A DNA stretch of 64,000 bases, taken from positions 1,056,001 to 1,120,000 of the forward strand of contig CAWCKJ010000004.1 of NCBI GenBank assembly GCA_963796105.1, in the 5' to 3' direction. The notes beneath the pieces were generated by a model, which saw only the letters and a list, made by a program, of their open reading frames with translations, had not been told where the DNA came from and did no database searches. The position numbers and the translations under genes were made by a program. The stretch comes from a candidate division FCPU426 bacterium. Lineage in GTDB: Bacteria; Oederibacteriota; Muellerivitia; Muellerivitales; Muellerivitaceae. Below, in pieces: positions 1-64,000 of the stretch. Each line of letters opens with the position of its first letter. Position 1 is the first letter of the stretch.

Positions 1-2
1 AA

Positions 3-1760
3 CTGCTTTCTATCCTGTCCGGTTTGGCCTTGGCCGCCTACGTATTCTTTTCCGTGAAACATTTCCACCCTATCGCCTCGCAATCCTATGGCCTGCCAGC
101 GGAACGAATGCCTTTTTACTATTTTTTAATTCTCAGCGGGTTCCTCCTGGCGGTGCTGGGTTTCCAGAGGAACCCCAAAACCCTGGGGCCCCCCATCCCG
201 GATTCCGATATAGGGAGCAAAGCGTCGCGGATCCTGCTGTTTTTCATCCTCGTCCTGGGCGCCGTCATGAGGCTCTATGGAGCCGGGGAAATCACCGGGC
301 AATATTGGGATGACTTCGCCCTGGCTTGGGTGGACGCGAGGAGCATCGTCGACTACCATCATTTCTTTATTTTCGCCAACGCGCAGGACGGGGAACCCCT
401 TCACGCGTACCTCCTCGCGGGGTTCATGTGGTTGTTCCCCCGCGTGAGCGGCCTGATGGCCCAGCGCCTGGTCCCCACCCTGATCGACCTATGCGCGATC
501 TGGCTTTTTTACCTCATCGGAAAGGAGTTCGGGAAAAGAAGAATCGGCCTTGTATTTGCGTCCCTCGGCGCGGTGAACCAGGCCATGCTCTCCATGCTTT
601 TGAGCTGCATGAGATTCTATTTGATCCCTTTTTTCATCGCGCTTTGCTTTCTCCTCACCTTCCGGCTTTTCAAAAAACCCAGTTTGTTCCACTTCCTGGC
701 ATGGGGATTCTGCATCGGAGCGGGATATTACACATACACGGCTTTTAGGCCCTGGGGACCGTTCCTGGTTCTAGTGGTCCTGGCTTGGATTTATTACAAG
801 GAAAAGTCTTCGTCATTCACCCTTCAGGCCTGGCATTTCAGTATTGGTTTTTTCACCCTCTTGATGGTGGCTTTTCTTTACCTCCATCGTTTCGTTTTCG
901 AGGGAAGCAAGCTGGCCCATGGCTTGCAATGGCTGGTGGATGTCAGGGCGCCATTATTTTATGCCGTCTTCCTTCTTCTATGTTTCATCAACTTGTTCCG
1001 GCGGGAAATCCATCTGCGCAGCTCCCAAACCATTATCAAATGGGCTTTGGGCGTCCTTATGGCGGTGGCAATGGCCAATCCCATCCTGTCTATTACGGAA
1101 CTTAGCAAACGTTTGTCGCCCACCTCGACCCTCTCCAGAGGGGTGGATTCCATCGGGGCCGCGGGCGGGATCCTGTGGGAACATTTCCTCAACACGGTGC
1201 GGGGCCTTTGGTTCGCTTACCAGGGGCGGGAGGATCTGCACTTTTTCGGGGAGCCGTTCTACGACGGCGTTACCTTGACGGTTATTTTCGGGGGCCTGGC
1301 CTTTCTGGCCGCCCGCGTCAATTGGCCGGGAATATTCCTGCTGATGGCCTGCGGACTGGGTATCCTTCCCCAGGTCATGGCCGATTCCGGCGGCAACCGC
1401 CTGGTGGGATCCATTGTTCCCTTTTTATTGCTGGGCGCCCTGGGATTGGACGGCCTATTTGAGACCGCCTCCCAATCCGGGAAACTGCCAGTCAGGAAAA
1501 TGCCCTACCTGGTCTGGATCGCCTTGATCGCGGCTGGGGCCTGGATTAATTACGCCCACACTTATTTTTATTATCAAAAGGCCTATTACCCGGAGGTCTT
1601 TGAGGGCCGACAGGTCCAAAAGGACTGCGGGGCCAACCGGGTTTACCTCGGCTCCCCCCCACCCGGGCGGAGGACCCCCTCAATGAGAACAATACTGTTT
1701 ATCTTTTCACGAAATCAAACTCGATCATCCTGGGAAAGCAAGAAGCGGTTCCCAATGTAG
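3..1760 (+). CDS. ArnT/PMT-like (GT-C, GT39/GT83-like) integral membrane glycosyltransferase; 5' end lies outside the window; probably frameshifted at a C7 tract (1654-1660)
   Basis: Frame is open from base 3. It has many hydrophobic segments and an early acidic loop (YWDDFA...EPLH) typical of ArnT-like proteins. The last ~30 aa look out of frame. Confidence 0.75.
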   Translation: MLSILSGLALAAYVFFSVKHFHPIASQSYGLPAERMPFYYFLILSGFLLAVLGFQRNPKTLGPPIPDSDIGSKASRILLFFILVLGAVMRLYGAGEITGQYWDDFALAWVDARSIVDYHHFFIFANAQDGEPLHAYLLAGFMWLFPRVSGLMAQRLVPTLIDLCAIWLFYLIGKEFGKRRIGLVFASLGAVNQAMLSMLLSCMRFYLIPFFIALCFLLTFRLFKKPSLFHFLAWGFCIGAGYYTYTAFRPWGPFLVLVVLAWIYYKEKSSSFTLQAWHFSIGFFTLLMVAFLYLHRFVFEGSKLAHGLQWLVDVRAPLFYAVFLLLCFINLFRREIHLRSSQTIIKWALGVLMAVAMANPILSITELSKRLSPTSTLSRGVDSIGAAGGILWEHFLNTVRGLWFAYQGREDLHFFGEPFYDGVTLTVIFGGLAFLAARVNWPGIFLLMACGLGILPQVMADSGGNRLVGSIVPFLLLGALGLDGLFETASQSGKLPVRKMPYLVWIALIAAGAWINYAHTYFYYQKAYYPEVFEGRQVQKDCGANRVYLGSPPPGRRTPSMRTILFIFSRNQTRSSWESKKRFPM

Positions 1761-2365
1761 TGGTTCTTATCAGGAATCCGGAATTCATGTATCCGGATGT
1801 TTTGTCCCGCCTGCGGCATGACTTTCCTAAGGCGGTTTGGGAGACCAATCCCTTCTATCCCGGAAGGAATGACCCGAAAGCCTTGATCCGGGTTTTCATA
1901 CCCTCGGATCAGTTGTCGGAGGATTCCGGCAGGGTCCTTTTTATCCAAAGGGCGGAGGACGCCCGCTGGACCCGGAACTATTATTCGGAAAACGGCATGG
2001 GACGGGGGGTGATTCTCACCCAGGACCGGACCGCGCAAATCATCAGCCCGGTTCCTCCGGATGTCCAAAGAAACTCTTTCTGGCCTTATCCCGGCTCCGT
2101 TTTTTCCTCCAAAATATCCGGCACTTTCGACGCGGGCGAACAAGGACGTTACGTGTTCTCGACGGAAACGGAAAACCAAATCGACTTTTGGGTGGATGGG
2201 AGTCTTCTTTTCAGCAGCCACACGAACAGGAAAAAGAAGTTCAAGAAGGGGATCAATTTGGACAAGGGTTCCCACCAGGTTCTTCTCATCACCCACCATG
2301 ACGGACAAGTCCAAATGCCTAAAATCGACGTTTCAACCCCGAACGGCGGGATGACGACCCTTTGA
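1760..2365 (+). CDS. PA14-like domain; likely the C-terminal part of the upstream glycosyltransferase
   Basis: FSSKISGTF...GRYVFSTE...FWVDG...INLDKGSHQV resembles PA14. This frame is open from 1661, just after the C7 tract. Confidence 0.6.
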   Translation: MVLIRNPEFMYPDVLSRLRHDFPKAVWETNPFYPGRNDPKALIRVFIPSDQLSEDSGRVLFIQRAEDARWTRNYYSENGMGRGVILTQDRTAQIISPVPPDVQRNSFWPYPGSVFSSKISGTFDAGEQGRYVFSTETENQIDFWVDGSLLFSSHTNRKKKFKKGINLDKGSHQVLLITHHDGQVQMPKIDVSTPNGGMTTL

Positions 2366-2368
2366 GGG

Positions 2369-3079
2369 TCAGCGGATCAGCCGGGCGAGTCCGAAGGCGG
2401 CTCCCGCCGCGAGAATTCCCGTCAAGGTCATGAAGAGCGCGCCTTTCAGGGGGTTCTGCCCCGTCACGCGGGCCTTGAAATACCCGAAAAGCAGAAGGCA
2501 GACCACGGTCAGGACCGAGGAATAAGCCAGCCCCCTCATAGGGTCCGCGCAGAAAAAATAAGCCGACAGGGGGATCAAGCCGCCGATGGCGTAGGAAAAA
2601 CCGATGCGCAAGGCCTGGTGCAGGGCCAGCCAGGGGGAGGGCTTTTCCAGGCCCAGCTCGAAGCGCATCATGAAATCCACCCACATGGAAGGGTCCTTGG
2701 CCAAATCCTCCGTGACCCGGTGGCGGGCCTCTTCGGAGATTCCGTAGGATTCCAGGATGTTGAGGATCTCGGCTTTCTCCTCCTCGGGGATTTCCTGAAC
2801 CTCCCGCGCCTCCCTTTTTTGCTCCCCCTCGTAATGCTCGATCTCGGTTTTCCCGGACAGGTACCCCCCCAGGCCCATGGAGATGGTGCCGGCGATGATT
2901 TCCGCCAGGCCCCCGATGATAATGAGAGTGTTGCTGGAAACCGCCCCGCTCAATCCCGCCGCCAAGGCGAAGGGTACCGTGAGGCCGTCGGAAAGGCCGA
3001 TGACGATATCCCGGATGGCCGTAGTGGAGATCCGATGCGTCTCGGAATGGTTATGGTGGTGGGGAATCTTGACTGGCAT
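2369..3079 (-). CDS. VIT1/CCC1 family Fe/Mn transporter
   Basis: RDIVIGLSDGLTVPFAL, GLAEIIAGTISMGLGGYL and MMRFELGL signatures; His-rich N-terminus. Confidence 0.92.
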   Translation of the reverse strand: MPVKIPHHHNHSETHRISTTAIRDIVIGLSDGLTVPFALAAGLSGAVSSNTLIIIGGLAEIIAGTISMGLGGYLSGKTEIEHYEGEQKREAREVQEIPEEEKAEILNILESYGISEEARHRVTEDLAKDPSMWVDFMMRFELGLEKPSPWLALHQALRIGFSYAIGGLIPLSAYFFCADPMRGLAYSSVLTVVCLLLFGYFKARVTGQNPLKGALFMTLTGILAAGAAFGLARLIR

Positions 3080-3216
3080 TTGGTTTCCTAGTACTGGGTT
3101 TTAAAAAACTTTTAGATAAAAGGCCTCGGGAAATTCCTGAAGGTGCTAGATTTTAAGCCCGGATAAAACCATAACACAAGGCTAATGGAAAACCTTAATT
3201 AGCGCCCCAATTCACC

Positions 3217-3414
3217 GGCTGGTTTCAGGCCCCGGCTTTAGGCGGGGGCATGCCAGCCATCCATAAAACTATTATGAAGGCTGGTATTGTACCGATCTCA
3301 ATATTTCTTTATTTCTATTAAGATGATCGGCACAAGCCGTGTACTTGGCCGGGGATCATGCCTCGGGCCAAGTGGCGACCCGAAGCCCTGACATCCGCTG
3401 CGGTGCGGAGGTCC
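3217..3414. repeat. Chain of consecutive GC-rich hairpins (REP-like cluster)
   Basis: Inverted repeats ggctgg..ccagcc enclosing ccccggctttaggcggggg; tgccagcc..ggctggta; ttgtaccgatc..gatcggcacaa; acttggcc..ggccaagt; and gccctgacatccgctgcggtgcggaggtcc, which has a second copy at 11568-11598. Confidence 0.55.
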
Positions 3415-3497
3415 GTCCCTTGACGTATTCATTTAGGCCCAAAAATCACCGGTCGGGGGGAGATAACCTGCCGGTCGGATCGAGATAATCCACCGGT

Positions 3498-3831
3498 CGG
3501 GATAACCCGGGAACAGGCCGGGATAACCTGGGAACAGCGGGACTTAAGCCGGGAACAGGTCGGGAAAAACCCGGGAACAGCGGGACTTAAGCCGGGAACA
3601 GGCCGGGATAACCTGGGAACAGCTGGACTGAAGCTGGGAACAAGCCGGGATAACCCGGGAACAGCGGGACTTAAGCCGGGAACAAGCCGGGATAACCCGG
3701 GAACAGCGGGACTTAAGCCGGGAACAGGCCGGGATAACCCGGGAACAGCTGGACTTAAGCCGGGAACAGGCCGGGATAACCCGGGAACAGTGGGACTTAA
3801 GCCGGGAACAGGCGGGATAACCCGGGAACAG
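3498..3831. repeat. Tandem array: 16 units with GGGAACA every ~21 bp, forming an alternating 19+23 bp (42 bp) higher-order repeat
   Basis: Units cgggataacccgggaacag and cgggacttaagccgggaacaggc alternate, read directly from the sequence. There are no unique spacers. Confidence 0.95.
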
Positions 3832-3966
3832 CTTAAACCGAGAACAAAGGTCGATTCGTGATAATCCACCAGTCTGGGAGCTAACCTGCCGGTTGTTACA
3901 GAGTTTTCCGCTTGGTCAGTACTGGGCTTTCCACCGATAGGGCTTTGCCAGGTTATTCGAAATAAA

Positions 3967-4443
3967 TTATGAAGCCAGGGTGATTTTGGAGAGGAGGTTC
4001 CGCTTTTCCTCATCGGAAGTGACGAGGTTCAGTTCAGGAAACAGGATGGTCTGCTCCCGGAGGTAATGGTGGTTCAAAAGCTCCTTGAAGCGGTATTGCT
4101 TCTCCAAAAGATCAATGGTTTCCTTCTTGTGGCTTTCCTGGCCCTTTATTTCATTGAAGAGGCGGTGGAGCTGGTTCATGAATTCCACGATCTTTCGGTG
4201 CTCCCCGATGAAAATCGAAAGGGCCCCGCCCCGGGCCTTGCTGCATCTTTCCTTATAAATGGGGAATAAAAGTTGTTCCTCCTCCTGCATATGCGCCAGG
4301 AGAAGTTTCTCGAATTGGTCGAGGAAGGACCAGGCCTGGGGAAATACACGCTGGAGCACCGCGAGCTGGTGTTGGTGGAAAAGCCATTCCATCTGGTAAT
4401 GAACCTGCTCAATCCTATCAAAGCCAATATTTGATTCCATCAT
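3967..4443 (-). CDS. Hemerythrin (HHE) domain protein
   Basis: H...[11 protein letters not shown]...EH...[11 protein letters not shown] di-iron pattern. Confidence 0.85.
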
Positions 4444-5047
4444 TTTGTCCTTCGTTGATAATGCCTCTTAAATATTTCGGGTGAACTTGATTTTTATCAG
4501 CGGTCTGTTAGGCCTCCACCCTCACCGGCGTGAAACGCTCCAGGATCTTCACGCGGTCCCCCTCGGCGATCAATAGGTCCAGGTCGGGCATCAACAACTG
4601 TTCCCGCAAGTGGTGCTGGTGTAGCAGTTCCTTCAACCGCACTTCCTCCTCCAGAAGCGCGAGGGCTTCCGGGCCCGGCTCTTTCGAGGTTTGCCAGCGC
4701 TTGAAAAAAGCCTGGATGATTCCCATGGCAGCGCGGATTTTGGTGTGCTCGCTGTTCAGGGTTTGGATTGTCCCGATTTGATCCACCTGCCCGTGCTGGT
4801 CGAGGAGGGGAAAAAGATGGGCCTCTTCCTCGGACATGTGAAGGCGGACGGATTTCTCGAACCTTTCCAAGAAAGAGGTGGCCTTGTCATTGGCCGCGAG
4901 CTTTAACCCCCTAGCTGGCCAAGCACTTTGACCCCACCTCTGGCCAGTCACTTTGACCCCCTGTCTGGCCACCGACTTTGACCCCCTTGCCAAGGGCCTC
5001 TCTAACCGTCATTCCTTTCTTTTTTCACTTCATGTGAGGAGAACGGC

Positions 5048-6604
5048 ATGACCCGACAAGGGAGGCAGAGCGACATGGCGACTATTCGTGAGATTTTGAG
5101 GACTTACCAGGCCTTGGGCGGGTTCAAACCCACTGCCCGGGCCCTGGGATGCAATAAGCACACGGTCAAGCAATACGTGCGTTGGGCGAAAGAACATGGC
5201 TTTCTCCAAGGGGAACTTCCCCTGGAAAAGGATTTGGCGAAGGCTTGGGAAGACGGCGAAAAATCCACGCCCGTTCCCGCTCATGCCTTGGAGGCCCTCA
5301 AGGGAATCATCCAAGAATGGTTGAAGGAAGATTTCACCTTGATTCGCATCCAGGAGATGCTTCAAGAGCGGCACGGGTGGAAGGGGAGTTACTCGACCCT
5401 GAAGAGGTATACGGAGCCTTTTCGCAATGAGAAACCCGCCTACGTGAGGCTGGAGGTTGCGCCCGGCGAGGAGGCCCAAGTGGATTTCGGGCTTTTGGGC
5501 CGCTTGTGGGACGAGACGCGTGGCAAGCAAGCCAAGGCCTGGGTTTTCGTGATGACCCTTTCCCATTCCCGGCATATGTACGCCGAGATTGTATTCGCAC
5601 AGGACGTGAGAACCTGGATCGCCTGCCACCGCCGGGCTTTCGAGTTCTTCAATTCAGTCCCTAAAAAAATCGTAATCGATAACCTGAAAAGCGCCATCGT
5701 CAAGGCGGCCCTCTATGATCCCTTGGCCAACCGTACCTACGTGGAATGCGCCAACCATTACGGCTTCATCATCTCCCCTTGCCGCGTCGCCACTCCACGC
5801 CACAAGGGTAAAGTTGAACGCGGCGTGCCCTATGTCCGTAATTCCTTCTTCAAGGGTCGTTCCTTCCAGGGCCGCACCGATGCCAACCATCAACTCCGCG
5901 ATTGGGTGATGAACAAGGCAGGTTTACGGGATCATGGCACCACCCGGCTTCAACCCTTGGCCGTCTTCCAGAGCGTGGAACAGAAGGCCCTTTTGCCCCT
6001 GCCTACCGCGGCTTACCATCCAACTTTCTTCAAAGAAGCCACTCTGCACCCCGATTGCCACGTAGTCGTGGAAGGTTCCTATTACTCGGCTCCCTACCGT
6101 CTTCGGGGCCAAAAACTACTGGCCCAATTAACCGACACCACCGTTGATATATTTCTCAAACACGAATGCGTGGCTTCCCACGCCAAGGCCACACGCAAGG
6201 GAACCTGGCGCACCAACCCGGGCCACTATCCCCCTGAAAAAGCGGTCTTCTTGGAACGAACCCCACAATGGTGCCTCAAACAGGCCCAGGCCATTGGACC
6301 TAATACCCATCAATTAATCCAACTCCTGCTGGAACACTCCCACCCCCTGGACCATCTGCGCAAAGCCCAGGGCATTCTGCGCTTGAGGGAAAAGTACCTG
6401 CCTTCCCGTCTGGAGGCAGCCTGTCTAAGGGCCCTCCATTTCGGAAACTACACGTACCAATCCATCAAAAACATCCTTCAAAAGAACCTCGATCAAAACC
6501 CGTTGGACCCGCCGTCGGATCCTTCACTCAAACCCCAGTCGTCTTTCGATTTCGCCCGGCCCGCGGAGGATTTCCTCCGTGCCTTGGCTCTGGATAAAAA
6601 TTGA
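5048..6604 (+). CDS. istA: IS21 transposase IstA
   Basis: PGEEAQVDFG, VIDNLKSA, HKGKVERGV (DDE) and YYSAPY motifs. Confidence 0.95.
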   Translation: MTRQGRQSDMATIREILRTYQALGGFKPTARALGCNKHTVKQYVRWAKEHGFLQGELPLEKDLAKAWEDGEKSTPVPAHALEALKGIIQEWLKEDFTLIRIQEMLQERHGWKGSYSTLKRYTEPFRNEKPAYVRLEVAPGEEAQVDFGLLGRLWDETRGKQAKAWVFVMTLSHSRHMYAEIVFAQDVRTWIACHRRAFEFFNSVPKKIVIDNLKSAIVKAALYDPLANRTYVECANHYGFIISPCRVATPRHKGKVERGVPYVRNSFFKGRSFQGRTDANHQLRDWVMNKAGLRDHGTTRLQPLAVFQSVEQKALLPLPTAAYHPTFFKEATLHPDCHVVVEGSYYSAPYRLRGQKLLAQLTDTTVDIFLKHECVASHAKATRKGTWRTNPGHYPPEKAVFLERTPQWCLKQAQAIGPNTHQLIQLLLEHSHPLDHLRKAQGILRLREKYLPSRLEAACLRALHFGNYTYQSIKNILQKNLDQNPLDPPSDPSLKPQSSFDFARPAEDFLRALALDKN

Positions 6605-6617
6605 GGAGGAAGCATAT

Positions 6618-7397
6618 ATGGAAAATAAACATCAGTTGGAGCCGCACCTGAGAAGGTTAAAACTCGCAGGTATGTTGGAGACGCTGGAAATCCGAAACCA
6701 GCAGGCCATTGAATCCCAGATCGGTTATATGGATTTCCTTGGCCAGTTGCTGTTGGATGAGCTGGAGCGCCGCCAAGTGGGCCAACTCCAAAGAAGGCTG
6801 AAAAAGGCGGGCTTCTCAACCCATATGACTCTAACGGGGTTCGATTTCGCCTTCAACCCGGCCATCAACCGGCAACAAATCCTGGATTTGGGTACTTGTT
6901 CTTTCGTGGAGCGAAAAGAGAACCTATTTTTCATCGGTCCCTCAGGTGTGGGCAAAACCCATTTGGCCTGCGCTTTGGCCCATGAAGTCTGCCGCAAGGG
7001 TTATGAGGTACTCTTTATCAAGACCTCGCATGCGGCCCAACGATTAGCGGCCTCGCGCGGGGACGGTACCTGGGAAAACCGATTCGCATCCTTCCTGAAA
7101 CCCGACCTCTTGATCCTGGACGACTGGGGTCTCAAGCCCTTCGACACCAAGGTCGCCGAGGATTTTTACGACATCATCTGTGAGCGTTATGAAAAGGGCT
7201 CCTTGATTTTTACCACCAACCGCAGTCTGCGGGAGTGGCCGGAGCTTTTCGGCGACGCCCTCCTAGCCTCGGCTGCCATGGACCGCCTGGTCCACCATGC
7301 CACTGCCGTCGTCATTCAGGGCCCTTCCTTTCGGACCCGTTCCATGCGCGAAGAAATGAAAAAAGAACACAGCAGGGAAAAAGAGGCAAAACTATGA
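6618..7397 (+). CDS. istB: IS21 helper ATPase IstB
   Basis: GPSGVGKTHL Walker A, LLILDDWG Walker B, TTN and DRLVHH; GAGGAGG precedes the ATG at 6618. Confidence 0.95.
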   Translation: MENKHQLEPHLRRLKLAGMLETLEIRNQQAIESQIGYMDFLGQLLLDELERRQVGQLQRRLKKAGFSTHMTLTGFDFAFNPAINRQQILDLGTCSFVERKENLFFIGPSGVGKTHLACALAHEVCRKGYEVLFIKTSHAAQRLAASRGDGTWENRFASFLKPDLLILDDWGLKPFDTKVAEDFYDIICERYEKGSLIFTTNRSLREWPELFGDALLASAAMDRLVHHATAVVIQGPSFRTRSMREEMKKEHSREKEAKL

Positions 7398-7848
7398 GAA
7401 ACCCATCGTTCGATGCTGTCTTATTCGTGCAATCTTGCGCCTATTGGTTACGGGATTTGCGCGGGACTTCGTATCATCCAATGTTGGGGAAGCAAAACGC
7501 ATCTTGTGAAAGGAGTTTGATGGGTCTAAATTAATCTAAAAAAGAGGCCCCGCAAGGCAGGGGTCGAAGTCCCCGAAACAGGCACCCCTCGAAGTGCCCA
7601 AAAGAGGGGGGGCAAAGTAGGCGGCCAGGGGGGTTAAAGTGGCCTGAAGGGGATCGTGTTTGAGGATAAAAAGCTGGTGCTGACGGATCAGCCATTCCAA
7701 CTGCGCATGGACCCATTCGATTTTCGCGAAACTGCTGTTGTTTTCCATGAAGCCGCCTATTCACTCACTAGGGCAGTTTACCACTTTTGGCGGGTGGGAA
7801 TAAGGGAAGCGTCCAGGGAGGAAGTGAAATAAGGTAAAGATAGAAACG

Positions 7849-8538
7849 TTAAAACGAGGGATCGGCGTATGCCCTCAATTCTTTTTCCCTTAAAAGGGTC
7901 GCCACCCGGCTTTTATTCAACGCGATCAAGCCCTTGCTTTCCAGCTTGGAAAAAGCCCGTGAAACCACTTCCCGGACCGAGCCCACCCGCGCGGCGATGA
8001 CGGTGTTGGAGGGAAGCCGCAGTTTGATTTTTTTCTTTTCGATGTAGCCCCGGCCCTTGAATTCCTGGATCAGGTAGCTCGCCAAGCGCTGGTCCACCTC
8101 CCGGAGCGAGAGGGATTCTACGAGTGCCGCCGTCTTCCTCAAACGGGCGGATAAGATCCTCAAGGCCGTCAAGGCGATCCCCGGATGCTCCAGGCAAAGG
8201 CGCCTCACGTCCCGCTTGTCGATAAACAGGATCTCGCTGTCCTCCTCCGCCACAACCGTGGAAGGGTAGGGACGGCCGTCGAAAACGGGGATTTCCGCGA
8301 TGGTGCTTCCGGTCTTCTCCACGTGGATCACCTGCTCGCGGCCCTCGGTGTTTTCCCGAATGGCTTTCAAGCAGCCCCGCACGATCACGTAAAGGCCTTT
8401 GGCCTCCTCGCCGGAAACAAACAGGGTTTCCCCTACCTTGAGTCTTTTTTCCACGCAGCACCCGGCCAAGGCTTTTCTCTCCCCCTCGGCAAGGGAGCCG
8501 AAAAGCTCGGTTTTCCCCAGGGCTTCGACCTTATCCAT
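7849..8538 (-). CDS. Crp/Fnr family transcriptional regulator (Dnr/HcpR-like)
   Basis: cNMP-binding fold (GREQVI...AEIPVFDGRPYP) plus HTH with GSVREVVSR; start placed at MDKVEAL. Confidence 0.9.
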   Translation of the reverse strand: MDKVEALGKTELFGSLAEGERKALAGCCVEKRLKVGETLFVSGEEAKGLYVIVRGCLKAIRENTEGREQVIHVEKTGSTIAEIPVFDGRPYPSTVVAEEDSEILFIDKRDVRRLCLEHPGIALTALRILSARLRKTAALVESLSLREVDQRLASYLIQEFKGRGYIEKKKIKLRLPSNTVIAARVGSVREVVSRAFSKLESKGLIALNKSRVATLLREKELRAYADPSF

Positions 8539-8607
8539 GGACGCATCATATCCATCCCCGGCTGGGGGCTCAAGACCGGGGTCAGAGGCCTGGAGTTCAA
8601 CTGCCCT

Positions 8608-8623
8608 TATGACTAAGATCATG
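8608..8623. promoter_or_regulatory. Candidate Crp/Fnr-type site TATGACtaagATCATG with -10 TAAAAT at 8645-8650
   Basis: Palindrome between the divergent crp/fnr and ric-like genes; spacing fits a class II (-41.5) site. Confidence 0.65.
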
Positions 8624-8681
8624 GGTTACCGGATAAGGGATGCCTAAAATGAAACAAATTAAGTTTTATAGGGGGGCTGGA

Positions 8682-9236
8682 TTGAAATCGGAAAAGAAAC
8701 TGGAAGAAACCACCCGATGGAAGAACAAATCCATTGGGGAGATTATCGACTTCATCTTAATAAACCACCACGCGTACACCCGTAAGCAGATGAAACGCCT
8801 CCTGGGTTTTTCTGGGAAATCAGTCAAAGCCTATGGGACGAAACATCCCGAACTTCTTCAACTGCACATGATTTTAATGGAAATGAGCGAGGAACTGGAA
8901 GGGCACATGAGCCGGGAGGAAAAAGAGGTATTTCCTTTTTTGAATAAATTGGCCCAAACCACCGGAAAGGCGAGGAAAAAGGCCGAGCCTCCCCCCAACC
9001 GGAAGGCCGGGGACCGTTTGATCCATATCCTGATGTGGGAACACGGCATGACCGGCGAGGAATGGCTGGAAATACACAGGCTCACCAAGGATTTCAACAC
9101 CCCCCCCGACGCCGGAACACCCTACAAATCGCTATACCGGGGGCTGAAGGAAATGGAGGACGACCTCCACCAGCACATCCACATTGAGAACAACGTGCTG
9201 TTCCACCGGATCGTGGAGATGGGATTTTTAAATTGA
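8682..9236 (+). CDS. Ric/YtfE-like di-iron hemerythrin protein (no N-terminal ScdA domain)
   Basis: HHAYTR...HPEL...HMSREEKEVFP...EH...DLHQHIHIENNVLF. A TTG start at 8682 follows GGGGGG (the ORF extends to 8640). Confidence 0.85.
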   Translation: MKSEKKLEETTRWKNKSIGEIIDFILINHHAYTRKQMKRLLGFSGKSVKAYGTKHPELLQLHMILMEMSEELEGHMSREEKEVFPFLNKLAQTTGKARKKAEPPPNRKAGDRLIHILMWEHGMTGEEWLEIHRLTKDFNTPPDAGTPYKSLYRGLKEMEDDLHQHIHIENNVLFHRIVEMGFLN

Positions 9237-9464
9237 TTTTTTAAATTCAAGTTTTATCACATGCCGATCTAACATTAATCTTTTAGGTAGGTCGGTATAG
9301 TGCCGATTTCAACGTCTGTCTTATGGTGTATCGGCACAGGGGCACAGAAACCCAGCTAAACAAACCGAACTTATGAAATATAAGTATTGTTTTTACCTCT
9401 AAGGAATAAAAAAATTTAAGTTTTCTGAAAAAGGGGAGGGAAGCTGAATTACAGGTGACGACTG

Positions 9465-10316
9465 ATGAGTCATAAAACCCATAGGGACTTGAGGGGCCTG
9501 TCTCCCGGCGAGCGGTACCAAACAATCCTTCAAGCTTTCGAAAGCCTGAAACCGGGGGACGCTTTTGAGATGGTGACGGAGCATGATCCTGAGACCTTGC
9601 GGTACCAGCTTCAAAAGGAAAAACCACGGCAGTTCCGTTGGGAATGCGATAAAAGGGGCCAAGAAACCTGGAAGACCACCATTGTGAGGGTTCCGGAAGG
9701 CATGGGAGAGGTCGGGGACGGCGGTCCTATTCCCCAGCCCAAGGTCCAAGAAAAACCGGATTGGGTCAAGAGCCTCAATCCTTCATGCGGCATTTACCTC
9801 GATGTGCGTCCCATGGTTGAAAAAGAGCTGGAACCCTTCCAAGTCATTTTGAAGACCCTCAAGGAGTTGAAGCCGGGCCAGCACTTTCAACTGGTGGACT
9901 CCTTGGAGTCGGAAGCCCTTTACCCCGTATTAGGCAGGATGGGTTTCATCCATTACACTGAATTCCAGGATGGGGCCTGGAACTGCTATTTCAAGAAAGC
10001 CCCGGAAATGGAAGAGACGGCCCATGAGAATGCCGAAACCGCCGGATCCGGGACTCTTTTCAACAAGATGATGGGAGTCCAGCCGAGGTTGGAGCTGGAT
10101 GTCCGGAACCTTCAGCCCCCTTTGCCTCTCATGAAAATCCTGGAAAACCTGCCGGCCATAGCCGAAAAGGGCGTGCTTTTGGTGCACCACCAGAAGGAAC
10201 CCCTGCAGCTCATGGATAAACTCCGGGAGAGCGGGTTCGAGGCGGTCAGCCGGAAACTTGGGGAGACCCACTACCAAATCCTGGTTTGGAAAAAATATCG
10301 ACCCATTCCCCGTTGA
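9465..10316 (+). CDS. DUF2249 (SirA/TusA-like) repeat protein, three domains
   Basis: Three (L/R)D(L/V)R..L.P-type units with HDPETL, ESEALY and KEPLQL. Confidence 0.75.
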   Translation: MSHKTHRDLRGLSPGERYQTILQAFESLKPGDAFEMVTEHDPETLRYQLQKEKPRQFRWECDKRGQETWKTTIVRVPEGMGEVGDGGPIPQPKVQEKPDWVKSLNPSCGIYLDVRPMVEKELEPFQVILKTLKELKPGQHFQLVDSLESEALYPVLGRMGFIHYTEFQDGAWNCYFKKAPEMEETAHENAETAGSGTLFNKMMGVQPRLELDVRNLQPPLPLMKILENLPAIAEKGVLLVHHQKEPLQLMDKLRESGFEAVSRKLGETHYQILVWKKYRPIPR

Positions 10317-10367
10317 ATGGGGAAATCCCCAGGGAAAATCGTTAATTATCCGCCTTCGCCTGAACAC

Positions 10368-10548
10368 CCGCCTTCACTGAGGCTGGGGAGGACAGGCCCC
10401 GGTCTTCGCCCTACGCTAAAGCTACAGGCGACAGGTGGCCGGGGATGAATGGCTGAAGTAAGGGCTACGGTGGATTCCGCATGCGTATTGTCGGCGGATA
10501 CCCACCAAAGCCGCCTTTCCTCTGAAGCCTTGCGAAAGAGGATGGCGG
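10368..10548. repeat. Cluster of REP-like palindromes
   Basis: cgccctacgctaaagctacaggcg nested in ccccgg..ccgggg; ggtggattccgc..gcggatacccacc; ccgcctttcctctgaagccttgcgaaagaggatggcgg. Confidence 0.55.
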
Positions 10549-10662
10549 AGGTGGGTCGATATAGGTACCACGGGCTTGCCCTTGGGGCTCCATCCCGCCG
10601 AAGAACTCACCCATCCCATCCTTGTTTTTCCAGGGAATAAGGGCCTTATTTTTCTCGTAATT

Positions 10663-10678
10663 TATGACCATAGTCATG
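10663..10678. promoter_or_regulatory. Candidate Crp/Fnr-type site TATGACcataGTCATG with -10 CATAAT at 10700-10705
   Basis: Palindrome with the same 21-bp gap to a -10-like hexamer as the 8608 site. Confidence 0.7.
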
Positions 10679-10734
10679 CAAGCCCCAGATGGGTCCTCCC
10701 ATAATAAAATCGATATTCAAAGGGGAGATGAGAC

Positions 10735-11463
10735 ATGAGGAAAGATTCCATGATTACGAAAGCCAAGAAAAAGAATGTTTTCCGGGACAGGGAGGAATCG
10801 GCCAGGGGGCTTTGCGAGAAGATGATGAACTACCGGAGCTTGCATCCCCTGGTCCTGGCGTTAAACCCCGAGGCTGTAGGCATGGGGAGGCTGGTGGCCC
10901 ATTATTTGAAGGGCGACCTGGATGTGATACTCTCCCAGCCCCTTTACTCCCGCGAGAATCCTCTGGCCCAAGCGGGGGCGGTCAGCGAAAAGGGAGCCTT
11001 TTACCAGAATCAAGTAAAAGCCGGCTCCAGGACCGCGGGGTCTTATTGCGAGGAAGAGGCCCAGCAAGGGATTCGGAACATGGAACAAAGGCGCAAGGTT
11101 TTCACGCCGGGGAAACCCCCGCGGAGCGCCCATTACCGCGTCGTGATCCTGGTGAGCGACGGAATGGCGGCGCAATGCGTCCTGATAGCGGCCCTGCGGC
11201 AAGTGGACTCTGAGCACCCGGCCAAAATCGTGGTTGCCACGGCGGCGGCCACGCCGGAAACCCTGGAATTTCTTAGGCAGGAAGCCGAGGAGTCTTTCGT
11301 GCTGATGGTGAAACCCGAGGCGGAAACCCTAAGGGATTTATACGAGAAGGCCGCCCCCATCGAGGATGAGGAAGTCGCTCATATCCTCGAAAATCCCCAG
11401 CCTATCCTGGAGCCAAGCCGGATTTTCCGCGCGGATTCCATGGATATCAACCTGGAAGATTAA
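10735..11463 (+). CDS. Phosphoribosyltransferase-like protein (degenerate PRPP loop)
   Basis: FRDREESAR...PLVLAL...VVILVSDGMAA...PAKIVVA...DEEV matches the putative PRTase family. Confidence 0.7.
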   Translation: MRKDSMITKAKKKNVFRDREESARGLCEKMMNYRSLHPLVLALNPEAVGMGRLVAHYLKGDLDVILSQPLYSRENPLAQAGAVSEKGAFYQNQVKAGSRTAGSYCEEEAQQGIRNMEQRRKVFTPGKPPRSAHYRVVILVSDGMAAQCVLIAALRQVDSEHPAKIVVATAAATPETLEFLRQEAEESFVLMVKPEAETLRDLYEKAAPIEDEEVAHILENPQPILEPSRIFRADSMDINLED

Positions 11464-11620
11464 TAACCAAAAAAATCAAATTAACCACAGGTTTCTTCGA
11501 AACCACAAGGGCTCAGTAAAAAAACTTCAAAAAATATTTTAACATTTTTGTTCAGTACGCTGCCGAGGCCCTGTCATTCGCTGCGGTGCGAAGGGTCCGG
11601 TGGTTAAATCTTTTTTCGGT

Positions 11621-12193
11621 TTAAGCCCCGAACCTGGCGCCAGCCTCGGTCCAATCGATGGCCTTCAGGAAGGCTTGCACGTAATCGGGCTTGGCCAATC
11701 CGTAATCCACCATGTAGGCGTGCTCGAACACGTCTCCCAGAAGAACAGGTATGGAGCCAGCGGGATAACCCGTGTCATGCTCGTTGATCCAGACGTTGAA
11801 GAGTTTTTTCCCGACCGGGTCGTAGGTGAGTGCCGCCCAGCCGATTCCTCTCATGCCGCAAACGGCCGCGAAGGCCTTTTTCCAATTCTCCACCGAGCCG
11901 AAATCCGCCTTGATCTGGTCTGCCAATTTTCCCGAGGGCTCCGGCTGTTTAGGGGTCTTGGTCATGTTCGAGAAGTAAAGCTCGTGCAGCCTCATGCCGT
12001 TGAACTCCCATCCGAACCTCCGCTTCAGCTCCGCGAAGCCCGGAGTGCCGGCTTCGGCCTTCTCCAATAGCTCCACGACCTTGTTCACGTTGGCCACATA
12101 ACCCTCATAAAGCTTGAAATGGTTCTTCAGCAAGGTCTCGCTGAAACCGGGCGTCCCGATCAGACTGGTAAAATCCTTTGGCTGGTAAGGCAT
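11621..12193 (-). CDS. sod: Fe/Mn superoxide dismutase family protein
   Basis: HFKLYEGYV, LHELYF, GIGWA and DVFEHAY ligand motifs. Confidence 0.9.
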   Translation of the reverse strand: MPYQPKDFTSLIGTPGFSETLLKNHFKLYEGYVANVNKVVELLEKAEAGTPGFAELKRRFGWEFNGMRLHELYFSNMTKTPKQPEPSGKLADQIKADFGSVENWKKAFAAVCGMRGIGWAALTYDPVGKKLFNVWINEHDTGYPAGSIPVLLGDVFEHAYMVDYGLAKPDYVQAFLKAIDWTEAGARFGA

Positions 12194-12561
12194 GTTTCGT
12201 CTCCTTGGTCAATATTTGATACAACTGATAAAGCCTTTTCGGCAAAAAAGAAAGGGGTGAAAGGCAAATAGTTTGAAATTTCCCCGGATTGGGGGATTCC
12301 CGATTAACCTTTCCTATATATGGGGTGTTTAAAACAAGAATTTACACAATATACCGGTTTTACATAGTGGTGCATCGCACCGTAGTGAATGGTCGTTAAT
12401 AGTTTAAACCCATAAAATTTTAAGGTTTTTCTTTACTGTGCCTTAGTGGTTCCGAAGGAACCTGTGGTGGATTAGGTTTTTTTTATGTCTCTATTTTCCC
12501 GAAGGGTTACTAAACGGTTGATTCCCGGGCCAAAGATGGATACCGTGACATTCTCCCCGGC

Positions 12562-13338
12562 ATGAGGGGAAATCCAAGCTTCGTGGAGTCTATGACATCG
12601 ACTTTTCTATATATAGTCTTGAGCGTCACGGTGGTGAGCCTTCTCTCGCTCATCGGCGTGTCCCTTTTCTCGCTCGGGCACAACGCCTTGCATCAGATCG
12701 TCTCTTTCCTTGTGGCTTTGGCCATCGGGGCTCTTTTCGGGGATAGTTTCCTGCATCTTCTTCCGGAGGCTTACGCCAAGCCGTCCGCCTCATTGAGTAC
12801 GCCCTTATACGTCATTGGCGGAATCTTGCTTTTTTTTATCCTGGAGAATTTCCTGCAATGGCGGCACCAGCACTCGGATGAGGACCAGGAAATCCACCCG
12901 GTGGGCTACTTGAACCTCGTGGCGGACATGGCCCACAACTACATCGACGGGCTCATCATCGGAGCCTCCTTCCTGGCGGGAACCAAACTGGGGATCGCAA
13001 CCTCATTGGCTGTCATGCTCCATGAGATCCCGCACGAGTTCAGCAATTTCGGGATCCTGGTGATGTCCGGCTTCAGCAGGGGAAGGGCCCTTTTCCTGAA
13101 CTTCATGACGGCCTTGACGGCCGTGGCGGGGGGGCTCACGGCCTATTGGGTGGGTTCGAACTTGGATGGCTTTATGCAGGCCTTGATTCCCATCACCGCT
13201 GGAAGTTTTATTTATATCGCCGGTTCCGACCTGGTGCCCCAGCTCCATAAAAACGTGAAGTCCCTCAGGGCGTTGCTACAAATCTTGGCCATCCTCGCGG
13301 GAGTGGCAATCATGTATTTGCTGAAGGTGTACGAGTAA
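12562..13338 (+). CDS. ZIP family metal transporter (start may be 12592)
   Basis: FLHLLPEA, HNYIDG, HEIPHE and FIYIA motifs. Confidence 0.92.
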   Translation: MRGNPSFVESMTSTFLYIVLSVTVVSLLSLIGVSLFSLGHNALHQIVSFLVALAIGALFGDSFLHLLPEAYAKPSASLSTPLYVIGGILLFFILENFLQWRHQHSDEDQEIHPVGYLNLVADMAHNYIDGLIIGASFLAGTKLGIATSLAVMLHEIPHEFSNFGILVMSGFSRGRALFLNFMTALTAVAGGLTAYWVGSNLDGFMQALIPITAGSFIYIAGSDLVPQLHKNVKSLRALLQILAILAGVAIMYLLKVYE

Positions 13339-13355
13339 AGATATCCAAACTGTGG

Positions 13356-14459
13356 CTATTGTTTTGATATAGCCGCTTTCGATTCCTTCCAAAGCTGGTT
13401 CAAGGCTTCCCACAGGCTTTTCCTTGTGGCCAAGGGGAAGGGGTTACCCGGAGGCAAACCTTTCATCAAGCGACGGTGCGCCTCACCCAGGCTGTGGTAT
13501 GGCATGCCAGGGAACAAATGATGTGTGGCATGGAACCTCAAACCAACAGGTGCCCAAAGGGGAGTAGTGAGAAAATTGCCGGGGATGTCGTTGGAGTCCA
13601 GGAACTGCTCGCTGAATTCCATTTCATGGGCCGGTGGGTTGCGGTAGCAATGGGCTACCAGTGTCCGGACCCCGTTGGTGACCAGGATAAACATCGCGGC
13701 CAGGTACCAGAACAAGAGAACCTTCCAGGGAAGGATTCCCAGAATCATCAATAAAAGACCCGAGGCGGAGTAGGCAAAGGTCATGAATTCCTGGGTCCAC
13801 CACAGGTATTTTTCTCCGGCGGAAGGCTCGGGCCTTTTGTAGCCGGATCCGACCGCAAGTGACGAGGCCAATTCCCAAAGGGGTTTCCGGAGAGGTTGGA
13901 TGACATAGGAGAGGGGGGTGAGAATCGAAAACCGGACCAGGAAAATGGTCGGCGCCAGAAACATGCTTAAAAGGAATAATGGAATCCGGTAAGGCTTGGA
14001 TATCGCGAAGGGGAAATATTCCTTATCGTCCTTCGTGCCGTAGAGGCTCTGTTTGTGGTGATCGATATGGATCCCCATATAAAGCAAGGATGGGACCATC
14101 AAGGGAAAGCCGCATAAGAGGTTCCAAACGGCATGAAAAAACCGGAAGGTCCCTTTCTTTAAATGGGTGAGTTCATGTATAAAAAGCACCGCCCGGTAAA
14201 GGTATAAGCCCGCGATCAGGAAAGAAACTATTTGCAATGGAGAAAACGCGGGGGCCTTGATGGCTACGATCAAAGCTGCCCATCCCAGTAGATCGTGAAA
14301 AAGGAAATCAGGCCAGTAAATGTAAGATTTGGCCTCGAATAGGTCCCTGCAAAGGCCTTTTGCCTCGGCCATGGGAAAGATTGCGGTTTTTTCTGGCATG
14401 ACTTTATTCGCGAGAGTAGCGTTCAAAACAATTGCTCCTTGAGGACTGCTATTTACCAA
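13356..14459 (-). CDS. Membrane fatty acid desaturase
   Basis: His boxes HELTH, HIDHH and HATHH; start is uncertain (possibly 14400). Confidence 0.85.
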   Translation of the reverse strand: MVNSSPQGAIVLNATLANKVMPEKTAIFPMAEAKGLCRDLFEAKSYIYWPDFLFHDLLGWAALIVAIKAPAFSPLQIVSFLIAGLYLYRAVLFIHELTHLKKGTFRFFHAVWNLLCGFPLMVPSLLYMGIHIDHHKQSLYGTKDDKEYFPFAISKPYRIPLFLLSMFLAPTIFLVRFSILTPLSYVIQPLRKPLWELASSLAVGSGYKRPEPSAGEKYLWWTQEFMTFAYSASGLLLMILGILPWKVLLFWYLAAMFILVTNGVRTLVAHCYRNPPAHEMEFSEQFLDSNDIPGNFLTTPLWAPVGLRFHATHHLFPGMPYHSLGEAHRRLMKGLPPGNPFPLATRKSLWEALNQLWKESKAAISKQ

Positions 14460-14705
14460 AAACAGAAGCCTGTTTTCAAGAAGTTACCTGATGGGAATTA
14501 GGTTCCTTTTGGGGGGTTTTGATGGAATAAGGATTAAATTCCAGTCCTGAAAATGTCCAAAATGGGGCGTACATGCCCGTATGGTTTGTCGGACGTTTTT
14601 AAACCTCAAAGTTGTCAAAAAAATAATGTTATTTGGTAAGATTGAAAGCCGTCTTCATTCTTTTTATTCTTTAATTGAAGCGATTAAGGGGAGGCTTCAT
14701 TTTAA

Positions 14706-15497
14706 ATGAGTCATATTAAAACCGTCTTTTTTCCTCTCACTTTCATCTCATGCAATCTTCTCTTCGCCCAAAATGGGCCCTGGTTCCCTCCGAACGCGTC
14801 CCTGGAAGGCGGCCGCATCGATAAACTGGTGATCTTTTCCTTCTGGGTGACAGGCTGTTTCTTCGCGGTGGTGGTTCTCGCCATGATCTTTTTCACCTTC
14901 CGCTACCGCAACAGGGAAGGCCACAAGGCCTTCTACACCCACGGCACCGGCATGGTAGAGCGGCTCATCACCTTCGCGCTGGCTGCCACTGTCTTCGGGG
15001 TCATCGACATGAACGTTATCCACCGCTCCAACGAGGACTACGACAACCTGCTCGGGAAGAACCTCGATAAGTCCAAGGCCCTCCGGGTCGAAGTGCAGGG
15101 CCGGCAGTTCGAGTGGCGCATCCGCTACTCCGCCGACAACCGGCACTTCGGGACGCCCCAGGACATCACGACCCTCAACCAACTGCACCTGCCCGTGAAC
15201 CGGCCCATCCTCGTGCAGGTCACCTCGGCCGACGTCATCCACAGTTTCTACCTCCCCAATTTCAGGGTGCGGCAGGACGTGGTCCCGGGCCTGGTATCCC
15301 AGCTCGGCTTCCAGGCGGTTCAGAAGGGCCCCTTTACCCTGGCCTGCTCGGAACTTTGCGGCCTGGGCCATTACCGTATGAAGGGCTACGTGACGGTGGA
15401 GGATGAGGCGGATTTCGAGAAGTTCCTGGCAGACGCGGCTAAAAACACGGATAAGGATCCGGCTAACAACTGGGGCTGGGCTTGGGAGGATCGATGA
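14706..15497 (+). CDS. coxB: Cytochrome c oxidase subunit II
   Basis: QFEW, DVIHSF and CSELCGLGHYRM CuA motif. Confidence 0.95.
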   Translation: MSHIKTVFFPLTFISCNLLFAQNGPWFPPNASLEGGRIDKLVIFSFWVTGCFFAVVVLAMIFFTFRYRNREGHKAFYTHGTGMVERLITFALAATVFGVIDMNVIHRSNEDYDNLLGKNLDKSKALRVEVQGRQFEWRIRYSADNRHFGTPQDITTLNQLHLPVNRPILVQVTSADVIHSFYLPNFRVRQDVVPGLVSQLGFQAVQKGPFTLACSELCGLGHYRMKGYVTVEDEADFEKFLADAAKNTDKDPANNWGWAWEDR

Positions 15498-17212
15498 TGG
15501 ATGAACAATACCTTCATGAGGCGCCGACGAATTTCATAACGAAGTATGTTTTCTCAATGGACCACAAGGTGATCGGGCGCCAGTTCCTTTTTTACGGCCT
15601 GTTTTTCCTGCTGTTGGGGGGAATCATGGCCTACCTGATCCGCTGGCAGCTAGCCTATCCCTGGACGCCCGCGCCGGTTTTCGGCAGGCTTTTCTTCCCC
15701 TCCTCGGGTGGGGCCGTCACCCCTGAAATCTACACCACCCTCATCACACTTCACGGGACCATCATGATCTTTTTCGCCATCACCCCCATCGTGATCGGGG
15801 CCTTCGGCAATTTCCTGATACCCCTGCAGTGCGGGGCCAGGGACATGGCATTCCCAATTTTAAACATGCTTTCCTTCTGGCTCATGCCCATCGCGGGAGC
15901 CTTCCTGATGGTGGCTTTTTTCTCCGAGCAGGCCGCCGCCGCGGGTTGGACAGGATACCCTCCCTTGAGTTCATCCGCCTACACACCCGGGGCGGGAGAG
16001 AGCGCCTGGGCCTTGAGCCTCATTTTCCTGGGGACCTCCTCCATTATGGGAGGCATCAACTACGTCACCACCGTCCTGAACCTCAGGGCCAGGGGTCTTT
16101 CAATTTGGAAGCTCCCTTTAACCATTTGGGGATTATTCCTCACCGCAGTCCTGAACTTGGCCTTCGTCCCGGTCATCGCCATTGGATTGGTAATGCTGCT
16201 CTTTGACCGTACCTACGGCACCCACTTTTTCACCGGGGTGGCCATCACCGGCGAGCAGGCTGGCCAGCCCCTTTTATACCAGCACATCTTCTGGGCCTTC
16301 GGGCACCCCGAGGTTTACATCCTTATACTTCCGGTGTGGGGGATGGTTTCCGATATTCTCTCCGTTTTCTCGCGGAAGCCCGCTTTCGGCTACAGGCTAA
16401 CGGCGCTTTCCATGCTCACTATCACCCTCCTGAGCGCGGTGGTTTGGGGCCACCACATGTTCATCTCCGGCATGAGCCCGGCCCTGGGGAAAGCCTTCCA
16501 ATCCCTCACGATGCTTATCTCGATCCCCTCCTCCATCTTTTTCTTCAACTGGCTGGCCACGATGTGGCGGGGCAACCTGAAGTTCGCCACTCCCATGCTT
16601 TACGCCATGGGAGTTATCTTTGTTTTCGCCATTGGCGGGCTAACCGGAATCCTGCTGGCCTCCCGCACGATGGACATCTACCTTCACGGAAGCTATTTTG
16701 TGGTGGCCCACTTCCATTTCACCATGGCCATGTCGGTATTCCTGGGGTCCTTCGCGGCGATTTATTTCTGGTACCCGAAATTATTCGGCAGGGAGATGAA
16801 CGAGACTCTCGGGAAAATCCATTTCTGGATCACTTTTGTCTCGGTCAACGTGGTGTTCCTGGTCATGTTTAGGGTCGGGCTCGCGGGATTGATGCGGCGC
16901 GTGGCGGACCCCACGGCCTATGAGGTTTTCAAGCCCCTCCAGCCCTTGAACCAGGTCATCACCTACGGCGTGATCGTCCTGGGGATTTCACAGCTTATCT
17001 TCATCTGGAACTTCTTTTACAGCATGTCCCGCGGCAAAAAAGCTGCGGAAAACCCCTGGAACGCCGCGACTTTGGAATGGACGGTTCCATCCCCGCCGCC
17101 GCATGAGAATTTCCCGGGTGAATTGCCGGTGGTTTACAACGGACCCCATGAGTACGGCAACCCCCTGGCCCAGGGGAAAGACTTCCTTCTTCAGACTGAA
17201 AAGGCGGGATAA
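15494..17212 (+). CDS. coxA: Cytochrome c oxidase subunit I, type A1
   Basis: DHKVIG, HGTIMIF, GHPEVY, WGHHM and HFHF; ATGA overlap with the coxB stop. Confidence 0.96.
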   Translation: MMDEQYLHEAPTNFITKYVFSMDHKVIGRQFLFYGLFFLLLGGIMAYLIRWQLAYPWTPAPVFGRLFFPSSGGAVTPEIYTTLITLHGTIMIFFAITPIVIGAFGNFLIPLQCGARDMAFPILNMLSFWLMPIAGAFLMVAFFSEQAAAAGWTGYPPLSSSAYTPGAGESAWALSLIFLGTSSIMGGINYVTTVLNLRARGLSIWKLPLTIWGLFLTAVLNLAFVPVIAIGLVMLLFDRTYGTHFFTGVAITGEQAGQPLLYQHIFWAFGHPEVYILILPVWGMVSDILSVFSRKPAFGYRLTALSMLTITLLSAVVWGHHMFISGMSPALGKAFQSLTMLISIPSSIFFFNWLATMWRGNLKFATPMLYAMGVIFVFAIGGLTGILLASRTMDIYLHGSYFVVAHFHFTMAMSVFLGSFAAIYFWYPKLFGREMNETLGKIHFWITFVSVNVVFLVMFRVGLAGLMRRVADPTAYEVFKPLQPLNQVITYGVIVLGISQLIFIWNFFYSMSRGKKAAENPWNAATLEWTVPSPPPHENFPGELPVVYNGPHEYGNPLAQGKDFLLQTEKAG

Positions 17213-17273
17213 AAAGGTTCCAGCCTGTTAGGCCGGGATTTTAGGTGGTAATGTTAATTTAAAAGGGGAAACA

Positions 17274-17861
17274 ATGAGCGCGGACGCGTCGGTTTATCCA
17301 AACACTTCCACTGGCGTGCCTTCCGCCAGGCTGGGGATGATCATCTTCCTGGCCTCCGAGGTCATGATGTTCGCCACCCTCATCGCGGGCTACCTGGTAT
17401 TGAGGTCCAGCCAAACACTCTGGCCCCCCCAGGGGCAGCCTGCTTTGAACGTCCCCATGACCGCCATCAATACCTTCTTCCTGGTTTCCAGCAGTTTCAC
17501 CCTTCATTTCGCGGAAAAGTTCTACGGCCAAAGATCCCTGGGGAAATTTCTCGGCTTTCTCGGCGCGTCGATCCTCCTGGGTGTTCTTTTCCTTTCCATC
17601 CAGGCCTATGAATACAGCCGCCTGGTCGCGGAGGGTTTAAGCCTTTCCTCCAGCACCTACGGCTCGGTGTTTTTCACACTGACGGGTTTCCACGGGTTCC
17701 ACGTCCTGGTGGGGATCACGCTCATGAACATCGTTTTCTGGCGCGCGAACTCGAGGAACCTGACCACCGCCAGCCACGCCTTTGTGGAGAATGTCGGGTT
17801 ATACTGGCATTTCGTGGATATCGTTTGGATCGTGCTTTTCTCAATGCTTTACCTTTGGTGA
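17274..17861 (+). CDS. coxC: Cytochrome c oxidase subunit III
   Basis: FLASEVMMF, TGFHGFHV and YWHFVDIVW. Confidence 0.95.
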   Translation: MSADASVYPNTSTGVPSARLGMIIFLASEVMMFATLIAGYLVLRSSQTLWPPQGQPALNVPMTAINTFFLVSSSFTLHFAEKFYGQRSLGKFLGFLGASILLGVLFLSIQAYEYSRLVAEGLSLSSSTYGSVFFTLTGFHGFHVLVGITLMNIVFWRANSRNLTTASHAFVENVGLYWHFVDIVWIVLFSMLYLW

Positions 17862-17865
17862 GAAC

Positions 17866-18099
17866 ATGAAAAACTGGGCTTGCGGAATCTTTTCTTACCT
17901 GGCCTTGGCCGCGGTGAAGGTTTATGCCTGCCCCCTTTGCGCGGAAGGTTTGCGCCGGGTCAATAACGGCAAGCTGATCCAAGGCTATTTCTTCGCCTAT
18001 GGAATCCTGGTCCTGGTTCCTGTTGGAATCGTGGGAACGATCGCCTGGATCCTGCTCAGGGCGCATTCCCGAAAGATGCTCGCGCATCCCCCGCGTTAG
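17866..18099 (+). CDS. Small membrane protein with CxxC (signal peptide, CPLC, one TM)
   Basis: ATG 4 bp after the coxC stop; MKNWACG...VYA|CPLCAE...hydrophobic helix. Confidence 0.6.
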   Translation: MKNWACGIFSYLALAAVKVYACPLCAEGLRRVNNGKLIQGYFFAYGILVLVPVGIVGTIAWILLRAHSRKMLAHPPR

Positions 18100-18142
18100 G
18101 TTTCTTAAGCTTTTCCCAGCCGCCGATTTTTATTCCCCCAAC

Positions 18143-18158
18143 CATGACTTTTGTCACA
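18143..18158. promoter_or_regulatory. Candidate Crp/Fnr-type site CATGACttttGTCACA
   Basis: Near-consensus palindrome upstream of the YwiC-like gene. Confidence 0.55.
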
Positions 18159-18231
18159 TCCTCCAAAGATCATTTCATTAAAAATAAATACTCCCACAGG
18201 TATGTGGGGTTTTGTTTGAAAAGGAATAAAC

Positions 18232-19026
18232 ATGTTGCCTAAGGAACACGGGGCCTGGGTTGCTCTTTTAGTCTCTCTTTTTACGGGATGGATTGTCCTT
18301 GATTCCTTCCATCCTGCGGCATTCGCCGCGAGCCTTTTGTGGGTTTCGGGTTTCATCCTGCGCTCTCCGGCCTTGACCGCCCGGCAATACTGGAGGACGG
18401 ACCCCAGGCGGGCCAAGAAAGCCGCGGCTTTTTTCTTTTTCCTGTTAGCCCTATTCATCGGGTCGGCCATTGTTTTTTTCGGGGGAGCTCCCGCTCCCGA
18501 TATTCAACTGGTCCTGGGGGCGGGAATCCCGCTTGGATTGTTGATTTCCTTGATCGCGGCCTGGAGGAGAAACCTCAGGGCATTGTGGGTGGAAGTCCTG
18601 GGATTCGCGGCCCTTTGCCTACTCGCTCCAGCGGTTATTCTTTCCGATCCGAAAATGGAACTGGCCGGAGCCCTTCAAATTTATGTTTTATCCGCCGGGT
18701 ATTTTATCCTGGCGCTTTTTTACGTGAAGGTCCGGCAGAATTGGCTGGCACGGTCCAGGTCCGGGGAAAAATTCACCTGGGTGTCACGGGCTCGTTCAGG
18801 GATGGGAACCTGTCTGGCCCATATTTTATTCCTAATCATAGTAGCTGCCTTCGCGCCTTTTCCTTTTCTGGTCCTGGGACCGCTTTGGGCCGCGGCCAGG
18901 ATAGGGTTTGGGATTTTCCTGGGAAAACCGGATCTTCCTATCATGAAATTGGGCGTCCGGGAGATGATCCATTCACTGGTTTATTTTGGGATCACCGTGG
19001 TTATATGGAAATTTCATTTTTCCTGA
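18232..19026 (+). CDS. YwiC-like membrane protein
   Basis: N-terminal P(K/R)EHGAW motif, FYVK, K.G..E and multiple TM segments. Confidence 0.75.
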   Translation: MLPKEHGAWVALLVSLFTGWIVLDSFHPAAFAASLLWVSGFILRSPALTARQYWRTDPRRAKKAAAFFFFLLALFIGSAIVFFGGAPAPDIQLVLGAGIPLGLLISLIAAWRRNLRALWVEVLGFAALCLLAPAVILSDPKMELAGALQIYVLSAGYFILALFYVKVRQNWLARSRSGEKFTWVSRARSGMGTCLAHILFLIIVAAFAPFPFLVLGPLWAAARIGFGIFLGKPDLPIMKLGVREMIHSLVYFGITVVIWKFHFS

Positions 19027-19056
19027 GAAGTGAAATAGGGCCCGCTTTAATCGGCT

Positions 19057-19572
19057 TTAATTTTCCTCGTCACTGGCAAGGTTGGGAGTGTCCTGTATGG
19101 CATAGGTCAAAAGACGGCAAAGCTGGTTTTTTTCCTTCTCCTCCACCACCCGGTCCAGTTCGGGATATAAAATCCGGTTTTCCCGCACCGAATGCTGTTC
19201 CATGTATTTCTTGAATTGGGCCTCATCGTCGAATAGGGCGATGATTTCCTTCCAATTGGAGTCGCTTCGGCTCAATCGGGAGGCCCTCAGGACCAGGCGG
19301 TTGAACCACTCCGTAATTTTCTGGTGGTCCGAGGAAAAAGCCTCGGTTTCCCCTCCGTGAACCTGCGCGGCCCTCTGCTGGTAGAGCGGAAGAAGAATCT
19401 CATCCTCCTCCTTCATGTGGTTGAAAAGGGCTTTTCCCAAGGTCTTCAACATGGCCCTGGCTTGGGTGTAATCACCCTTGAGGATTGCAACCTGATGGTT
19501 CTCGAACAAGTCGTGCATTTCGAGGTGGATCTGGTTCAATTCCAGAAGAGTATGTGGGTGGTTTTCCGCCAT
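19057..19572 (-). CDS. Hemerythrin (HHE) domain protein
   Basis: H...HQ...HMKEEDEILLP...DH...HSVRENRILYP; paralogue of 3967-4443. Confidence 0.85.
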   Translation of the reverse strand: MAENHPHTLLELNQIHLEMHDLFENHQVAILKGDYTQARAMLKTLGKALFNHMKEEDEILLPLYQQRAAQVHGGETEAFSSDHQKITEWFNRLVLRASRLSRSDSNWKEIIALFDDEAQFKKYMEQHSVRENRILYPELDRVVEEKEKNQLCRLLTYAIQDTPNLASDEEN

Positions 19573-19660
19573 TGGACTGTCCCTCGGAGAATTCCCAAGC
19601 CTCTGGGAAATGGATTTAGATGTATGACTGGGATTCTAGATTTATTGGAAGTTTCTTAAG

Positions 19661-19676
19661 TATGACTAGTCTCATA
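19661..19676. promoter_or_regulatory. Candidate Crp/Fnr-type site TATGACtagtCTCATA
   Basis: Palindrome with TAGAAT on the minus strand (19638-19633) pointing towards the hemerythrin gene. Confidence 0.6.
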
Positions 19677-19860
19677 GTATTCGAGGCCCCTGGAAACAGG
19701 GATGAGGTCTTTGAGGTAAAAATTCTTGAAAAACGTGATTCTATATGGCGGCCTTGACGAAATTTAAGCTTTTGCCTATGGTCATAAAGGAATATGATTT
19801 TAAGGCATTAATAAGTTTGAAATATTAATTTATGGTTACCACGGGTAAGTAGCCGGAAAG

Positions 19861-21240
19861 ATGCCTGGCCTTATGGAAGAGTCCCACGAGATTCAGCTGA
19901 AACAGCTTCTCTGGTTCATCCGCCTGCGATGGGTCGCGGTGGTAGGGGGAATTTTAATCCTGCTTCTGGCGCCTTGGTTCGCGCCTTTTGAGATTCAATT
20001 CCCCAAGTTGGCCCTTTGCCTTATCGTTTTGGGATTATTGAATATGGGGTATCTAGTCCGGTACCGCGCGTTGAGAACCCCCGCGGAAGTGAAACCTGAT
20101 TTTTTGAAAAAAATCACCAGGTTTTTCCATTTTCAAATGCTGGGGGATTTGGCCCTTCTGACCCTCATGATTACATTCAGCGGGGGAGTCTCGAATCCCA
20201 TCTTTTTCTTTTATCTCTTCCACATGGCCATCAGCACCATGGTTTTTTCCCCGCGCCAAAGCCTGGCCTACGCTTTCCTGGCCCTGGTTCTTCCCTGGGC
20301 CCTTTTCCTCCTGGAACCCTTCATCGCTGGGATGGGGGGGCTTTGGAAAGACGCACCGCTGCAGGAAGGAACCCAGAAGGAAGCCTTGCTGGCGGCTTAT
20401 TCCGTCACGGTTTTCGGGCTTTGGTATTTTCTTTCCCGCCTGGCCGCCGACTTGAGGGCGAAGCAAATGGCCCTTCGCGAGGCCGGGAACAAACTCCAGG
20501 CGGCCAACGAGGAACTCAAGCAATTGGACGTTTACAAGAACCAATTCCTCCGCCAGGTGGTTTTCCAGCTGAAAAAACCCGCCATTGAAATGGATTATGA
20601 GCTATCCACCGTGGAGAAATCCCTGCCCAAGAAAAACGAGACAGCCGCTTCCGCGATCCAAACCGCCAAGAAGCACATTTGGTCCCTTTTGGAGTTGATC
20701 GACGACTTGGTATGGCTTTCGCGGACCCAAATTCAGGAAATGAACATTCAAAAGGAATGGATGGATGTCTATGAGGTTCTCCTGAGCCGGGTGCAGGCCG
20801 TGGAAGGCGAGGCAAAGAAAAGGAACATTGAATTCCAACTCCAGGGGGAACCCCATATCCGCCTTCACGCCGACAAGGAAGCCTTCGGCAGGGTGGCCGA
20901 GAATCTATTCTCGAACGCCCTAAAATATTCCCCGAGAGGGAAGGGGCCCATCCTAGTGGAATTCAAGGCCGCGGGTGATTGGCTGGTCATGGCGGTCGAG
21001 GACAAAGGCATCGGAATACCGCGAAAACAGCAGGAACGTCTCTTTGAGGAATTCTTCAGGGCAACAAACGCGAGGAACCAGGAAAAATTCGGCACCGGTT
21101 TGGGGCTTTCCATCGTCAAGCAGATCCTGCAGGGGCATGGCGGAAAGGTCACTGTGGCCAGCGAACCCAAAAAGGGCACGAGGTTTGAGACTTGGTGGCC
21201 CTATTCGCCAGCCGGAATTAAAACCGATACCTCGGCTTAA
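19861..21240 (+). CDS. Membrane sensor histidine kinase-like protein lacking the H-box histidine
   Basis: About 6 TM segments, then N (NLFSNALKY), G1 (DKGIGI), F and G2 (GTGLGL) boxes. The H-box reads VVFQLKKP. Confidence 0.85.
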   Translation: MPGLMEESHEIQLKQLLWFIRLRWVAVVGGILILLLAPWFAPFEIQFPKLALCLIVLGLLNMGYLVRYRALRTPAEVKPDFLKKITRFFHFQMLGDLALLTLMITFSGGVSNPIFFFYLFHMAISTMVFSPRQSLAYAFLALVLPWALFLLEPFIAGMGGLWKDAPLQEGTQKEALLAAYSVTVFGLWYFLSRLAADLRAKQMALREAGNKLQAANEELKQLDVYKNQFLRQVVFQLKKPAIEMDYELSTVEKSLPKKNETAASAIQTAKKHIWSLLELIDDLVWLSRTQIQEMNIQKEWMDVYEVLLSRVQAVEGEAKKRNIEFQLQGEPHIRLHADKEAFGRVAENLFSNALKYSPRGKGPILVEFKAAGDWLVMAVEDKGIGIPRKQQERLFEEFFRATNARNQEKFGTGLGLSIVKQILQGHGGKVTVASEPKKGTRFETWWPYSPAGIKTDTSA

Positions 21241-21292
21241 GGAAATTTCTTTTTCCGCCGGCTGAGATGCGTTTTTCCTTGAAAATTTTCTC

Positions 21293-21760
21293 CTAAGCGA
21301 CCCCGGAAGTCAGGTTGGTTTGAAGATACTTGAAAACCAGCCTACGCAGCTTTTCACAGTTTTCCCCATAAGCGTAAAGCTGGCATCGCCCTCCCCTGGA
21401 GGGGTTGAACTCGACCACCAGTGTGGCCGGGGAACCGGGCGGGAGCTGGGTGATAAATTTCGAGAGCTCGCAGTTCTCCAGGATCAAGCGGACATTGCGC
21501 AAACCCTCCAAACGATGAATCTCCAAATCGTTGTGGGCCAGGAATTGCCTGGCTTCCAAACAGTATTCTTTCGAGAAAAACCAAAGACTGTCCCACTCGG
21601 TTATTTTTTGGTTTTCCTCGTTGGATTGGGAGACGAAGACGTCCTCAATGGGCTCGGGAACCAAACGGGAGGAGAATTGAAGGATATCCTTAAGCCTATT
21701 GAGGTTGGGTTCCGAGATCAGCCCCATTTTTTTGAAATACTCGTCAAAAGACTCATTCAT
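21293..21760 (-). CDS. Hypothetical protein
   Basis: 155 aa ORF with a GGAGAG RBS, preceded by a perfect TATGAC-N4-GTCATA site. Confidence 0.7.
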   Translation of the reverse strand: MNESFDEYFKKMGLISEPNLNRLKDILQFSSRLVPEPIEDVFVSQSNEENQKITEWDSLWFFSKEYCLEARQFLAHNDLEIHRLEGLRNVRLILENCELSKFITQLPPGSPATLVVEFNPSRGGRCQLYAYGENCEKLRRLVFKYLQTNLTSGVA

Positions 21761-21823
21761 GGCTGCTCTCCAAAATTTCTTCCCCTATTAGAAATTTATA
21801 TAGGGGATGGGAATTGAAAGGGG

Positions 21824-21839
21824 TATGACTTCTGTCATA
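21824..21839. promoter_or_regulatory. Perfect palindrome TATGACttctGTCATA
   Basis: Read directly from the sequence; intergenic. Confidence 0.7.
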
Positions 21840-21953
21840 CCTTGTCCAAACTGGACGTTTGGGGAAGGTTTTTAATAAAAGGGAGTCAAGTTCGGGCGCG
21901 GAATGAGATTATATTCAGAGCCATTCTCAAAATTTTTTTCTAAAACCGCGTCT

Positions 21954-22181
21954 TTAAGGATATTTTTTTGATTTTCTTTTAAGCGCGGGATTGGGTTTGA
22001 GCGGTTTCAGCGTTGGATGCGGGGCTTCTTTTGGTGAATCGCTTTGTTGTTTCAACCATGAGTGGTATCCGGAATGAGGTGCGGGGGATGGGTTTGTATT
22101 TTTGCCGTTAAAACCCAGGGTCGCGGCTTTCCACTTTCGGTGTTGTTCCTCGAAAAAACTTTTCAGAATTTTGGAATCCAT
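21954..22181 (-). CDS. Small basic hypothetical protein
   Basis: MDSKILKSFF... with AGGTG upstream; no family recognised. Confidence 0.4.
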   Translation of the reverse strand: MDSKILKSFFEEQHRKWKAATLGFNGKNTNPSPAPHSGYHSWLKQQSDSPKEAPHPTLKPLKPNPALKRKSKKYP

Positions 22182-22241
22182 AAAACACCTGGCTAAAATG
22201 AAGTGCTTAAAAGTAAAGTACTTGACAGACGACTGTTGTAT

Positions 22242-22257
22242 TATGACGTAAGTCATA
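22242..22257. promoter_or_regulatory. Perfect palindrome TATGACgtaaGTCATA upstream of acs
   Basis: Read directly from the sequence; intergenic. Confidence 0.7.
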
Positions 22258-22414
22258 GGGGTAGCCTAAAAAGAGGGGAGAATGACTTTCCCCTGAAGAA
22301 ATCAGGGGTGCCATTAAGCAAAAGGGTTAGGAGAAAAACTAAACTTTTTAACCTTAATTGTCAGGACGGCAAAAGTTTAGAAAACATAGAACTAAAATTT
22401 TCCAGGGAGGAAAG

Positions 22415-24394
22415 ATGACACCGCAGGAACAGTCCATCACAACATTTCAAAAGGATTCCCAGATTTTCCCGCCGCCACAGGACGTGGCAGCGAAAGCTTT
22501 TATAGGATCATTTAAAAAATACCAGGAGATGTACGACCGTTCAATCAAGGATTCCAAGGGGTTTTGGCTGGAGCAAGCCAATTCCGAACTTCAATGGTTC
22601 AAGAAGCCGGCGAAGGCGCTGGAATACACCTGGGACACGGCTAAAAGGGTTATCCAGCACACCTGGTTCGAGGATGGCGAGTTGAACCTTTCCGTGAATT
22701 GCCTGGACCGCCATCTCGCCAAGCTCGGGAACAAGGTCGCGATCCTATGGCAGGGCGAGAAGGATGAGGAAGTCCGTAAGATCACCTATATCGAACTGCA
22801 CAAAATGGTCTGCCAGTTCGCCAACGTTCTCCTGGCGAAAGGCATCAAAAAAGGGGACCGCATCTGCGTTTATATGCCCATGATCCCAGAGGCGGCGGTC
22901 GCCATCCTAGCCTGCGCCAGGGTGGGTGCCATCCACTCCTTCGTTTTCGGCGGGTTCAGCTCCGAAGCGTTGAAAACCCGAATCCAAGACTCCGAGAACA
23001 ACATGGTCATCACCACAGACGTGAGCTACAGGGCGGGGAAATCCATCGGCCTGAAAACCATCGTGGATGAGGCCATGAAGGAATGCCCCTCGATCAAGAG
23101 CGTGATCGTGTACCAAAGGGGCGATGGCAAGGTTAACATGCAATCCGGGCGCGATTCCTGGTGGCATGACGACATCAAGAACGCCAGCCCCAAGCACGAG
23201 GCCCAGCCCATGAAGGCCGAGGATCCTCTTTTCATCCTTTACACATCGGGTTCCACGGGAAAGCCCAAGGGCGTCCTGCACACCACGGCGGGATACCTCC
23301 TACACTCTGCCATCTCCTTCAAGTACATCTTCGATTACCATCCGGAAGACATTTACTGGTGCACCGCCGACATCGGCTGGGTGACGGGGCATAGCTACAT
23401 CGTTTACGGGCCACTGGCCAACGGAGCCACCACCCTGATGTTCGAGAGCGTTCCCACTTATCCGGACGCCGGGAGGTTCTGGCAGGTCGTCGCCAAACAC
23501 AAGGTTACCATCTTCTATACCGCTCCCACGGCTGTCCGGTCCCTCATGCGCGAGGGCGAGCAGTGGCCCAACAAGCACGACCTCAGCTCCCTGCGGATCC
23601 TGGGTTCGGTGGGTGAGCCCATCAATCCCGAAGCGTGGCTCTGGTACCACCGCAATATCGGGAAAGGCCGCTGTCCCATTGTGGATACCTGGTGGCAGAC
23701 CGAAACGGGGGGCATTTTAATCACGCCCCTTCCGGGCGCCCATACGCTGAAACCCGGGAGCGCCTCGCGGCCCTTCTTCGGCGTGGAACCCGTGGTGATG
23801 GACAACAATAACAAGGAATGCGCGGTGAATGAGGGCGGAAAACTCTGCATCAAGAAGCCCTGGCCCGGGATGGCACGCACCATGTGGGGCGACCACAACC
23901 GCTTCATCGACACCTACTTCACGGCTTTCGCCGACCTTTACTACACCGGCGACGGCTGCCGGGTGGACACGGATGGGGACTATTGGCTCCTGGGCCGGGT
24001 GGATGACGTGGTGAACATCTCGGGACACCGCATTGGCACCGCCGAGGTGGAAAGCGCCCTTGTTTCCCATCCCAAGGTCTCCGAGGCCGCGGTGGTGGGT
24101 TACCCGCACGACATCAAGGGCTCGGCGCTTTACGCCTACGTGACCCTCAAGGAAGGCGTGACGCCCTCCGAGGAATTGAAGAAGGAACTGGTCCAGCACG
24201 TGCGCAAGGAAATCGGGCCGATCGCCCAGCCGGACAAGATCCAATTCGCCGAGGGAATGCCCAAGACCCGGAGCGGCAAGATCATGCGCCGGATCCTTCG
24301 AAAAATCGCCGAGAACGACACGAGCAACCTGGGGGACACCTCGACACTGGCCGATCCGAGCGTCGTGGACAAGCTGGTGAAAGGGAAGCTGTAA
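22415..24394 (+). CDS. acs: Acetyl-CoA synthetase (AMP-forming)
   Basis: [20 protein letters not shown] and [20 protein letters not shown] before 22415. Confidence 0.97.
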
Positions 24395-24434
24395 TCAACT
24401 TTTAACAGGGTTGATTTTCCAAGATAGGTCATAA

Positions 24435-24471
24435 AAAAAGCGCGCTTTAGTTTTCCTAAAGCGCGCTTTTT
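24435..24471. terminator. Bidirectional intrinsic terminator
   Basis: aaaaagcgcgctttag-ttttc-ctaaagcgcgcttttt between convergent genes. Confidence 0.85.
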
Positions 24472-24536
24472 ATTTAAGACCGAAGAGGCCGACCGTTAAA
24501 GATAAATCCAGAAGGCTGTCTCTACCTCGTTAAAAC

Positions 24537-26108
24537 TCAGAACCGATACCAGGCCGAGACTTGGCAGCGATGGCCCAGCCAAAGCTGGTCCGTTTCGCCC
24601 GCGTGTATATAATTCGTGGCGATTCTGGCGTATTCCACGGCCACCCGGATGTTGCTGGTGAAGTCGTGCATCAGGTTTGCGAACATGACCTGGTCGTCGT
24701 TGTAGGACCCGGCAACCAATGCAGGCGTCTTCAACGTTGGGCTCCAGGCCGACAAGCCCCCGATATTGGGGGAGAAAATCTCCCCGTAACCCACCGTCAG
24801 GAAGGTGCCCCAGCTCTTGGGCCCGTGGATCTGGACCTGTCCGTTCCAGCTTTGCACCTTGATGAGGGTGAAATTGTTGTTGGGGTCGAACCCCGCGATT
24901 CCGGCGTCCAGGTTCGGAGCGGCGGTGCCACTTGCTGAATTATTTGCGTTAGCCAGTGCCGGCAGGCCGCCCGTCCAGTAGGGGAACATGTCCCCATCGC
25001 CGGTGCCAGTGGTCCATTCGCCAGTCGCCACGGCAGAAGGACCATCCTCGCCGTCAAAGGGAAGAAGCGGGATCAAGGCGTCAATCGCCAGACTTTGAGC
25101 CCAAGTGTAGTTATTCAAGTCATAATTACCTGGATTGTCACCGCTGGTGGGCCAGGTATAGTTCCTGTCGGTACCGGAAACAACTACGCTGAAAGGAACG
25201 GTGTTGACGGGGCCTGTGGCCAAACCAAAACGCCCATTCCAACCGCCGATGCTGAATTTCAACGCGCCATTCAGGTTGGGGGTTTGCGAGTCGCGCTGTT
25301 CGGGCCGGTCGGCCGAAACGGCGAGCTGTACCTTCACGTCCTCCCCAAGTCCCAAGGTGTCGGAAACACGTAGCTGGGGAGTCCGCTCGTAGAGTACGCC
25401 CATGTAGGGGGCCACGGAAACGGAGGCCAGGATATATTCCATGTTCCACCCGAACAAAGTCCAATATTGCCCGGCCATGATATTCAAACCGTCCTTCTCG
25501 GCCGAAACGTAGGCGTGGCGGAGGCCCAGGGTGGGATAGGTGTACCAACTCGCCTCAGAATAAGTCGAGGTCAGGCTGGTCGGGGCGGACATGTAAGTAG
25601 GTGCCGGGTCATAACCCTTGAAGTCAACCTCGACGTAACCCTTGGTCTTCCAGCCGTCGATCAGCGGGGCCGTGGCCAGGAAGGAAAGACGCGAGTCCCT
25701 CATGGAGGCCAGGGATTCCCCGTTGTTGCCGGTATAAGTTCCGGCCTTCAGGACGGGACCATTCCCTACTACCTCGGCGAAGGAGTGCGTGTCATCCTGG
25801 ATCGCGTCCAGTTCGGCGAATCCATGGATCTCGACTTTCACCGCGTTTTCCAAAGCCGAAACCTTTTTGGATAAGGACTCCAGGGATGGAGTCTCGGCTG
25901 AAGGGACTGCCTTAGTGACTGCCGTAGGGACGGCGGTCGGCGCGGTTGTTGGAACAACCGCCGAGGCCGCCGGAGCTGGGGCAACCGCGGCCGTTTTTGT
26001 CACGGCCTGAGCTGGCGCGATGTTGTCCGCCAGTGCAGGGGAAGCTGACAGGATCAGGGAAACCCAACCAGCCGTGACCCAAAACATTAAAAACAAAATC
26101 CGTTTCAT
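24537..26108 (-). CDS. Outer-membrane porin, DcaP-like
   Basis: Signal peptide, Ala/Pro/Thr linker and short coiled coil, then SRLSF, GYVEVDF, LRHAY, AGQYW, RTPQLR and a C-terminal YRF. Confidence 0.7.
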   Translation of the reverse strand: MKRILFLMFWVTAGWVSLILSASPALADNIAPAQAVTKTAAVAPAPAASAVVPTTAPTAVPTAVTKAVPSAETPSLESLSKKVSALENAVKVEIHGFAELDAIQDDTHSFAEVVGNGPVLKAGTYTGNNGESLASMRDSRLSFLATAPLIDGWKTKGYVEVDFKGYDPAPTYMSAPTSLTSTYSEASWYTYPTLGLRHAYVSAEKDGLNIMAGQYWTLFGWNMEYILASVSVAPYMGVLYERTPQLRVSDTLGLGEDVKVQLAVSADRPEQRDSQTPNLNGALKFSIGGWNGRFGLATGPVNTVPFSVVVSGTDRNYTWPTSGDNPGNYDLNNYTWAQSLAIDALIPLLPFDGEDGPSAVATGEWTTGTGDGDMFPYWTGGLPALANANNSASGTAAPNLDAGIAGFDPNNNFTLIKVQSWNGQVQIHGPKSWGTFLTVGYGEIFSPNIGGLSAWSPTLKTPALVAGSYNDDQVMFANLMHDFTSNIRVAVEYARIATNYIHAGETDQLWLGHRCQVSAWYRF

Positions 26109-26268
26109 GTTGTCTCCTTGAAAATTTTTCACCTTTTTTTATTTTCCGCGCTTGCCCAAAAATTTTTTGACAAACTTGGCGCCGGATCATTTTTAAAGGC
26201 GTCCGTCATATGGTTAAAAAAACCAGATGACGAATTTGCTCATTACATTCCCATGAGCGTGTCCTCTG

Positions 26269-26284
26269 TATGACTTGTGTCATA
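26269..26284. promoter_or_regulatory. Perfect palindrome TATGACttgtGTCATA
   Basis: Lies between the divergent porin and CoA-transferase genes. Confidence 0.7.
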
Positions 26285-26573
26285 GATATTGAATGATCTT
26301 TGGTCGGGAAAATAATTCCGTGCTATAGTGATTGGGTATTCCCTCCCGAAAAATTTATTCGTGAAATAAATCGGATCGGCATTTATTTATCGTCCGGGGG
26401 ATTTTTTTTGTCTGGAGCCTTGGAACCGGGGAAAAACCCGGTTTTATGGTTTCCGCCGGTTAAAAACAACCGCCGGGAATGAATTCGAGAGCTTTTTGGG
26501 TTAAAAATGCAATGGGCATGAGTCCCGCAGGCTGGTACCGCCCTTGCCAAATTGTTGAGGACCTAAATTCATC

Positions 26574-28469
26574 ATGGAAGCAGAACGCCAAAATTTCTTC
26601 GAAAAACTAAAAATGGAGTATCCCTCCAAGTTTTCCAATGAAGACAACATCTTCAAGCATATCCATCCAGGCGACCGGATCTTCATCGCCACAGGCTGTG
26701 GGGAACCACAATACCTGGTTGGTGCCCTGATCCAGTTCGTCGAAAACCACCCCAAGGCTTTTTTCGACACCGAAGTTATCCACGTCTGGACCCTGGGGCT
26801 GGCGCCTTACACCGACAAGAAATTCAAGCAGAATTTCCGGCATAATTCCTTCTTTATCGGCAATAACACCCGGGAATCGGTCAATCAGGGCCTTGCGGAT
26901 TACACCCCCATCTTCCTTTCCCAAGTACCCGACCTGCTCAAGCGAAAGGTGGTGCCGGTGGACGTGGCCTTGATCCAGACCAGCCTTCCCGACGCCCATG
27001 GGTTCATGAGCTTGGGGTTGAGCGTGGACATCACCAAGGCCGCCACCGAGAACGCGCGCCTGGTCGTCGCCCAGACTAACATCGAAATGCCCCGGACCCA
27101 CGGGGACACATTCATCCATATCAACGACGTGGACTTCGTCATCCGTCACGACGAACCTCTCTTGGAGTACGAACCCCAGGTTTCCGACGAAATCGCGCAA
27201 AAAATCGGGAAATTCGTGGCGCGTTTCATCGAGGATGGGGACACCATCCAGGTAGGTTATGGAAGTCTTCCCAACGCCATTCTGGCCAACCTGCGCGGAA
27301 AGAAACACTTGGGGGTGCATACCGAATTGATCTCGGACGGGATCGTGGATCTCATAAAAGAAGGGGTGATCGACAACTCCCTGAAAAACCTTAACCCGGG
27401 CAAGGCTATCGCCAGCTTTTGCATGGGCAAAAAGGCCACCTACGAGTATATCCACGACAATCCCAGCATCGAGTTCAAGCCCATTGACTACACCAATAAC
27501 CCGCTTGTGATCGCCAGCAACCACAACATGACCGCCATCAACACCGCATTGGCCGTGGATTTGACCGGACAATCCACCGCGGAATCCCTGGACCGCGTTT
27601 TTTTCAGCGGGGTGGGGGGCCAGGCGGATTTCATGCGGGGGGCGGTGCTTTCCCCGGGGGGAAAAACCATTCTCGCCATCCAATCCACCGCGGACAACGA
27701 AAAGGTCTCCCGGATCGTGCCCTTTCTCCACGAAGGGGCAGGGGTCACCCTGACCCGGGGAGACATCCAATACTTGGTCACGGAGTACGGCATCGCCTAC
27801 CTGCACGGGAAGAACGTGCGGGAACGCGCCATGGACATCATTTCCATCGCCCATCCCAAGTTCAGACCCTGGCTGATCGAGGAGTCCAAGAAAAACAACC
27901 TAATTTACCGCGACCAGGCTTTTATTCCGGGCAAGCGGGGAGAATATCCTGAGAGCCTTGAGACCCACCGTACCACCGAGTCGGAACTGCGTTTACTTAT
28001 GAGGCCCGTAAAAATCAACGATGAACCCCTGTTGAAGGATTTCTTTTATTCCCTTTCTGACCAGAGCACCTACCGCCGGTTCATGTCGGTGCGCCGTGAC
28101 ATGCCCCATGAGAGACTCCAGGAATTCGTGGTTATCGACTACAGCAAGGAAATGGTGATCCTGGCGATCCGGGAGGATCCGGAACGCGAGGAAATCGTCG
28201 GGGTCGGACAGTACGGCATCCAGGAAGACCGCCATGTTGCCGAGGTGGCCTTCGTAGTCAAGGACAGCTACCAGAACCAGGGGGTTGGGACCGAGCTCTT
28301 GGAGTACCTGACGGTACTGGCCAAGAAACAGGGGCTTTTTGGCTTTACGGCCGAGGTTCTTCCAGACAATACCGCCATGCTCCATCTTTTTGAGAGCCAG
28401 GGTTTTGACGTCGAGAAGCGAACCAGTTCAGATGTTGTGGATCTCAAGATGGCATTCAAGGCTGGATGA
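26574..28469 (+). CDS. Acetyl-CoA hydrolase/CoA-transferase fused to a C-terminal GNAT acetyltransferase
   Basis: LGVHTE, SGVGGQADFMRGA and VTEYGIA; GNAT part SLSDQSTYRRF...AEVAFVV...YQNQGVGT. Confidence 0.92.
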   Translation: MEAERQNFFEKLKMEYPSKFSNEDNIFKHIHPGDRIFIATGCGEPQYLVGALIQFVENHPKAFFDTEVIHVWTLGLAPYTDKKFKQNFRHNSFFIGNNTRESVNQGLADYTPIFLSQVPDLLKRKVVPVDVALIQTSLPDAHGFMSLGLSVDITKAATENARLVVAQTNIEMPRTHGDTFIHINDVDFVIRHDEPLLEYEPQVSDEIAQKIGKFVARFIEDGDTIQVGYGSLPNAILANLRGKKHLGVHTELISDGIVDLIKEGVIDNSLKNLNPGKAIASFCMGKKATYEYIHDNPSIEFKPIDYTNNPLVIASNHNMTAINTALAVDLTGQSTAESLDRVFFSGVGGQADFMRGAVLSPGGKTILAIQSTADNEKVSRIVPFLHEGAGVTLTRGDIQYLVTEYGIAYLHGKNVRERAMDIISIAHPKFRPWLIEESKKNNLIYRDQAFIPGKRGEYPESLETHRTTESELRLLMRPVKINDEPLLKDFFYSLSDQSTYRRFMSVRRDMPHERLQEFVVIDYSKEMVILAIREDPEREEIVGVGQYGIQEDRHVAEVAFVVKDSYQNQGVGTELLEYLTVLAKKQGLFGFTAEVLPDNTAMLHLFESQGFDVEKRTSSDVVDLKMAFKAG

Positions 28470-28470
28470 A

Positions 28471-30591
28471 ATGACAACAAAAACACCTGATATCAAAAGC
28501 CTTTTCGAGCCCAAAAGCGTGGCGGTGATCGGGGCATCCGCTCTTATGGATAAGATCGGTTACAAGATCGTGGACAACATCCTGACCGGCGGTTATAAGG
28601 GCCGGGTTTATCCCGTGAACCCCAAGGGAGGGGAAGTGCTGGGTCTTAAAATGAAGACCAGCCTTGCGGAAATCCCGGAGCCGGTGGACATGGCCTGCAT
28701 CGTTATTCCGGCCAAACTGGTCATGGATTCCGTCAAGGCCTGCGCGAAAAACGGTACAAAGTTTCTATCCATCATTACCTCCGGTTTTTCCGAAGTGGGC
28801 AACGCGGAGGAGGAAAAATCCATCGTCACTTTCTCCCGCGATAATGGCATGCGCGTCCTAGGGCCCAATATTTTTGGAATTTACTCGGCTAAAGCCTCCA
28901 TGAATGCCATGTTTGGACCCAGGGTCCAAAGCGGGAACGTGGCCATCATCACCCAGAGCGGAGCGCTTGGAATCGGGATGATCGGGAAGACCGCGGTGGA
29001 TCACATCGGCCTTTCCGCCATGGTTTCCGTGGGAAACAAGGCCGACCTGACCGAATCGGACCTGCTGGACTATCTCGCCGATGACCCCCTCACCAAGGTC
29101 ATCATGCTTTATGTGGAGGGCATTCGGGACGGGGAGAGGATGGTCGCCGCCATGGCCCGGGTAGCCCGAAAGAAACCTATCGTATTGATCAAATCGGGAC
29201 GCTCCAAGCGGGGCGCCATGGCCGCCGCCTCCCACACCGGCGCCCTCGCAGGGTCCGATGAGATCCTTAACGACATCGTCAAACAATGCGGCGTTTTGAG
29301 GGCCGAGAATATCCAGGACGCCTTCAACTGGTGCAAGTTTTTCACCTGTAGCGCCACTCCAAGGGGCGAGAACACAGTCATCATCACCAACGGCGGCGGA
29401 ATCGGGGTCATCACCACCGACGCCTGCGAGAAATACCAGGTCCAGCTTTATGACGACTCGCAGGTCATGAAGAAGATCTTCGTCAAGGCGGTCCCAGATT
29501 TTGGCTCCCTCAAGAACCCCATCGACCTCACAGGCCAGGCTAGGTCCGAGGATTACAACGCGGCCATGGACGCGGCCCTGAGCAACGAGAATATCCATTC
29601 CGTGATCGGCCTTTACTGTGAAACTGCGGTTTTTGACGTGAACAACCTAGCCACCATGATCCGCGAGAACACCGTGCGCTACCAAAAAGGAGGTAAACCC
29701 ATCCTATTCTCCATCTTCGGAGGAGAGGCCACCGAGAACTGTATCCTTTCGCTGCGCAAGGACAACGCTCCGGTGTTCCCGGACGTGTATGAGGCCGTTT
29801 CCTGCTTGGGGTCCCTGATGACCCAGTACCGCCACACCCTGACACCCCCGACCCTTCCAGAGGAAGCGACGGTCCCGGTCCGGGAAGTGGAAGCCATCCT
29901 GGACAAGGCCCGGCAGGAGGGGCGTTATTTCCTCCTGGCCCACGAGGGCCAGAAGCTCATGGAGCTTTGCGAAATCCCCATTCCCCAGAGCGCCGTGGCG
30001 CGAAGCCTGGAGGAAGCCGTCAAGGCCGCGGACAAGATCGGCTACCCGGTCGTGATGAAAGTGATCTCCCGCGACATTCTTCACAAGAGCGACGTGGGCG
30101 GGGTAGCCCTGGACCTGGAGAACCCCAAGGAAGTCATGGACGCCTACGAGGCGATCCTGCATAACTGCCGGAACCATAATCCCCGCGCGGTCATCGAGGG
30201 CATGGAAGTCTCCGAGATGGTGAAGCGCGGCATCGAGACCATCGTGGGCGCCAGGCGCGACGCCTCCTTCGGGCCCATCGCCATGTGCGGTATGGGAGGC
30301 ATTTACGTGGAAGTCATGAAGGACGTGGCATTCCGGGCGGTTCCTTTTTCCCGCCAGGAGGTTCTTTCTATGATCAAGCAAACCCGGATCTATCCGCTGC
30401 TGTTGGGGGTCCGGGGTGACGAGAAGAAGGACATTGAGCGGGTGATCGACGCGATCATCCTGCTGGGTTCCCTGGTGCGGCAATGCCCGGGGATATCCGA
30501 CATTGAGGTGAACCCCCTGGTGGTGTACGATCAGGGGAGCGGGATCAAGGCTGTGGACGTGCGGGTACTTTTATCGGAGAGGCGCTTGTAA
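28471..30591 (+). CDS. Acetate--CoA ligase (ADP-forming), fused alpha/beta
   Basis: VAVIGAS, YPVNP, GPN, TQSGA, ASHTGAL (phospho-His), NPID and the ATP-grasp HKSDVGGV and EVNPL. Confidence 0.92.
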   Translation: MTTKTPDIKSLFEPKSVAVIGASALMDKIGYKIVDNILTGGYKGRVYPVNPKGGEVLGLKMKTSLAEIPEPVDMACIVIPAKLVMDSVKACAKNGTKFLSIITSGFSEVGNAEEEKSIVTFSRDNGMRVLGPNIFGIYSAKASMNAMFGPRVQSGNVAIITQSGALGIGMIGKTAVDHIGLSAMVSVGNKADLTESDLLDYLADDPLTKVIMLYVEGIRDGERMVAAMARVARKKPIVLIKSGRSKRGAMAAASHTGALAGSDEILNDIVKQCGVLRAENIQDAFNWCKFFTCSATPRGENTVIITNGGGIGVITTDACEKYQVQLYDDSQVMKKIFVKAVPDFGSLKNPIDLTGQARSEDYNAAMDAALSNENIHSVIGLYCETAVFDVNNLATMIRENTVRYQKGGKPILFSIFGGEATENCILSLRKDNAPVFPDVYEAVSCLGSLMTQYRHTLTPPTLPEEATVPVREVEAILDKARQEGRYFLLAHEGQKLMELCEIPIPQSAVARSLEEAVKAADKIGYPVVMKVISRDILHKSDVGGVALDLENPKEVMDAYEAILHNCRNHNPRAVIEGMEVSEMVKRGIETIVGARRDASFGPIAMCGMGGIYVEVMKDVAFRAVPFSRQEVLSMIKQTRIYPLLLGVRGDEKKDIERVIDAIILLGSLVRQCPGISDIEVNPLVVYDQGSGIKAVDVRVLLSERRL

Positions 30592-30592
30592 A

Positions 30593-31624
30593 ATGAAAAC
30601 AATCGTCATTGGATCCAGCGAAAAAAGCGCCGGGAAAACCGGCGTGATCTTGGGCTTGCGCGGCGCCCTGGGAAAGGGGGCGGGGTACATGAAGCCCCTC
30701 GGCGACCGGCTGATCTACCGCAAAAAGCAGTTGTGGGACTACGATTCGGCCCTCGTCACTAACCTTTGGGGCCTGAAGGAGAATCCCGAGGACATCTCCA
30801 TCGGTTTCGAGCATGCCAAGCTCAAGTACAAGTACGACGCTGAAACCACCGTCGAGAAGGTGCACGAAGTGGCGGCCCGGGCGGGCTCAGGTAAGGACAT
30901 CCTCTTCGTGGAGGGCGGGAACCAGTTGGGGTACGGCTTGTCCGTGCACCTGGACGCGGTTTCAGTGGCGAAGGCCCTGAAAGGGGACCTGGTGATCGTG
31001 GTGAGCGGATCCGAGAGCTCCATCGCGGATGATTTATATTCCATCAAAAGAAACCTGGACCTCCAGGGGGTGAACTTCAAGGGAGTCATTCTCAACAAGA
31101 TCCACGATCTCCAAGATTTCAAGGATACGCATCTGCTGGGCCTCGAGAAACTGGGTATGCCGATTCTCGGACTCATCCCTTACAAGAAGGAACTCACTCA
31201 TTTCACTATGGGCTACCTTGCGGACATTCTTTTCTCCAAGATCCTCGCCGGGGAGGAAGGGCTGTCGAACCCGGTGGAGCATATCGTGATCGGGGCCATG
31301 TCGGTGGGAAGCGCCCTGCGCGAGACTTCCTTCATGAAGGAACATAAACTGGTCATCACCGCGGGAGACAGGACGGACATGATCCAGGCGGCCTTTGAGG
31401 GAAAAACCTCCGGCATCATCCTGACCAACAACATCCTGCCGCCCCCGAATATCATCGCCCGGGCAACCGAGTTGAAGATTCCCTTGCTCTTGGTGTCCAC
31501 CGATACCTTCTTGACGGCCAAGCACGTGGATTCCATGGAGCCGCTCCTCACCAAGAATGACCAGGTCAAAGTCGGGTTGTTGACCCAGTTGGTCAAGGAC
31601 CACGTGGATTTGAAAAAGTTCTAA
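30593..31624 (+). CDS. Phosphotransacetylase N-terminal-like protein (BioD-like P-loop + DRTGG), no catalytic PTA domain
   Basis: SAGKT, YMKP, VEG, IGAM and ITAGDRTD. Confidence 0.85.
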   Translation: MKTIVIGSSEKSAGKTGVILGLRGALGKGAGYMKPLGDRLIYRKKQLWDYDSALVTNLWGLKENPEDISIGFEHAKLKYKYDAETTVEKVHEVAARAGSGKDILFVEGGNQLGYGLSVHLDAVSVAKALKGDLVIVVSGSESSIADDLYSIKRNLDLQGVNFKGVILNKIHDLQDFKDTHLLGLEKLGMPILGLIPYKKELTHFTMGYLADILFSKILAGEEGLSNPVEHIVIGAMSVGSALRETSFMKEHKLVITAGDRTDMIQAAFEGKTSGIILTNNILPPPNIIARATELKIPLLLVSTDTFLTAKHVDSMEPLLTKNDQVKVGLLTQLVKDHVDLKKF

Positions 31625-31791
31625 TACTTTTTCAGTTCTTTTAATCTCGGTCTGATTGAGGACTAACGTTCCTGGATGGATGTTTCGGGTTTGTTAAATG
31701 ACCGATCGGGAAACACCCAATTCTTATTAATCTTCACTCCAAATTTCTCCGAAAATAAAAAAATGTCTTGTTTGGTTTTCTGGTTGTTTTT

Positions 31792-31857
31792 TGTGGATAA
31801 AATCATCAAAACAAATCAAGGAACATGAAAAATAAAGGGATTTAAGCTTGTGGATAA
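31792..31857. promoter_or_regulatory. Two perfect DnaA boxes (TGTGGATAA at 31792 and 31849) in an AT-rich spacer
   Basis: Exact reverse complement of TTATCCACA, twice. Confidence 0.4.
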
Positions 31858-31889
31858 CTTTTTTACCTTATCCCTCCCCTGGATTTTTT

Positions 31890-31905
31890 TATGAGTTCGG
31901 TCATA
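31890..31905. promoter_or_regulatory. Candidate Crp/Fnr-type site TATGAGttcgGTCATA
   Basis: Near-consensus palindrome upstream of the second Crp/Fnr gene. Confidence 0.6.
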
Positions 31906-32035
31906 AAATCATTGCTGAATCGCTAAAAAAAAGTAATTATTAAGCCCTCAAATTTAAGGTTTACCTACCGGCTCTTAGCCTTTGGGTGCCAACCGCAACT
32001 TGATCTTCCTGAAGCGGGAGAGGGAGGAAGTAACC

Positions 32036-32734
32036 ATGCAGTTTCAAAAATCAGTAACGGGCAGGCAACCCCATATGGCTGGAAAATCTTTCATCACGAC
32101 CCTTGATATATTCAAGAAGGTCCCCTCCTCCCAGATGGCCGATATCGAGAAAAAAATGCTGGAGCGGAAGTTCGCCAAGGGTGAATCCATCTTCCTGGAA
32201 GGTGATCCCGCGGAGTATGTCTGGTTCGTCAAGGAAGGGCACGTCAAATCCGTCATCCACACCGCCAACGGAAGGGACCTCACGCTTTGCATGGTGGGGG
32301 CGAGCAGTATGTTCGGGACCTGCTGTTGCTTCGGTGGGGGAGAGTATCCCTGCCACAGCATCGCCGAGACCGAGACCACGGTAGTGGCTTTTCCGATCCA
32401 GGAATTCTTAGGCCTATTGGAAAAATATCCCGAGGTGTCCAAAGCCATCGTCCACCACCTGTCCGCACGCTTGCGCCAGGCCAAGGACATGCAGACTTTC
32501 GACCAGGAGAGCGTGGAAAAAAGAATCCTCCATATCCTCACCAACCTGGTGGCCGAGTTCGGCAACACCATTCCCTTGACCCGCAGGGAAATCGCCGAGA
32601 TGACAGGAACCACAGTGGAAACCTGCATCAGGACCTTCTCGGGTTTGGAAAAGGAAGGACTGGTTTACAGCTCGAGGGGAAAGATCACTGTCAAGAACGT
32701 GCAGGACTTGATCGATAGGCAGGAAGAGCTTTAA
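32036..32734 (+). CDS. Crp/Fnr family regulator with a Cys-rich sensing pocket
   Basis: IFLEGD...VKEG..., FGTCCCFGGGEYPC and HTH LTRREIAEMTGTTVETCIR; GGAGG RBS. Confidence 0.9.
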   Translation: MQFQKSVTGRQPHMAGKSFITTLDIFKKVPSSQMADIEKKMLERKFAKGESIFLEGDPAEYVWFVKEGHVKSVIHTANGRDLTLCMVGASSMFGTCCCFGGGEYPCHSIAETETTVVAFPIQEFLGLLEKYPEVSKAIVHHLSARLRQAKDMQTFDQESVEKRILHILTNLVAEFGNTIPLTRREIAEMTGTTVETCIRTFSGLEKEGLVYSSRGKITVKNVQDLIDRQEEL

Positions 32735-32771
32735 TTTATAGTAGACCCATCAAAAAACGAGACTCAACCTG

Positions 32772-32805
32772 AAACCCGGCGAAAAAATCCTCCGGGTTTT
32801 TTTAT
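32772..32805 (+). terminator. Intrinsic terminator
   Basis: aaacccgg...ccgggttt followed by a T-run. Confidence 0.6.
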
Positions 32806-32823
32806 TGTCCGATTGCAACGGTT

Positions 32824-35040
32824 TTATTGGTTAAATTTCTTACTGTAAAGCCTCAATGCATTCAGGACCACTGTAATGGAAGAGAGCGACATGGCCAGAG
32901 CGGCCAGGGAGGGTGGAACCCGCGTAAAAATGGCCAGGGGCAGGGCCAACAGGTTGTAGCCGAATGCCCAGAAAAGGTTCTGGCGGATAACGGCGAAGGT
33001 GGCCCTGGATATCCGGATGGCCTCAATCACCTTCGAGAGGTTTCCTTGAACCAGGATGATATCCCCGGCCTCCTTGGCGGCGTCGGTTCCAGTCCCCATG
33101 GCGATCCCCAAATCCGCGGCCGCCAGGGCCGGCGCGTCATTGTAACCGTCCCCCACCATGGCAACGCTATGACCCTGGGCTTGGAGGGAACGCACGTAAT
33201 CCAGTTTGTCCGCGGGGCCCACGTTGGCTTTTGATTGGTCCACACCTATCCGTTCGGCCAAGCGGGAAGCCACCACTTCGCCGTCGCCGGTGAGGATGTG
33301 GGTTTGAAGGCCCAAGCCTCTCAGCTTTTGGACGACCTCCCGGCCATCCGCCTTGGGAGGATCCTCCAGGACGAAAATGGCGGCGATTTTTCCCTCCAGG
33401 GCCATGAGGGAAACAGTCTGGCCCGCCTGCCGGTGGGCCTCGATGTTGGCCCGGACCCGAGGGGAGGGAACAATGCCCTCCAAGGATTCCACGAAGGCTT
33501 TCGTGCCGATGGCCACCTGGTGCCCCTCCACGATCCCCTGGATTCCGGCTCCCGGTGTTTCAACCATTCTTTCCGTGGCGGGGGGATGGAGGCTCAAAAC
33601 CATGGCTTCCTTCAAGATGGCCGAGGCCAGGGGATGATTGCTTCCCAATTCCAGGGCCGCAGCGTACCGGAGAAGTTTATCCTCCCGGATACCGTCGAAA
33701 ACGATCAAGTCCACCAGCCTGGGTTTTCCCTCGGTCAGGGTGCCGGTTTTGTCGAATACGATGCTGTCGATTTTCAGGGATTTTTCGAGGACTTCCGACC
33801 GGCGGATCAGGATACCCCTTTTCGCGGCCAGCCCGATTCCCGCGATCAAGGCGATGGGTGTAGCAAGGCCTAGCGCGCAGGGACAGGCGATCACAAGGAC
33901 CGCGACCGCGTGTTGGACGCCCACCGAAATCGGTTGGTCGCCCATGAAAACCCAGCCAGCGCATGTTAAAAAAGCAATCCATAGCACCAGGGGAACAAAA
34001 ATAGCGGCGGCTTTATCGGCGGATTTTTGTATGGGAGCCTTGGAACCTTGGGCGTCCTCCACCAGCCGGATGATCTGGGCAAGGGTTGTTTGCTCGCCCA
34101 CCGACCGTGCCTTGAGAAGAAGGGTTGCCTGGCCGTTGAGGGTGCCGGTAAAAACCTTGTCACCCGGTCTCTTTTCCACCGGGGCTGACTCCCCTGTCAA
34201 AAAAGACTCGTCCACCTGCCCTTTACCCTCCAGGATATCCCCGTCCACTGGGATGGACTCCCCTGGTCTCACGCAGAGGGTGTCGCCCAGTCCCACCATT
34301 TCCACCGGGACATCCATTTGGCGGTTATCCTTGAGGATATGGGCCGTATTGGGGCTTAGATTCATCAGGAGTTCCAGGGCCCTGTTGGCCCTCCTTTTGG
34401 AGAGGGTCTCCAGATACCGTCCCAGTGTGACAAAGAAGATGATGAGGGCGGAGGCGTCAAAATAAAGCGCATGTGTCTGCCATAAGACGGCGGCCAAGGA
34501 AGCCATAAAGGCGATGGTGGATCCCAGGGAAACCAGGGTGTCCATGGTTAATTCCCTCAATTTCATTCCACGGAGGGCGGCTTCGTGGAAGGGCAAACCC
34601 ACCAGCAAGTAAACCGGTGCCGCCAGGGCCAATTGGACCCAAGGAGACAGGGGGAAGGGCCCCAGGCCCATCAGGAGGTGTTGGAAGAAAAAAGGAAGGA
34701 CTAGTAAGCTCCCCAGGACCAGCCGCCATCGAAGGCGGTTTTGATCCGTTTGAAAGAATTGGGAAGTGGATTCCCGTGGAAGGAAAGGTTTGGCCGTATA
34801 ACCCGCTTTTTCAACTGCTGTTTGAAGGGAAGGCAGCCCCTTGAATCCTGGTCCCAACCGGACGTAGGCCTTTTCAGAGGCGAAATTGACGGTAGCGGTT
34901 TCCACTCCCGGCACCTGATTGAGTCTACCCTCAATTCGGGAGGCGCAGGAGGCGCAGGTCATACCCTCTACCGAGAGGATGACAGAACGGTCAGGAATAT
35001 CTTGGGATTCTTCCTGCTGTGGCAATGTCGCGGTTGTCAT
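32824..35040 (-). CDS. copA: P1B-1 copper-exporting ATPase
   Basis: GMTCASC metal-binding domain, TGES, CPC, DKTGT, HP, GDGxND, YN and MSLSS. Confidence 0.93.
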
Positions 35041-35062
35041 GTTGGACCCTGAAATGTAATTT

Positions 35063-35192
35063 GTAACCTCTGAAAAAGTCGGCTATCTCCTCCTTTTTCA
35101 GAAAAACATCTATGGAAACCCCCGATTTCCTGCGGAAATCTTTGGGGTCGAAACCTCTGTTGGCCGCTTTTAAATAGTTTTTCAGAGGTTTC
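35063..35192. mobile_element. MITE, short copy (130 bp)
   Basis: 15-bp TIRs gtaacctctgaaaaa / tttttcagaggtttc; 5-bp TSD AATTT (35058-62, 35193-97); homologous to 53080-53331. Confidence 0.85.
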
Positions 35193-35196
35193 AATT

Positions 35197-35409
35197 TTAT
35201 GTAAAAAGACTGGCTTTATAGCCTTCCTGCTCAAGTGCCTGGATGACGGCCGCCTGTTCCAGGGTGCTTTTGTGGGTCACAATGGCTTTCTTTGAAGCCA
35301 AAAGGACCTCGACCTTCTCGATCCCCGAGAGGGAAGCCAAAGTTTTTTGGATGGTATGAACGCAATGGTTGCAGGTCATTCCCTCAATTTTGAACTGGGT
35401 CTGAGGCAT
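35197..35409 (-). CDS. copZ: Copper chaperone (HMA domain)
   Basis: GMTCNHC, 70 aa, terminal GY; upstream of copA. Confidence 0.9.
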   Translation of the reverse strand: MPQTQFKIEGMTCNHCVHTIQKTLASLSGIEKVEVLLASKKAIVTHKSTLEQAAVIQALEQEGYKASLFT

Positions 35410-35476
35410 TGAATCTCCCGGGGTTTTAATCTTATGAATTTACCATAAGCTTGTTTTAAGTGAAATTAAAGCTCTG

Positions 35477-36462
35477 TATGCTTATGCACAAAGTGACCGT
35501 GCTGTAATGGGTTTTGCTAAGGCACATGCGGTCAAAGCACGGTGAAATAAGGAATCGGGATCATGACGACGGTTGAACCGATAGGCATATTCACTTAGAT
35601 ACCGGCCTAAATACTTAGCATCAACGCCATGATGAGTTCCAATGATCCAGGCCTTGGCGTTGGAAATGAACCGGTGTACCCAGGGCAACCAACTTTCCAA
35701 CTCTTTCGGGTCATTGGCCATCACCCGGTAGTCTGCCTCCACTCCTTTGAGTTCACGCAAGGCTGGCGAAGCATCTGTGTTGAGGAAAGAGCCTTTTTCC
35801 ATAGTCTGATTCACGAATTCCTGGCTCTCCCACTTGGTTTCCATAGCTACCTTCACCTTGGCAAAACCCGCTTTTTCCTTCTTGCAACCATTCTCATCCA
35901 CCCATTCCTTGCTTTCCACCGCCACCAAGACTTCCACTTGGTTTTCCTTGGCCTTTTTCCCAAAAACCGCCCCATCCAACTCAATGACGCCCTTTAGAGT
36001 ATAGCTTTCGTCCTTTTGCCTAAGACCTTCCCGGATCTTATGCAATAGAAGCCATGCCGAATGATCCGAAAGATTTAAATGCCGCTTCAGTTCCAGGGCC
36101 GAAATACCCCGTTTGCCCTGCATCATCAAACTGATGGCCCTGACCCAGGTTAAAAGAGGCAGCTTGGAGCTTTCAAAAATCGTCCCGGCGCGAAGCCGAA
36201 GACGTTTCCGGCAATAGTCACATTCCCTCACTTCAGGCTTGGCCTGGTGTTGCCAGAAGCTTTCGCCCTCACATTGGGGACAAACAAAGTCTTTCCCGCC
36301 GAAACGGCATCTCCACACCCATTGGCGGGCTTCTTCTTCCGTGTGGATTTTCCTCAGAATTTTAATGCTTTTCATCCGCTGGTAGCTCATGTACCACCTC
36401 CCGTAGCGGACAGTATACCTATGTATTCCTTTATTTCAAGGGTCACTTAATACAGAAGCATG
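35477..36462 (-). mobile_element. IS1595 family element
   Basis: Imperfect IRs tatgcttatgcacaaagtgacc / catgcttctgtattaagtgacc; 8-bp TSD AAGCTCTG (35469-76, 36463-70). Confidence 0.92.
35482..36390 (-). CDS. IS1595 family transposase
   Basis: Zn ribbon CPQC/CDYC, GISALEL, ELDG, TD, HHGV and YLSEYAYRFNRR. Confidence 0.95.
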   Translation of the reverse strand: MSYQRMKSIKILRKIHTEEEARQWVWRCRFGGKDFVCPQCEGESFWQHQAKPEVRECDYCRKRLRLRAGTIFESSKLPLLTWVRAISLMMQGKRGISALELKRHLNLSDHSAWLLLHKIREGLRQKDESYTLKGVIELDGAVFGKKAKENQVEVLVAVESKEWVDENGCKKEKAGFAKVKVAMETKWESQEFVNQTMEKGSFLNTDASPALRELKGVEADYRVMANDPKELESWLPWVHRFISNAKAWIIGTHHGVDAKYLGRYLSEYAYRFNRRHDPDSLFHRALTACALAKPITARSLCA

Positions 36463-36656
36463 AAGCTCTGCCTTGCCTTTGCATTCTTTCTTAACTTTGA
36501 TTTTATAAACCCCCAAGAACTTGAACTTAGGTTTTCCTTTTATTTTCAAGGTTTTATTAGGGTTGCAATGCTAAAGGGGCACAGCCCATAATAGTTGGCT
36601 CTTAGAAACCACTCAGGAGGAATTTCCCTACTTTTTTTAATTTTATGGAGGAAATC

Positions 36657-38663
36657 ATGACGGCTGCCCCCGAGCGATTGAACCTAGTTCAGAAGATCAT
36701 TCAAACCCATCTTTTCACAGGGAAACCTCTAGCTGGCGAGGAAATCGGCCTCAAAATCGACCAAACCCTCACCCAAGACGCCACCGGAACCATGGCCTAC
36801 CTTCAATTTGAGGCCATGGGGATTCCCCGGGTCCAAACCAAGTTTTCCGTCTCTTATGTCGACCATAATATGCTCCAAACCGGCTTTGAGAACGCCGATG
36901 ACCACCGCTACCTCCAATCCGTAGCCTCCAAATACGGTATTTACTTCTCCAGGCCCGGAAACGGCATCTGCCACCAGGTCCACTTGGAACGGTTCGCGGT
37001 TCCCGGCCAGACCCTATTGGGATCGGATTCCCATACCCCCACTTGCGGGGGCCTGGGAATGATAGCCATCGGGGCGGGCGGCTTGGACGTGGCAGTGGCC
37101 ATGGGAGGGGGTCCCTTCTTCATGACCATGCCCAAGGTCCTCAAGGTGGAACTCAAGGGAAAGCTCAAACCCTGGGTGACTGCCAAGGACATTATTCTTC
37201 AGGTCCTGCGAAAGCTGACGGTCAAAGGCGGGGTCGGCAGGATCCTGGAATATACCGGGCCGGGAGTCAAGAGCCTATCCGCCACCGAAAGGGCCACCAT
37301 CACCAATATGGGCGCCGAATTGGGAGCCACCACCTCGGTTTTTCCCTCGGATGAGGCCACCCGCGAGTATATGAAGGCGCAAGGCAGGGGAAAGGATTGG
37401 ACCCCCTTGGAAGCCGATCCAGGCGCCTCCTATGACGAGGAACTGGTGATCGACCTGGATAAACTGGAGCCCCTCACCGCCCAACCCCACAGCCCGGATA
37501 ACGTCATCGAGGTCTCCAAGCTCAAGAACGTGGAGGTCCAACAGGTATGCGTGGGAAGCTGTACCAACAGCTCCTACAGGGACCTCATGAGCGTGGCTCG
37601 GATGCTCAAAGGGCGCCATATCCATCCTGGGGTTTCCATGACGGTCACGCCCGGCTCCAAGCAGGTCTTTGAAATGATCGCGAAAAACGGGGCCCTGGCC
37701 GATATCATCTCCTCCGGCGCCCGCATCATCGAGTCGGCCTGCGGACCCTGCATCGGAATGGGGCAGGCCCCCACCTCGGGCGGCGTGTCCATCCGAAGTT
37801 TCAACCGCAATTTCGAGGGAAGATCCGGCACTCGGGACGCGAAGGTGTACCTGGCTTCCCCTGAGACCTGCGTGGCCTGCGCCTTGGAGGGCAAAATCAC
37901 CGATCCATCCAAGCTCGGCAAGGCCCCGAAGGTTGAGGTGCCTGAAAAATTCGCCCTCGACGACGAAGGGATCATTCCTCCAGCCAAGGATCCAAAGAAA
38001 GTGGAGATCCTGCGGGGGCCCAACATCAAGCCCCTTCCCATCAAGGAACCCCTGGGGGAAACTATGACCGGACCCCTTTTGTTGAAAGTGGGGGACAACG
38101 TCACCACCGACCATATCATGCCCGCAGGGTCCAAGGTCCTACCGTTGCGCTCCAATATTCCCGCCATATCGGAATATGTGTTCAACATCATCGACCCGAC
38201 CTTTCCCAAACGAGCCCGCGAGGCCAACGGGGGTTTCGTGGTGGGAGGGGAAAACTACGGACAAGGATCTTCCCGTGAGCACGCGGCCCTGGCTCCCATG
38301 TACCTAGGGCTCAAGGCCGTCATCGCTAGGAGTTTCGCCCGCATCCACCGCGCGAATTTGATCAATTTCGGCATCTTGCCCATGACATTCGTGTCGCCCG
38401 AGGATTACGACACTCTCTCTCAGGCCGACATGCTGGAGATTCCGGATTTGGCCATGGTGATCAAGGTGGACCATCCTTTTCCGTTAAAGGACCTCAACAC
38501 TGGCAAGTCCATCCAGGTGGTGCACGGCCTCACCCTGAGACAAAAGGACATCATCTTGGCCGGGGGGCTTCTAAATTACACTAAGCAAAAAACCGTCCAG
38601 GAATCGGCGGCCGCCTCAAAGCCGAAGGCTCCTAAAAAGACGAAGGGAAAAACCGGGAAGTAG
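36657..38663 (+). CDS. acn: Aconitate hydratase
   Basis: QDATGTMA, DHN, GICHQ, DSHT, GSCTN, CGPCIG, FNRNF, TTDHI and GSSREHAA. Confidence 0.93.
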   Translation: MTAAPERLNLVQKIIQTHLFTGKPLAGEEIGLKIDQTLTQDATGTMAYLQFEAMGIPRVQTKFSVSYVDHNMLQTGFENADDHRYLQSVASKYGIYFSRPGNGICHQVHLERFAVPGQTLLGSDSHTPTCGGLGMIAIGAGGLDVAVAMGGGPFFMTMPKVLKVELKGKLKPWVTAKDIILQVLRKLTVKGGVGRILEYTGPGVKSLSATERATITNMGAELGATTSVFPSDEATREYMKAQGRGKDWTPLEADPGASYDEELVIDLDKLEPLTAQPHSPDNVIEVSKLKNVEVQQVCVGSCTNSSYRDLMSVARMLKGRHIHPGVSMTVTPGSKQVFEMIAKNGALADIISSGARIIESACGPCIGMGQAPTSGGVSIRSFNRNFEGRSGTRDAKVYLASPETCVACALEGKITDPSKLGKAPKVEVPEKFALDDEGIIPPAKDPKKVEILRGPNIKPLPIKEPLGETMTGPLLLKVGDNVTTDHIMPAGSKVLPLRSNIPAISEYVFNIIDPTFPKRAREANGGFVVGGENYGQGSSREHAALAPMYLGLKAVIARSFARIHRANLINFGILPMTFVSPEDYDTLSQADMLEIPDLAMVIKVDHPFPLKDLNTGKSIQVVHGLTLRQKDIILAGGLLNYTKQKTVQESAAASKPKAPKKTKGKTGK

Positions 38664-38681
38664 AACCTCTTTTAATCCCAA

Positions 38682-38710
38682 GCCCCGTCCTACAGGGCGG
38701 GGCTTTTTTT
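38682..38710 (+). terminator. Intrinsic terminator
   Basis: agccccgtcc-taca-gggcggggct followed by a T-run. Confidence 0.8.
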
Positions 38711-38734
38711 ATAGGAATAGCGGGAGCCGAAGAC

Positions 38735-39520
38735 ATGAGTGATCGAAAAGCCGACTATCACGAAACCATTCGGGACCCATTCACGCAAAAGGCTGATGAT
38801 TACGCCAGGATGATCTCCGGAAACGCCAGCGACCAGTCGCTGAGAATTCTTTTGGAGAGGCTTCCCATTTCCCGCGCGGACGCTGTCTTGGATGCGGCCT
38901 GCGGTCCCGGACTCTTGGCGGCCGCCCTCGCGGGAGTCGCGGGCCGCGTCATCGGAATCGACTTGACGCCCGAAATGATCTTGAAGGCCCGGGAACTCCA
39001 AGCCCAGAAGGGCTTGGCGAACCTCGAATGGGTGGTGGGGGACGCGACGAAACTGCCTTTTCAGGACGGCTGTTTCGAGTGGGTGGTGTCACGATTTTCA
39101 TTGCACCATTTCCAAAAACCCGTGGCCCTCGTAAAGGAAATGATGCGCGTCTTAAAACCCAACGGAGGACTTGCCGTCATTGACCCGGCGACGAAGGAAG
39201 AGAACAATGAGGCTTTCAACTTCATGGAAAAACTCCGCGATCCCTCCCATGTTAGGGCCCTGACGGTTTCCGAGCTTCGGGACCTGGGAAAAAAGATAAA
39301 ACTAAGGAACATCAGTCTGGATTTCTATGGCCTGGAGATGGAATTGGAGAGCCAATTAACGGCCTCCCGCTCACAACCGGGAAATATTGAAAAAATCCGT
39401 GAACTATTTAATGAAAACCTCCGATTCGATAAACTGGGGGTTCAGGCGAGGCTGGCGGGAGGATTGATCTATTTCAATTATCCCGTGGCTGTTTTAACGG
39501 GTTTCAAGGAAATTAAATAA
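38735..39520 (+). CDS. Class I SAM-dependent methyltransferase (UbiE-like)
   Basis: VLDAACGPG, GIDLT, GDATKLPF, RVLKPNG and RDPSH. Confidence 0.9.
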   Translation: MSDRKADYHETIRDPFTQKADDYARMISGNASDQSLRILLERLPISRADAVLDAACGPGLLAAALAGVAGRVIGIDLTPEMILKARELQAQKGLANLEWVVGDATKLPFQDGCFEWVVSRFSLHHFQKPVALVKEMMRVLKPNGGLAVIDPATKEENNEAFNFMEKLRDPSHVRALTVSELRDLGKKIKLRNISLDFYGLEMELESQLTASRSQPGNIEKIRELFNENLRFDKLGVQARLAGGLIYFNYPVAVLTGFKEIK

Positions 39521-39555
39521 ACCCTTTTGGATTTAAAGCATACGCGAGGTTATTC

Positions 39556-39777
39556 ATGGAAGGCCAGCCTTCAAGCGCGCAACCCGGAGCCAACCCGAAA
39601 CAGGAAATGAATATCGATATCTCAGCCCGCAAACCTGGGGAAAATCTCCTTTATACAGGACCCCATCTTTGCGTGACCTGCGCCGATGAAAACAGGATCG
39701 TGAACCGTTATTTCAAGGCGGGAGAGAAGGCCCCTGAATGCGACCAATGCGGCTCCCGCGCTCGATGGGAGCCTTGA
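39556..39777 (+). CDS. Small zinc-ribbon-like protein
   Basis: PGE...G...CVTC...GEKAPECDQC...W; GAGG RBS. Confidence 0.65.
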   Translation: MEGQPSSAQPGANPKQEMNIDISARKPGENLLYTGPHLCVTCADENRIVNRYFKAGEKAPECDQCGSRARWEP

Positions 39778-39931
39778 GAATGATATTGCTGGGGCCGTTA
39801 GGTTAAACGCCCTACTTATAATGGGCTGGCAAAGTTCCATTGGGGTTGCCAAACGCACCGCTTTTTGAAGATAATAACCAAGTTTTAAGTATTTAGATGT
39901 TTTGCCTATGATACGTTTTCAAAGGAATGGA

Positions 39932-40864
39932 ATGGCTCACGATTTCACCATAACTTTCCGGGGGGTCCGGGGAAGCATCCCGGTGCCCGGTCCGACCACG
40001 CTTAAAATCGGGGGCAATACCTCTTGCGTGCAAGTGAATGCCCTGGATCACACCATCTTCCTGGACGCCGGAACGGGCATCGTCAGCGCGGGCCAGCAAA
40101 TGGTGCGGAACTTTTTCGCCAACCGCGACAAGATGCGGCGATTAAACACCACCATCCTGATCTCCCACACCCACCACGACCATCTCATGGGGCTCCCCTT
40201 TTTCCCGCCCCTCTTTATTGGCGACTCTTCCTTGTCCATTTACGGACCCTCGAATTACGCCCCCGTCAACAGTCCGAATGGAATGAAATACACCCTGGAA
40301 ATGCTGATGGACTCCATGTTTTTCCCCATCGACCTGATGGAAACAGGCTCCATGAAGAGAATCGAGACCCTGAGGCCCTTTGACCAGATCCTCCTGGCGA
40401 AAGGTTCAGAGCCGGAATTGGCGAACCTCCAGACCGAGATCAAGACCACCTTCAAGGATAAGATCATCGTCAGCCAATACCGAGCCTACAACCACCCTAA
40501 GAACGGAACCTTGGTTTATAAGCTGCAATACGGGGGAAAATCAATCGTTTATGCCACTGACATCGAGGCTTACGCGGAAGGCGACCGCCGGCTCATTCAA
40601 TTCGCCCGGGGGGCGGATATGCTCATCCATGACGCCCAATACACCTTGGAGCAATACACCGGGCCCGTTCCCACCCAGGGATTCGGACACTCCACCGCGG
40701 AAATGGCCTGCCAGGTGGCGCGGGAGGCGGGTGTGAAGCAGCTGGTTCTTTACCACCATGATCCCAACCACGACGATGCGGCCGTTCTCCAGAAGGAAGA
40801 AAACGCCAAGAAGCTTTTTCCCAACACCTTGGCGGCTTTCGAGGGTTTGGTCCTGCTCGTTTGA
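39932..40864 (+). CDS. MBL-fold metallo-hydrolase
   Basis: GVRGSIP, GGNTSC, SHTHHDH, HP, HDAQY, GHS and HHDP. Confidence 0.92.
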   Translation: MAHDFTITFRGVRGSIPVPGPTTLKIGGNTSCVQVNALDHTIFLDAGTGIVSAGQQMVRNFFANRDKMRRLNTTILISHTHHDHLMGLPFFPPLFIGDSSLSIYGPSNYAPVNSPNGMKYTLEMLMDSMFFPIDLMETGSMKRIETLRPFDQILLAKGSEPELANLQTEIKTTFKDKIIVSQYRAYNHPKNGTLVYKLQYGGKSIVYATDIEAYAEGDRRLIQFARGADMLIHDAQYTLEQYTGPVPTQGFGHSTAEMACQVAREAGVKQLVLYHHDPNHDDAAVLQKEENAKKLFPNTLAAFEGLVLLV

Positions 40865-41001
40865 TACCGGGGCCGTTCAAATCCTGGTTTTTCCGAATCT
40901 GCCCCTCATTCTAATCCGCTTGTTTTTTAAATCAGGAAACCCTTCATTTATGCGTTGTTTTTAAGGCCGTTAAATAGGAATCAACAGGGATGAAAAACCG
41001 A

Positions 41002-41682
41002 TTAATTCGCCTTGAATCTTTTGATTTTGTTTCCGAGGTCGTTGAGTTCTTCCTCAGTTGGTTCCGGCGTTGGGGATTGCAAAACCTCCAGCTGGTTGAA
41101 AAAATCGAATAGAACCGACCAAAGCTCCTCTTTTGAGAATTTTTCAAGGTTCAGGAAATAACGGAGGTAGAGTTGAAAGCGCACGCTTGTTTCGTACAGG
41201 ACCGTAAAAGAAATTCCAGCCAAGTCGGCGCTGACCAGGGGAAAGGCCCGGAGGATCACTTCCACCTCGTCGAGGATCTTTTTCAAAAGGACGCGGATGT
41301 CCAAAGCTTGGATGGCGTCGTAATAAACCGTGTCAAAATGGTCATGCGTGAGCTCCGGGCGGATCAAGGCGTCGTACTTGCGGAAAGTTTCCTGGAAAGA
41401 CTTGCCCCCTTCCTTAATCTCCGACACTAAACCATCCAGGCGGGCCAGGTGGGAGATGAAATTGGTCCGGTCCAATTCCAGCGTGGAAGCCAGCTCGTTG
41501 ATATATTGGATGTATTCATAGGATCCCCGGGCGCATTTCAAGAGGGCTGGGGCCATTTCCGAGGCTGTTTCCGGCTGTGCGCCGCCCTTTTGGAGGCGGT
41601 TTTCCACCTGGCCCAGGAAATCCCCGCCGGGTTTCCAGCTTTTGAAGCTTTCCATTAATTGTTCGGCGGTGATTTCGTTCAT
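41002..41682 (-). CDS. Hypothetical helical protein
   Basis: About 226 aa ORF filling the interval; no family recognised. Confidence 0.65.
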   Translation of the reverse strand: MNEITAEQLMESFKSWKPGGDFLGQVENRLQKGGAQPETASEMAPALLKCARGSYEYIQYINELASTLELDRTNFISHLARLDGLVSEIKEGGKSFQETFRKYDALIRPELTHDHFDTVYYDAIQALDIRVLLKKILDEVEVILRAFPLVSADLAGISFTVLYETSVRFQLYLRYFLNLEKFSKEELWSVLFDFFNQLEVLQSPTPEPTEEELNDLGNKIKRFKAN

Positions 41683-41873
41683 AGCCACCACCTTATCACC
41701 AAATCGGTTTTAAGAAAACGCTTCTCTCCTGGAAAGAGCGGGGAGCGAAGGACAGGGTAGGGTTTCCGGGGGTAACTTCCGGTTTCGTAGACATCAACTT
41801 GGGCTTTGGGTAGACTACTCGCGCTCGAAGCGGGATGAATCAACCGCCAAAATTTAAATGTGGGGGAGGATAT

Positions 41874-42815
41874 ATGTCGTCACAACGTCCGAAAATCACA
41901 GTCGTGGGAGCCGGCAACGTTGGAGCTTCATGCGCCGCCTGGATGGCCGAGAGGGACCTGGGCGACATTGTCCTGCTGGATATTCCAGCCGCCAAGGACA
42001 TGCCCAAGGGCAAGGCTTTGGATCTTTTGCAGGTGGGCCCCATATCCGGCTATAACTCGCGCTTGACCGGGACCACCGATTACGCCGATACGGCCCAGTC
42101 GGATATCTGCGTCATCACAGCGGGCGTGCCCAGAAAGCCTGGGATGAGCCGGGAGGACCTCGTGGCGGTCAACCAGGGCATCGTGACCGAGGTGGCCAAG
42201 AAGCTTACCGAGATATCGCCTGACACCATCCTGATCGTGGTGACGAATCCGCTGGACACCATGTGCTACACGGCCCTCAAGGCCTCGGGGCTCCACAAAC
42301 ACCGGGTCTTGGGCCAGGCGGGGGTTTTGGACTCGGCCCGGATGAAGGCCTTTCTGGCGCAAGCCGCCGGCGTGGCCGTGGAAAGCGTAAATGCCGCCGT
42401 CATCGGGGGGCACGGCGACGAAATGGTTCCTTTAGCCCGTTACTCCACCATCGGGGGCGTCCCAATCTCCCATTTCCTGAAGCCCGAGCAGGTCACCGCC
42501 ATCATGGACCGCACGAGAAAAGGCGGAGGGGAACTCGTCAGCCTGCTGGGGGTCAGCGCATGGTACGCGCCGGGCGCCGCGGCTGGTTCCATGGTGGAAG
42601 CCATATTGCGGGACAAAAAATTAGTGGCTCCCTGCTCGGCCTACCTGGAGGGGGAATACGGCCTGAAAGACATGTTTTTCGGCGTTTACTGCGTCCTGGG
42701 CCGCAAGGGGCTGGAGAGAATCCTGGAGATCCCGCTGGATGAGGAGGAGAAGAAAATGGTCGAGAAATCGGCCTCCCTCATCCGCGACACCATGAAGGTG
42801 CTTAAGAATATTTAA
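41874..42815 (+). CDS. mdh: Malate dehydrogenase (LDH-like)
   Basis: GAGNVG, GKALD, PRKPGMSREDL (Arg specificity residue), NPLD, LDSAR and GGHGD. Confidence 0.95.
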   Translation: MSSQRPKITVVGAGNVGASCAAWMAERDLGDIVLLDIPAAKDMPKGKALDLLQVGPISGYNSRLTGTTDYADTAQSDICVITAGVPRKPGMSREDLVAVNQGIVTEVAKKLTEISPDTILIVVTNPLDTMCYTALKASGLHKHRVLGQAGVLDSARMKAFLAQAAGVAVESVNAAVIGGHGDEMVPLARYSTIGGVPISHFLKPEQVTAIMDRTRKGGGELVSLLGVSAWYAPGAAAGSMVEAILRDKKLVAPCSAYLEGEYGLKDMFFGVYCVLGRKGLERILEIPLDEEEKKMVEKSASLIRDTMKVLKNI

Positions 42816-42877
42816 AACGAATAATGAACAATAGGTTTTAATTTAACCCGTAAATTCAGGGATGAAATATTTTTTAT

Positions 42878-43270
42878 TTAGGAAATTTTCACGGAAAGGG
42901 CGGGGGACTGCTTGCCGAATCCCTCGCTCAAGGCTTTTTCCACGTTGGGGAAAAGCCGGACCCATTTGTTGAACTCGAGCATCTCGAAAGTGTCGTGGAT
43001 CTCGGTGGGCATGGCCGCCAGGAAGATATCCCCCCTCATCCGCCGCACATGGGCGTGAAAAACCAGCAGGGCCTTCCAAGCCTGCCCGCTGAAGTATTTC
43101 GCGCGCGAAAGATCCAGGATGATTTTTTTCGAGGTGGTTTTGTTGTAAACGGCCTGCAGGGCCTTGTCGAAATCCGGCATGGTGGGGGCGTAAACAAAGC
43201 CGGTCACCTTCAAGACGCCGACCCCGCCGAATTGCGAATGCTGATCGATCTCATAAGAAAAATTTTCCAC
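42878..43270 (-). CDS. STAS domain / anti-sigma factor antagonist-like protein
   Basis: LKVTGFV...IILDLS..KYFSGQAW...GDIFL...FEML...FPNVEKAL. Confidence 0.8.
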   Translation of the reverse strand: MENFSYEIDQHSQFGGVGVLKVTGFVYAPTMPDFDKALQAVYNKTTSKKIILDLSRAKYFSGQAWKALLVFHAHVRRMRGDIFLAAMPTEIHDTFEMLEFNKWVRLFPNVEKALSEGFGKQSPALSVKIS

Positions 43271-43588
43271 GAATTCCCCCGATGCCTGAATAGGCGCGTC
43301 AACTTGATTCCAACTATAGCGGCTCGCCTTGCCTGGGACCTAGCCAAAACAACCTAAATTTAGGAAATCGATTAGAATGGAAATGGTAAAAATGGATTAT
43401 TCTTTTCAATAAAACGATGAGTTGAGAAGTCGAATTTTGAAAACAAGGGAATGGGTTTTGGGAATGGCCTGTAAAATCGATTTCAGCCCGACCAAATCCA
43501 TTAAAACAAATGAAAGAAAAAATTTTAAGCGCTTATACATCGTTGACAACGCAATGCGCAAAGAATCCTCAAGTTATTATGAATGCCC

Positions 43589-45697
43589 TTACTTTGGAAT
43601 GGCTAAAGATTCTGATTTTATAGTCAATTCATCCAACTTTTGGAGAAGCTGGGGCGGGGGTTGGTAGATCGAATCCCACTTGGCCGCCTCCAGTAGGGCC
43701 GTTTTCGCCTCATCGTAACGCCCCTGATTCCCCAAAACCTGCCCCAGGTTGTAATTCAAAAGGCCGTTGGCCCCGAAGCCCAAGGCCTTTTGGAAAGCCG
43801 GAAGGGCCAGGTTGTATTGCTTGTCCCAATAGTAATTGTTGGCGAGTTTCCCCCAGTAATAAAACTTGAGGAAAGGATCACCCTGGAAATCCGCTTCACG
43901 GTCCAACAAATAATGGATGGGTTTATCGAGGGGCTGGGTGAAGGGATGGTCCATGAGCAGGAAGTCCAGTTCCCGCAGGTTCCTGTCGGCTTTCGACCAG
44001 CTTTCCAGGGTTTTCCGGCCGGAAGGACTCAGGGTGATGAGGGCCTCAAGGCTGGAATCGCAGGGGGAAGGATCTTTCCATTCGATTAAGGAAGCGCCGG
44101 GGAACAAACGGGTTAAATGGGCCTTGCATCCGTTGTCCGCGATAACAGCGGCCCAGGAAGCCTTATGGGGGTCTAACAAAGGATTGGCCAGGGCGTTGAA
44201 GGAGTAGGTGCCCAAGTTCAAATAAACAGGAAGCCATTCATCCATGGAAAAATCCGAATAAACCAAGCCGGGACCAGAGGTTTGACTGAGTTTTTTAAGG
44301 TTCTCGTAAAGAGCGACCCTCGGATTCGTGTCCGAGAAATCCCGGTTGGCGACGGCCATCGATTTCGCAAGGGTGACTTGATCCAGGATCATCGAAATAA
44401 TAAAAACCGGAAGTATGAAGACAAACTTGGCGGGTCGTTCGGGAAGCCCGTCCAGGATGACTTCAAGCCCCAGGGCCATGGTGGCTATGACGAAGGGAAG
44501 AAGAGGGGCCAGGTGATAGCCATTAATATTATTGGCCAATAGGCAGGGCAAGAATAGGACGGCCGAGCTGACGGCGGTCCAATGCGCCATGGGAATTTTT
44601 CGGAGGCGCCACCATTCCGCGGTCCCCATGAAAAACAGGCTTACCAGAATCGGGTTCAAGAGACCGCCCCACCCGGAGTTGTATAAGAAATACCAGGGCT
44701 GGCCCGTCCAGAAAAGGTTGGTGAAAAGAAATGCGTTTTGCCAGTAGCGCCAATGGTAAGCCTCATCCCCCTTCTGATTGAGGGCGAATAGGATCTTGAT
44801 ATAAGCCCCGAAATTTTCACTCAAGGCCGCGAGCGCCAAGGGAAGAAGAGTGAGAAAGGCCGCGGCCAGGAAGAGAAAAAGGTCCCATTTCCGGCTTGGC
44901 CAGGAACGCCGGATAAACCAGCCGAGGGTGAGCAGGACGCACAGAGCGATCAAGGGCCATGCAAAGTAAGTGTAAAATCCTAAGCCCAGTAAAAAACCCA
45001 GGATGATCGAAAGCGCCGGCTGGCCACGCGAGGGACCGGTCTTTAAGAACTTGGCTAGAATCCAGGAAATCAGGGCCTGGCATAAAACCATCAGAACCGC
45101 GTTATGGGAAAAACGCCCGATGAATACCGGCCAAAAGGTGAGGCCCAAAAGCGCGAGGCATAAAAACGAGAAGGACTTGGAAAAATACAAGCGGAAGGCC
45201 AGGTAATAAAATACCGCGCTGAGAAAGGAAAGAATGGCGGGAACCAGCCAAAGATTCCGGAAAGAGACTCCCCCAAGCTTGAAAACAGAGGCCAACAGCC
45301 AGAGGTAAAGAGCCGGTAATTGGCTGGAGTAATAAAAAAACGGCCAGCCTCCATGGTTATTCAAGTGAATGGCGCTATAGGCGTTCACCATTTCGTCCAG
45401 GATAGGAAAAGTAAGAAAGGAATCCAGCTTGTAAAGGCGGATGCCAAGGGCTACCCCAAAGGTTAAAAAAATCCACCAGGCCGCGGGGGTAAAAATTTCA
45501 CGGGAGAAAACCGGTTGTTCCTGAGAGGAAATCGAAGGCCGGTTTTTAATGTAAGCCCAGCCCAAAAACAACAAGCCCAAGGAGCCCGCCAATAGCTTAA
45601 GGATCCCATCCAGCGGCGAATAGGCCAGGATGGCGTTAAGCGCTGTCAGAAGCGTGAAGAAGACGGCGGGCCTGGATAAAAGGGAGGCCAAGTTCAT
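43589..45697 (-). CDS. ArnT-like (GT-C) membrane glycosyltransferase with C-terminal TPRs
   Basis: IRLYKL...LDE...PALY, LGFYTYFAW, many TM segments, and TPR pattern YNLGQVLGNQGRYDEAK. Confidence 0.8.
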   Translation of the reverse strand: MNLASLLSRPAVFFTLLTALNAILAYSPLDGILKLLAGSLGLLFLGWAYIKNRPSISSQEQPVFSREIFTPAAWWIFLTFGVALGIRLYKLDSFLTFPILDEMVNAYSAIHLNNHGGWPFFYYSSQLPALYLWLLASVFKLGGVSFRNLWLVPAILSFLSAVFYYLAFRLYFSKSFSFLCLALLGLTFWPVFIGRFSHNAVLMVLCQALISWILAKFLKTGPSRGQPALSIILGFLLGLGFYTYFAWPLIALCVLLTLGWFIRRSWPSRKWDLFLFLAAAFLTLLPLALAALSENFGAYIKILFALNQKGDEAYHWRYWQNAFLFTNLFWTGQPWYFLYNSGWGGLLNPILVSLFFMGTAEWWRLRKIPMAHWTAVSSAVLFLPCLLANNINGYHLAPLLPFVIATMALGLEVILDGLPERPAKFVFILPVFIISMILDQVTLAKSMAVANRDFSDTNPRVALYENLKKLSQTSGPGLVYSDFSMDEWLPVYLNLGTYSFNALANPLLDPHKASWAAVIADNGCKAHLTRLFPGASLIEWKDPSPCDSSLEALITLSPSGRKTLESWSKADRNLRELDFLLMDHPFTQPLDKPIHYLLDREADFQGDPFLKFYYWGKLANNYYWDKQYNLALPAFQKALGFGANGLLNYNLGQVLGNQGRYDEAKTALLEAAKWDSIYQPPPQLLQKLDELTIKSESLAIPK

Positions 45698-45701
45698 CTA
45701 C

Positions 45702-47327
45702 TTACCGGCAAACGAAAAGGGTGGCGGACAAGGGGGGAAGGCTCATGTCGAATTGGTTGTCGGAAAGTTTCCCAATTTTTCCCGGCTTGATCTCCGGGGA
45801 GTGGGAATCAAATCCGTAACAGCTGTAGTCGGAATAGGCTGTTGTCGACTGGACCTTGAATTTGCCGTGGACCTCGTCCTTCTGGTTCTTATTGAGCACT
45901 AAAACCCAAAGGACTCCCGCTGACTTTGGATCAGTGGAGGCGTAAATCGAGGTCTGCGCGACATCTTCCGTGGCGGCCGAAACGGAGGTGCCGCCGAAGG
46001 CTGCTCCTTTCCCGTCGTAATTGCGGTAAATCTTGAAAGCGGCCCGGTTATAGGGTTTCAATTCCCCCCAATAGTTGGCCATGAAGACCAAATTTTTCCC
46101 AAAGATGCCCAGGACGTCCGCCTGGGCCAATCCCCCGGAAACATGGTTGCCTGCCCCGTAATCGTATTCGGTGAAGGAAAGTTTCGTGCCTGGATAACGG
46201 TTCTCGATCTTCTCCTTGATCCAGGGGATCAGGGTGATGGGCCGGCCCTTGGTGGAAGACTGGGTGATCCAGCTCTTCTCCACGTAGCCAGGGTCCCAAA
46301 GACTGCGGGGAGCCTGGAGCCTCGCTTCCACGCTTTCCGCGGAAGTGTCTCCCTCGGTGATTCGCTTTCCCCCCCCTTGGGCCTCGGGATACCAGTGGAG
46401 GTCCAAAACGTGCAGGAGGCGATTATGGTCCCTCTTTTCCAGGTAACGCATCTGGTCCAGGTAGAAATCCAAAAAACTCCCGAACTGCTGGTTGATGTCC
46501 GCCGCGTCGGGGGAATCCTGGAGATTAAGGAAAGCCTGCCAGCCGTAGCACACAGGCCCGAAAATCATGGCGGTGGGGTCCACTTTCAGGATGCCGAGGG
46601 CGGTTAATTCCGTGTTTTTCACCATTTCCCAGTAGCCGGTTTTCTTGGGATGGATGCGCGGGTGGGTGGAAGGCCAGAGGGCAGGCTCATTGTCCAGGTC
46701 GTAGAACCTCACGCCGCCCTCTAAGCCCCTCTTGTAGTTGGAGACCAGGAAATTCACGAACTCATCGTCATAGACGGCCGGAGCGTCCGGGTCCGGCGCC
46801 AGGGAGAAAGCCCTTTCCTTCCGGGGCAGAACCCTTTTCCAGCGCTTGGAGGGGGCGGTTTCCTTTTCGCTGACCTCGCCCTTCTTGTCGGAGGCCACAT
46901 AGCCCGCCATCTGAACCGTCACGAGGGATTCCACGCCGGCCTTCTGGTTGGCCTCCACGAAATGGCGCACGAACGCCCCAGGCTGGTCGCAGTCGGTGTA
47001 ATGGTGGTCGTCGCAAAGCCAGTTGTCGCTCACGTGGCGCCAGTCGTTTCCCGCGTTGGAGGCGTTGGTGACCCAGTTGTACCCGGTCATGCGGTTTCCG
47101 CCCAGGCGCCGCACGGTGGCATGGGTGTCCTGGGGGTCGGTGTCGTTCAAGCCGTAGATAAAGGGACTGATGGGCCCGATGACCTCCTCCGGCATCACCA
47201 GGAAGTTGATGTCCGCGGCCTTGGCCCCCGAAAGGGAAAGTCCCAAGGCGGCGAATAAGAACCATTGGATCATTCTACGATTGGGCAAGGAAGGCTCCTG
47301 GACAGGCTGGGATATGAAAGGACGCAT
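45702..47327 (-). CDS. Glycoside hydrolase family 44 (endoglucanase/xyloglucanase-like), secreted
   Basis: ISPFIYG, RRLGGNRMTGYNW, LDNEPALW, LDLHWYPE, FTEY and AQADVLGIFG. The ATG overlaps the upstream TGA (alternative start 47273). Confidence 0.9.
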   Translation of the reverse strand: MRPFISQPVQEPSLPNRRMIQWFLFAALGLSLSGAKAADINFLVMPEEVIGPISPFIYGLNDTDPQDTHATVRRLGGNRMTGYNWVTNASNAGNDWRHVSDNWLCDDHHYTDCDQPGAFVRHFVEANQKAGVESLVTVQMAGYVASDKKGEVSEKETAPSKRWKRVLPRKERAFSLAPDPDAPAVYDDEFVNFLVSNYKRGLEGGVRFYDLDNEPALWPSTHPRIHPKKTGYWEMVKNTELTALGILKVDPTAMIFGPVCYGWQAFLNLQDSPDAADINQQFGSFLDFYLDQMRYLEKRDHNRLLHVLDLHWYPEAQGGGKRITEGDTSAESVEARLQAPRSLWDPGYVEKSWITQSSTKGRPITLIPWIKEKIENRYPGTKLSFTEYDYGAGNHVSGGLAQADVLGIFGKNLVFMANYWGELKPYNRAAFKIYRNYDGKGAAFGGTSVSAATEDVAQTSIYASTDPKSAGVLWVLVLNKNQKDEVHGKFKVQSTTAYSDYSCYGFDSHSPEIKPGKIGKLSDNQFDMSLPPLSATLFVCR

Positions 47328-48742
47328 CAATAATAGCTTAAGGGAAGCCTTTCTCCCACCCAGTGGTAATTTTTTTCCTGGATGGCCCTCACGATGCGTC
47401 CCCGGTCCCGGTAGAGGGTGTAAACATCCCAGATCCGGACGGCGTAGGCTGCCTGGAAGATGAGCGCCGCTGCAAGGAAAACCTTCGCGAAATTCCTCCA
47501 GAAGGGGATATGGGCGAGGCGGCTCCAGCAGTAGAGCGAGAAAAGAAAGACCATGGGAAAGGTGCCGTCGTAATAAATGTGGGAGAGGGGCCACTTGATG
47601 GTGAACCAGAAGCTCGCCCAAACCATTAGGAAAGTGAACAAGGCCAGCTTACGGACGGCGGGCCAATCCCTCAAGCCGTGTTTCTTGAAAAACCACAGGA
47701 CAAAGAGCGCCATCGGCTGAATGAGCCCCACGACCCAAAGGAAAATACCGGGATAAAGAAGGAAGGGGGAACCCATCAGGAACTCCAACCGGGCATGGGT
47801 GCTATGGCCCGGCTGGAAGGAAGGGGGCCAAGCCCATCCGGCCCAATGGGGGCCGGAAGCCGTTCCCCAGGTGGTGTAACCGGGGGAGCCGGGCGGGTCC
47901 AGGAAGAAGGGCATCTCAAAACAAGCCCCCGAAAGCCAACGGCCGAGGATGGTAAAAAATTGCTTGAAGTTCTCCAGGCAAAAGAAAGTGATGTATCCAC
48001 CCCTCCCGGACGGGATGCCGCCGTATTTCAACAGGGCCGACAGGATCAGCGCGGCCATGGGCAGGCTTCCCAGGATGGTAAAGAGCAAGGCGGTTGGGAG
48101 GGCCGCTGGTTTTTTCCGCCATTGGAGGATAAGGGAAAGAATGAGAAAAGCCGCGAGGTACAACCAGGACATGTTCAACTGGGCCATCCAGAGGAGCCCG
48201 AAGCCCATCAGGGCGCAGCTCAGGCGCAGGGAGAAAATATTCAAGCTGAAGCCGGGAATGGACTCGAAAAAACCGACATAGAACAGGATGCAGCCGAAAA
48301 GGCACCAGGAGCGGGTGATCATGCCGGTGTTCTCATGGAGGGTCCAGGGCAAGAGCACGAGGGAAAAGTAAATAATCCAGGGGGATAGGTTTGGGACCCG
48401 TTTGGAGCAGTACCAGGCGAATAGGGCAATAGCCGCGAGGTTGATCAGGTTCAGGAAAATGAACGGGGATTCCGGGATGGGCCAAACCCGCAGGGGAAGG
48501 CTGACCATCAAGCCCATCAACGCCCCGGGGGTCTGGTTGTAGTGGGTGGTCTCTGCCCCTCCCAGGTCCGGGCCGAAATAGGGCCAGGTGCCGGTGCAGT
48601 AGCTTTTCAATCCCAAGAGGTAGGTTTGAAGCTGGTCCGAGGACCAGAAAGGGAGGGACAGCCCGAATCCCAAGCGGAAGAAGAAGGCGAAGAGAAGCGC
48701 CAGGATTATTTTTTGGTTGTGGGTCAAGATGCCTTCATCCAC
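47327..48742 (-). CDS. Multi-TM GT-C-like protein, paralogue 4 of 4
   Basis: DQLQTYLLGLK...WPYFGPDL...QTPGAL...PIPESP; ends GERLPLSYY. Confidence 0.75.
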   Translation of the reverse strand: MDEGILTHNQKIILALLFAFFFRLGFGLSLPFWSSDQLQTYLLGLKSYCTGTWPYFGPDLGGAETTHYNQTPGALMGLMVSLPLRVWPIPESPFIFLNLINLAAIALFAWYCSKRVPNLSPWIIYFSLVLLPWTLHENTGMITRSWCLFGCILFYVGFFESIPGFSLNIFSLRLSCALMGFGLLWMAQLNMSWLYLAAFLILSLILQWRKKPAALPTALLFTILGSLPMAALILSALLKYGGIPSGRGGYITFFCLENFKQFFTILGRWLSGACFEMPFFLDPPGSPGYTTWGTASGPHWAGWAWPPSFQPGHSTHARLEFLMGSPFLLYPGIFLWVVGLIQPMALFVLWFFKKHGLRDWPAVRKLALFTFLMVWASFWFTIKWPLSHIYYDGTFPMVFLFSLYCWSRLAHIPFWRNFAKVFLAAALIFQAAYAVRIWDVYTLYRDRGRIVRAIQEKNYHWVGERLPLSYY

Positions 48743-48763
48743 CTTTCGCCCTATCTCGCGGGA

Positions 48764-50119
48764 TTAATATTGGCTGCCGGCGCGTCTTTCACCAAGGATC
48801 CTGTAATCTTTTTCCGCGATCGCCTTTTGAACCAGGGGCCGGTTCAGGTAAAGGGACTGGACCCGCGACATTTCCACCAGGTATCCGGCTTGGAACCAGA
48901 GGCTGGCAACGAGGCATAAGACGCCAATTTTACGCCAGGAGTATTTCCGGGCAAGACCGGCCCAGGCATAAAAAGAATAAACAGCCAAAAGGGGCATCAG
49001 GATATAGAAGGAGGTGGCGGAGGTTCCTTTGGCGTTGAACCAGAAGGCGGCCCAGGCGAGGAGAAAACCGAAAAACACCGTACCAACCGCCGGCCTAGCC
49101 TCTGGGTGCCGGTTATCCTTGAGCCAGACGCCCCATCGGGCGGGAATCACCCGGAGTTTTATGTTGGCGCAAAGGTATAGGAGCAAGATCAAGGGTTGCA
49201 GCCAGCCAGCCAGGAGCAGAAAAACCGCGGGAAGGATCAGCCAGGGGGCGTTTTGGAGGAATAGAAGGCGCATATGAGTGTTCGCCCCCAGGTATTTGGG
49301 CATCTCAAAGGAGACGATGGAAAAATAACGGGCCAGGACCGTGAAGAAGGCCAGGAAATTATCCCGGTTAAATCCCACCGCCAGGCTCATTCCGCCCGAT
49401 TCCCGGCTCAGGCCATAATGAACCCAAGTGGGAACGAGAAATGCCAGGGGAAGAGCCGAGCCCAAGAGAAATCCCCCGATTTCCGAAAACCATTTTGAGT
49501 TTCCTTTCCGAAGCCTGAGGAAAAAAGCCAGTGCGATAAAGGGGGGCAGGAGAACCCATGAGAAATGAAACTGCATATCCCAGAAAAGCCCGAAACCCAT
49601 CAAAGCGAACGCGAAAGAAGGGGAGAGCCCCAAGACCGCGAGGCCCGGCGACGCCTCCAAGAAGCCGATGAAGAAGGGGACACTGCCCAACAGGAGGAAC
49701 GAGGTATTGATGGTATTGGCTGAAATATGGAGGTTCCAGGGAAGTAGGCACAGCCAAGTCAGGGTGAAGGCGAAGGGTATCTCCGGGATTCTCTTGGAGA
49801 CATACCAGGCCAGGAAACCCAGGGTGCCCATTGAAAGGAGGTTCAATAAAATGAGGGGGGCCTCAGGAATGGGGCAAAGGTGGAAAGGAAGCCCAATTAT
49901 TAGGCCTTCCAGGGCGCCAGGGATCTGGGACTCGAAATTTTTCTCCAGCCAGAACAAATCCGGGCCGAAATAAGGCCAGCTTCCGGTGGTATAGCATTTC
50001 AACCCGATGAGGTAGGTTTGAAGCTCGTCCACCGAGAAGAAAGGCTGGGAGAGCCCGAAGGCCAGCCGGAACAAGAACAGGAACAAAAACAAAAAAATAA
50101 GTTTTAGCTTGTTGGACAT
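48764..50119 (-). CDS. Multi-TM GT-C-like protein, paralogue 3 of 4
   Basis: DELQTYLIGLK...WPYFGPDL...QIPGALEGL...WDMQFHFSW; ends LGERRAGSQY. Confidence 0.75.
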   Translation of the reverse strand: MSNKLKLIFLFLFLFLFRLAFGLSQPFFSVDELQTYLIGLKCYTTGSWPYFGPDLFWLEKNFESQIPGALEGLIIGLPFHLCPIPEAPLILLNLLSMGTLGFLAWYVSKRIPEIPFAFTLTWLCLLPWNLHISANTINTSFLLLGSVPFFIGFLEASPGLAVLGLSPSFAFALMGFGLFWDMQFHFSWVLLPPFIALAFFLRLRKGNSKWFSEIGGFLLGSALPLAFLVPTWVHYGLSRESGGMSLAVGFNRDNFLAFFTVLARYFSIVSFEMPKYLGANTHMRLLFLQNAPWLILPAVFLLLAGWLQPLILLLYLCANIKLRVIPARWGVWLKDNRHPEARPAVGTVFFGFLLAWAAFWFNAKGTSATSFYILMPLLAVYSFYAWAGLARKYSWRKIGVLCLVASLWFQAGYLVEMSRVQSLYLNRPLVQKAIAEKDYRILGERRAGSQY

Positions 50120-51466
50120 TTAATACAAGCTCCCGGGACGGCGTTCCCCCAGCAAGTGGTAATTCTTATCCTGAATGGCCCTCACCGCGGTACCCCGGTT
50201 CAAGTAAAGGGACTGCCTGGGGAGGCGGTAAACGATCAATCCCAATTGGAAAAAAAGGCTGATGACCAGGCAAATCCTGCCGAAATTCCTCCAGGAAGCC
50301 TTTTCCGCCAATCGGTCCCAAACGTAAAAGGAGAAAATGGCCAACAGGGGGAAATAGACGAAATAGATATGGGCAACCGGCTCTTTCTGGGTGAACCAGA
50401 AGCTGACGTAAAGAAGAAGGAAAGCCCCCCAGGTCCAATGATAAACCGCTTGGGCACCCCGGGAAGCGGAAGTTCCCGCCTGTTTTTTAATGGCTCCCAT
50501 CAAGGGTTGAATCCATCCGAGGGCCAGGAGAATCAAGGGCTGGATCCAGCCCACACCAACCAGAAAAAGCCCAAAGGGAAATAACCAGGGAGCCTGATGG
50601 ACCAGAAAATCCCAGCGGTCGTGAAAATGATTCCCGATGAATTGGGGTATCTCGTAGCAGGGCAGGGAGAGATAACGGGCCAGGATCGTCCCGAAGTCGA
50701 GGAAATGGTCTTTATTGAAAAGCATGACGGTGCTTCCGCCCGCGAACACCTGGTTCCATCCATAACTCAATAGGGTGGGCAGGACCAGGGCCGCGGGCGG
50801 GATCGAGCCCAGGATGAAAAATAGAACGGCCCTGAAAGTCCCGCCCCATCCCGCCTTTCGGCCGTAGAAAAAAAACGCGGCAGGGACAAGGGGGGGAAGC
50901 AGGATCCAGGAAAAATGAAATTGCATGTCCCAAAAGAGCCCGAAACCAATCAAGGCGAAAGCCCAGGCGGGGTCCAGAAACCCGCCGGAAAGGGCCGGGA
51001 CGGTTTCCATCAGCCCGATGAAAAAAAGAACGCTTCCCATTAGCAGGTAGCTCGGGTTCAGGACCCAGGTGGATTGGTTCAAGGTCCAGGGGAGAAGGGA
51101 GGTCCAAGCGAAAATGAAAAGGAAGGGAATGTTCTTGAGCCGCCTGGAAAGGAAACAACTCAATAGAGCGATTGAGGAAAGGGAGAGCAGGTTCAAGAGG
51201 AGGAAGGGGGCCTCGGGAATGGCCAAGAGGAAAAAGGGCCCCCCCACCAGGAGAGCCTCCAGGGCCCCGGGAATTTGGGCCCGCACCGAGCCGAAAAAAA
51301 CCAGATCCGGGCCGAAAAAGGGCCAACCCCCGCCGCAGTACCACTTCAAACCGATCAGGAAGGTTTGCAGGTGGTCCTGGTCCATGAAGTCGCCGCTCAA
51401 GCCGAATGCCGAGCGGAAAAGGAACAGGAAGAGGAAAAGAAGGATGAATTTCATTCTAGCGGACAA
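50120..51466 (-). CDS. Multi-TM GT-C-like protein, paralogue 2 of 4
   Basis: DHLQTFLIGLK...WPFFGPDL...QIPGALE...WDMQFHFSW; ends LGERRPGSLY. Confidence 0.75.
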   Translation of the reverse strand: MSARMKFILLFLFLFLFRSAFGLSGDFMDQDHLQTFLIGLKWYCGGGWPFFGPDLVFFGSVRAQIPGALEALLVGGPFFLLAIPEAPFLLLNLLSLSSIALLSCFLSRRLKNIPFLFIFAWTSLLPWTLNQSTWVLNPSYLLMGSVLFFIGLMETVPALSGGFLDPAWAFALIGFGLFWDMQFHFSWILLPPLVPAAFFFYGRKAGWGGTFRAVLFFILGSIPPAALVLPTLLSYGWNQVFAGGSTVMLFNKDHFLDFGTILARYLSLPCYEIPQFIGNHFHDRWDFLVHQAPWLFPFGLFLVGVGWIQPLILLALGWIQPLMGAIKKQAGTSASRGAQAVYHWTWGAFLLLYVSFWFTQKEPVAHIYFVYFPLLAIFSFYVWDRLAEKASWRNFGRICLVISLFFQLGLIVYRLPRQSLYLNRGTAVRAIQDKNYHLLGERRPGSLY

Positions 51467-51511
51467 GGGGTTCCTTCCAAAAACAGGATCAGCGGCGGCC
51501 TCATTCGGCTC

Positions 51512-52819
51512 TCAATATAAGCTTCCGGCACGGCGCTCCCCAAGGGGGCGGTAATCCCTCTCTTGGATGGCCCTGAGGATGGGCGCGCGGGAAGGAAGCC
51601 AACATTGCCTGGGAGCCTCCTCCCAGGCCCAAGCGCCCTGGAAAAAAACCGAGGCGATCAGGACCAGGGCGACGCTGATACCCCAAAACCTCCATTTCCC
51701 AAAGGCGGACCAAACATAACAGGAATAAACCATGACCAAGGGGAAAAAAACAAAATAAATGTGGGTCATGGGCTCCTTGGTGGTGTACCAGAAACTCGCG
51801 TAAACCATCGCGAAAACCCCCAGCAGGAGAAGTTTCAGCTCCCTCCAGCCGGGGTTCACGCTTTTCCTCTTAAACCAGGCGAGGAACAGGATAACGGCCT
51901 GAAGGATGCCCAGCACCCACAAGAAAGCCCCGGGAAGGGCCAGATAGGGATGGCCTGTCAAAAACGAGAGGCGCTCCTGGGTTCCCCCGCCGATCCACCT
52001 GGGTACTTCGAAACAAGGGAGGGAAAGGAAACGCCCCAACAGGATATGCGGCTTCATGAAATTCACCTTGTTGAATGAAATGAGAAACCCGGACACGGTC
52101 CCAGATGATTCGAAACCATATTTCAAAAGGGTGGGAACCATGAATATAAAAGGGGGCAGGCCTCCCAGGATGAAAAAGAGAAGGGGCTTGAGATCCATTT
52201 GTTGTCTTAACTGGATGAGCCAGGAAAAAACCACCAGGGGCGCGAAATAGACCCAGGAAAAATGAAACTGCATGATCCAGAAGACCGCGAAACCCATAAA
52301 AAAGTTGGCCCAGGGTAATGAGACCCGGCCTGTGGAAATTCCAGGCATGGTTTCCAGGAATCCGATCGTGAAAATCACGGACGGAAGAAAAATATAGGAG
52401 GGATTGAGGACGCGGGTGGCTTCCTGGATGGACCAGGGCACCACCGCGATCCAAACGCAAAGCCAGGGGAAGGAGAGGGAAGGGATCCTTTTGCGGATAT
52501 ACCAGGCCAGAAGGAAAACCGCCAGGGTGGACATCAAATTAACGAGGACATAGGGGGACTCGGGAAAGGGGGCCAGCCGAAGAGGCAGGGCGATCAGGAG
52601 TCCTTCCAGGGCGCCGGGAATCTGGCTGTGGAAGCCGGGATTCTCGTTGCCCGCCAGGTCCGGACCGAAATAAGGCCAGGTCCCGGTCGTCAGGCACTTC
52701 AACCCGATCAGGTAGGTTTGGATCTCATCAATGGAGTCCCACCGGGAATTGAGCAGGCCGAACATGAGCCTGAAGAGGAAAATGGCCAAAAAAAGAAATA
52801 GAAGCCCGCGTTTACTCAT
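51512..52819 (-). CDS. Multi-TM GT-C-like protein, paralogue 1 of 4
   Basis: DEIQTYLIGLK...WPYFGPDL...QIPGALEGL...MQFHFSW; ends LGERRAGSLY. Confidence 0.75.
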   Translation of the reverse strand: MSKRGLLFLFLAIFLFRLMFGLLNSRWDSIDEIQTYLIGLKCLTTGTWPYFGPDLAGNENPGFHSQIPGALEGLLIALPLRLAPFPESPYVLVNLMSTLAVFLLAWYIRKRIPSLSFPWLCVWIAVVPWSIQEATRVLNPSYIFLPSVIFTIGFLETMPGISTGRVSLPWANFFMGFAVFWIMQFHFSWVYFAPLVVFSWLIQLRQQMDLKPLLFFILGGLPPFIFMVPTLLKYGFESSGTVSGFLISFNKVNFMKPHILLGRFLSLPCFEVPRWIGGGTQERLSFLTGHPYLALPGAFLWVLGILQAVILFLAWFKRKSVNPGWRELKLLLLGVFAMVYASFWYTTKEPMTHIYFVFFPLVMVYSCYVWSAFGKWRFWGISVALVLIASVFFQGAWAWEEAPRQCWLPSRAPILRAIQERDYRPLGERRAGSLY

Positions 52820-53079
52820 GCAGGGGAAAACCTCCCGTGACTTGATGAACCCAAGCCATTTTATGGCCTTTACCGGTTAAAAACCCCTTTGAATTTTGTT
52901 GTATCGCTGTCCTTCCTGAGGGGCTATTTAATTCCGTTCACCCCGGTTTTCCAGGGTTTTTAAGGGAAACCGCGTACGAACCAGCCGTGTTTTGACCAGC
53001 GAGTAATAATTATGGAAAAAATTCTTTCCAAGAAACTTATTTGCGTAAGATGGACGACCTAGCGATAAAATATAAAAAT

Positions 53080-53331
53080 GTAACCTCTGAAAAAGTCGGC
53101 CATGGCCTCCTTTTTCAGAAAACAAATTATGGAAACCCCCGATTTGACGGCGCTCATAGGGAAAACCCCCTATGTACCCGCAAAACCAAGGCCTGCGGAA
53201 ATCTTTGTCCTCCATCGCGTTTTAACGCGATGGAATTCAGGACTATTCCGATCTCTTTTAGGGATTAATAGAAATTCGGCATGGGGTCGAAACCCCTGTT
53301 GGTCGCTTTTAAATAGTTTTTCAGAGGTTTC
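53080..53331. mobile_element. MITE, long copy (252 bp)
   Basis: Same TIRs as 35063-35192; 5-bp TSD AAAAT (53075-79, 53332-36); extra internal hairpins. Confidence 0.85.
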
Positions 53332-53358
53332 AAAATCAATGCCAAGAGGGGAGTCCCG

Positions 53359-56300
53359 TTGACGCACTTTATCGCGGTGAATATCTTCCTTCCCATTCTT
53401 TTTGACGACGCGGGCAACGAGGACATCGAGCCCATTCTCGCCACCCAGTTTTTCATCATCGAGCAAAAATTCCAGGCCCTTACGGTCATCCACATGAAGC
53501 GCACCCCCAGGGGCCTCCTCGCGGTATTCGAGAACACCGATCCCCTTCCCGGCCTGTTGGAGATGCAATCCGAGTTCTCGAAATACGTGTGGAAAACATA
53601 CGGCAAGGCGACACTTCAACTGGCCGTGCACTCGGAGAAGCCGGGACAATGGTGGGATGATTTCAGGGGCCCCGAGTTCGACCATGTGTCGGCGCTATTG
53701 GCCGCGGCCAGGCTTGGGCAGATCCTCCTCACCGAGCAGGCGGCTTCCCAACTCGCCCCGCCCCCGGGGTATTTGTTCAAGGACCTGGGGGTCCATTCCT
53801 TGAACGACTTGTCGGAGCCGAAAACTCTTTATTCCCTCCGCCCGGCCGGTTCGGCCGTCTCCGAGGACCTGGCACCCCGCTCCCTCAAGTCCTATCCCCA
53901 GAACCTGCCTTCCCAGGCGACCCCCTTCTACGGCAGGGAGGAGGAATTGGCGGAAATCACCTCGTGTCTCCTGAATCCCACGACCCGTCTTTTGACCCTG
54001 GCGGGGCCGGGGGGATTCGGAAAAACCCGGTTGGGTTTGAAAGTGGCCTCCCAACTGGTGACCCATTTCCCGAACGGCGTTTATTTCGTGCCCCTGGCCC
54101 AATTGAGCACGGACAGCCACATGGTGACCAGCCTGGCCCACGCGGTGGGATTCACATTCACGGGCATGGAGGATTCCCAGAGGCAGTTGATCCAATTCCT
54201 CGCCGGCAAAAAAATGCTGATCCTTCTGGATAATTTCGAGCATATCCTGGACGGGGCGGTCTTGGTGGACGCCCTCCTGAAGGGGGCGCCGGGCTTGAAG
54301 GCCCTGGTGACAACCAGGGAAAAGCTCCGGCTGGAGGATGAAATTGTCATCGAGGTGAAGGGACTCTCCTATCCGATGGAGGAGCACGAGGGTGAGGCTG
54401 TCCGTTACAGCGCCGTGAGGCTTTTCCTGAGGAGCGCGAGGGCGGTCGCGGCCCCGGACTTCAACCCCTCCCCTGAGGAATTGGTCCAAGTGGCCAGGAT
54501 CAGCCGTTTCCTGGAGGGAATGCCGCTGGGGATCGAACTGGCCTCGGCCTGGGTCAAGTCCCTCCCGGTTTCCGAGATCGCGGCCAAGATTTCCACCAAC
54601 CGGGATTTCGTGGCGGCGGAAATGCCGTACCTGCCGGCCCGTCACCAGAGCTTGAGGGCGATATTCGAGTATTCCTGGGACCTGCTCTCCGCCGTCCAGA
54701 GAAGGGCCTTGAAAACCGCCTCGGTATTCAAGGGGGGGTTCACCCTGGAGGCGGCCGCCCATGTGGGAGCCGTTCCCCTCTCGGTCTGGCCCCAATTGAC
54801 CGAGAAATACCTCGTCACCGAGAAGTCCAAGGACCATTACGAGCTGCATGACCTGGTGAGGTATTACGCCAAGGAAAAACTTTTCGAGAACCCGGTGGAA
54901 AAGGAACAGGTCCTGGACGCGCATTGCGAATACCTGGCCGTGACGCTCCGCCAGAAGGAAAAGGAACTCCAGGGGCCGAGGCGGGGGAAGGCGATGGAAT
55001 TCCTGCTGTCCCAGATGGGGAACATCCGGGATGGCTGGAGAAGGGCGGTGGAAAAAGGGCAGGAAAACCGGATCGAGGATTACCTGGACTGCCTTTTTGA
55101 TATTTACCAGGATAAGGGATGGTCCCAGGAGGGTTCCGGGGTCTTCGAGGAGGCGGGCAAGCAACTTTTAGAAAAGGCAGGGGGCCGCGCAAATGGAAAA
55201 TCCGCCCTGTTGATAGGAAAGATCTATTCCCGGTGGGCGTCCCTTCTCCAGCAAATGGGAAGAATGAATGAGGCCTTGATGGTTTTCCAGGGAAGCCTCA
55301 AATTCTTGAAGCCGACGAAGAGTTTGAAACAAGTGGCGTTTTGTTATAACGGGTTGGGCGTGACCCTCACCGACCTGGCCCAGGATAAGAAGGCCAGGAA
55401 TTATTTCAACAAGGCCCTGAGGATTTATCAAAAGGCCAAGGATCCTTCCGGGACTGCCAGGTTGTACAACAACCTGGGGCATAACATCATGAGGGCCGGG
55501 AATTTCCGGCAGGCCCGGATCTTGATTCAGAAGGCGCTGACCTATTTCGAGAGTGGCGGCGACCTGAAAGGCACGGCGGACTCCTATATCCTCCTAGGAA
55601 CCATTCAACACGACATGGGGGACAATTCCTCGGCTCGGGCGTTGTTCCAAAAGGCCTTGGGCGCTTACGTGGAATGCGACAACCGGCGGGGCATGGCCTG
55701 GGCCTTTACGAATATGGGGGAAGTGGCGGAGGCCGTGGGGGATTTCAACGGCGCCAAGGAGATGTACCAGGAGGGCCTCGGACTCCATGAGGGTTTGGGG
55801 GACCGGAAGGCCATGGGATGGTCCAAGGGCCTGCTGGCCTGGATCAATTGGGCCATCGGGGATTACGCGAAGGCCAAGCAATACGCCAAGTCGGGGTTTG
55901 AGGACTTCCGGTTCGTGAAAGACGTCAGGGGTGAGGCTTGGGCGCTGGAACTACAGGGAAACCTGGCGGTCAGCGAGGGGGATTTCAAGGGCGCCCGGCA
56001 ATTCTACAACGAGTGCCATGACCTGGTGAAAACCAAGGAAATCCTTTCCATGGGGAAAGCTTGGCACCTGTACCATCTGGGGGATCTTTTGAGCGCCGAG
56101 GGCAAACTTGACGCGGCCTATCCTTATCTCAAGAAATCCCTGGCGATGTTCCAGACCATCGGCGAGAACATCGGGATCATTACCGCCTTGACCCAGTTGG
56201 CGGAGGTGGAGTACGAGAAAGGAATGATGGGGAAAGCCAGGAACCGCCTGGTTAAAACCTTCGAGAAAGCCCTCGCCACCCATTCGCTCCCCCACTTGAC

Positions 56301-56610
56301 GGACGCCATGGTGGTGCTCGCCCAATGGCTGATCGCCCAAAACATCAATTCCAACGCTTTCGCCTACCTGACCCTGGCCGTGAGCCATCCGACCTGCCGG
56401 CGCCAGACGAAGGATCGGGCGGCGAAGTACCTGACCCACCTGCAATACCGCCTGCCCCCAGGGGAGGTGGAGAAAATCTTCAGGTGGTCCAAGACCGTCC
56501 AACTGGAGGAAGTCGCCCAAAACTGGTTGACCGAGCAAGAGAAAAAACCAAAGGGAAAGGGCGTGAAAACCCGCGCGAAGAAAACCCGGAATAAAGCCAA
56601 GAAACGCTGA
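53359..56610 (+). CDS. STAND NTPase (NB-ARC/AfsR-like) with a degenerate cyclase-like N-terminus and a TPR C-terminus
   Basis: NLP...FYGREEE, GPGGFGKTRL, LLDNFEH, TTRE, GMPLGIELA, HDLVR, then many TPRs. Confidence 0.88.
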   Translation: MTHFIAVNIFLPILFDDAGNEDIEPILATQFFIIEQKFQALTVIHMKRTPRGLLAVFENTDPLPGLLEMQSEFSKYVWKTYGKATLQLAVHSEKPGQWWDDFRGPEFDHVSALLAAARLGQILLTEQAASQLAPPPGYLFKDLGVHSLNDLSEPKTLYSLRPAGSAVSEDLAPRSLKSYPQNLPSQATPFYGREEELAEITSCLLNPTTRLLTLAGPGGFGKTRLGLKVASQLVTHFPNGVYFVPLAQLSTDSHMVTSLAHAVGFTFTGMEDSQRQLIQFLAGKKMLILLDNFEHILDGAVLVDALLKGAPGLKALVTTREKLRLEDEIVIEVKGLSYPMEEHEGEAVRYSAVRLFLRSARAVAAPDFNPSPEELVQVARISRFLEGMPLGIELASAWVKSLPVSEIAAKISTNRDFVAAEMPYLPARHQSLRAIFEYSWDLLSAVQRRALKTASVFKGGFTLEAAAHVGAVPLSVWPQLTEKYLVTEKSKDHYELHDLVRYYAKEKLFENPVEKEQVLDAHCEYLAVTLRQKEKELQGPRRGKAMEFLLSQMGNIRDGWRRAVEKGQENRIEDYLDCLFDIYQDKGWSQEGSGVFEEAGKQLLEKAGGRANGKSALLIGKIYSRWASLLQQMGRMNEALMVFQGSLKFLKPTKSLKQVAFCYNGLGVTLTDLAQDKKARNYFNKALRIYQKAKDPSGTARLYNNLGHNIMRAGNFRQARILIQKALTYFESGGDLKGTADSYILLGTIQHDMGDNSSARALFQKALGAYVECDNRRGMAWAFTNMGEVAEAVGDFNGAKEMYQEGLGLHEGLGDRKAMGWSKGLLAWINWAIGDYAKAKQYAKSGFEDFRFVKDVRGEAWALELQGNLAVSEGDFKGARQFYNECHDLVKTKEILSMGKAWHLYHLGDLLSAEGKLDAAYPYLKKSLAMFQTIGENIGIITALTQLAEVEYEKGMMGKARNRLVKTFEKALATHSLPHLTDAMVVLAQWLIAQNINSNAFAYLTLAVSHPTCRRQTKDRAAKYLTHLQYRLPPGEVEKIFRWSKTVQLEEVAQNWLTEQEKKPKGKGVKTRAKKTRNKAKKR

Positions 56611-56749
56611 AATATCGAGGTGTTCAAGGGAGTTAGCGCGGTTATTTCTCCCGTGGGCGGCCTTGGCGGTTGGGGCGTGATTCCAAGCGTTTTTTGCGGC
56701 CCGGGTGATCCGGACCTTGACGGTTGCTTTAATGGCGGTTAAATTAAAA

Positions 56750-56768
56750 GTATGATAAAACGTCATAC
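56750..56768. promoter_or_regulatory. Probable TA autoregulatory operator GTATGA-N7-TCATAC overlapping -10 TATGAT
   Basis: Inverted repeat immediately upstream of the RHH antitoxin RBS. Confidence 0.6.
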
Positions 56769-56779
56769 CGGAGGTTTTT

Positions 56780-57022
56780 ATGGCTGCGGCTAAAATTGCC
56801 ATCACCATCGATCGGGAAATCCTTAAAAACGTGGACCGGTTGGTGGAAAAGAAAATTTACCCCAACCGCAGCCGGGCTATCGGAGACGCGCTTCGGGAAA
56901 AAATCGCGAGGCTGGGCCGGAACCGTCTCGCCAATGAATGCGCTAAATTGGATCGAAAAGCGGAGCAAGCCCTGGCGGATGAGGGCTTATCCAGCGAGTT
57001 GAAAAATTGGCCAAAGTATTAA
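56780..57022 (+). CDS. Ribbon-helix-helix (CopG-type) antitoxin
   Basis: KIAITID...VDRLV...NRSRAI; overlaps the toxin start. Confidence 0.88.
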
Positions 57023-57345
57023 GGGGTGATATTCTCTGGGCGGATTTGAATCCCGTCAAAGGCCATGAGCAATCCGGCTTAAGGCCGGTTTTGATATTAA
57101 GCCATGACGTTTTTAACGAGAGATCAGGCACGGTCATCGCCGTAGCCCTCACCAGCCGTGAGCCCAAAGCCGGTTTTCCCCTCACCTTCGGGCTCAACTC
57201 CCGAAAATTACCGAAAAAATCCTGGGTTAAAATCAGCCAAATCAGGACCTTGTCCGTGGAGCGTTTGGGCGTCAAATTAGGCCGGGCGACTCCCGAGGAA
57301 ATATCCCAAATTGTTGAGGGACTGGAAGAAATTATCGGCGATTGA
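57007..57345 (+). CDS. mazF: PemK/MazF family mRNA interferase toxin
   Basis: RGDI.WADLNP..GHEQ.G.RPVLILS...TS...QIRTL. Confidence 0.93.
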
Positions 57346-57551
57346 TGGCCTGGTATCCAACCTTTTGAAATCTTCAATAATTCAACATTTAAAATTGATG
57401 ATTTCGGCTGAACATGGTGAAAAGGAAGGCTTCGGGGGTTTTTCAGGGATTCAGGAAGAGGTTTTCTGAATGTAAAATGAAGACATGAACCCGATGTTTG
57501 AGAAAGGGGCCTTCACCGGACGTTTTCCGGGACAGGAATTGAAACGAAGCC

Positions 57552-58391
57552 ATGACAAAAAATTTTCAAGTTAAGAGCATTTTGTGTCTTGCGGGTATTT
57601 TGCTTGCTTGTTGCGGGCTCAGCCATGGTGAGGAGAACCTTTTTACCCCGACTTTAGTTCCTCAGCCCACATCAACCCCTCCAGCGGAAGAATCCATCAC
57701 TTGGACCCCAACCGCGACCCCGACTTTTATTGTAAATGGCTCGTCCAGTTCCCTGGAAACTCCCACTCCCATCAGTTCCAAGCCGGAAATGCTTTGGACC
57801 CTCGGGCCCGCGACCACTCCAGTGTCACCCATCAACCGGGAAAAACCCTCAAAATGGGTGTCGTCAACAGGTTTGGGGATCGGCCTGCCTGGCAGCGGCA
57901 ACATTCAAAAGGCCTATGGCCCGGCTTTCGCGTTTGACCTCGGAAGCGGTTACCTCCTCTCGAACCGGTTGTCCCTTTGGCTGAACGTGGGCTTGGACCA
58001 GTTTAGTTCCAAGAATGATTCCCTGACCAACGGTAATAACTACATGGTCATTGGGGCGGCCTTTCTGATCCGGGCACGGCTGTTGCTTTCGGATTTTAGT
58101 CCTTATTTTTTCTTGGGCCCCGGGCTGGCGTACAACGAGAATCGAAGCGATAACACCATCCAATACGATTCCAACACCGGTTATTCCAATGTCCCGATCA
58201 ATTCCTACGAGTTTGATTTTCTCGCCGAGGGAGGTTTGGGATTTCAATTGAAGGCGGGAGAGGGGATCGACCTTTATCTTGAGGGAAAATTAATATATGA
58301 CTTCGCCAGCTCCCATTTCGCCGGCACCGCCTCAACGGACAGTCCCGATATTTTGATCCCATTGGAAATGGGGGTTATTTTTGGTTATTAA
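57552..58391 (+). CDS. Outer-membrane beta-barrel protein with a Pro/Thr-rich linker
   Basis: Signal peptide, PTSTP/TPTATPT, alternating beta strands (SPYFFLGPGLAY) and terminal GVIFGY. Confidence 0.75.
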   Translation: MTKNFQVKSILCLAGILLACCGLSHGEENLFTPTLVPQPTSTPPAEESITWTPTATPTFIVNGSSSSLETPTPISSKPEMLWTLGPATTPVSPINREKPSKWVSSTGLGIGLPGSGNIQKAYGPAFAFDLGSGYLLSNRLSLWLNVGLDQFSSKNDSLTNGNNYMVIGAAFLIRARLLLSDFSPYFFLGPGLAYNENRSDNTIQYDSNTGYSNVPINSYEFDFLAEGGLGFQLKAGEGIDLYLEGKLIYDFASSHFAGTASTDSPDILIPLEMGVIFGY

Positions 58392-58423
58392 ATGTCTCAA
58401 ACGATGCGGATGATGGATTGGGT

Positions 58424-58758
58424 GAGGTTTTAAAGGGTAGGTAGGGGTTTTCCCCGTGAGCAAACTGGTGGTTGGGACGCGATTCAAACCGCTTTTTGCG
58501 GCCCGGGTTGGTACGGACTCTGACAGTTGTTTAAAGAACCGCTAAATTGAACCGAAAAGCGGGGCAAGTTTTGGTGGATGAGGGCTTTTCCAGCGGTTTG
58601 AAAAATTGGCCAAATTATTAAGAGGTGGTATTCTCTGGGTAGATTTAAATCAACAGGAACTGGATATCGGAACACGGTGAAAAGGAAGGTTTTGGCGGAG
58701 GATCAGGGATTCAGGAAGATGTTTTCCAAATGTAAACTGAAAACGTGACCCCGTTGTT
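58424..58758 (+). pseudogene. Decayed, internally deleted duplicate of the TA locus and its flanks (56617-57499)
   Basis: Three collinear segments match ~56617-56745, ~56941-57052 (antitoxin end/toxin start) and ~57410-57499. Confidence 0.75.
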
Positions 58759-59178
58759 GTTTTTGTCCTACAAATGCAATCAAGAGGATGTTTTTTTAGG
58801 AGTTTATTATGAACGATTTAAAAAATGCATGGGCGGGAAGACTATATGGAACAAATACCGGTAATGTTTTTGTGGAGTATACCCAAACCGAGAACCTTAT
58901 CTCCGGATTAGCACGATTTCATGACGATAGATTTGGAATAACTATTTATGATATTTCCGGTTCAATGATTGAAGGCAAAATGAAAGTCAGGGGAGTTCCC
59001 CAAAAAAATCCTCCAGGAACTGTTGTTGAAGAAGCAACGATTGAAGTCGACTTGAAACAAGACGGCAGTTTAGCTGGTCGTTGGGAAACAACCATTGGGA
59101 GCGCTGGAACGCTGAAACTATATCCTCATAGTTATGAAAACATGGCAAGTAAAAGTAAGGAACCTGAACAAATTTATA

Positions 59179-60822
59179 CCTGAATTTTGCACCGAGTTTA
59201 CCGATTCCGTGGCCAGATCGGCCTGAATCGGGACCCGACAGTGGCCATTTTCATCAGAAGTGAACTTATGTGCAAAGAATTTTTTGCACCAAGCCACTTC
59301 TAGGCCGCCCTGGGTCTTTCCAATCGTTTTCGATCAAGGTATTTGAGGAAACCCAATAGGCCCGCTGTCCTATCATCATGGATTGAATACCTCACCACAT
59401 CCCGATGGCCGTGATACTGGATTCGGGCGGCTACAAAGAGCATCTTCAAACGTGCGATCCGAAGGGTATGGTCCGGCATGGTGATCTGTTCCTTCTCCTG
59501 TGGCTTCTTTCCCGGTCGCTTTTCTTTTCCACAATGGCCCACCATTAGTTTCATCCACCTCCAGAGGTTGTAAGCCAGCATCACGATCTGGAAAAAAGCA
59601 TGGTGGCTTTGGAAACTCTTAGAGGGAATTGCTAATAACCCCTCCCGTTGCGCCTCACCAATCAGGTTTTCCACATCCGCGCGCAGGTCGTATTCCTCAA
59701 CCACCCGATGGGGTGCTCCCAGACAGTTGGTCGCGAAGATTCGGTAGACATATCCTTCCATTTCAGGAAGGCTCAATTGTTTCTCCCGCGCTTTTTCATC
59801 CAGCGTCCTCATCGCCACAAACCGGACTGGTTGTTGCCAGCCTATGGGTTGATGGACACATTCGTTGTATTCGTGTTCTCCATGGCGGTACCAACCCTTT
59901 TTCGTGAAAGGCGGGTCATGCCGCTTGTTCCCGAAGATGAAAGAAAACCCTTCTTTTTCACAGGCTTTCACGCTTTCCCAGCCGATCATTTCACCGTCAC
60001 CGCGCACCAGAATCGTCCGGACACAGGACGGCAAGAGTCGCCGGAATTGTCTAATTTGGCGGGCCACTTCCTCAGAACTAAGGGTGGTTCCGCGTCTTTG
60101 GGTTCCGCACAAATATTCCCGGGTTTCCTGGAGAAAACACAGAATGGGCCTCAGTCCCTTCTTGCCCCGGTGCTTGGGGTTGTATCCTTTTCGGCTTCCC
60201 TCGATATTTCCGTAGACCGTTGCGGTGGTGGTATCGATGTTGATCTCCACCTTCTTGGGGGCATATTTCACCTGTCCCCAAACCTTGGCCCGTAACGCCC
60301 CACTCAGATTCAGCAACGATGCCGACTGCCCGATCCCCAGCGACCTCAGGTATCTCCAAAAAGTTGTCACTACCGGCAACAAGGGAACCCGCAGTAAACC
60401 GCACAGCATGACCTCACCCCGCAGGTAGGCAAAATGGCCAAGTCTTTGGAACCCGATGAAAAGAAGCATTAGGATGCCGCTTACCATCCGGTAGTGGCCC
60501 AAATTCGGAAGGCGTTTAGGTGCGGCATAGTGTTTTTTGAATTCCCGCTCAAAATCAAGAAGGTCGAACATCTTCGCCAATGCCAACAATCCGCCAAAAG
60601 CTGTTAGGCGGTCTTCGCAAATACCTACGGGAGTATTGGCCGTAATCTTGGGCGCGATTCTCCCGTTTCGATTGGCTTTTTTCTGGACTTGCGGGTTTGA
60701 TTTCTGAGGCGTATCTTGACGTTTCACCATCTGGGGGACCCTCTTTTAGGATGAGTTGGCTTCGCAACCCTTATCCTATAATGGTTTCCTAGATGGTTTT
60801 TTTATTAGGCGCAAAATTCAGG
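59179..60822 (-). mobile_element. IS1380 family element
   Basis: IRs cctgaattttgc / gcaaaattcagg; 5-bp TSD TTATA (59174-78, 60823-27). Confidence 0.93.
59300..60730 (-). CDS. IS1380 family transposase
   Basis: LTAFGGL, NIDTT...GYNPK, VRGDG, YDLRADVENLIGE and LAYNL. Confidence 0.92.
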   Translation of the reverse strand: MVKRQDTPQKSNPQVQKKANRNGRIAPKITANTPVGICEDRLTAFGGLLALAKMFDLLDFEREFKKHYAAPKRLPNLGHYRMVSGILMLLFIGFQRLGHFAYLRGEVMLCGLLRVPLLPVVTTFWRYLRSLGIGQSASLLNLSGALRAKVWGQVKYAPKKVEINIDTTTATVYGNIEGSRKGYNPKHRGKKGLRPILCFLQETREYLCGTQRRGTTLSSEEVARQIRQFRRLLPSCVRTILVRGDGEMIGWESVKACEKEGFSFIFGNKRHDPPFTKKGWYRHGEHEYNECVHQPIGWQQPVRFVAMRTLDEKAREKQLSLPEMEGYVYRIFATNCLGAPHRVVEEYDLRADVENLIGEAQREGLLAIPSKSFQSHHAFFQIVMLAYNLWRWMKLMVGHCGKEKRPGKKPQEKEQITMPDHTLRIARLKMLFVAARIQYHGHRDVVRYSIHDDRTAGLLGFLKYLDRKRLERPRAA

Positions 60823-61551
60823 TTATAACAAAGTAATTCCACTCGGATCAATTAGGCTTTTTAAAAAGGATATAAAACCTCTTATTGATGTAATTGAAAA
60901 AGATTTTACGGAAGGGAAGCTGATAGTAACTTATATGCAACGTGCAAGTGAAGTAACGCGATTTTCTGCAGATTTTTTAAATTCAATTAATGACCTAAAT
61001 GAAATAAAAGGTCTGAAAATATTTATTCAAGAACAGGAAGCGCCAGGAATAAATAAAATGGTTAATGTTGATTTATTTGAAACAACTGGAAATGCAATCC
61101 GCGTATCAGGAATAAATGAATCTTGGGTTGTTGGGAAAGCAGAATCAATAAATAAAGAAATTTCAAACAATCTAAGTTGGGCGGCAACGAAGTATAAGAA
61201 ATATGGTCTAAATCTTAATCTAATCATCTTTTTTCTCATGTTAGTATTTATTCCTGAGATAACCACATGGCCAAAACGGTTAACATTTGTCTGCGGAATA
61301 TATTTATTACTTGTTGTTTTATATCAAATTCACGGAAAACTTATTCCGAACACTATGATTATTCTTAAAGAAAAACAACCCAACTATTTTTCAAGAAGTT
61401 GGCCCGCAATTATCTCCTGGTTGTTTACCATAATGGGCTCAATAGTTGCTGCTTATTTATTTAGGTTCTTAACTAAAAATTGAATATTTTAGAGTCTGGT
61501 ATTTTATATTGAGAGTTGGTCTTATCATCGGAATACTAGAGGAGACAGTAA

Positions 61552-62394
61552 ATGTATTGGAAAGTATTCACGGCCATATTGATATTTTTTGTGATTATAA
61601 AAGGAGCGCTATCCCTTCAAGCCGGTGAGAATCAGAAAACGCCTAAAGATATGGTGTTAATACTAGCTGGAGAATTTACGATGGGTTTGCCGGAGGGAAC
61701 AGGTGAACCCAATGAGCATCCACGACACAAGGTTTACTTGGACGCCTTTTACATCGACAAATACCCAGTGACCAACCTTGAGTTCAAAAAATTCGTGGAT
61801 GCGACAGGATACGTTACCGAAGCTGAAAAAAGCGGCGGCGGTTGGGGGTACAAGGGATCGACTTTTATCGAGGTCGATTCGATCAATTGGAAAGACCCTC
61901 AAGGGGACGGAAAGGGAATCCGGGACAAGATGGATAACCCGGTTGTATTGGTGGATTGGAACGACGCCAATAACTACGCCAAATGGGCGGGAAAGCGCCT
62001 GCCGACTGAGGCGGAATATGAGAAGGCCATTAGGGGTGAGACGGCTACCACCTATTTTTTCGGGGATGACGCGAGCCAATTGGGGGACTATGCCTGGTAC
62101 AGGGATAATTCGGAAAGCGGAACCCATCCAGTGGGAAAGAAGAAGCCGAATCCCTATGGCTTATATGACATTGTAGGGAACGTATGGGAATGGTGTCAGG
62201 ACTGGTATGGGAATAGGTATTACGCGGTAAGCCCGGCGAAGAATCCAAAAGGGCCGAATAGAGGGAAGGAACGTGTCCTCCGGGGCGGTTCGTGGGACGA
62301 CCATGCGGTTGGCCTGTGTACAACTTCCCGGTACTTTATCACACCGGACGCCCGTATTAACAACGACGGTTTTCGCTGCGCCAAAACCCCTTAG
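61552..62394 (+). CDS. Formylglycine-generating enzyme (FGE/SUMF1) domain protein
   Basis: FTMG, VTN, PVV.V.W.DA, RLPTEAEYE, GNVWEW, RGGSW and GFRCA; N-terminal signal or TM. Confidence 0.92.
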   Translation: MYWKVFTAILIFFVIIKGALSLQAGENQKTPKDMVLILAGEFTMGLPEGTGEPNEHPRHKVYLDAFYIDKYPVTNLEFKKFVDATGYVTEAEKSGGGWGYKGSTFIEVDSINWKDPQGDGKGIRDKMDNPVVLVDWNDANNYAKWAGKRLPTEAEYEKAIRGETATTYFFGDDASQLGDYAWYRDNSESGTHPVGKKKPNPYGLYDIVGNVWEWCQDWYGNRYYAVSPAKNPKGPNRGKERVLRGGSWDDHAVGLCTTSRYFITPDARINNDGFRCAKTP

Positions 62395-62404
62395 TTTTTC
62401 TTCC

Positions 62405-63067
62405 CTATCCCAGCCGGGCTGAAAGCTTCTCCCATTCCTTCGGGGGCAACAGCTTTTGGGCCAAACCCTTGATCTTTCCGAAAACCTCGGTTGAGGCTAT
62501 CTGTTTCAGGTTCGTAAGGAATAAGTATCTCTCGGACTTGTTCATGGCGGGGATCATGTAACTGAGCATCATGGCCATGTCGTTGGGAAGGGTGCGGGCA
62601 ATGATCTTTTGGAAACATTTTTTGATTTCCTCGTCCGAGAAATGCTTGTAGAAAGCATCGGTGATCGCCGTTTCTTCCCGGTCCATATGGGCCAGGTAGT
62701 CGGAAAGGAAACGGTTAAAGGCCAGGTAAAACCCGTGACCGGCCTTCTCCCGGTTCGGGATTTGCGTTATCTTGATCCAATCCTCCTCCAGCTGGTCCAG
62801 TTCCGCTTCCAGGCGCCGGTGGTCCTCCCATTCCCGGGAAACGGCCTCGGGGGCTCGTTCCTCCAACTGGGGGAATTGGATTTCATCCTCGTTGGCCGCG
62901 TGTTCCCTTAAAAAATGAAGAATAGTCTCTAACTCCACATCCAAGGCCTTTACCTCGGCCCCGTCCGCCCAATCCACCTGGCCGATCTTAAGCGCCAGCT
63001 CCAACAGCCCCCGGCGCAGACCCTTATGGACATTGGTGAAAACATCCACCCTCTGGTTAGAATCCAT
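62405..63067 (-). CDS. Hemerythrin (HHE) domain protein
   Basis: VHKGLR...HAANED...DH...YLAHMDREE. Confidence 0.85.
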   Translation of the reverse strand: MDSNQRVDVFTNVHKGLRRGLLELALKIGQVDWADGAEVKALDVELETILHFLREHAANEDEIQFPQLEERAPEAVSREWEDHRRLEAELDQLEEDWIKITQIPNREKAGHGFYLAFNRFLSDYLAHMDREETAITDAFYKHFSDEEIKKCFQKIIARTLPNDMAMMLSYMIPAMNKSERYLFLTNLKQIASTEVFGKIKGLAQKLLPPKEWEKLSARLG

Positions 63068-63321
63068 TCTCTCCCCCTGGCGTTGAAATGGACTATTTTC
63101 ATGTGTTTCCTACCACAGGCATGTCTGGAAAAGCAAAGGGCTTACCCTAGATATTCACCCCAGGGACTCGGAGATTCAGGAAAAGTCGTTATTTTTAATA
63201 AAATTTTCTTATTAACAGGCTGTTAAAAAAGCCCGCTTTGGGGACTGATTAAGCAACTTGTTAATGCCCTCGCGTGGGCATGGGCCAACCCCTCGGCTGG
63301 CCGATCATGTTCTCAAGGATC

Positions 63322-64000
63322 GGGGCTCTTGCCAATTTAGTTTCACTAGGAACACCTTAATGCCGACGGAAATGTGGGCGGTTTATCTCCCCTTTCCGAC
63401 GGAAAACAGGTCTCCTGCCAATTTAGATTACCAAGTTACCACCCATGCCGACGGGAATGTGGGCAGGTTATCTCCTCTTTCCGACGGAAAACGGGCTTCC
63501 TGCCAATTTAGTTTACCGGGTTATCCTCCTTGACGATGGAAATACCGGTAGGTGTCACCAGGTTATCCCGGGTTACCGACGGAAAACCGGGCTCCTGCCA
63601 ATTTAGTTTCCCGGGTTACCGCCATGCCGACGGGAATGTGGGCAGGTTATCTCCTCTTTCCGACGGAAAACGGGCTTCCTGCCAATTTAGTTTCCTGGGT
63701 TATCCTCCTTGACGATGGAAATACCGATAGGTGTCACCAGGTTATCCTAGGTTGCCGACGGAAAAACAGGTAGCTGTCACCAGGTTATCCCGGGTTACCG
63801 ACGGAAAAACCTGTCTTCTGCCAATTTAATTTACTGGGTTACCGCCCATAATGACGTGAATGTGGGCAGGTTATCTCCACAGATTTCTTATAAATCTGCG
63901 CTGGCAATCATTGCCCTCGGCTTGATGCCTCGGGCAGCCAGCCCTTGCCGACGGAAATCAGGGCTCCTGCCAATTTAGTTTACCGAGTTACCGCCCGTGC
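63322..64000. repeat. Compound tandem array: at least 7 TGCCAATTTA cores with alternating internal units; runs off the window edge
   Basis: Cores at 63330, 63416, 63501, 63596, 63680, 63819 and 63968; CCGACGGAAA and (CA)GGTTATC recur about every 42-50 bp. Confidence 0.9.

Follow-up and report, generated by a model that had tools for sequence, protein, structure and literature searches.

We propose a model in which a Crp/Fnr-type regulator, CrpB, binds TATGAC-N4-GTCATA in a family-conserved set of class II promoters and activates them at low oxygen, sensed through a cofactor at cysteines of its effector pocket; on the sequence comparisons given below, this model is on balance probable. CrpB (32036..32734, plus strand) would bind the box at class II spacing and, as oxygen falls, would activate genes for hydrogenases, fermentation, cytochromes, heme and the stress response. 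Four cysteines would hold the oxygen-sensing cofactor in the pocket that binds cAMP in CRP, and a second regulator, CrpA, would read a G-variant of the box at nitric oxide (NO) defense genes in parallel. We consider a low-oxygen regulon with a new box likely; our literature searches found no paper on this motif, with RegPrecise, and the Figure 3 and supplementary logos of PMC1274295, which may bear on novelty, lying outside the comparison. For the uncultured FCPU426-like lineage this would provide a regulatory map of genes predicted to be switched on as oxygen falls, covering hydrogen cycling, fermentation, extracellular electron transfer modules and oxygen-independent heme synthesis.

A palindrome at class II promoter spacing

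Within the window (the whole stretch of 64,000 nucleotides analyzed), TATGAC-N4-GTCATA was matched 11 times at up to two mismatches, against a mean of 0.67 and a maximum of 3 in 100 shuffles. The first-pass annotation had listed eight of these sites, three as perfect and five as near-perfect copies, and all were recovered: without mismatch at 21824, 22242 and 26269, with one at 10663, 19661 and 31890, and with two at 8608 and 18143. Further matches lie at 19096, within a hemerythrin gene, and at 19771 and 53143. The boxes at 8608 and 22242 overlap the longest open frames there (7849-8622 and 21954-22256). The likely starts of these frames are 8538, where orthologue alignments begin and before which the promoter is conserved, and 22181, which is conserved in genome G001, and because of these starts the description of all eight sites as intergenic holds.

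The -10-like hexamers previously reported 21-22 bp from four boxes were also read correctly. TAAAAT (8645..8650, plus strand) lies 21 bp past the box at 8608..8623, in the gap between crpA and a ric-like gene, giving a class II arrangement toward ric with a predicted start near 8657, and CATAAT (10700-10705) lies 21 bp from the box at 10663..10678. On the minus strand, TAGAAT (19638-19633) is found 22 bp from the box at 19661..19676, and TGTAAT at 26247, which lacks the -11 A, is 21 bp from the perfect box at 26269..26284 on the side of a porin-like gene; toward the CoA-transferase cassette on its other side, this box is followed at 39 bp by TG-n-TATAGT (26324-26329). The boxes at 8608, 10663 and 19661 have counterparts in G001. 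The perfect box at 21824..21839 faces a 155-aa gene with TATATA at 21 bp, and that at 22242..22257 has TACTTT at 21 bp toward a 75-aa ORF and GAGAAT at 20 bp toward acs. Further starts are predicted near 10712 and, on the minus strand, near 19626 and 22208 (the 75-aa ORF), and crpA would have a leaderless start at 8538. Upstream of ywiC, the box at 18143..18158 has an all-T center, a GTCACA half-site and a weak -10, and the degenerate box at 19771..19786 (two mismatches) precedes a histidine kinase gene. No -10-like hexamer was found at 20-22 bp from 8608 toward crpA or from the box at 31890..31905 toward crpB, which is thus without a class II -10.

The box is enriched genome-wide in non-coding DNA upstream of genes, which makes up 10.8% of the genome and contains 15 of the 16 matches with at most one mismatch; alternative spacers of 2, 3 and 5-8 gave only 0-3 matches. 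All 18 top matches of a box matrix, trained on other genomes yet seeded with this consensus, are non-coding. Of 28 site-gene pairs, 21 have an nAnnnT hexamer 20-22 bp from the box, 13 of them at exactly 21 bp; 5000 shuffles gave a mean of 6.9 such pairs and a maximum of 15. This is the class II geometry claimed earlier from the window alone, a 16-bp dyad centered at -41.5 and 21 bp before the -10, and we infer that a box so placed would activate its promoter.

Several other origins of the box were considered and rejected. Chance is ruled out by the shuffles, the spacer controls and 180 permuted palindromes, among which only GTATAC-N4-GTATAC (63) exceeded the box in upstream matches; most of its matches are ends of repeated insertion sequences that share the same flanks. 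A repeat or a structured RNA is ruled out as well, as flanks and centers vary among the sites and the window has no Rfam match. A NikR site has a similar half-site, but the N4 spacing speaks against it, as does the location of most boxes away from nickel genes. In the whole genome, neither the TTGAT box (one of 19 perfect copies upstream) nor the TTGAC form was enriched upstream.

CrpB as the likely reader of the box

One of the two local Crp/Fnr proteins had been suggested to read the box, and the evidence supports this idea and narrows it to the CrpB type. CrpB has PF00027 and PF13545 domains above cut-off, which places it in the Crp/Fnr superfamily, and its closest solved structures are CRP and GlxR (Foldseek TM about 0.82, 22-24% identity). 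Its AlphaFold model has a pLDDT of 82, falling to 69 across residues 91-100. A box precedes crpB in all 13 relatives with an orthologue of at least 66%. Among the family relatives, the 21 that have a CrpB-type gene carry 4-35 sites each (median 14, from kin that are not independent), against 3, 2 and 0 sites in the three in which no such gene was found, two of these being only 63% and 82% complete. Outside the family, G025 has a cysteine-bearing 55% homologue, yet only 2 sites where the control has 3. According to section 8 of PMC1274295, R180 selects G. CrpB has V at this position of CRP, which would fit the non-G base of its box. Taken together, these comparisons make it likely that CrpB binds TATGAC-N4-GTCATA. 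A copper-type P-ATPase gene adjoins crpB.

A cysteine-poor paralogue at C2:334.7 kb in this genome has a recognition helix identical to that of CrpB (VETCIR, about 32615-32632), and could in principle be the main, FixK-like reader, in which case CrpB would act before it or alongside it. G007 is consistent with this reading in that it has 17 sites and both paralogues recovered there are cysteine-poor, but that genome is only 85% complete. Moreover, the box that precedes crpB in all 13 relatives is missing in front of the paralogue in this genome, where no score reaches 0, and 11 of the 27 strong non-coding sites fall within the 50 kb around crpB, so that we regard the paralogue as an improbable main reader. 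The pairing of a cysteine-bearing with a cysteine-free paralogue sharing one helix in one genome recalls Bradyrhizobium japonicum FixK2 and the FnrN-FixK pairs; the box differs, however, and neither a box nor a FixLJ-type link was found upstream of the cysteine-poor paralogue.

CrpA and a G-variant of the box

CrpA (7849..8538, minus strand) has the helix REVVSR, with R at position 180, and a pocket (AEIPVF..YP) resembling those of DNR/NnrR-type NO sensors, to which CrpA rather than CrpB is closest. Its gene adjoins ric and in many cases qnor, and all 10 family relatives in which qNor was detected have CrpA. It differs from those sensors in its RExxR helix and in its GTGAC-TTAA-GTCAC box, where they have TTGAT-N4-ATCAA. 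At the crpA/ric and qnor sites, position 2 is G in 24 of 44 half-sites, against 1 of 28 upstream of crpB, and the AT content of the box center is 89% against 43%. CrpA is likely to read this overlapping G-variant at NO-defense genes (ric, qnor), and its co-occurrence with qNor, together with its motif, suggests that it is likely NO-responsive in a DNR/HcpR-like manner. The Crp/Fnr recognition code would thereby gain a specificity pair, with V180 and an A-box set against R180 and a G-box in one genome.

If CrpA read all of the boxes, the regulon would instead be a NO-stress response. The site upstream of crpA, the targets ric, hemerythrins and qnor, and the distribution of qNor would agree with this. 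However, seven of the 21 CrpB-bearing family relatives have no CrpA match and still hold 4-31 sites, including G003, which is 98% complete and has 31; the two classes of site differ as described above, and R180 of CrpA selects G. We therefore consider CrpA very improbable as sole reader. Of the sites noted earlier upstream of both regulators, 31890 precedes crpB, and 8608 faces ric rather than crpA. Across relatives the 8608 position often has a second, CrpA-linked variant box, and as CrpA likely reads the G-variant at NO-defense genes, the ric site is probably dual-input, common to CrpB and CrpA.

A predicted cysteine pocket in CrpB

The codons for C85, C96, C97, C98 and C106 lie at 32288..32353 (plus strand), in the effector-pocket region, and C85, C96, C97 and C106 are present in all of the 120 best homologues. 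In the alignment with GlxR, G94-T95 takes the place of G-E and Y104-P105-C106 that of R-T-S in the cAMP pocket. The four cysteines are predicted to lie where cAMP is usually bound. CrpB shares its fold and half-site spacing with Escherichia coli CRP and Corynebacterium GlxR (TGTGA-N6-TCACA). In contrast to these proteins, with their G-E...R-S/T pocket and RExxR helix, it has Thr95 and Tyr104 for the cAMP-binding Glu and Arg, with cysteines between them, V194 and no R180, and position 2 of its box is A rather than G.

E. coli FNR resembles CrpB in its fold, its V-E-T-x-x-R helix and its four conserved cysteines, and its regulon in the N4 spacing, the -41.5 geometry and the anaerobic-metabolism targets. 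Its cluster ligands are C20, C23, C29 and C122 (PMC4214427), whereas the first cysteine of CrpB is residue 85, so that it has no N-terminal C-x2-C-x5-C, its cysteines being clustered in the pocket region with an adjacent Cys-Cys unlike the FNR pattern. The FNR helix is ExSR (PMC3590769) where that of CrpB is ETCIR or ETSIR, the FNR box is TTGAT-N4-ATCAA, and CrpB scores 42.5 bits with the NCBIfam Fnr model, under the 228-bit cut-off. FNR of the Bacillus subtilis type has a C-terminal cysteine cluster and a TGTGA-N6-TCACA box; CrpB has no cysteine past C197, and its box has A at position 2. HcpR of Geobacter/Desulfuromonas and of cyanobacteria, with a predicted wyTTGAC-N4-GTCAArw (Rodionov 2005), shares the TGAC-N4-GTCA core, a non-Arg residue at position 180 and NO-related genes among its targets. 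CrpB does not have the TTGAC-N4-GTCAA box found at hcp/frdX for delta-proteobacterial HcpR, and hcp is absent from the annotated box targets.

There is about an even chance that the cofactor is an iron-sulfur (Fe-S) cluster. No paper on Crp proteins with cysteines in the pocket turned up in the literature searches, and CrpB may have a new Fe-S site; if the pocket cysteines do hold Fe-S, the CRP scaffold would have one more structural way of sensing oxygen, built differently from that of FNR. More tentatively, and at somewhat less than an even chance, CrpB may be an independently evolved FNR analogue, with its own box and an oxygen-labile Fe-S cluster within the cyclic-nucleotide pocket at C85/C96/C97/C106, serving as the family's master aerobic/anaerobic switch beside a paralogue that senses NO and reads a box differing by one base.

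Target genes and signal

The expectation of redox-linked targets was upheld. Outside the window, boxes precede two [NiFe] hydrogenases, pyruvate:ferredoxin oxidoreductase (PFOR), cytochromes and qNor. The Group 3b-type hydrogenase has a box in all four CrpB-bearing family relatives that possess the gene and none in G017, which lacks CrpB; the Ech-type hydrogenase box is kept in three of four relatives, and that of PFOR is present in five of eight CrpB-bearing relatives and absent in three. In the relatives, boxes also precede genes for an AhbD-like heme synthase, zinc alcohol dehydrogenases, Rieske and oxidase subunits, and hemerythrins. The conserved core of the regulon is anaerobic/micro-oxic energy metabolism, and this target list makes low oxygen the signal with a reasonably good probability.

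Some targets do not point to oxygen alone: boxes also precede katG, Dps, Nramp and two nikR genes in this genome, DnaK and ClpB in G003, and rhodaneses in G002 and G003. Cys-Cys pairs occur in metal and thiol sensors, and with these targets and the neighboring copper-type P-ATPase gene they would agree with CrpB reading the box while its cysteines sense a metal such as Cu, Zn or Ni, the oxidation of thiols, persulfide or NO, and not oxygen via Fe-S. Such a signal is nevertheless unlikely, as the targets with the highest scores and the strongest conservation are enzymes that are oxygen-sensitive or anaerobic (hydrogenases, PFOR, the AhbD-like synthase), copA has no box among the matrix matches, and the boxes at katG (12.9 bits) and Dps (13.0 bits) are weak.

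Acetate genes and other targets in the window

The first-pass annotation had read the local boxes as a redox-driven acetate switch. Perfect boxes, both retained in G001, do stand at the AMP-forming acetyl-CoA synthetase gene (acs, 22415..24394, plus strand) and at the CoA-transferase cassette (26574..31624, plus strand; a CoA-transferase-GNAT fusion, an ADP-forming acyl-CoA synthetase and a DRTGG/Pta-N-like protein), and in G011 and G016 genes for ADP-forming acyl-CoA synthetase run divergently from crpB and have a class II box. However, the acs box is kept in only 2 of 19 relatives examined and that of CoA-transferase in 1 of 4, the -10 facing acs is weak where box 22242 has a conserved -10-like hexamer toward the small divergent ORF (75 aa, 21954-22181, minus strand), and most sites belong to non-acetate genes. 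That the regulon centers on an acetate switch is consequently very improbable; acs appears to be a peripheral member, and the acetate genes look like lineage-specific recruits outside the core. The porin-like outer-membrane protein (24537..26108, minus strand) has DcaP/Porin_4 look-alikes and no Pfam match.

The remaining targets of the window are varied. The RIC/YtfE-like di-iron protein (8682..9236, plus strand) lacks the N-terminal ScdA domain and scores under the TIGR03652 cut-off. A protein encoded at 10735..11463 (plus strand), without a Pfam match, is related to Thermus TT1426 (PDB 1wd5; E 1.5e-15) and is presumably PRTase-like. The YwiC-like membrane protein (18232..19026, plus strand) had been counted as a member: its box is present at 18143, but none lies directly upstream in the 10 relatives with upstream sequence. 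The gene for the hemerythrin-domain protein (19057..19572, minus strand) has a matching gene in G011 that is also preceded by a box. The 155-aa gene faced by the perfect box at 21824 lies at 21293-21760 (minus strand). Finally, genes similar to that of the membrane histidine kinase (19873..21240, plus strand) are repeatedly found downstream of boxes, including strong ones, in relatives.

Genome-wide occurrence of the box

We found that the set of TATGAC-N4-GTCATA sites (the box) is real and larger than first reported. All eight sites claimed by the first-pass annotation (8608, 10663, 18143, 19661, 21824, 22242, 26269 and 31890) are present as described, its -10-like hexamers and spacings are correct, and 11 matches with no more than two mismatches occur in the window, where 0.67 would be expected. 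Across the 4.98 Mb genome, in which the window is C4:1056001-1120000, there are 4 perfect and 12 one-mismatch copies. The upstream enrichment that the first-pass annotation proposed to check is borne out, as 15/16 of these copies fall in the 300 bases ahead of a gene, and such DNA accounts for 10.8% of the genome under simple gene calls (3,472 genes, 75% coding, some real genes missed). Control spacers of 2, 3 and 5-8 gave only 0-3 upstream matches, and 180 permuted half-site palindromes gave a mean of 1.5, the sole higher scorer being an insertion-sequence end. The 22 sites used to build a matrix lie close to crpB homologues of other genomes and were picked by consensus likeness, hence are not fully independent; the matches of this matrix were non-coding in 18/18 cases at ≥16 bits and 25/33 at ≥14 bits. 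About 55 further places in the genome, and 35482-36428 in the window, carry two families of repeated insertion-sequence ends with GAATAC-N4-GTATAC; a single copy adjoins the IS1595-family transposase.

A nAnnnT hexamer stands 20-22 bp downstream of the box in 21 of 28 site-gene pairs selected on distance alone, and at exactly 21 bp in 13 (shuffle control: mean 6.9, maximum 15 in 5000), which places the box centre at -41.5. The same geometry was seen in at least one direction, as a count without shuffle control, at 36/44 sites in three relatives, where 15/26, 15/31 and 14/14 sites were examined.

The nearest named relatives by RpoB are candidate division FCPU426 (66%), Firestonebacteria (62%) and NC10 (59%), none of them close, so the genome probably belongs to FCPU426 or to a sister lineage. 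Known Crp/Fnr boxes include TGTGA-N6-TCACA, TTGAT-N4-ATCAA, TTGAC-N4-GTCAA and GTAAC-N4-GTTAC, and none in the portions covered of these papers equals TATGAC-N4-GTCATA (PMC1274295, PMC3590769, PMC4534486, PMC5701242, PMC4214427). Nor was it found in our literature search, which lay outside RegPrecise, figures, supplements and subscription papers. The regulon architecture is of a known kind; what is new, as far as this search reaches, is the box itself, its lineage and the way the cysteines described below are arranged.

Target genes and their conservation

Outside the window, strong boxes lie upstream of a group 3b-type [NiFe] hydrogenase operon, an Ech-like membrane hydrogenase with hypAB, pyruvate:ferredoxin oxidoreductase (PFOR), a cytochrome c/Fe-S/NrfD module, cytochromes c adjoining a DmsE-MtrB pair, an FAD/Fe-S oxidoreductase, Nramp, a B12 radical SAM enzyme, a first nikR and qNor; weaker boxes precede katG, Dps, an H+-pyrophosphatase and a second nikR. 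FNR and FixK regulons are similar to this target set. The group 3b box is present in 4/4 CrpB-bearing family relatives with the gene and absent from G017, which lacks CrpB. The Ech-type box is kept in 3/4 family relatives having the gene, and the PFOR box in 5/8 CrpB-bearing ones. In addition, relatives carry boxes at AhbD-like heme synthases, zinc alcohol dehydrogenases, Rieske and heme-copper oxidase subunits, hemerythrins, RIC, YceI proteins, a recurring histidine kinase, GGDEF proteins, rhodaneses, DnaK and ClpB. The same-genus genome G001 has counterparts for 7/8 window sites; ywiC was looked for there and not found.

At both nikR genes (L052, L059), which have a TonB receptor or NicO behind them, a -10-like hexamer follows the box at 21-22 bp; these boxes may couple nickel supply to the expression of hydrogenase. 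Locus L046 (C4:1036001-1056000), which immediately precedes the window, has three boxes, a DmsE-type decaheme cytochrome with an MtrB/PioB porin, a Rieske-cytochrome b, an NrfD module and cytochrome c maturation genes, a set that suggests extracellular electron transfer. In G001 (C57, L222), an internal stop interrupts the matched part of the first Ech-type hydrogenase gene, with the box intact. Besides ric, the window contains four hemerythrin-domain genes (3967-4993, 19057-19572, 62405-63067), together with VIT1, ZIP, SOD, a DUF2249-TusA protein and a heme-copper oxidase operon (14706-17861) for which the listed genome matches include no box.

CrpB as candidate regulator

Three genes in the genome are clearly of the Crp/Fnr type, among them crpB (32036-32734; helix VETCIR) and crpA (7849-8538, minus strand; helix REVVSR). 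A box lies within 300 bases upstream of crpB in 13/13 relatives with an orthologue of at least 66% identity, and in 0/9 whose best match is only 54-63%. Each of the 21 family relatives that have a CrpB-type gene carries 4-35 one-mismatch sites (median 14), and the three without carry 3, 2 and 0, the zero-site genome being 97% complete and the others 63% and 82%; as kin are not independent, the counts do not amount to a statistical test. A reversed-pattern control gave 0-2 in 23/24 family relatives, 11 in G016 and 7 in the genome under study. CrpA was not found in 7 of the 21 CrpB-type-bearing relatives, yet these have 4-31 sites. Against CrpB as the reader, a cysteine-poor paralogue has the identical helix, only cysteine-poor paralogues were recovered from G007 (17 sites), and G025, a member of the next family, shows no excess of sites in spite of a homologue with the cysteines.

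C85, C96, C97 and C106 are present in all of the best 120 of 238 CrpB homologues. This cysteine type is a narrow subfamily, since at least three of five cysteine positions occur in only 8/117 single-domain representatives among the best 150 of a wider library. The VET[C/S]IR subfamily (L227-L246) is expanded in relatives, with a second cysteine-bearing copy in several genomes as well as cysteine-poor copies. The predicted CrpB structure has a Crp fold. In a GlxR profile alignment, G94-T95 and Y104-P105-C106 align with the G-E and R-T-S of the cAMP pocket and the cysteine run lies between them, so that CrpB would not be expected to bind cAMP and its cysteines map to the region of the pocket. 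The ligands of E. coli FNR are C20, C23, C29 and C122 (PMC4214427, in part), whereas CrpB has no cysteine before residue 85. Given the four invariant cysteines and the anaerobic targets, the simplest fit would be an oxygen-labile Fe-S cluster in CrpB; the cysteines may instead sense a metal, a thiol or NO.

Acetate genes

The redox-driven acetate switch proposed in the first-pass annotation is not core, and the acetate link of the box is peripheral. Among 19 relatives examined (two more, without upstream sequence, were left out), only G001 and G008 keep the acs box; the CoA-transferase box is kept in 1/4 relatives, and ywiC has a box directly upstream in 0/10. Some acetate connection recurs: in G011 and G016, crpB has a divergent neighbour gene for an ADP-forming acyl-CoA synthetase, with a class II box. 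The 22242 box has a weak hexamer (GAGAAT) at 20 on the acs side and a conserved TACTTT at 21 on the other, towards a 75-aa ORF (21954-22181, minus strand). This ORF, at class II spacing from the box, has no Pfam match, its first codons and start are conserved in G001, and it is likely an unannotated small gene. The 26269 box has a weak class II hexamer on the side of the porin-like gene and, at 39 bp on the CoA-transferase side, a conserved extended -10. The cassette at 26574-31624 (CoA-transferase-GNAT fusion, ADP-forming synthetase, DRTGG protein) has its nearest homologue beyond the genus in another family (G029, 67%), which suggests acquisition by transfer.

A second, overlapping box

Sites in the gap between crpA and ric and ahead of qnor (22, two of them from the genome under study; L132 is probably spurious) carry G at position 2 in 24/44 half-sites and a centre of 89% AT, against 1/28 and 43% for 14 crpB-upstream sites. 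Rodionov et al. linked R180 to G at the box position concerned (PMC1274295, in part), and V180 with the A-box and R180 with the G-box fits this rule. The sequence GTGACTWAAGTCAC is present in 9/14 CrpA-bearing relatives versus 2/10 without CrpA, and all 10 relatives where qNor was found have CrpA, none lacking it. The 8608 site, which faces ric, has A at both position-2 places, and ric also has an A-box in G003, a relative where no match to CrpA was found; the site is therefore best read as shared. The ric-like gene (8682-9236) lacks the N-terminal ScdA domain of relatives' RIC proteins. The separate, conserved crpA promoter (8538-8573, minus strand) is sigma-70-like, TTGAGC-N17-TATGAT, only 6 bases ahead of the ATG, and TATGAT lies 6-9 bases ahead in 14/14 loci examined, pointing to a conserved, putatively leaderless crpA transcript.

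Follow-up and report, generated by a model that had tools for sequence, protein, structure and literature searches.

What do four tandem copies of an unnamed membrane protein do directly ahead of a glycanase gene? The question is raised by six genes in a 64,000-nucleotide stretch of DNA from a candidate division FCPU426 bacterium (the whole stretch is called the window below). An earlier note, made from the letters of the window, had read these genes as one glycan operon of four GT-C-like paralogues, a GH44 glycanase and an ArnT-like/TPR protein.

Gene order and start sites

The ORF coordinates confirm the positions of all six frames, which lie on the minus strand. The paralogues are designated A to D, the family to which they belong family X, and the sixth gene T:

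51512..52819, minus: paralogue A (family X clade I), 435 aa; predicted GT-C fold, D31-E32 after TM1
50120..51466, minus: paralogue B (family X clade II), 448 aa; D31 kept and followed by His (position 32, A numbering)
48764..50119, minus: paralogue C (family X clade II), 451 aa; D31-E32 kept
47327..48742, minus: paralogue D (family X clade III), 471 aa; loop insertion, D31 kept
47295..47299, minus: AGGAG, a sequence resembling an RBS, 6 nt upstream of TTG 47288
45702..47288, minus: GH44 endo-beta-1,4-glucanase/xyloglucanase-like protein, 528 aa; PF12891
43589..45697, minus: T, ArnT-like (PMT_2) membrane protein with a single TPR stretch, 702 aa
53359..56610, plus: divergent NB-ARC/TPR (STAND-type) gene, a conserved upstream neighbour of the array

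The gaps of 45, 0 and 21 bp within the array and of 4 bp ahead of T, as given previously, agree with these coordinates. The TGATG overlap by which D was thought to run into GH44 exists in the DNA, but TTG 47288 is favoured as the start codon: AGGAG precedes it by 6 nt, and the N-terminus that it yields matches the signal peptide of a same-genus GH44 orthologue. For these reasons we set coupling through TGATG aside. With this start, D and GH44 are probably separated by a gap of 38 bp instead of overlapping, without translational coupling. A scan for promoters and terminators found 7 and 25 sites, compared to 5.4 and 21.9 in shuffled sequences.

The six genes did not hold together as a unit at the downstream end. 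T (PMT_2, E 8e-7) belongs to a separate, strongly expanded family and is one of 30 matches in this genome, and it adjoins GH44 in only two of 30 genomes of the taxonomic family, this one and G051, both from one genus. The TPR scaffolds of EPS operons are large (BcsC-type), unlike T, whose TPR content is one stretch at residues 648-676. Given this short stretch and the rarity of the arrangement, we rejected T as the scaffold of the operon; it may be a genus-specific addition out of another expanded GT-C family.

An unnamed GT-C family

A-D share 40.1-49.4% pairwise identity. All motifs by which the earlier note had linked them are present in a four-way alignment, and one needed respelling: "MxQ" fits D only, A, B and C having W-x-M-Q. 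Searched against their own profile in the ORF set of the genome, A-D score E values of about 1e-216 to 1e-218 and three further copies 1e-137 to 1e-174, which places the paralogy far beyond chance; this genome thus contains 7 family X copies.

The libraries tested do not name the family. A-D have no above-cut-off match in Pfam or NCBIfam and one below the cut-off (UPF0242, E 0.0045). Searches with 86 family X members gave four weak matches to these libraries, each in a single member, and 0/86 matched PF13231 (PMT_2) or PF02366 (PMT) at E 0.01, in contrast to T, which does match; in this respect family X differs from GT83 and GT39 (ArnT, PMT). Profile searches of PDB sequences returned 0 and 5 matches, none below E 0.97. 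The literature listings searched, with few subscription papers among them, showed no paper on family X or on a GT-C-GH44 operon. The family has 483 representatives at 50% identity, annotated "hypothetical protein" in the source records, and occurs in Bacteroidota, Acidobacteriota, Gemmatimonadota and Bdellovibrionales. A compact GT-C family that Pfam and NCBIfam miss is thereby defined, and since it occurs in a cultured Chitinophaga, among others, it is testable in a cultured strain.

The GT-C fold predicted earlier was borne out by an AlphaFold (AF2) model (pLDDT 95.2). Its top Foldseek match is ArnT (5f15, E 6e-4). VIA-align against 48,161 chains ranked 17 GT-C glycosyltransferases and three GPI-transamidase chains in the first 20 places (Z 8-22.5), with a drop to Z 3.9 at rank 21; ALG12 scored Z 22.5 (325 aligned, rmsd 3.9), ArnT Z 19.6 (361 aligned, rmsd 4.2), and Pmt1/2/4 occupied ranks 3-4. 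GPI-transamidase chains are not transferases, and their presence among the best 20 means that the fold by itself is no proof of activity. The acidic residue expected after TM1 is an Asp kept in all four paralogues. D31 is present in 80 of the 81 rows that have a letter at that column, and in an hhalign comparison with the PMT_2 family T (probability 70.7, E 4e-5) it falls on the DE motif of that family. By modelled fold and post-TM1 acidic residue, A-D are clearly predicted members of the GT-C superfamily.

ArnT (GT83; PDB 5F15/5EZM, Cupriavidus metallidurans) has the same GT-C fold over nearly the full chain, and likewise a post-TM1 acidic residue. It differs in that structural alignments give only 8-15% identity, A-D lack the C-terminal periplasmic domain, and no arn operon is adjacent. 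Beyond short loops, A-D have no soluble domain. Some Bacteroidota homologues appear to carry a C-terminal CBM-fold domain resembling CBM16/CBM22/CBM4.

The split into clades I, II and III is old, and each clade is well supported (99-100 in FastTree). At sites conserved elsewhere in the alignment, C has P350T and H353T; D has N139T, Y142W and H186N (A numbering), and is missing altogether in the same-genus genome G051. Outside the taxonomic family, family X genes are single-copy per locus among the best 80 of 219 distant loci; two loci that seemed to hold several copies (L066 and L111) were rejected, each being one gene in pieces.

The GH44 gene beside the array

The GH44 protein (PF12891, E 9e-60) consists of a signal peptide and a mature part of 504 aa, with neither an extra module nor a sorting tail. 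Both catalytic glutamates claimed for it, in NEP (E201) and TEY (E374), align with the motifs of Cel44C. It matches Cel44C of Paenibacillus (PDB 2YIH/2YKK; E 9e-145) and Cel44A (PDB 2E0P) over about 490-500 residues, with E values in the range 9e-145 to 3e-132. What differs is that the catalytic module stands alone here, bearing a signal peptide, and that its gene follows GT-C genes in the same orientation.

This genome is not alone in linking the two: in 24 of the 30 family genomes the gene immediately upstream of GH44 belongs to family X, the other six comprising three cut by contig ends, two without a family X gene and one in which the genes are non-adjacent. The array-GH44 junction nevertheless goes back to a single evolutionary event. 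The three GH44s that lack an upstream family X gene form a single branch (89/99), which FastTree places outside all others, and in G058 the STAND gene and GH44 are direct neighbours with family X absent. IQ-TREE with 19 rows leaves the root open (AU test p 0.395), so that one gain and one loss at the STAND-GH44 gap are both possible.

Farther afield, GH44 is near a family X gene in one of 80 distant loci (the best 80 of 219). Among 17 genomes of an Acidobacteriota family that have family X, one has an adjacent GH44, one has it on another contig and 15 have no match; because of these 15, we rejected a general, independent link in Acidobacteriota. In one unrelated Acidobacteriota locus (L089) the two genes are adjacent and divergent. 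GH44 is likely a passenger that shares the transcript of the array; its product may be a beta-1,4-glucanase, periplasmic or secreted, that serves in feeding.

LPS loci and the role of family X

The steadiest home of family X is an ADP-heptose/Kdo LPS-core locus, msbA-gmhB-rfaE-GT9-gmhA-kdsB-kdsA (neighbours typed by Pfam, gene names inferred from domains), which holds a copy in 26 of the 29 family genomes carrying the gene. These 26 occurrences descend from one insertion, and at this most conserved site the family X gene is on the strand opposite to the LPS genes. The same-order genome G043 has the locus without a family X copy among the matches listed. Further copies are clade II genes inside an lpxB-kdtA-lpxK-GT9 operon in six genomes and a clade I gene in another gap of that operon in G070, all co-directional, a clade I gene behind a Kdo hydroxylase-GT9 pair in G066, and a sister of clade III in a GT9/GT2/GT4 cluster in G072. 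LPS-type sites account for four of 15 distinct insertion sites, in a list that was made post hoc and is incomplete (flanks for most of 150 listed of 170 matches). With LPS-type gene junctions at 0.9-1.7% in this genome, the binomial P is about 1e-4 or less; at a background of 8% it is 0.027. LPS loci also hold T-family genes, which are found next to family X as well, and the clustering of this lineage's GT-C genes may therefore have other causes. The array in the 64-kb window has no LPS neighbour, and among neighbour clusters seen in at least four of the distant loci (best 80 of 219) there are no LPS-core genes. Family X is dispensable within the taxonomic family, as G058 (97% complete) has no family X match among the matches listed.

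The recurrence of family X inside the LPS gene clusters of relatives makes it likely that A-D decorate LPS. The fuller proposal, to which we give an even chance, is that family X is a new family of GT-C enzymes that face the periplasm, decorate the LPS core in the manner of Rhizobium RgtA-D and have multiplied by tandem duplication. Its starting point is the predicted GT-C fold with the invariant post-TM1 Asp. GT-C enzymes take a polyprenyl-P-sugar as donor and use the Asp as base, and family X would do the same. Short GT2 proteins whose genes lie outside this locus might make the donor; of the 22 GT2 matches in the genome, several fall within frames of 237-265 aa, and GT9 has 12 matches. The GtrA-type flippase (PF04138) has 0 matches in this genome (96.8% complete), and we read the contexts of its only two UbiA matches as haem and menaquinone-type. 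The acceptor would be LPS, as gene context suggests, and clade-specific changes at conserved positions suggest that the copies could differ in the sugar added or in the site of action, working side by side or one after the other. Across relatives the array holds one to five copies between the divergent STAND gene and the GH44 gene.

The Rgt proteins, which are ArnT-like, offer a parallel. According to PMC4402001, PMC9393093 and PMC7663294, Rhizobium RgtA-D and RgtF transfer galacturonosyl residues to the Kdo of the LPS core and to lipid A, RgtE making the donor. Compared by these descriptions, the likeness would be that of related transferases, each with its own LPS position, and a polyprenyl-P donor from a separate gene; family X differs in having no PMT_2 match, in lineage and in the GH44 that flanks its array. 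GT136 of Citrobacter youngae, according to PMC11127046, is a GT-C enzyme with an Asp after TM1 and a C-terminal CBM. The likeness to GtrABC/GT136 extends to the CBM-fold domain of the Bacteroidota homologues, which favours a glycan acceptor. In contrast to those systems, neither the locus nor its conserved neighbourhood has a donor synthase or flippase.

It is unlikely that A-D instead extend O-glycans on Pro/Thr-rich linkers of secreted proteins, adding sugars once a PMT-like enzyme has primed them, in the way that GT-Cs of the ALG or Aft type elongate a glycan. Acceptors would abound, since 167 ORFs of the genome contain Pro/Thr-rich stretches (about 58,700 residues in sum), a large rival pool to LPS, and there are 50 PMT_2 matches; ALG12, the best structural match, is an elongating enzyme, with Pmt1/2/4 close behind it, and family X has T-family neighbours in this genome, G051, G049 and G052. 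This reading does not account for the repeated siting in the lpxB-kdtA-lpxK-GT9 and Kdo hydroxylase operons, G058 and G060 have 33 and 31 PMT_2 matches and no family X (among the matches listed), and the short loops of A-D leave them without a soluble domain. The earlier note had an extracytoplasmic glycan line with two such surface proteins among the possible acceptors. The GT-C part of that proposal stands, and the repeated siting of family X in LPS-core clusters is the stronger signal. Of the two proteins, the one at 57552 is a beta-barrel of the outer membrane whose P/T linker is short, the one at 24537 has no Pfam match, and nothing ties either gene to the array. Rather less probable is that the copies are mostly redundant birth-and-death duplicates in a GT-C-rich genome, with one ancestral activity, dosage or drifting specificity, and no ordered pathway. 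Copy number varies accordingly, from one (G068) to five upstream of GH44 and from 0 to 9 matches per genome (among the matches listed, 150 of 170), another GT-C family forms tandem runs in this genome (C4:918814-932248), and C and D lack residues that are otherwise conserved. Against redundancy stand the age and support of the three clades, the D31 and intact frame kept in every copy, and the pairing of clade I with clade II, seen in most arrays and repeated at the LPS loci of G050, G048 and G049.

The glycanase-linked assembly line is the weaker part of the finding. That array and GH44 build or decorate a beta-1,4-glucan, GH44 trimming it as BcsZ and PslG do, is improbable. In its favour are the junction in 24 of the 30 genomes, which holds while the block on the downstream side of GH44 is absent from 7 of the 23 cases that could be assessed, the adjacent pair in L089, and the resemblance of the CBM-fold domain to CBM16/CBM22/CBM4. 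EPS operons with BcsZ, PslG or the GH44 EpsB of Myxococcus xanthus, which is important for EPS according to PMC7484181, likewise place a glycanase co-directional with glycosyltransferase-like genes. The GH44 here does score 237 bits against the EpsB model (NF041873), far under its cut-off of 1250, and is close to ordinary plant-glucan hydrolases such as Cel44C. Unlike those operons, the locus has no synthase or polymerase, donor synthase, flippase, co-polymerase or export gene, and, in contrast to the synthase-dependent Bcs and Psl operons, no conserved TPR scaffold gene. In the genome as a whole, BcsB (PF03170) has 0 matches, the longest frame among 11 PF13641 (GT2_3) matches has 427 aa, none of them in the locus, and the sole Poly_export gene is on another contig. 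The single origin of the junction, the STAND-GH44 adjacency in G058, the one distant locus in 80 and the 15 Acidobacteriota genomes without GH44 also speak against it. A variant is more doubtful still: array and GH44 as a functional module in which paralogues of clades I and II, which may form a heterodimer, would synthesise or attach side chains of beta-1,4-glucan outside the cytoplasm, on LPS or on Pro/Thr stalk proteins, with the retained GH44 trimming or supplying them. Known GT-C heterodimers are Pmt1-Pmt2 and EmbA-EmbB. If true, the variant would be a synthase-free route to surface beta-glucan by a new GT-C family, without cellulose synthase.

If family X modifies LPS, as we favour, it would add a class of periplasmic LPS-tailoring enzymes beside ArnT, Rgt, Gtr and GT136, and an uncultured lineage would vary its envelope by duplicating and relocating GT-C genes. 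The 7 family X copies of this genome stand next to its 50 PMT_2 matches.

Composition of the array and fold of family X

The genes considered here are as follows.

47327-52819, minus strand: four paralogues, A, B, C and D (435, 448, 451 and 471 residues, lettered from the 5' end), whose family we call X
up to 45702, minus strand: GH44, a glycanase gene behind D
43589-45697, minus strand: T, an ArnT-like PMT_2/TPR protein
53359-56610, plus strand: a divergent STAND-type NB-ARC/TPR gene

The six minus-strand reading frames, their intergenic gaps and the motifs shared by A-D agree with the earlier note, which had read them as one glycan assembly and editing line. Pairwise identity among A-D is 40.1-49.4%. 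GH44 is a clear member of its family (PF12891, E = 9e-60), and its alignment with Cel44C (E = 9e-145) confirms that the catalytic motifs NEP and TEY are retained. The TGATG overlap into GH44 is present but probably not used as a start, since TTG 47288 has AGGAG 6 nt upstream and yields an N-terminus matching the signal peptide of the orthologue in G051, a relative; TTG 47288 is the likely start. T has a PMT_2 domain and a single TPR stretch.

Neither A-D nor 86 aligned family X members have an above-cut-off match in Pfam or NCBIfam. The best 120 of 438 homologues are all named 'hypothetical protein' where names are shown, and a family profile collects 483 representatives at E 0.001 from a database of 1.84 billion. 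In a search with the AF2 model of A (pLDDT 95.2), Foldseek ranks ArnT first (E = 6e-4). The top ranks of VIA-align are 17 GT-C glycosyltransferases and three GPI-transamidase chains, with Z scores of 22.5 for ALG12, 19.6 for ArnT and 16.7 for Pmt1-Pmt2, and only 3.9 at rank 21. The proposed GT-C fold is thus borne out, as is the acidic residue after TM1: D31 (A numbering) is present in 80 of 81 alignment rows and falls opposite the DE of the T family when the two families are aligned (probability 70.7). The family varies by clade at position 32 and positions 136-142; D carries N139T and H186N, and C carries P350T and H353T. The predicted structure and the alignment show a GT-C fold with an aspartate after TM1, and we infer glycosyltransferase activity. 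Family X lies outside GT83/GT39 by the Pfam test, and no paper on it was found, judged from search listings; PMC7031533 has no bearing on it. It is a new, unnamed GT-C family with lineage-specific tandem expansion.

Linkage of family X to GH44 and T

T, counted in the earlier note as a sixth member, lies directly behind GH44 only in the genome of the window (G000) and in G051, and a search for its family gives 30 matches in G000, with 2-24 per genome in 30 relatives. PMT_2 matches number 50 in G000 and at least two in all 99 genomes of the phylum. Tandem GT-C runs are a background of this lineage, and T falls outside the conserved unit. Same-family genomes have from 15 to at least 33 PMT_2 matches, often in tandem (e.g. 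G000 contig C4:918814-932248), and the whole phylum is GT-C-rich.

The linkage of X to GH44 extends beyond this genome. Among 30 same-family genomes with a GH44 orthologue, X is directly upstream in 24; three are cut by a contig end, two have no X match and one has X non-adjacent (adjacency in G061 was read from the genome's lists of X and GH44 matches). These arrays contain 1-5 X copies, mostly clade I followed by clade II; in a FastTree tree of 119 rows, with fragments below 400 aa excluded, A belongs to clade I, B and C to clade II and D to clade III. The block downstream of GH44 is missing in 7 of 23 assessable cases, all with the X-GH44 junction intact, and this retention fits co-transcription. 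The link is a single evolutionary event, because the three X-less GH44 genes fall on one branch and the STAND gene lies directly beside GH44 in G058; either a gain or a loss of X at the STAND-GH44 gap would fit (AU p = 0.395). GH44 has no sorting tail, which a paralogue on contig C6 does have (tail type read by eye), and in six relatives a P/T-linker lipoprotein gene follows GH44. Feeding is the simplest reading of its role.

The STAND gene (1083 aa) is a conserved divergent neighbour of the array at 22 loci and moves along with it. The STAND-X-GH44 block of G000 and G051 adjoins mdh and the acn region (38735-43270 in the window; cf. L155, L173, L174, L184, L185). This region holds different X copies in other genomes, which suggests relocation of the block between X sites. 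Nested among the GH44 orthologues is a paralogue of 705 aa that has additional N-terminal sequence (G000:C10:45386-48708, L004); after it comes a 145-aa fragment that matches the C-terminus of GH44.

Family X at LPS loci and in distant genomes

G000 has seven X copies. In our survey of 99 phylum genomes, 28 of the 30 other same-family genomes match family X (1-9 matches each), as do 4 of 68 outside the family, three of them weakly. One G000 copy sits with genes for an MsbA-type ABC transporter, HAD phosphatase, PfkB kinases, GT9, SIS isomerase, cytidylyltransferase and DAHP-family synthase, read from domain and order as msbA, gmhB, rfaE, gmhA, kdsB and kdsA. X occupies this ADP-heptose/Kdo locus in 26 of 29 X-bearing same-family genomes (21 of 30 loci in one survey, five more in another) and is missing there from G047, G056 and G065; G043, which belongs to the same order, has no X at its copy of the locus. 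Orthologues at the locus belong in most genomes to the clade nearest the distant homologues, so it may be the oldest X site, depending on rooting with distant sequences. X is here on the strand opposite the LPS genes.

Other family X copies, each within an LPS operon and on its strand
Clade II: between GT9 and ilvE, lpxB-kdtA-lpxK-GT9 operon; 6 genomes
Clade I: other gap of the lpxB-kdtA-lpxK-GT9 operon; G070
Clade I: behind Kdo hydroxylase and GT9; G066
Long-branch sister of clade III: GT9/GT2/GT4 cluster; G072

The lpxB-kdtA-lpxK-GT9 operon of G000 itself has no X. LPS-type sites are 4 of 15 distinct X sites (G070 and G066 merged as one) among 150 of 170 matches listed. With 20 LPS marker genes as reference, the share of G000 junctions no more than 1-3 genes away from one of them is 0.9-1.7%; the enrichment has P ~1e-4 or less, or 0.027 if the background is 8%, for a site list that is post hoc and incomplete. 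Counting against the LPS signal, none of 25 neighbour clusters found in at least four distant loci (best 80 of 219) is LPS-core, by Pfam (14 of 25 scanned) or reading.

These distant loci come from a species-genome scan with a distant-member alignment, which yielded 219 relatives. The best 80 are single-copy and are titled Bacteroidota, Acidobacteriota, Gemmatimonadota, Bdellovibrionales, one Pseudomonadota, unnamed bacteria and two 'Eubacteriales'. In the last two (L061, L074) X lies behind ispF; L074 has an MlaD gene and seems diderm, so it may be mislabelled. In G047, G062 and G055 (L158, L193, L194) radA and ispD flank X, which lies behind mlaEFD-like genes. In Bacteroidales loci (L096, L076 and related) X adjoins a membrane sulfatase-domain gene in 9 and a 700-aa TPR protein gene in 8 of the best 80 of 219. 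At two loci of Acidobacteriota (L126:8289-10025, L128:8070-9884) an ArnT-like PMT_2 gene immediately precedes X with a stop/start overlap. A distant sister family (L188:7476-8720, L049:7956-9326) adjoins X in G059 and G044, where the G044 gene is broken into two frames. It has no match in G000; hhalign pairs it with X at a probability of 91.6, and the two have the motifs DE, W-P-x-x-G and Q-x-H-x-S in common.

Proposed function and acceptors

The most likely reading, which we consider evenly balanced between right and wrong, is that the X paralogues decorate LPS core or lipid A from polyprenyl-phosphate-linked donors. Short GT2 proteins encoded elsewhere in the genome would load sugars onto polyprenyl phosphate, a candidate flippase would turn them outward, and each paralogue, with D31 as base, would add one sugar to LPS core or lipid A. 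The paralogues would thus resemble the Rgt system of Rhizobium, in which, according to PMC4402001, PMC9393093 and PMC7663294, Kdo is the target of RgtA and RgtB, lipid A is that of RgtD and RgtF, and RgtE makes the donor.

Extension of O-glycans on P/T linkers by the paralogues is unlikely, with a competing acceptor pool in G000 of 167 Pro/Thr-rich reading frames, whose stretches total ~58,700 residues. Somewhat less probable again is that the X copies are redundant. We give the least credence to a GH44-coupled glucan line, for which EpsB of M. xanthus is a precedent as a glycanase in an EPS locus (PMC7484181). The GH44-linked assembly line of the earlier note is not supported: besides the single origin of the link, GH44 is near X in only 1 of the best 80 of 219 distant loci, and in the family of that locus X occurs in 17 of 151 genomes, with GH44 in two of those 17 and adjacent in one. 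G000 has no BcsB and no long GT2 synthase, nor an export gene near the array. On the tests applied, the array is neither a Bcs/Psl-type nor a three-component operon.

As to the acceptor for family X, long Bacteroidota members have a C-terminal beta-sandwich domain; of eight tested, three give weak CBM_4_9 matches that stay below the cut-off (E 1e-4 to 5e-3). Its model (pLDDT 93.1) matches CBM16, CBM22, CBM61 and CBM4 structures and toxin domains of the same fold (E ~1e-5, TM 0.4-0.5). Together with GT136, for which PMC11127046 describes a CBM-type module for a polysaccharide acceptor, this predicted CBM-like domain favours a glycan acceptor, without specifying which. Some GC-rich members (L115, P0008, P0012, P0017, P0023) have a second type of C-terminal extension of ~120 aa, Ig-like by reading, with no Pfam match in the one tested. 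The PMT_2/TPR family may find a large pool of O-glycosylation targets in the Pro/Thr-rich reading frames. In the window, 57552-58391 encodes an outer-membrane beta-barrel (PF13505, under the cut-off) with a P/T linker, and 24537-26132, without a Pfam match, appears by eye to encode a porin-type barrel that includes a short A/P/T stretch.
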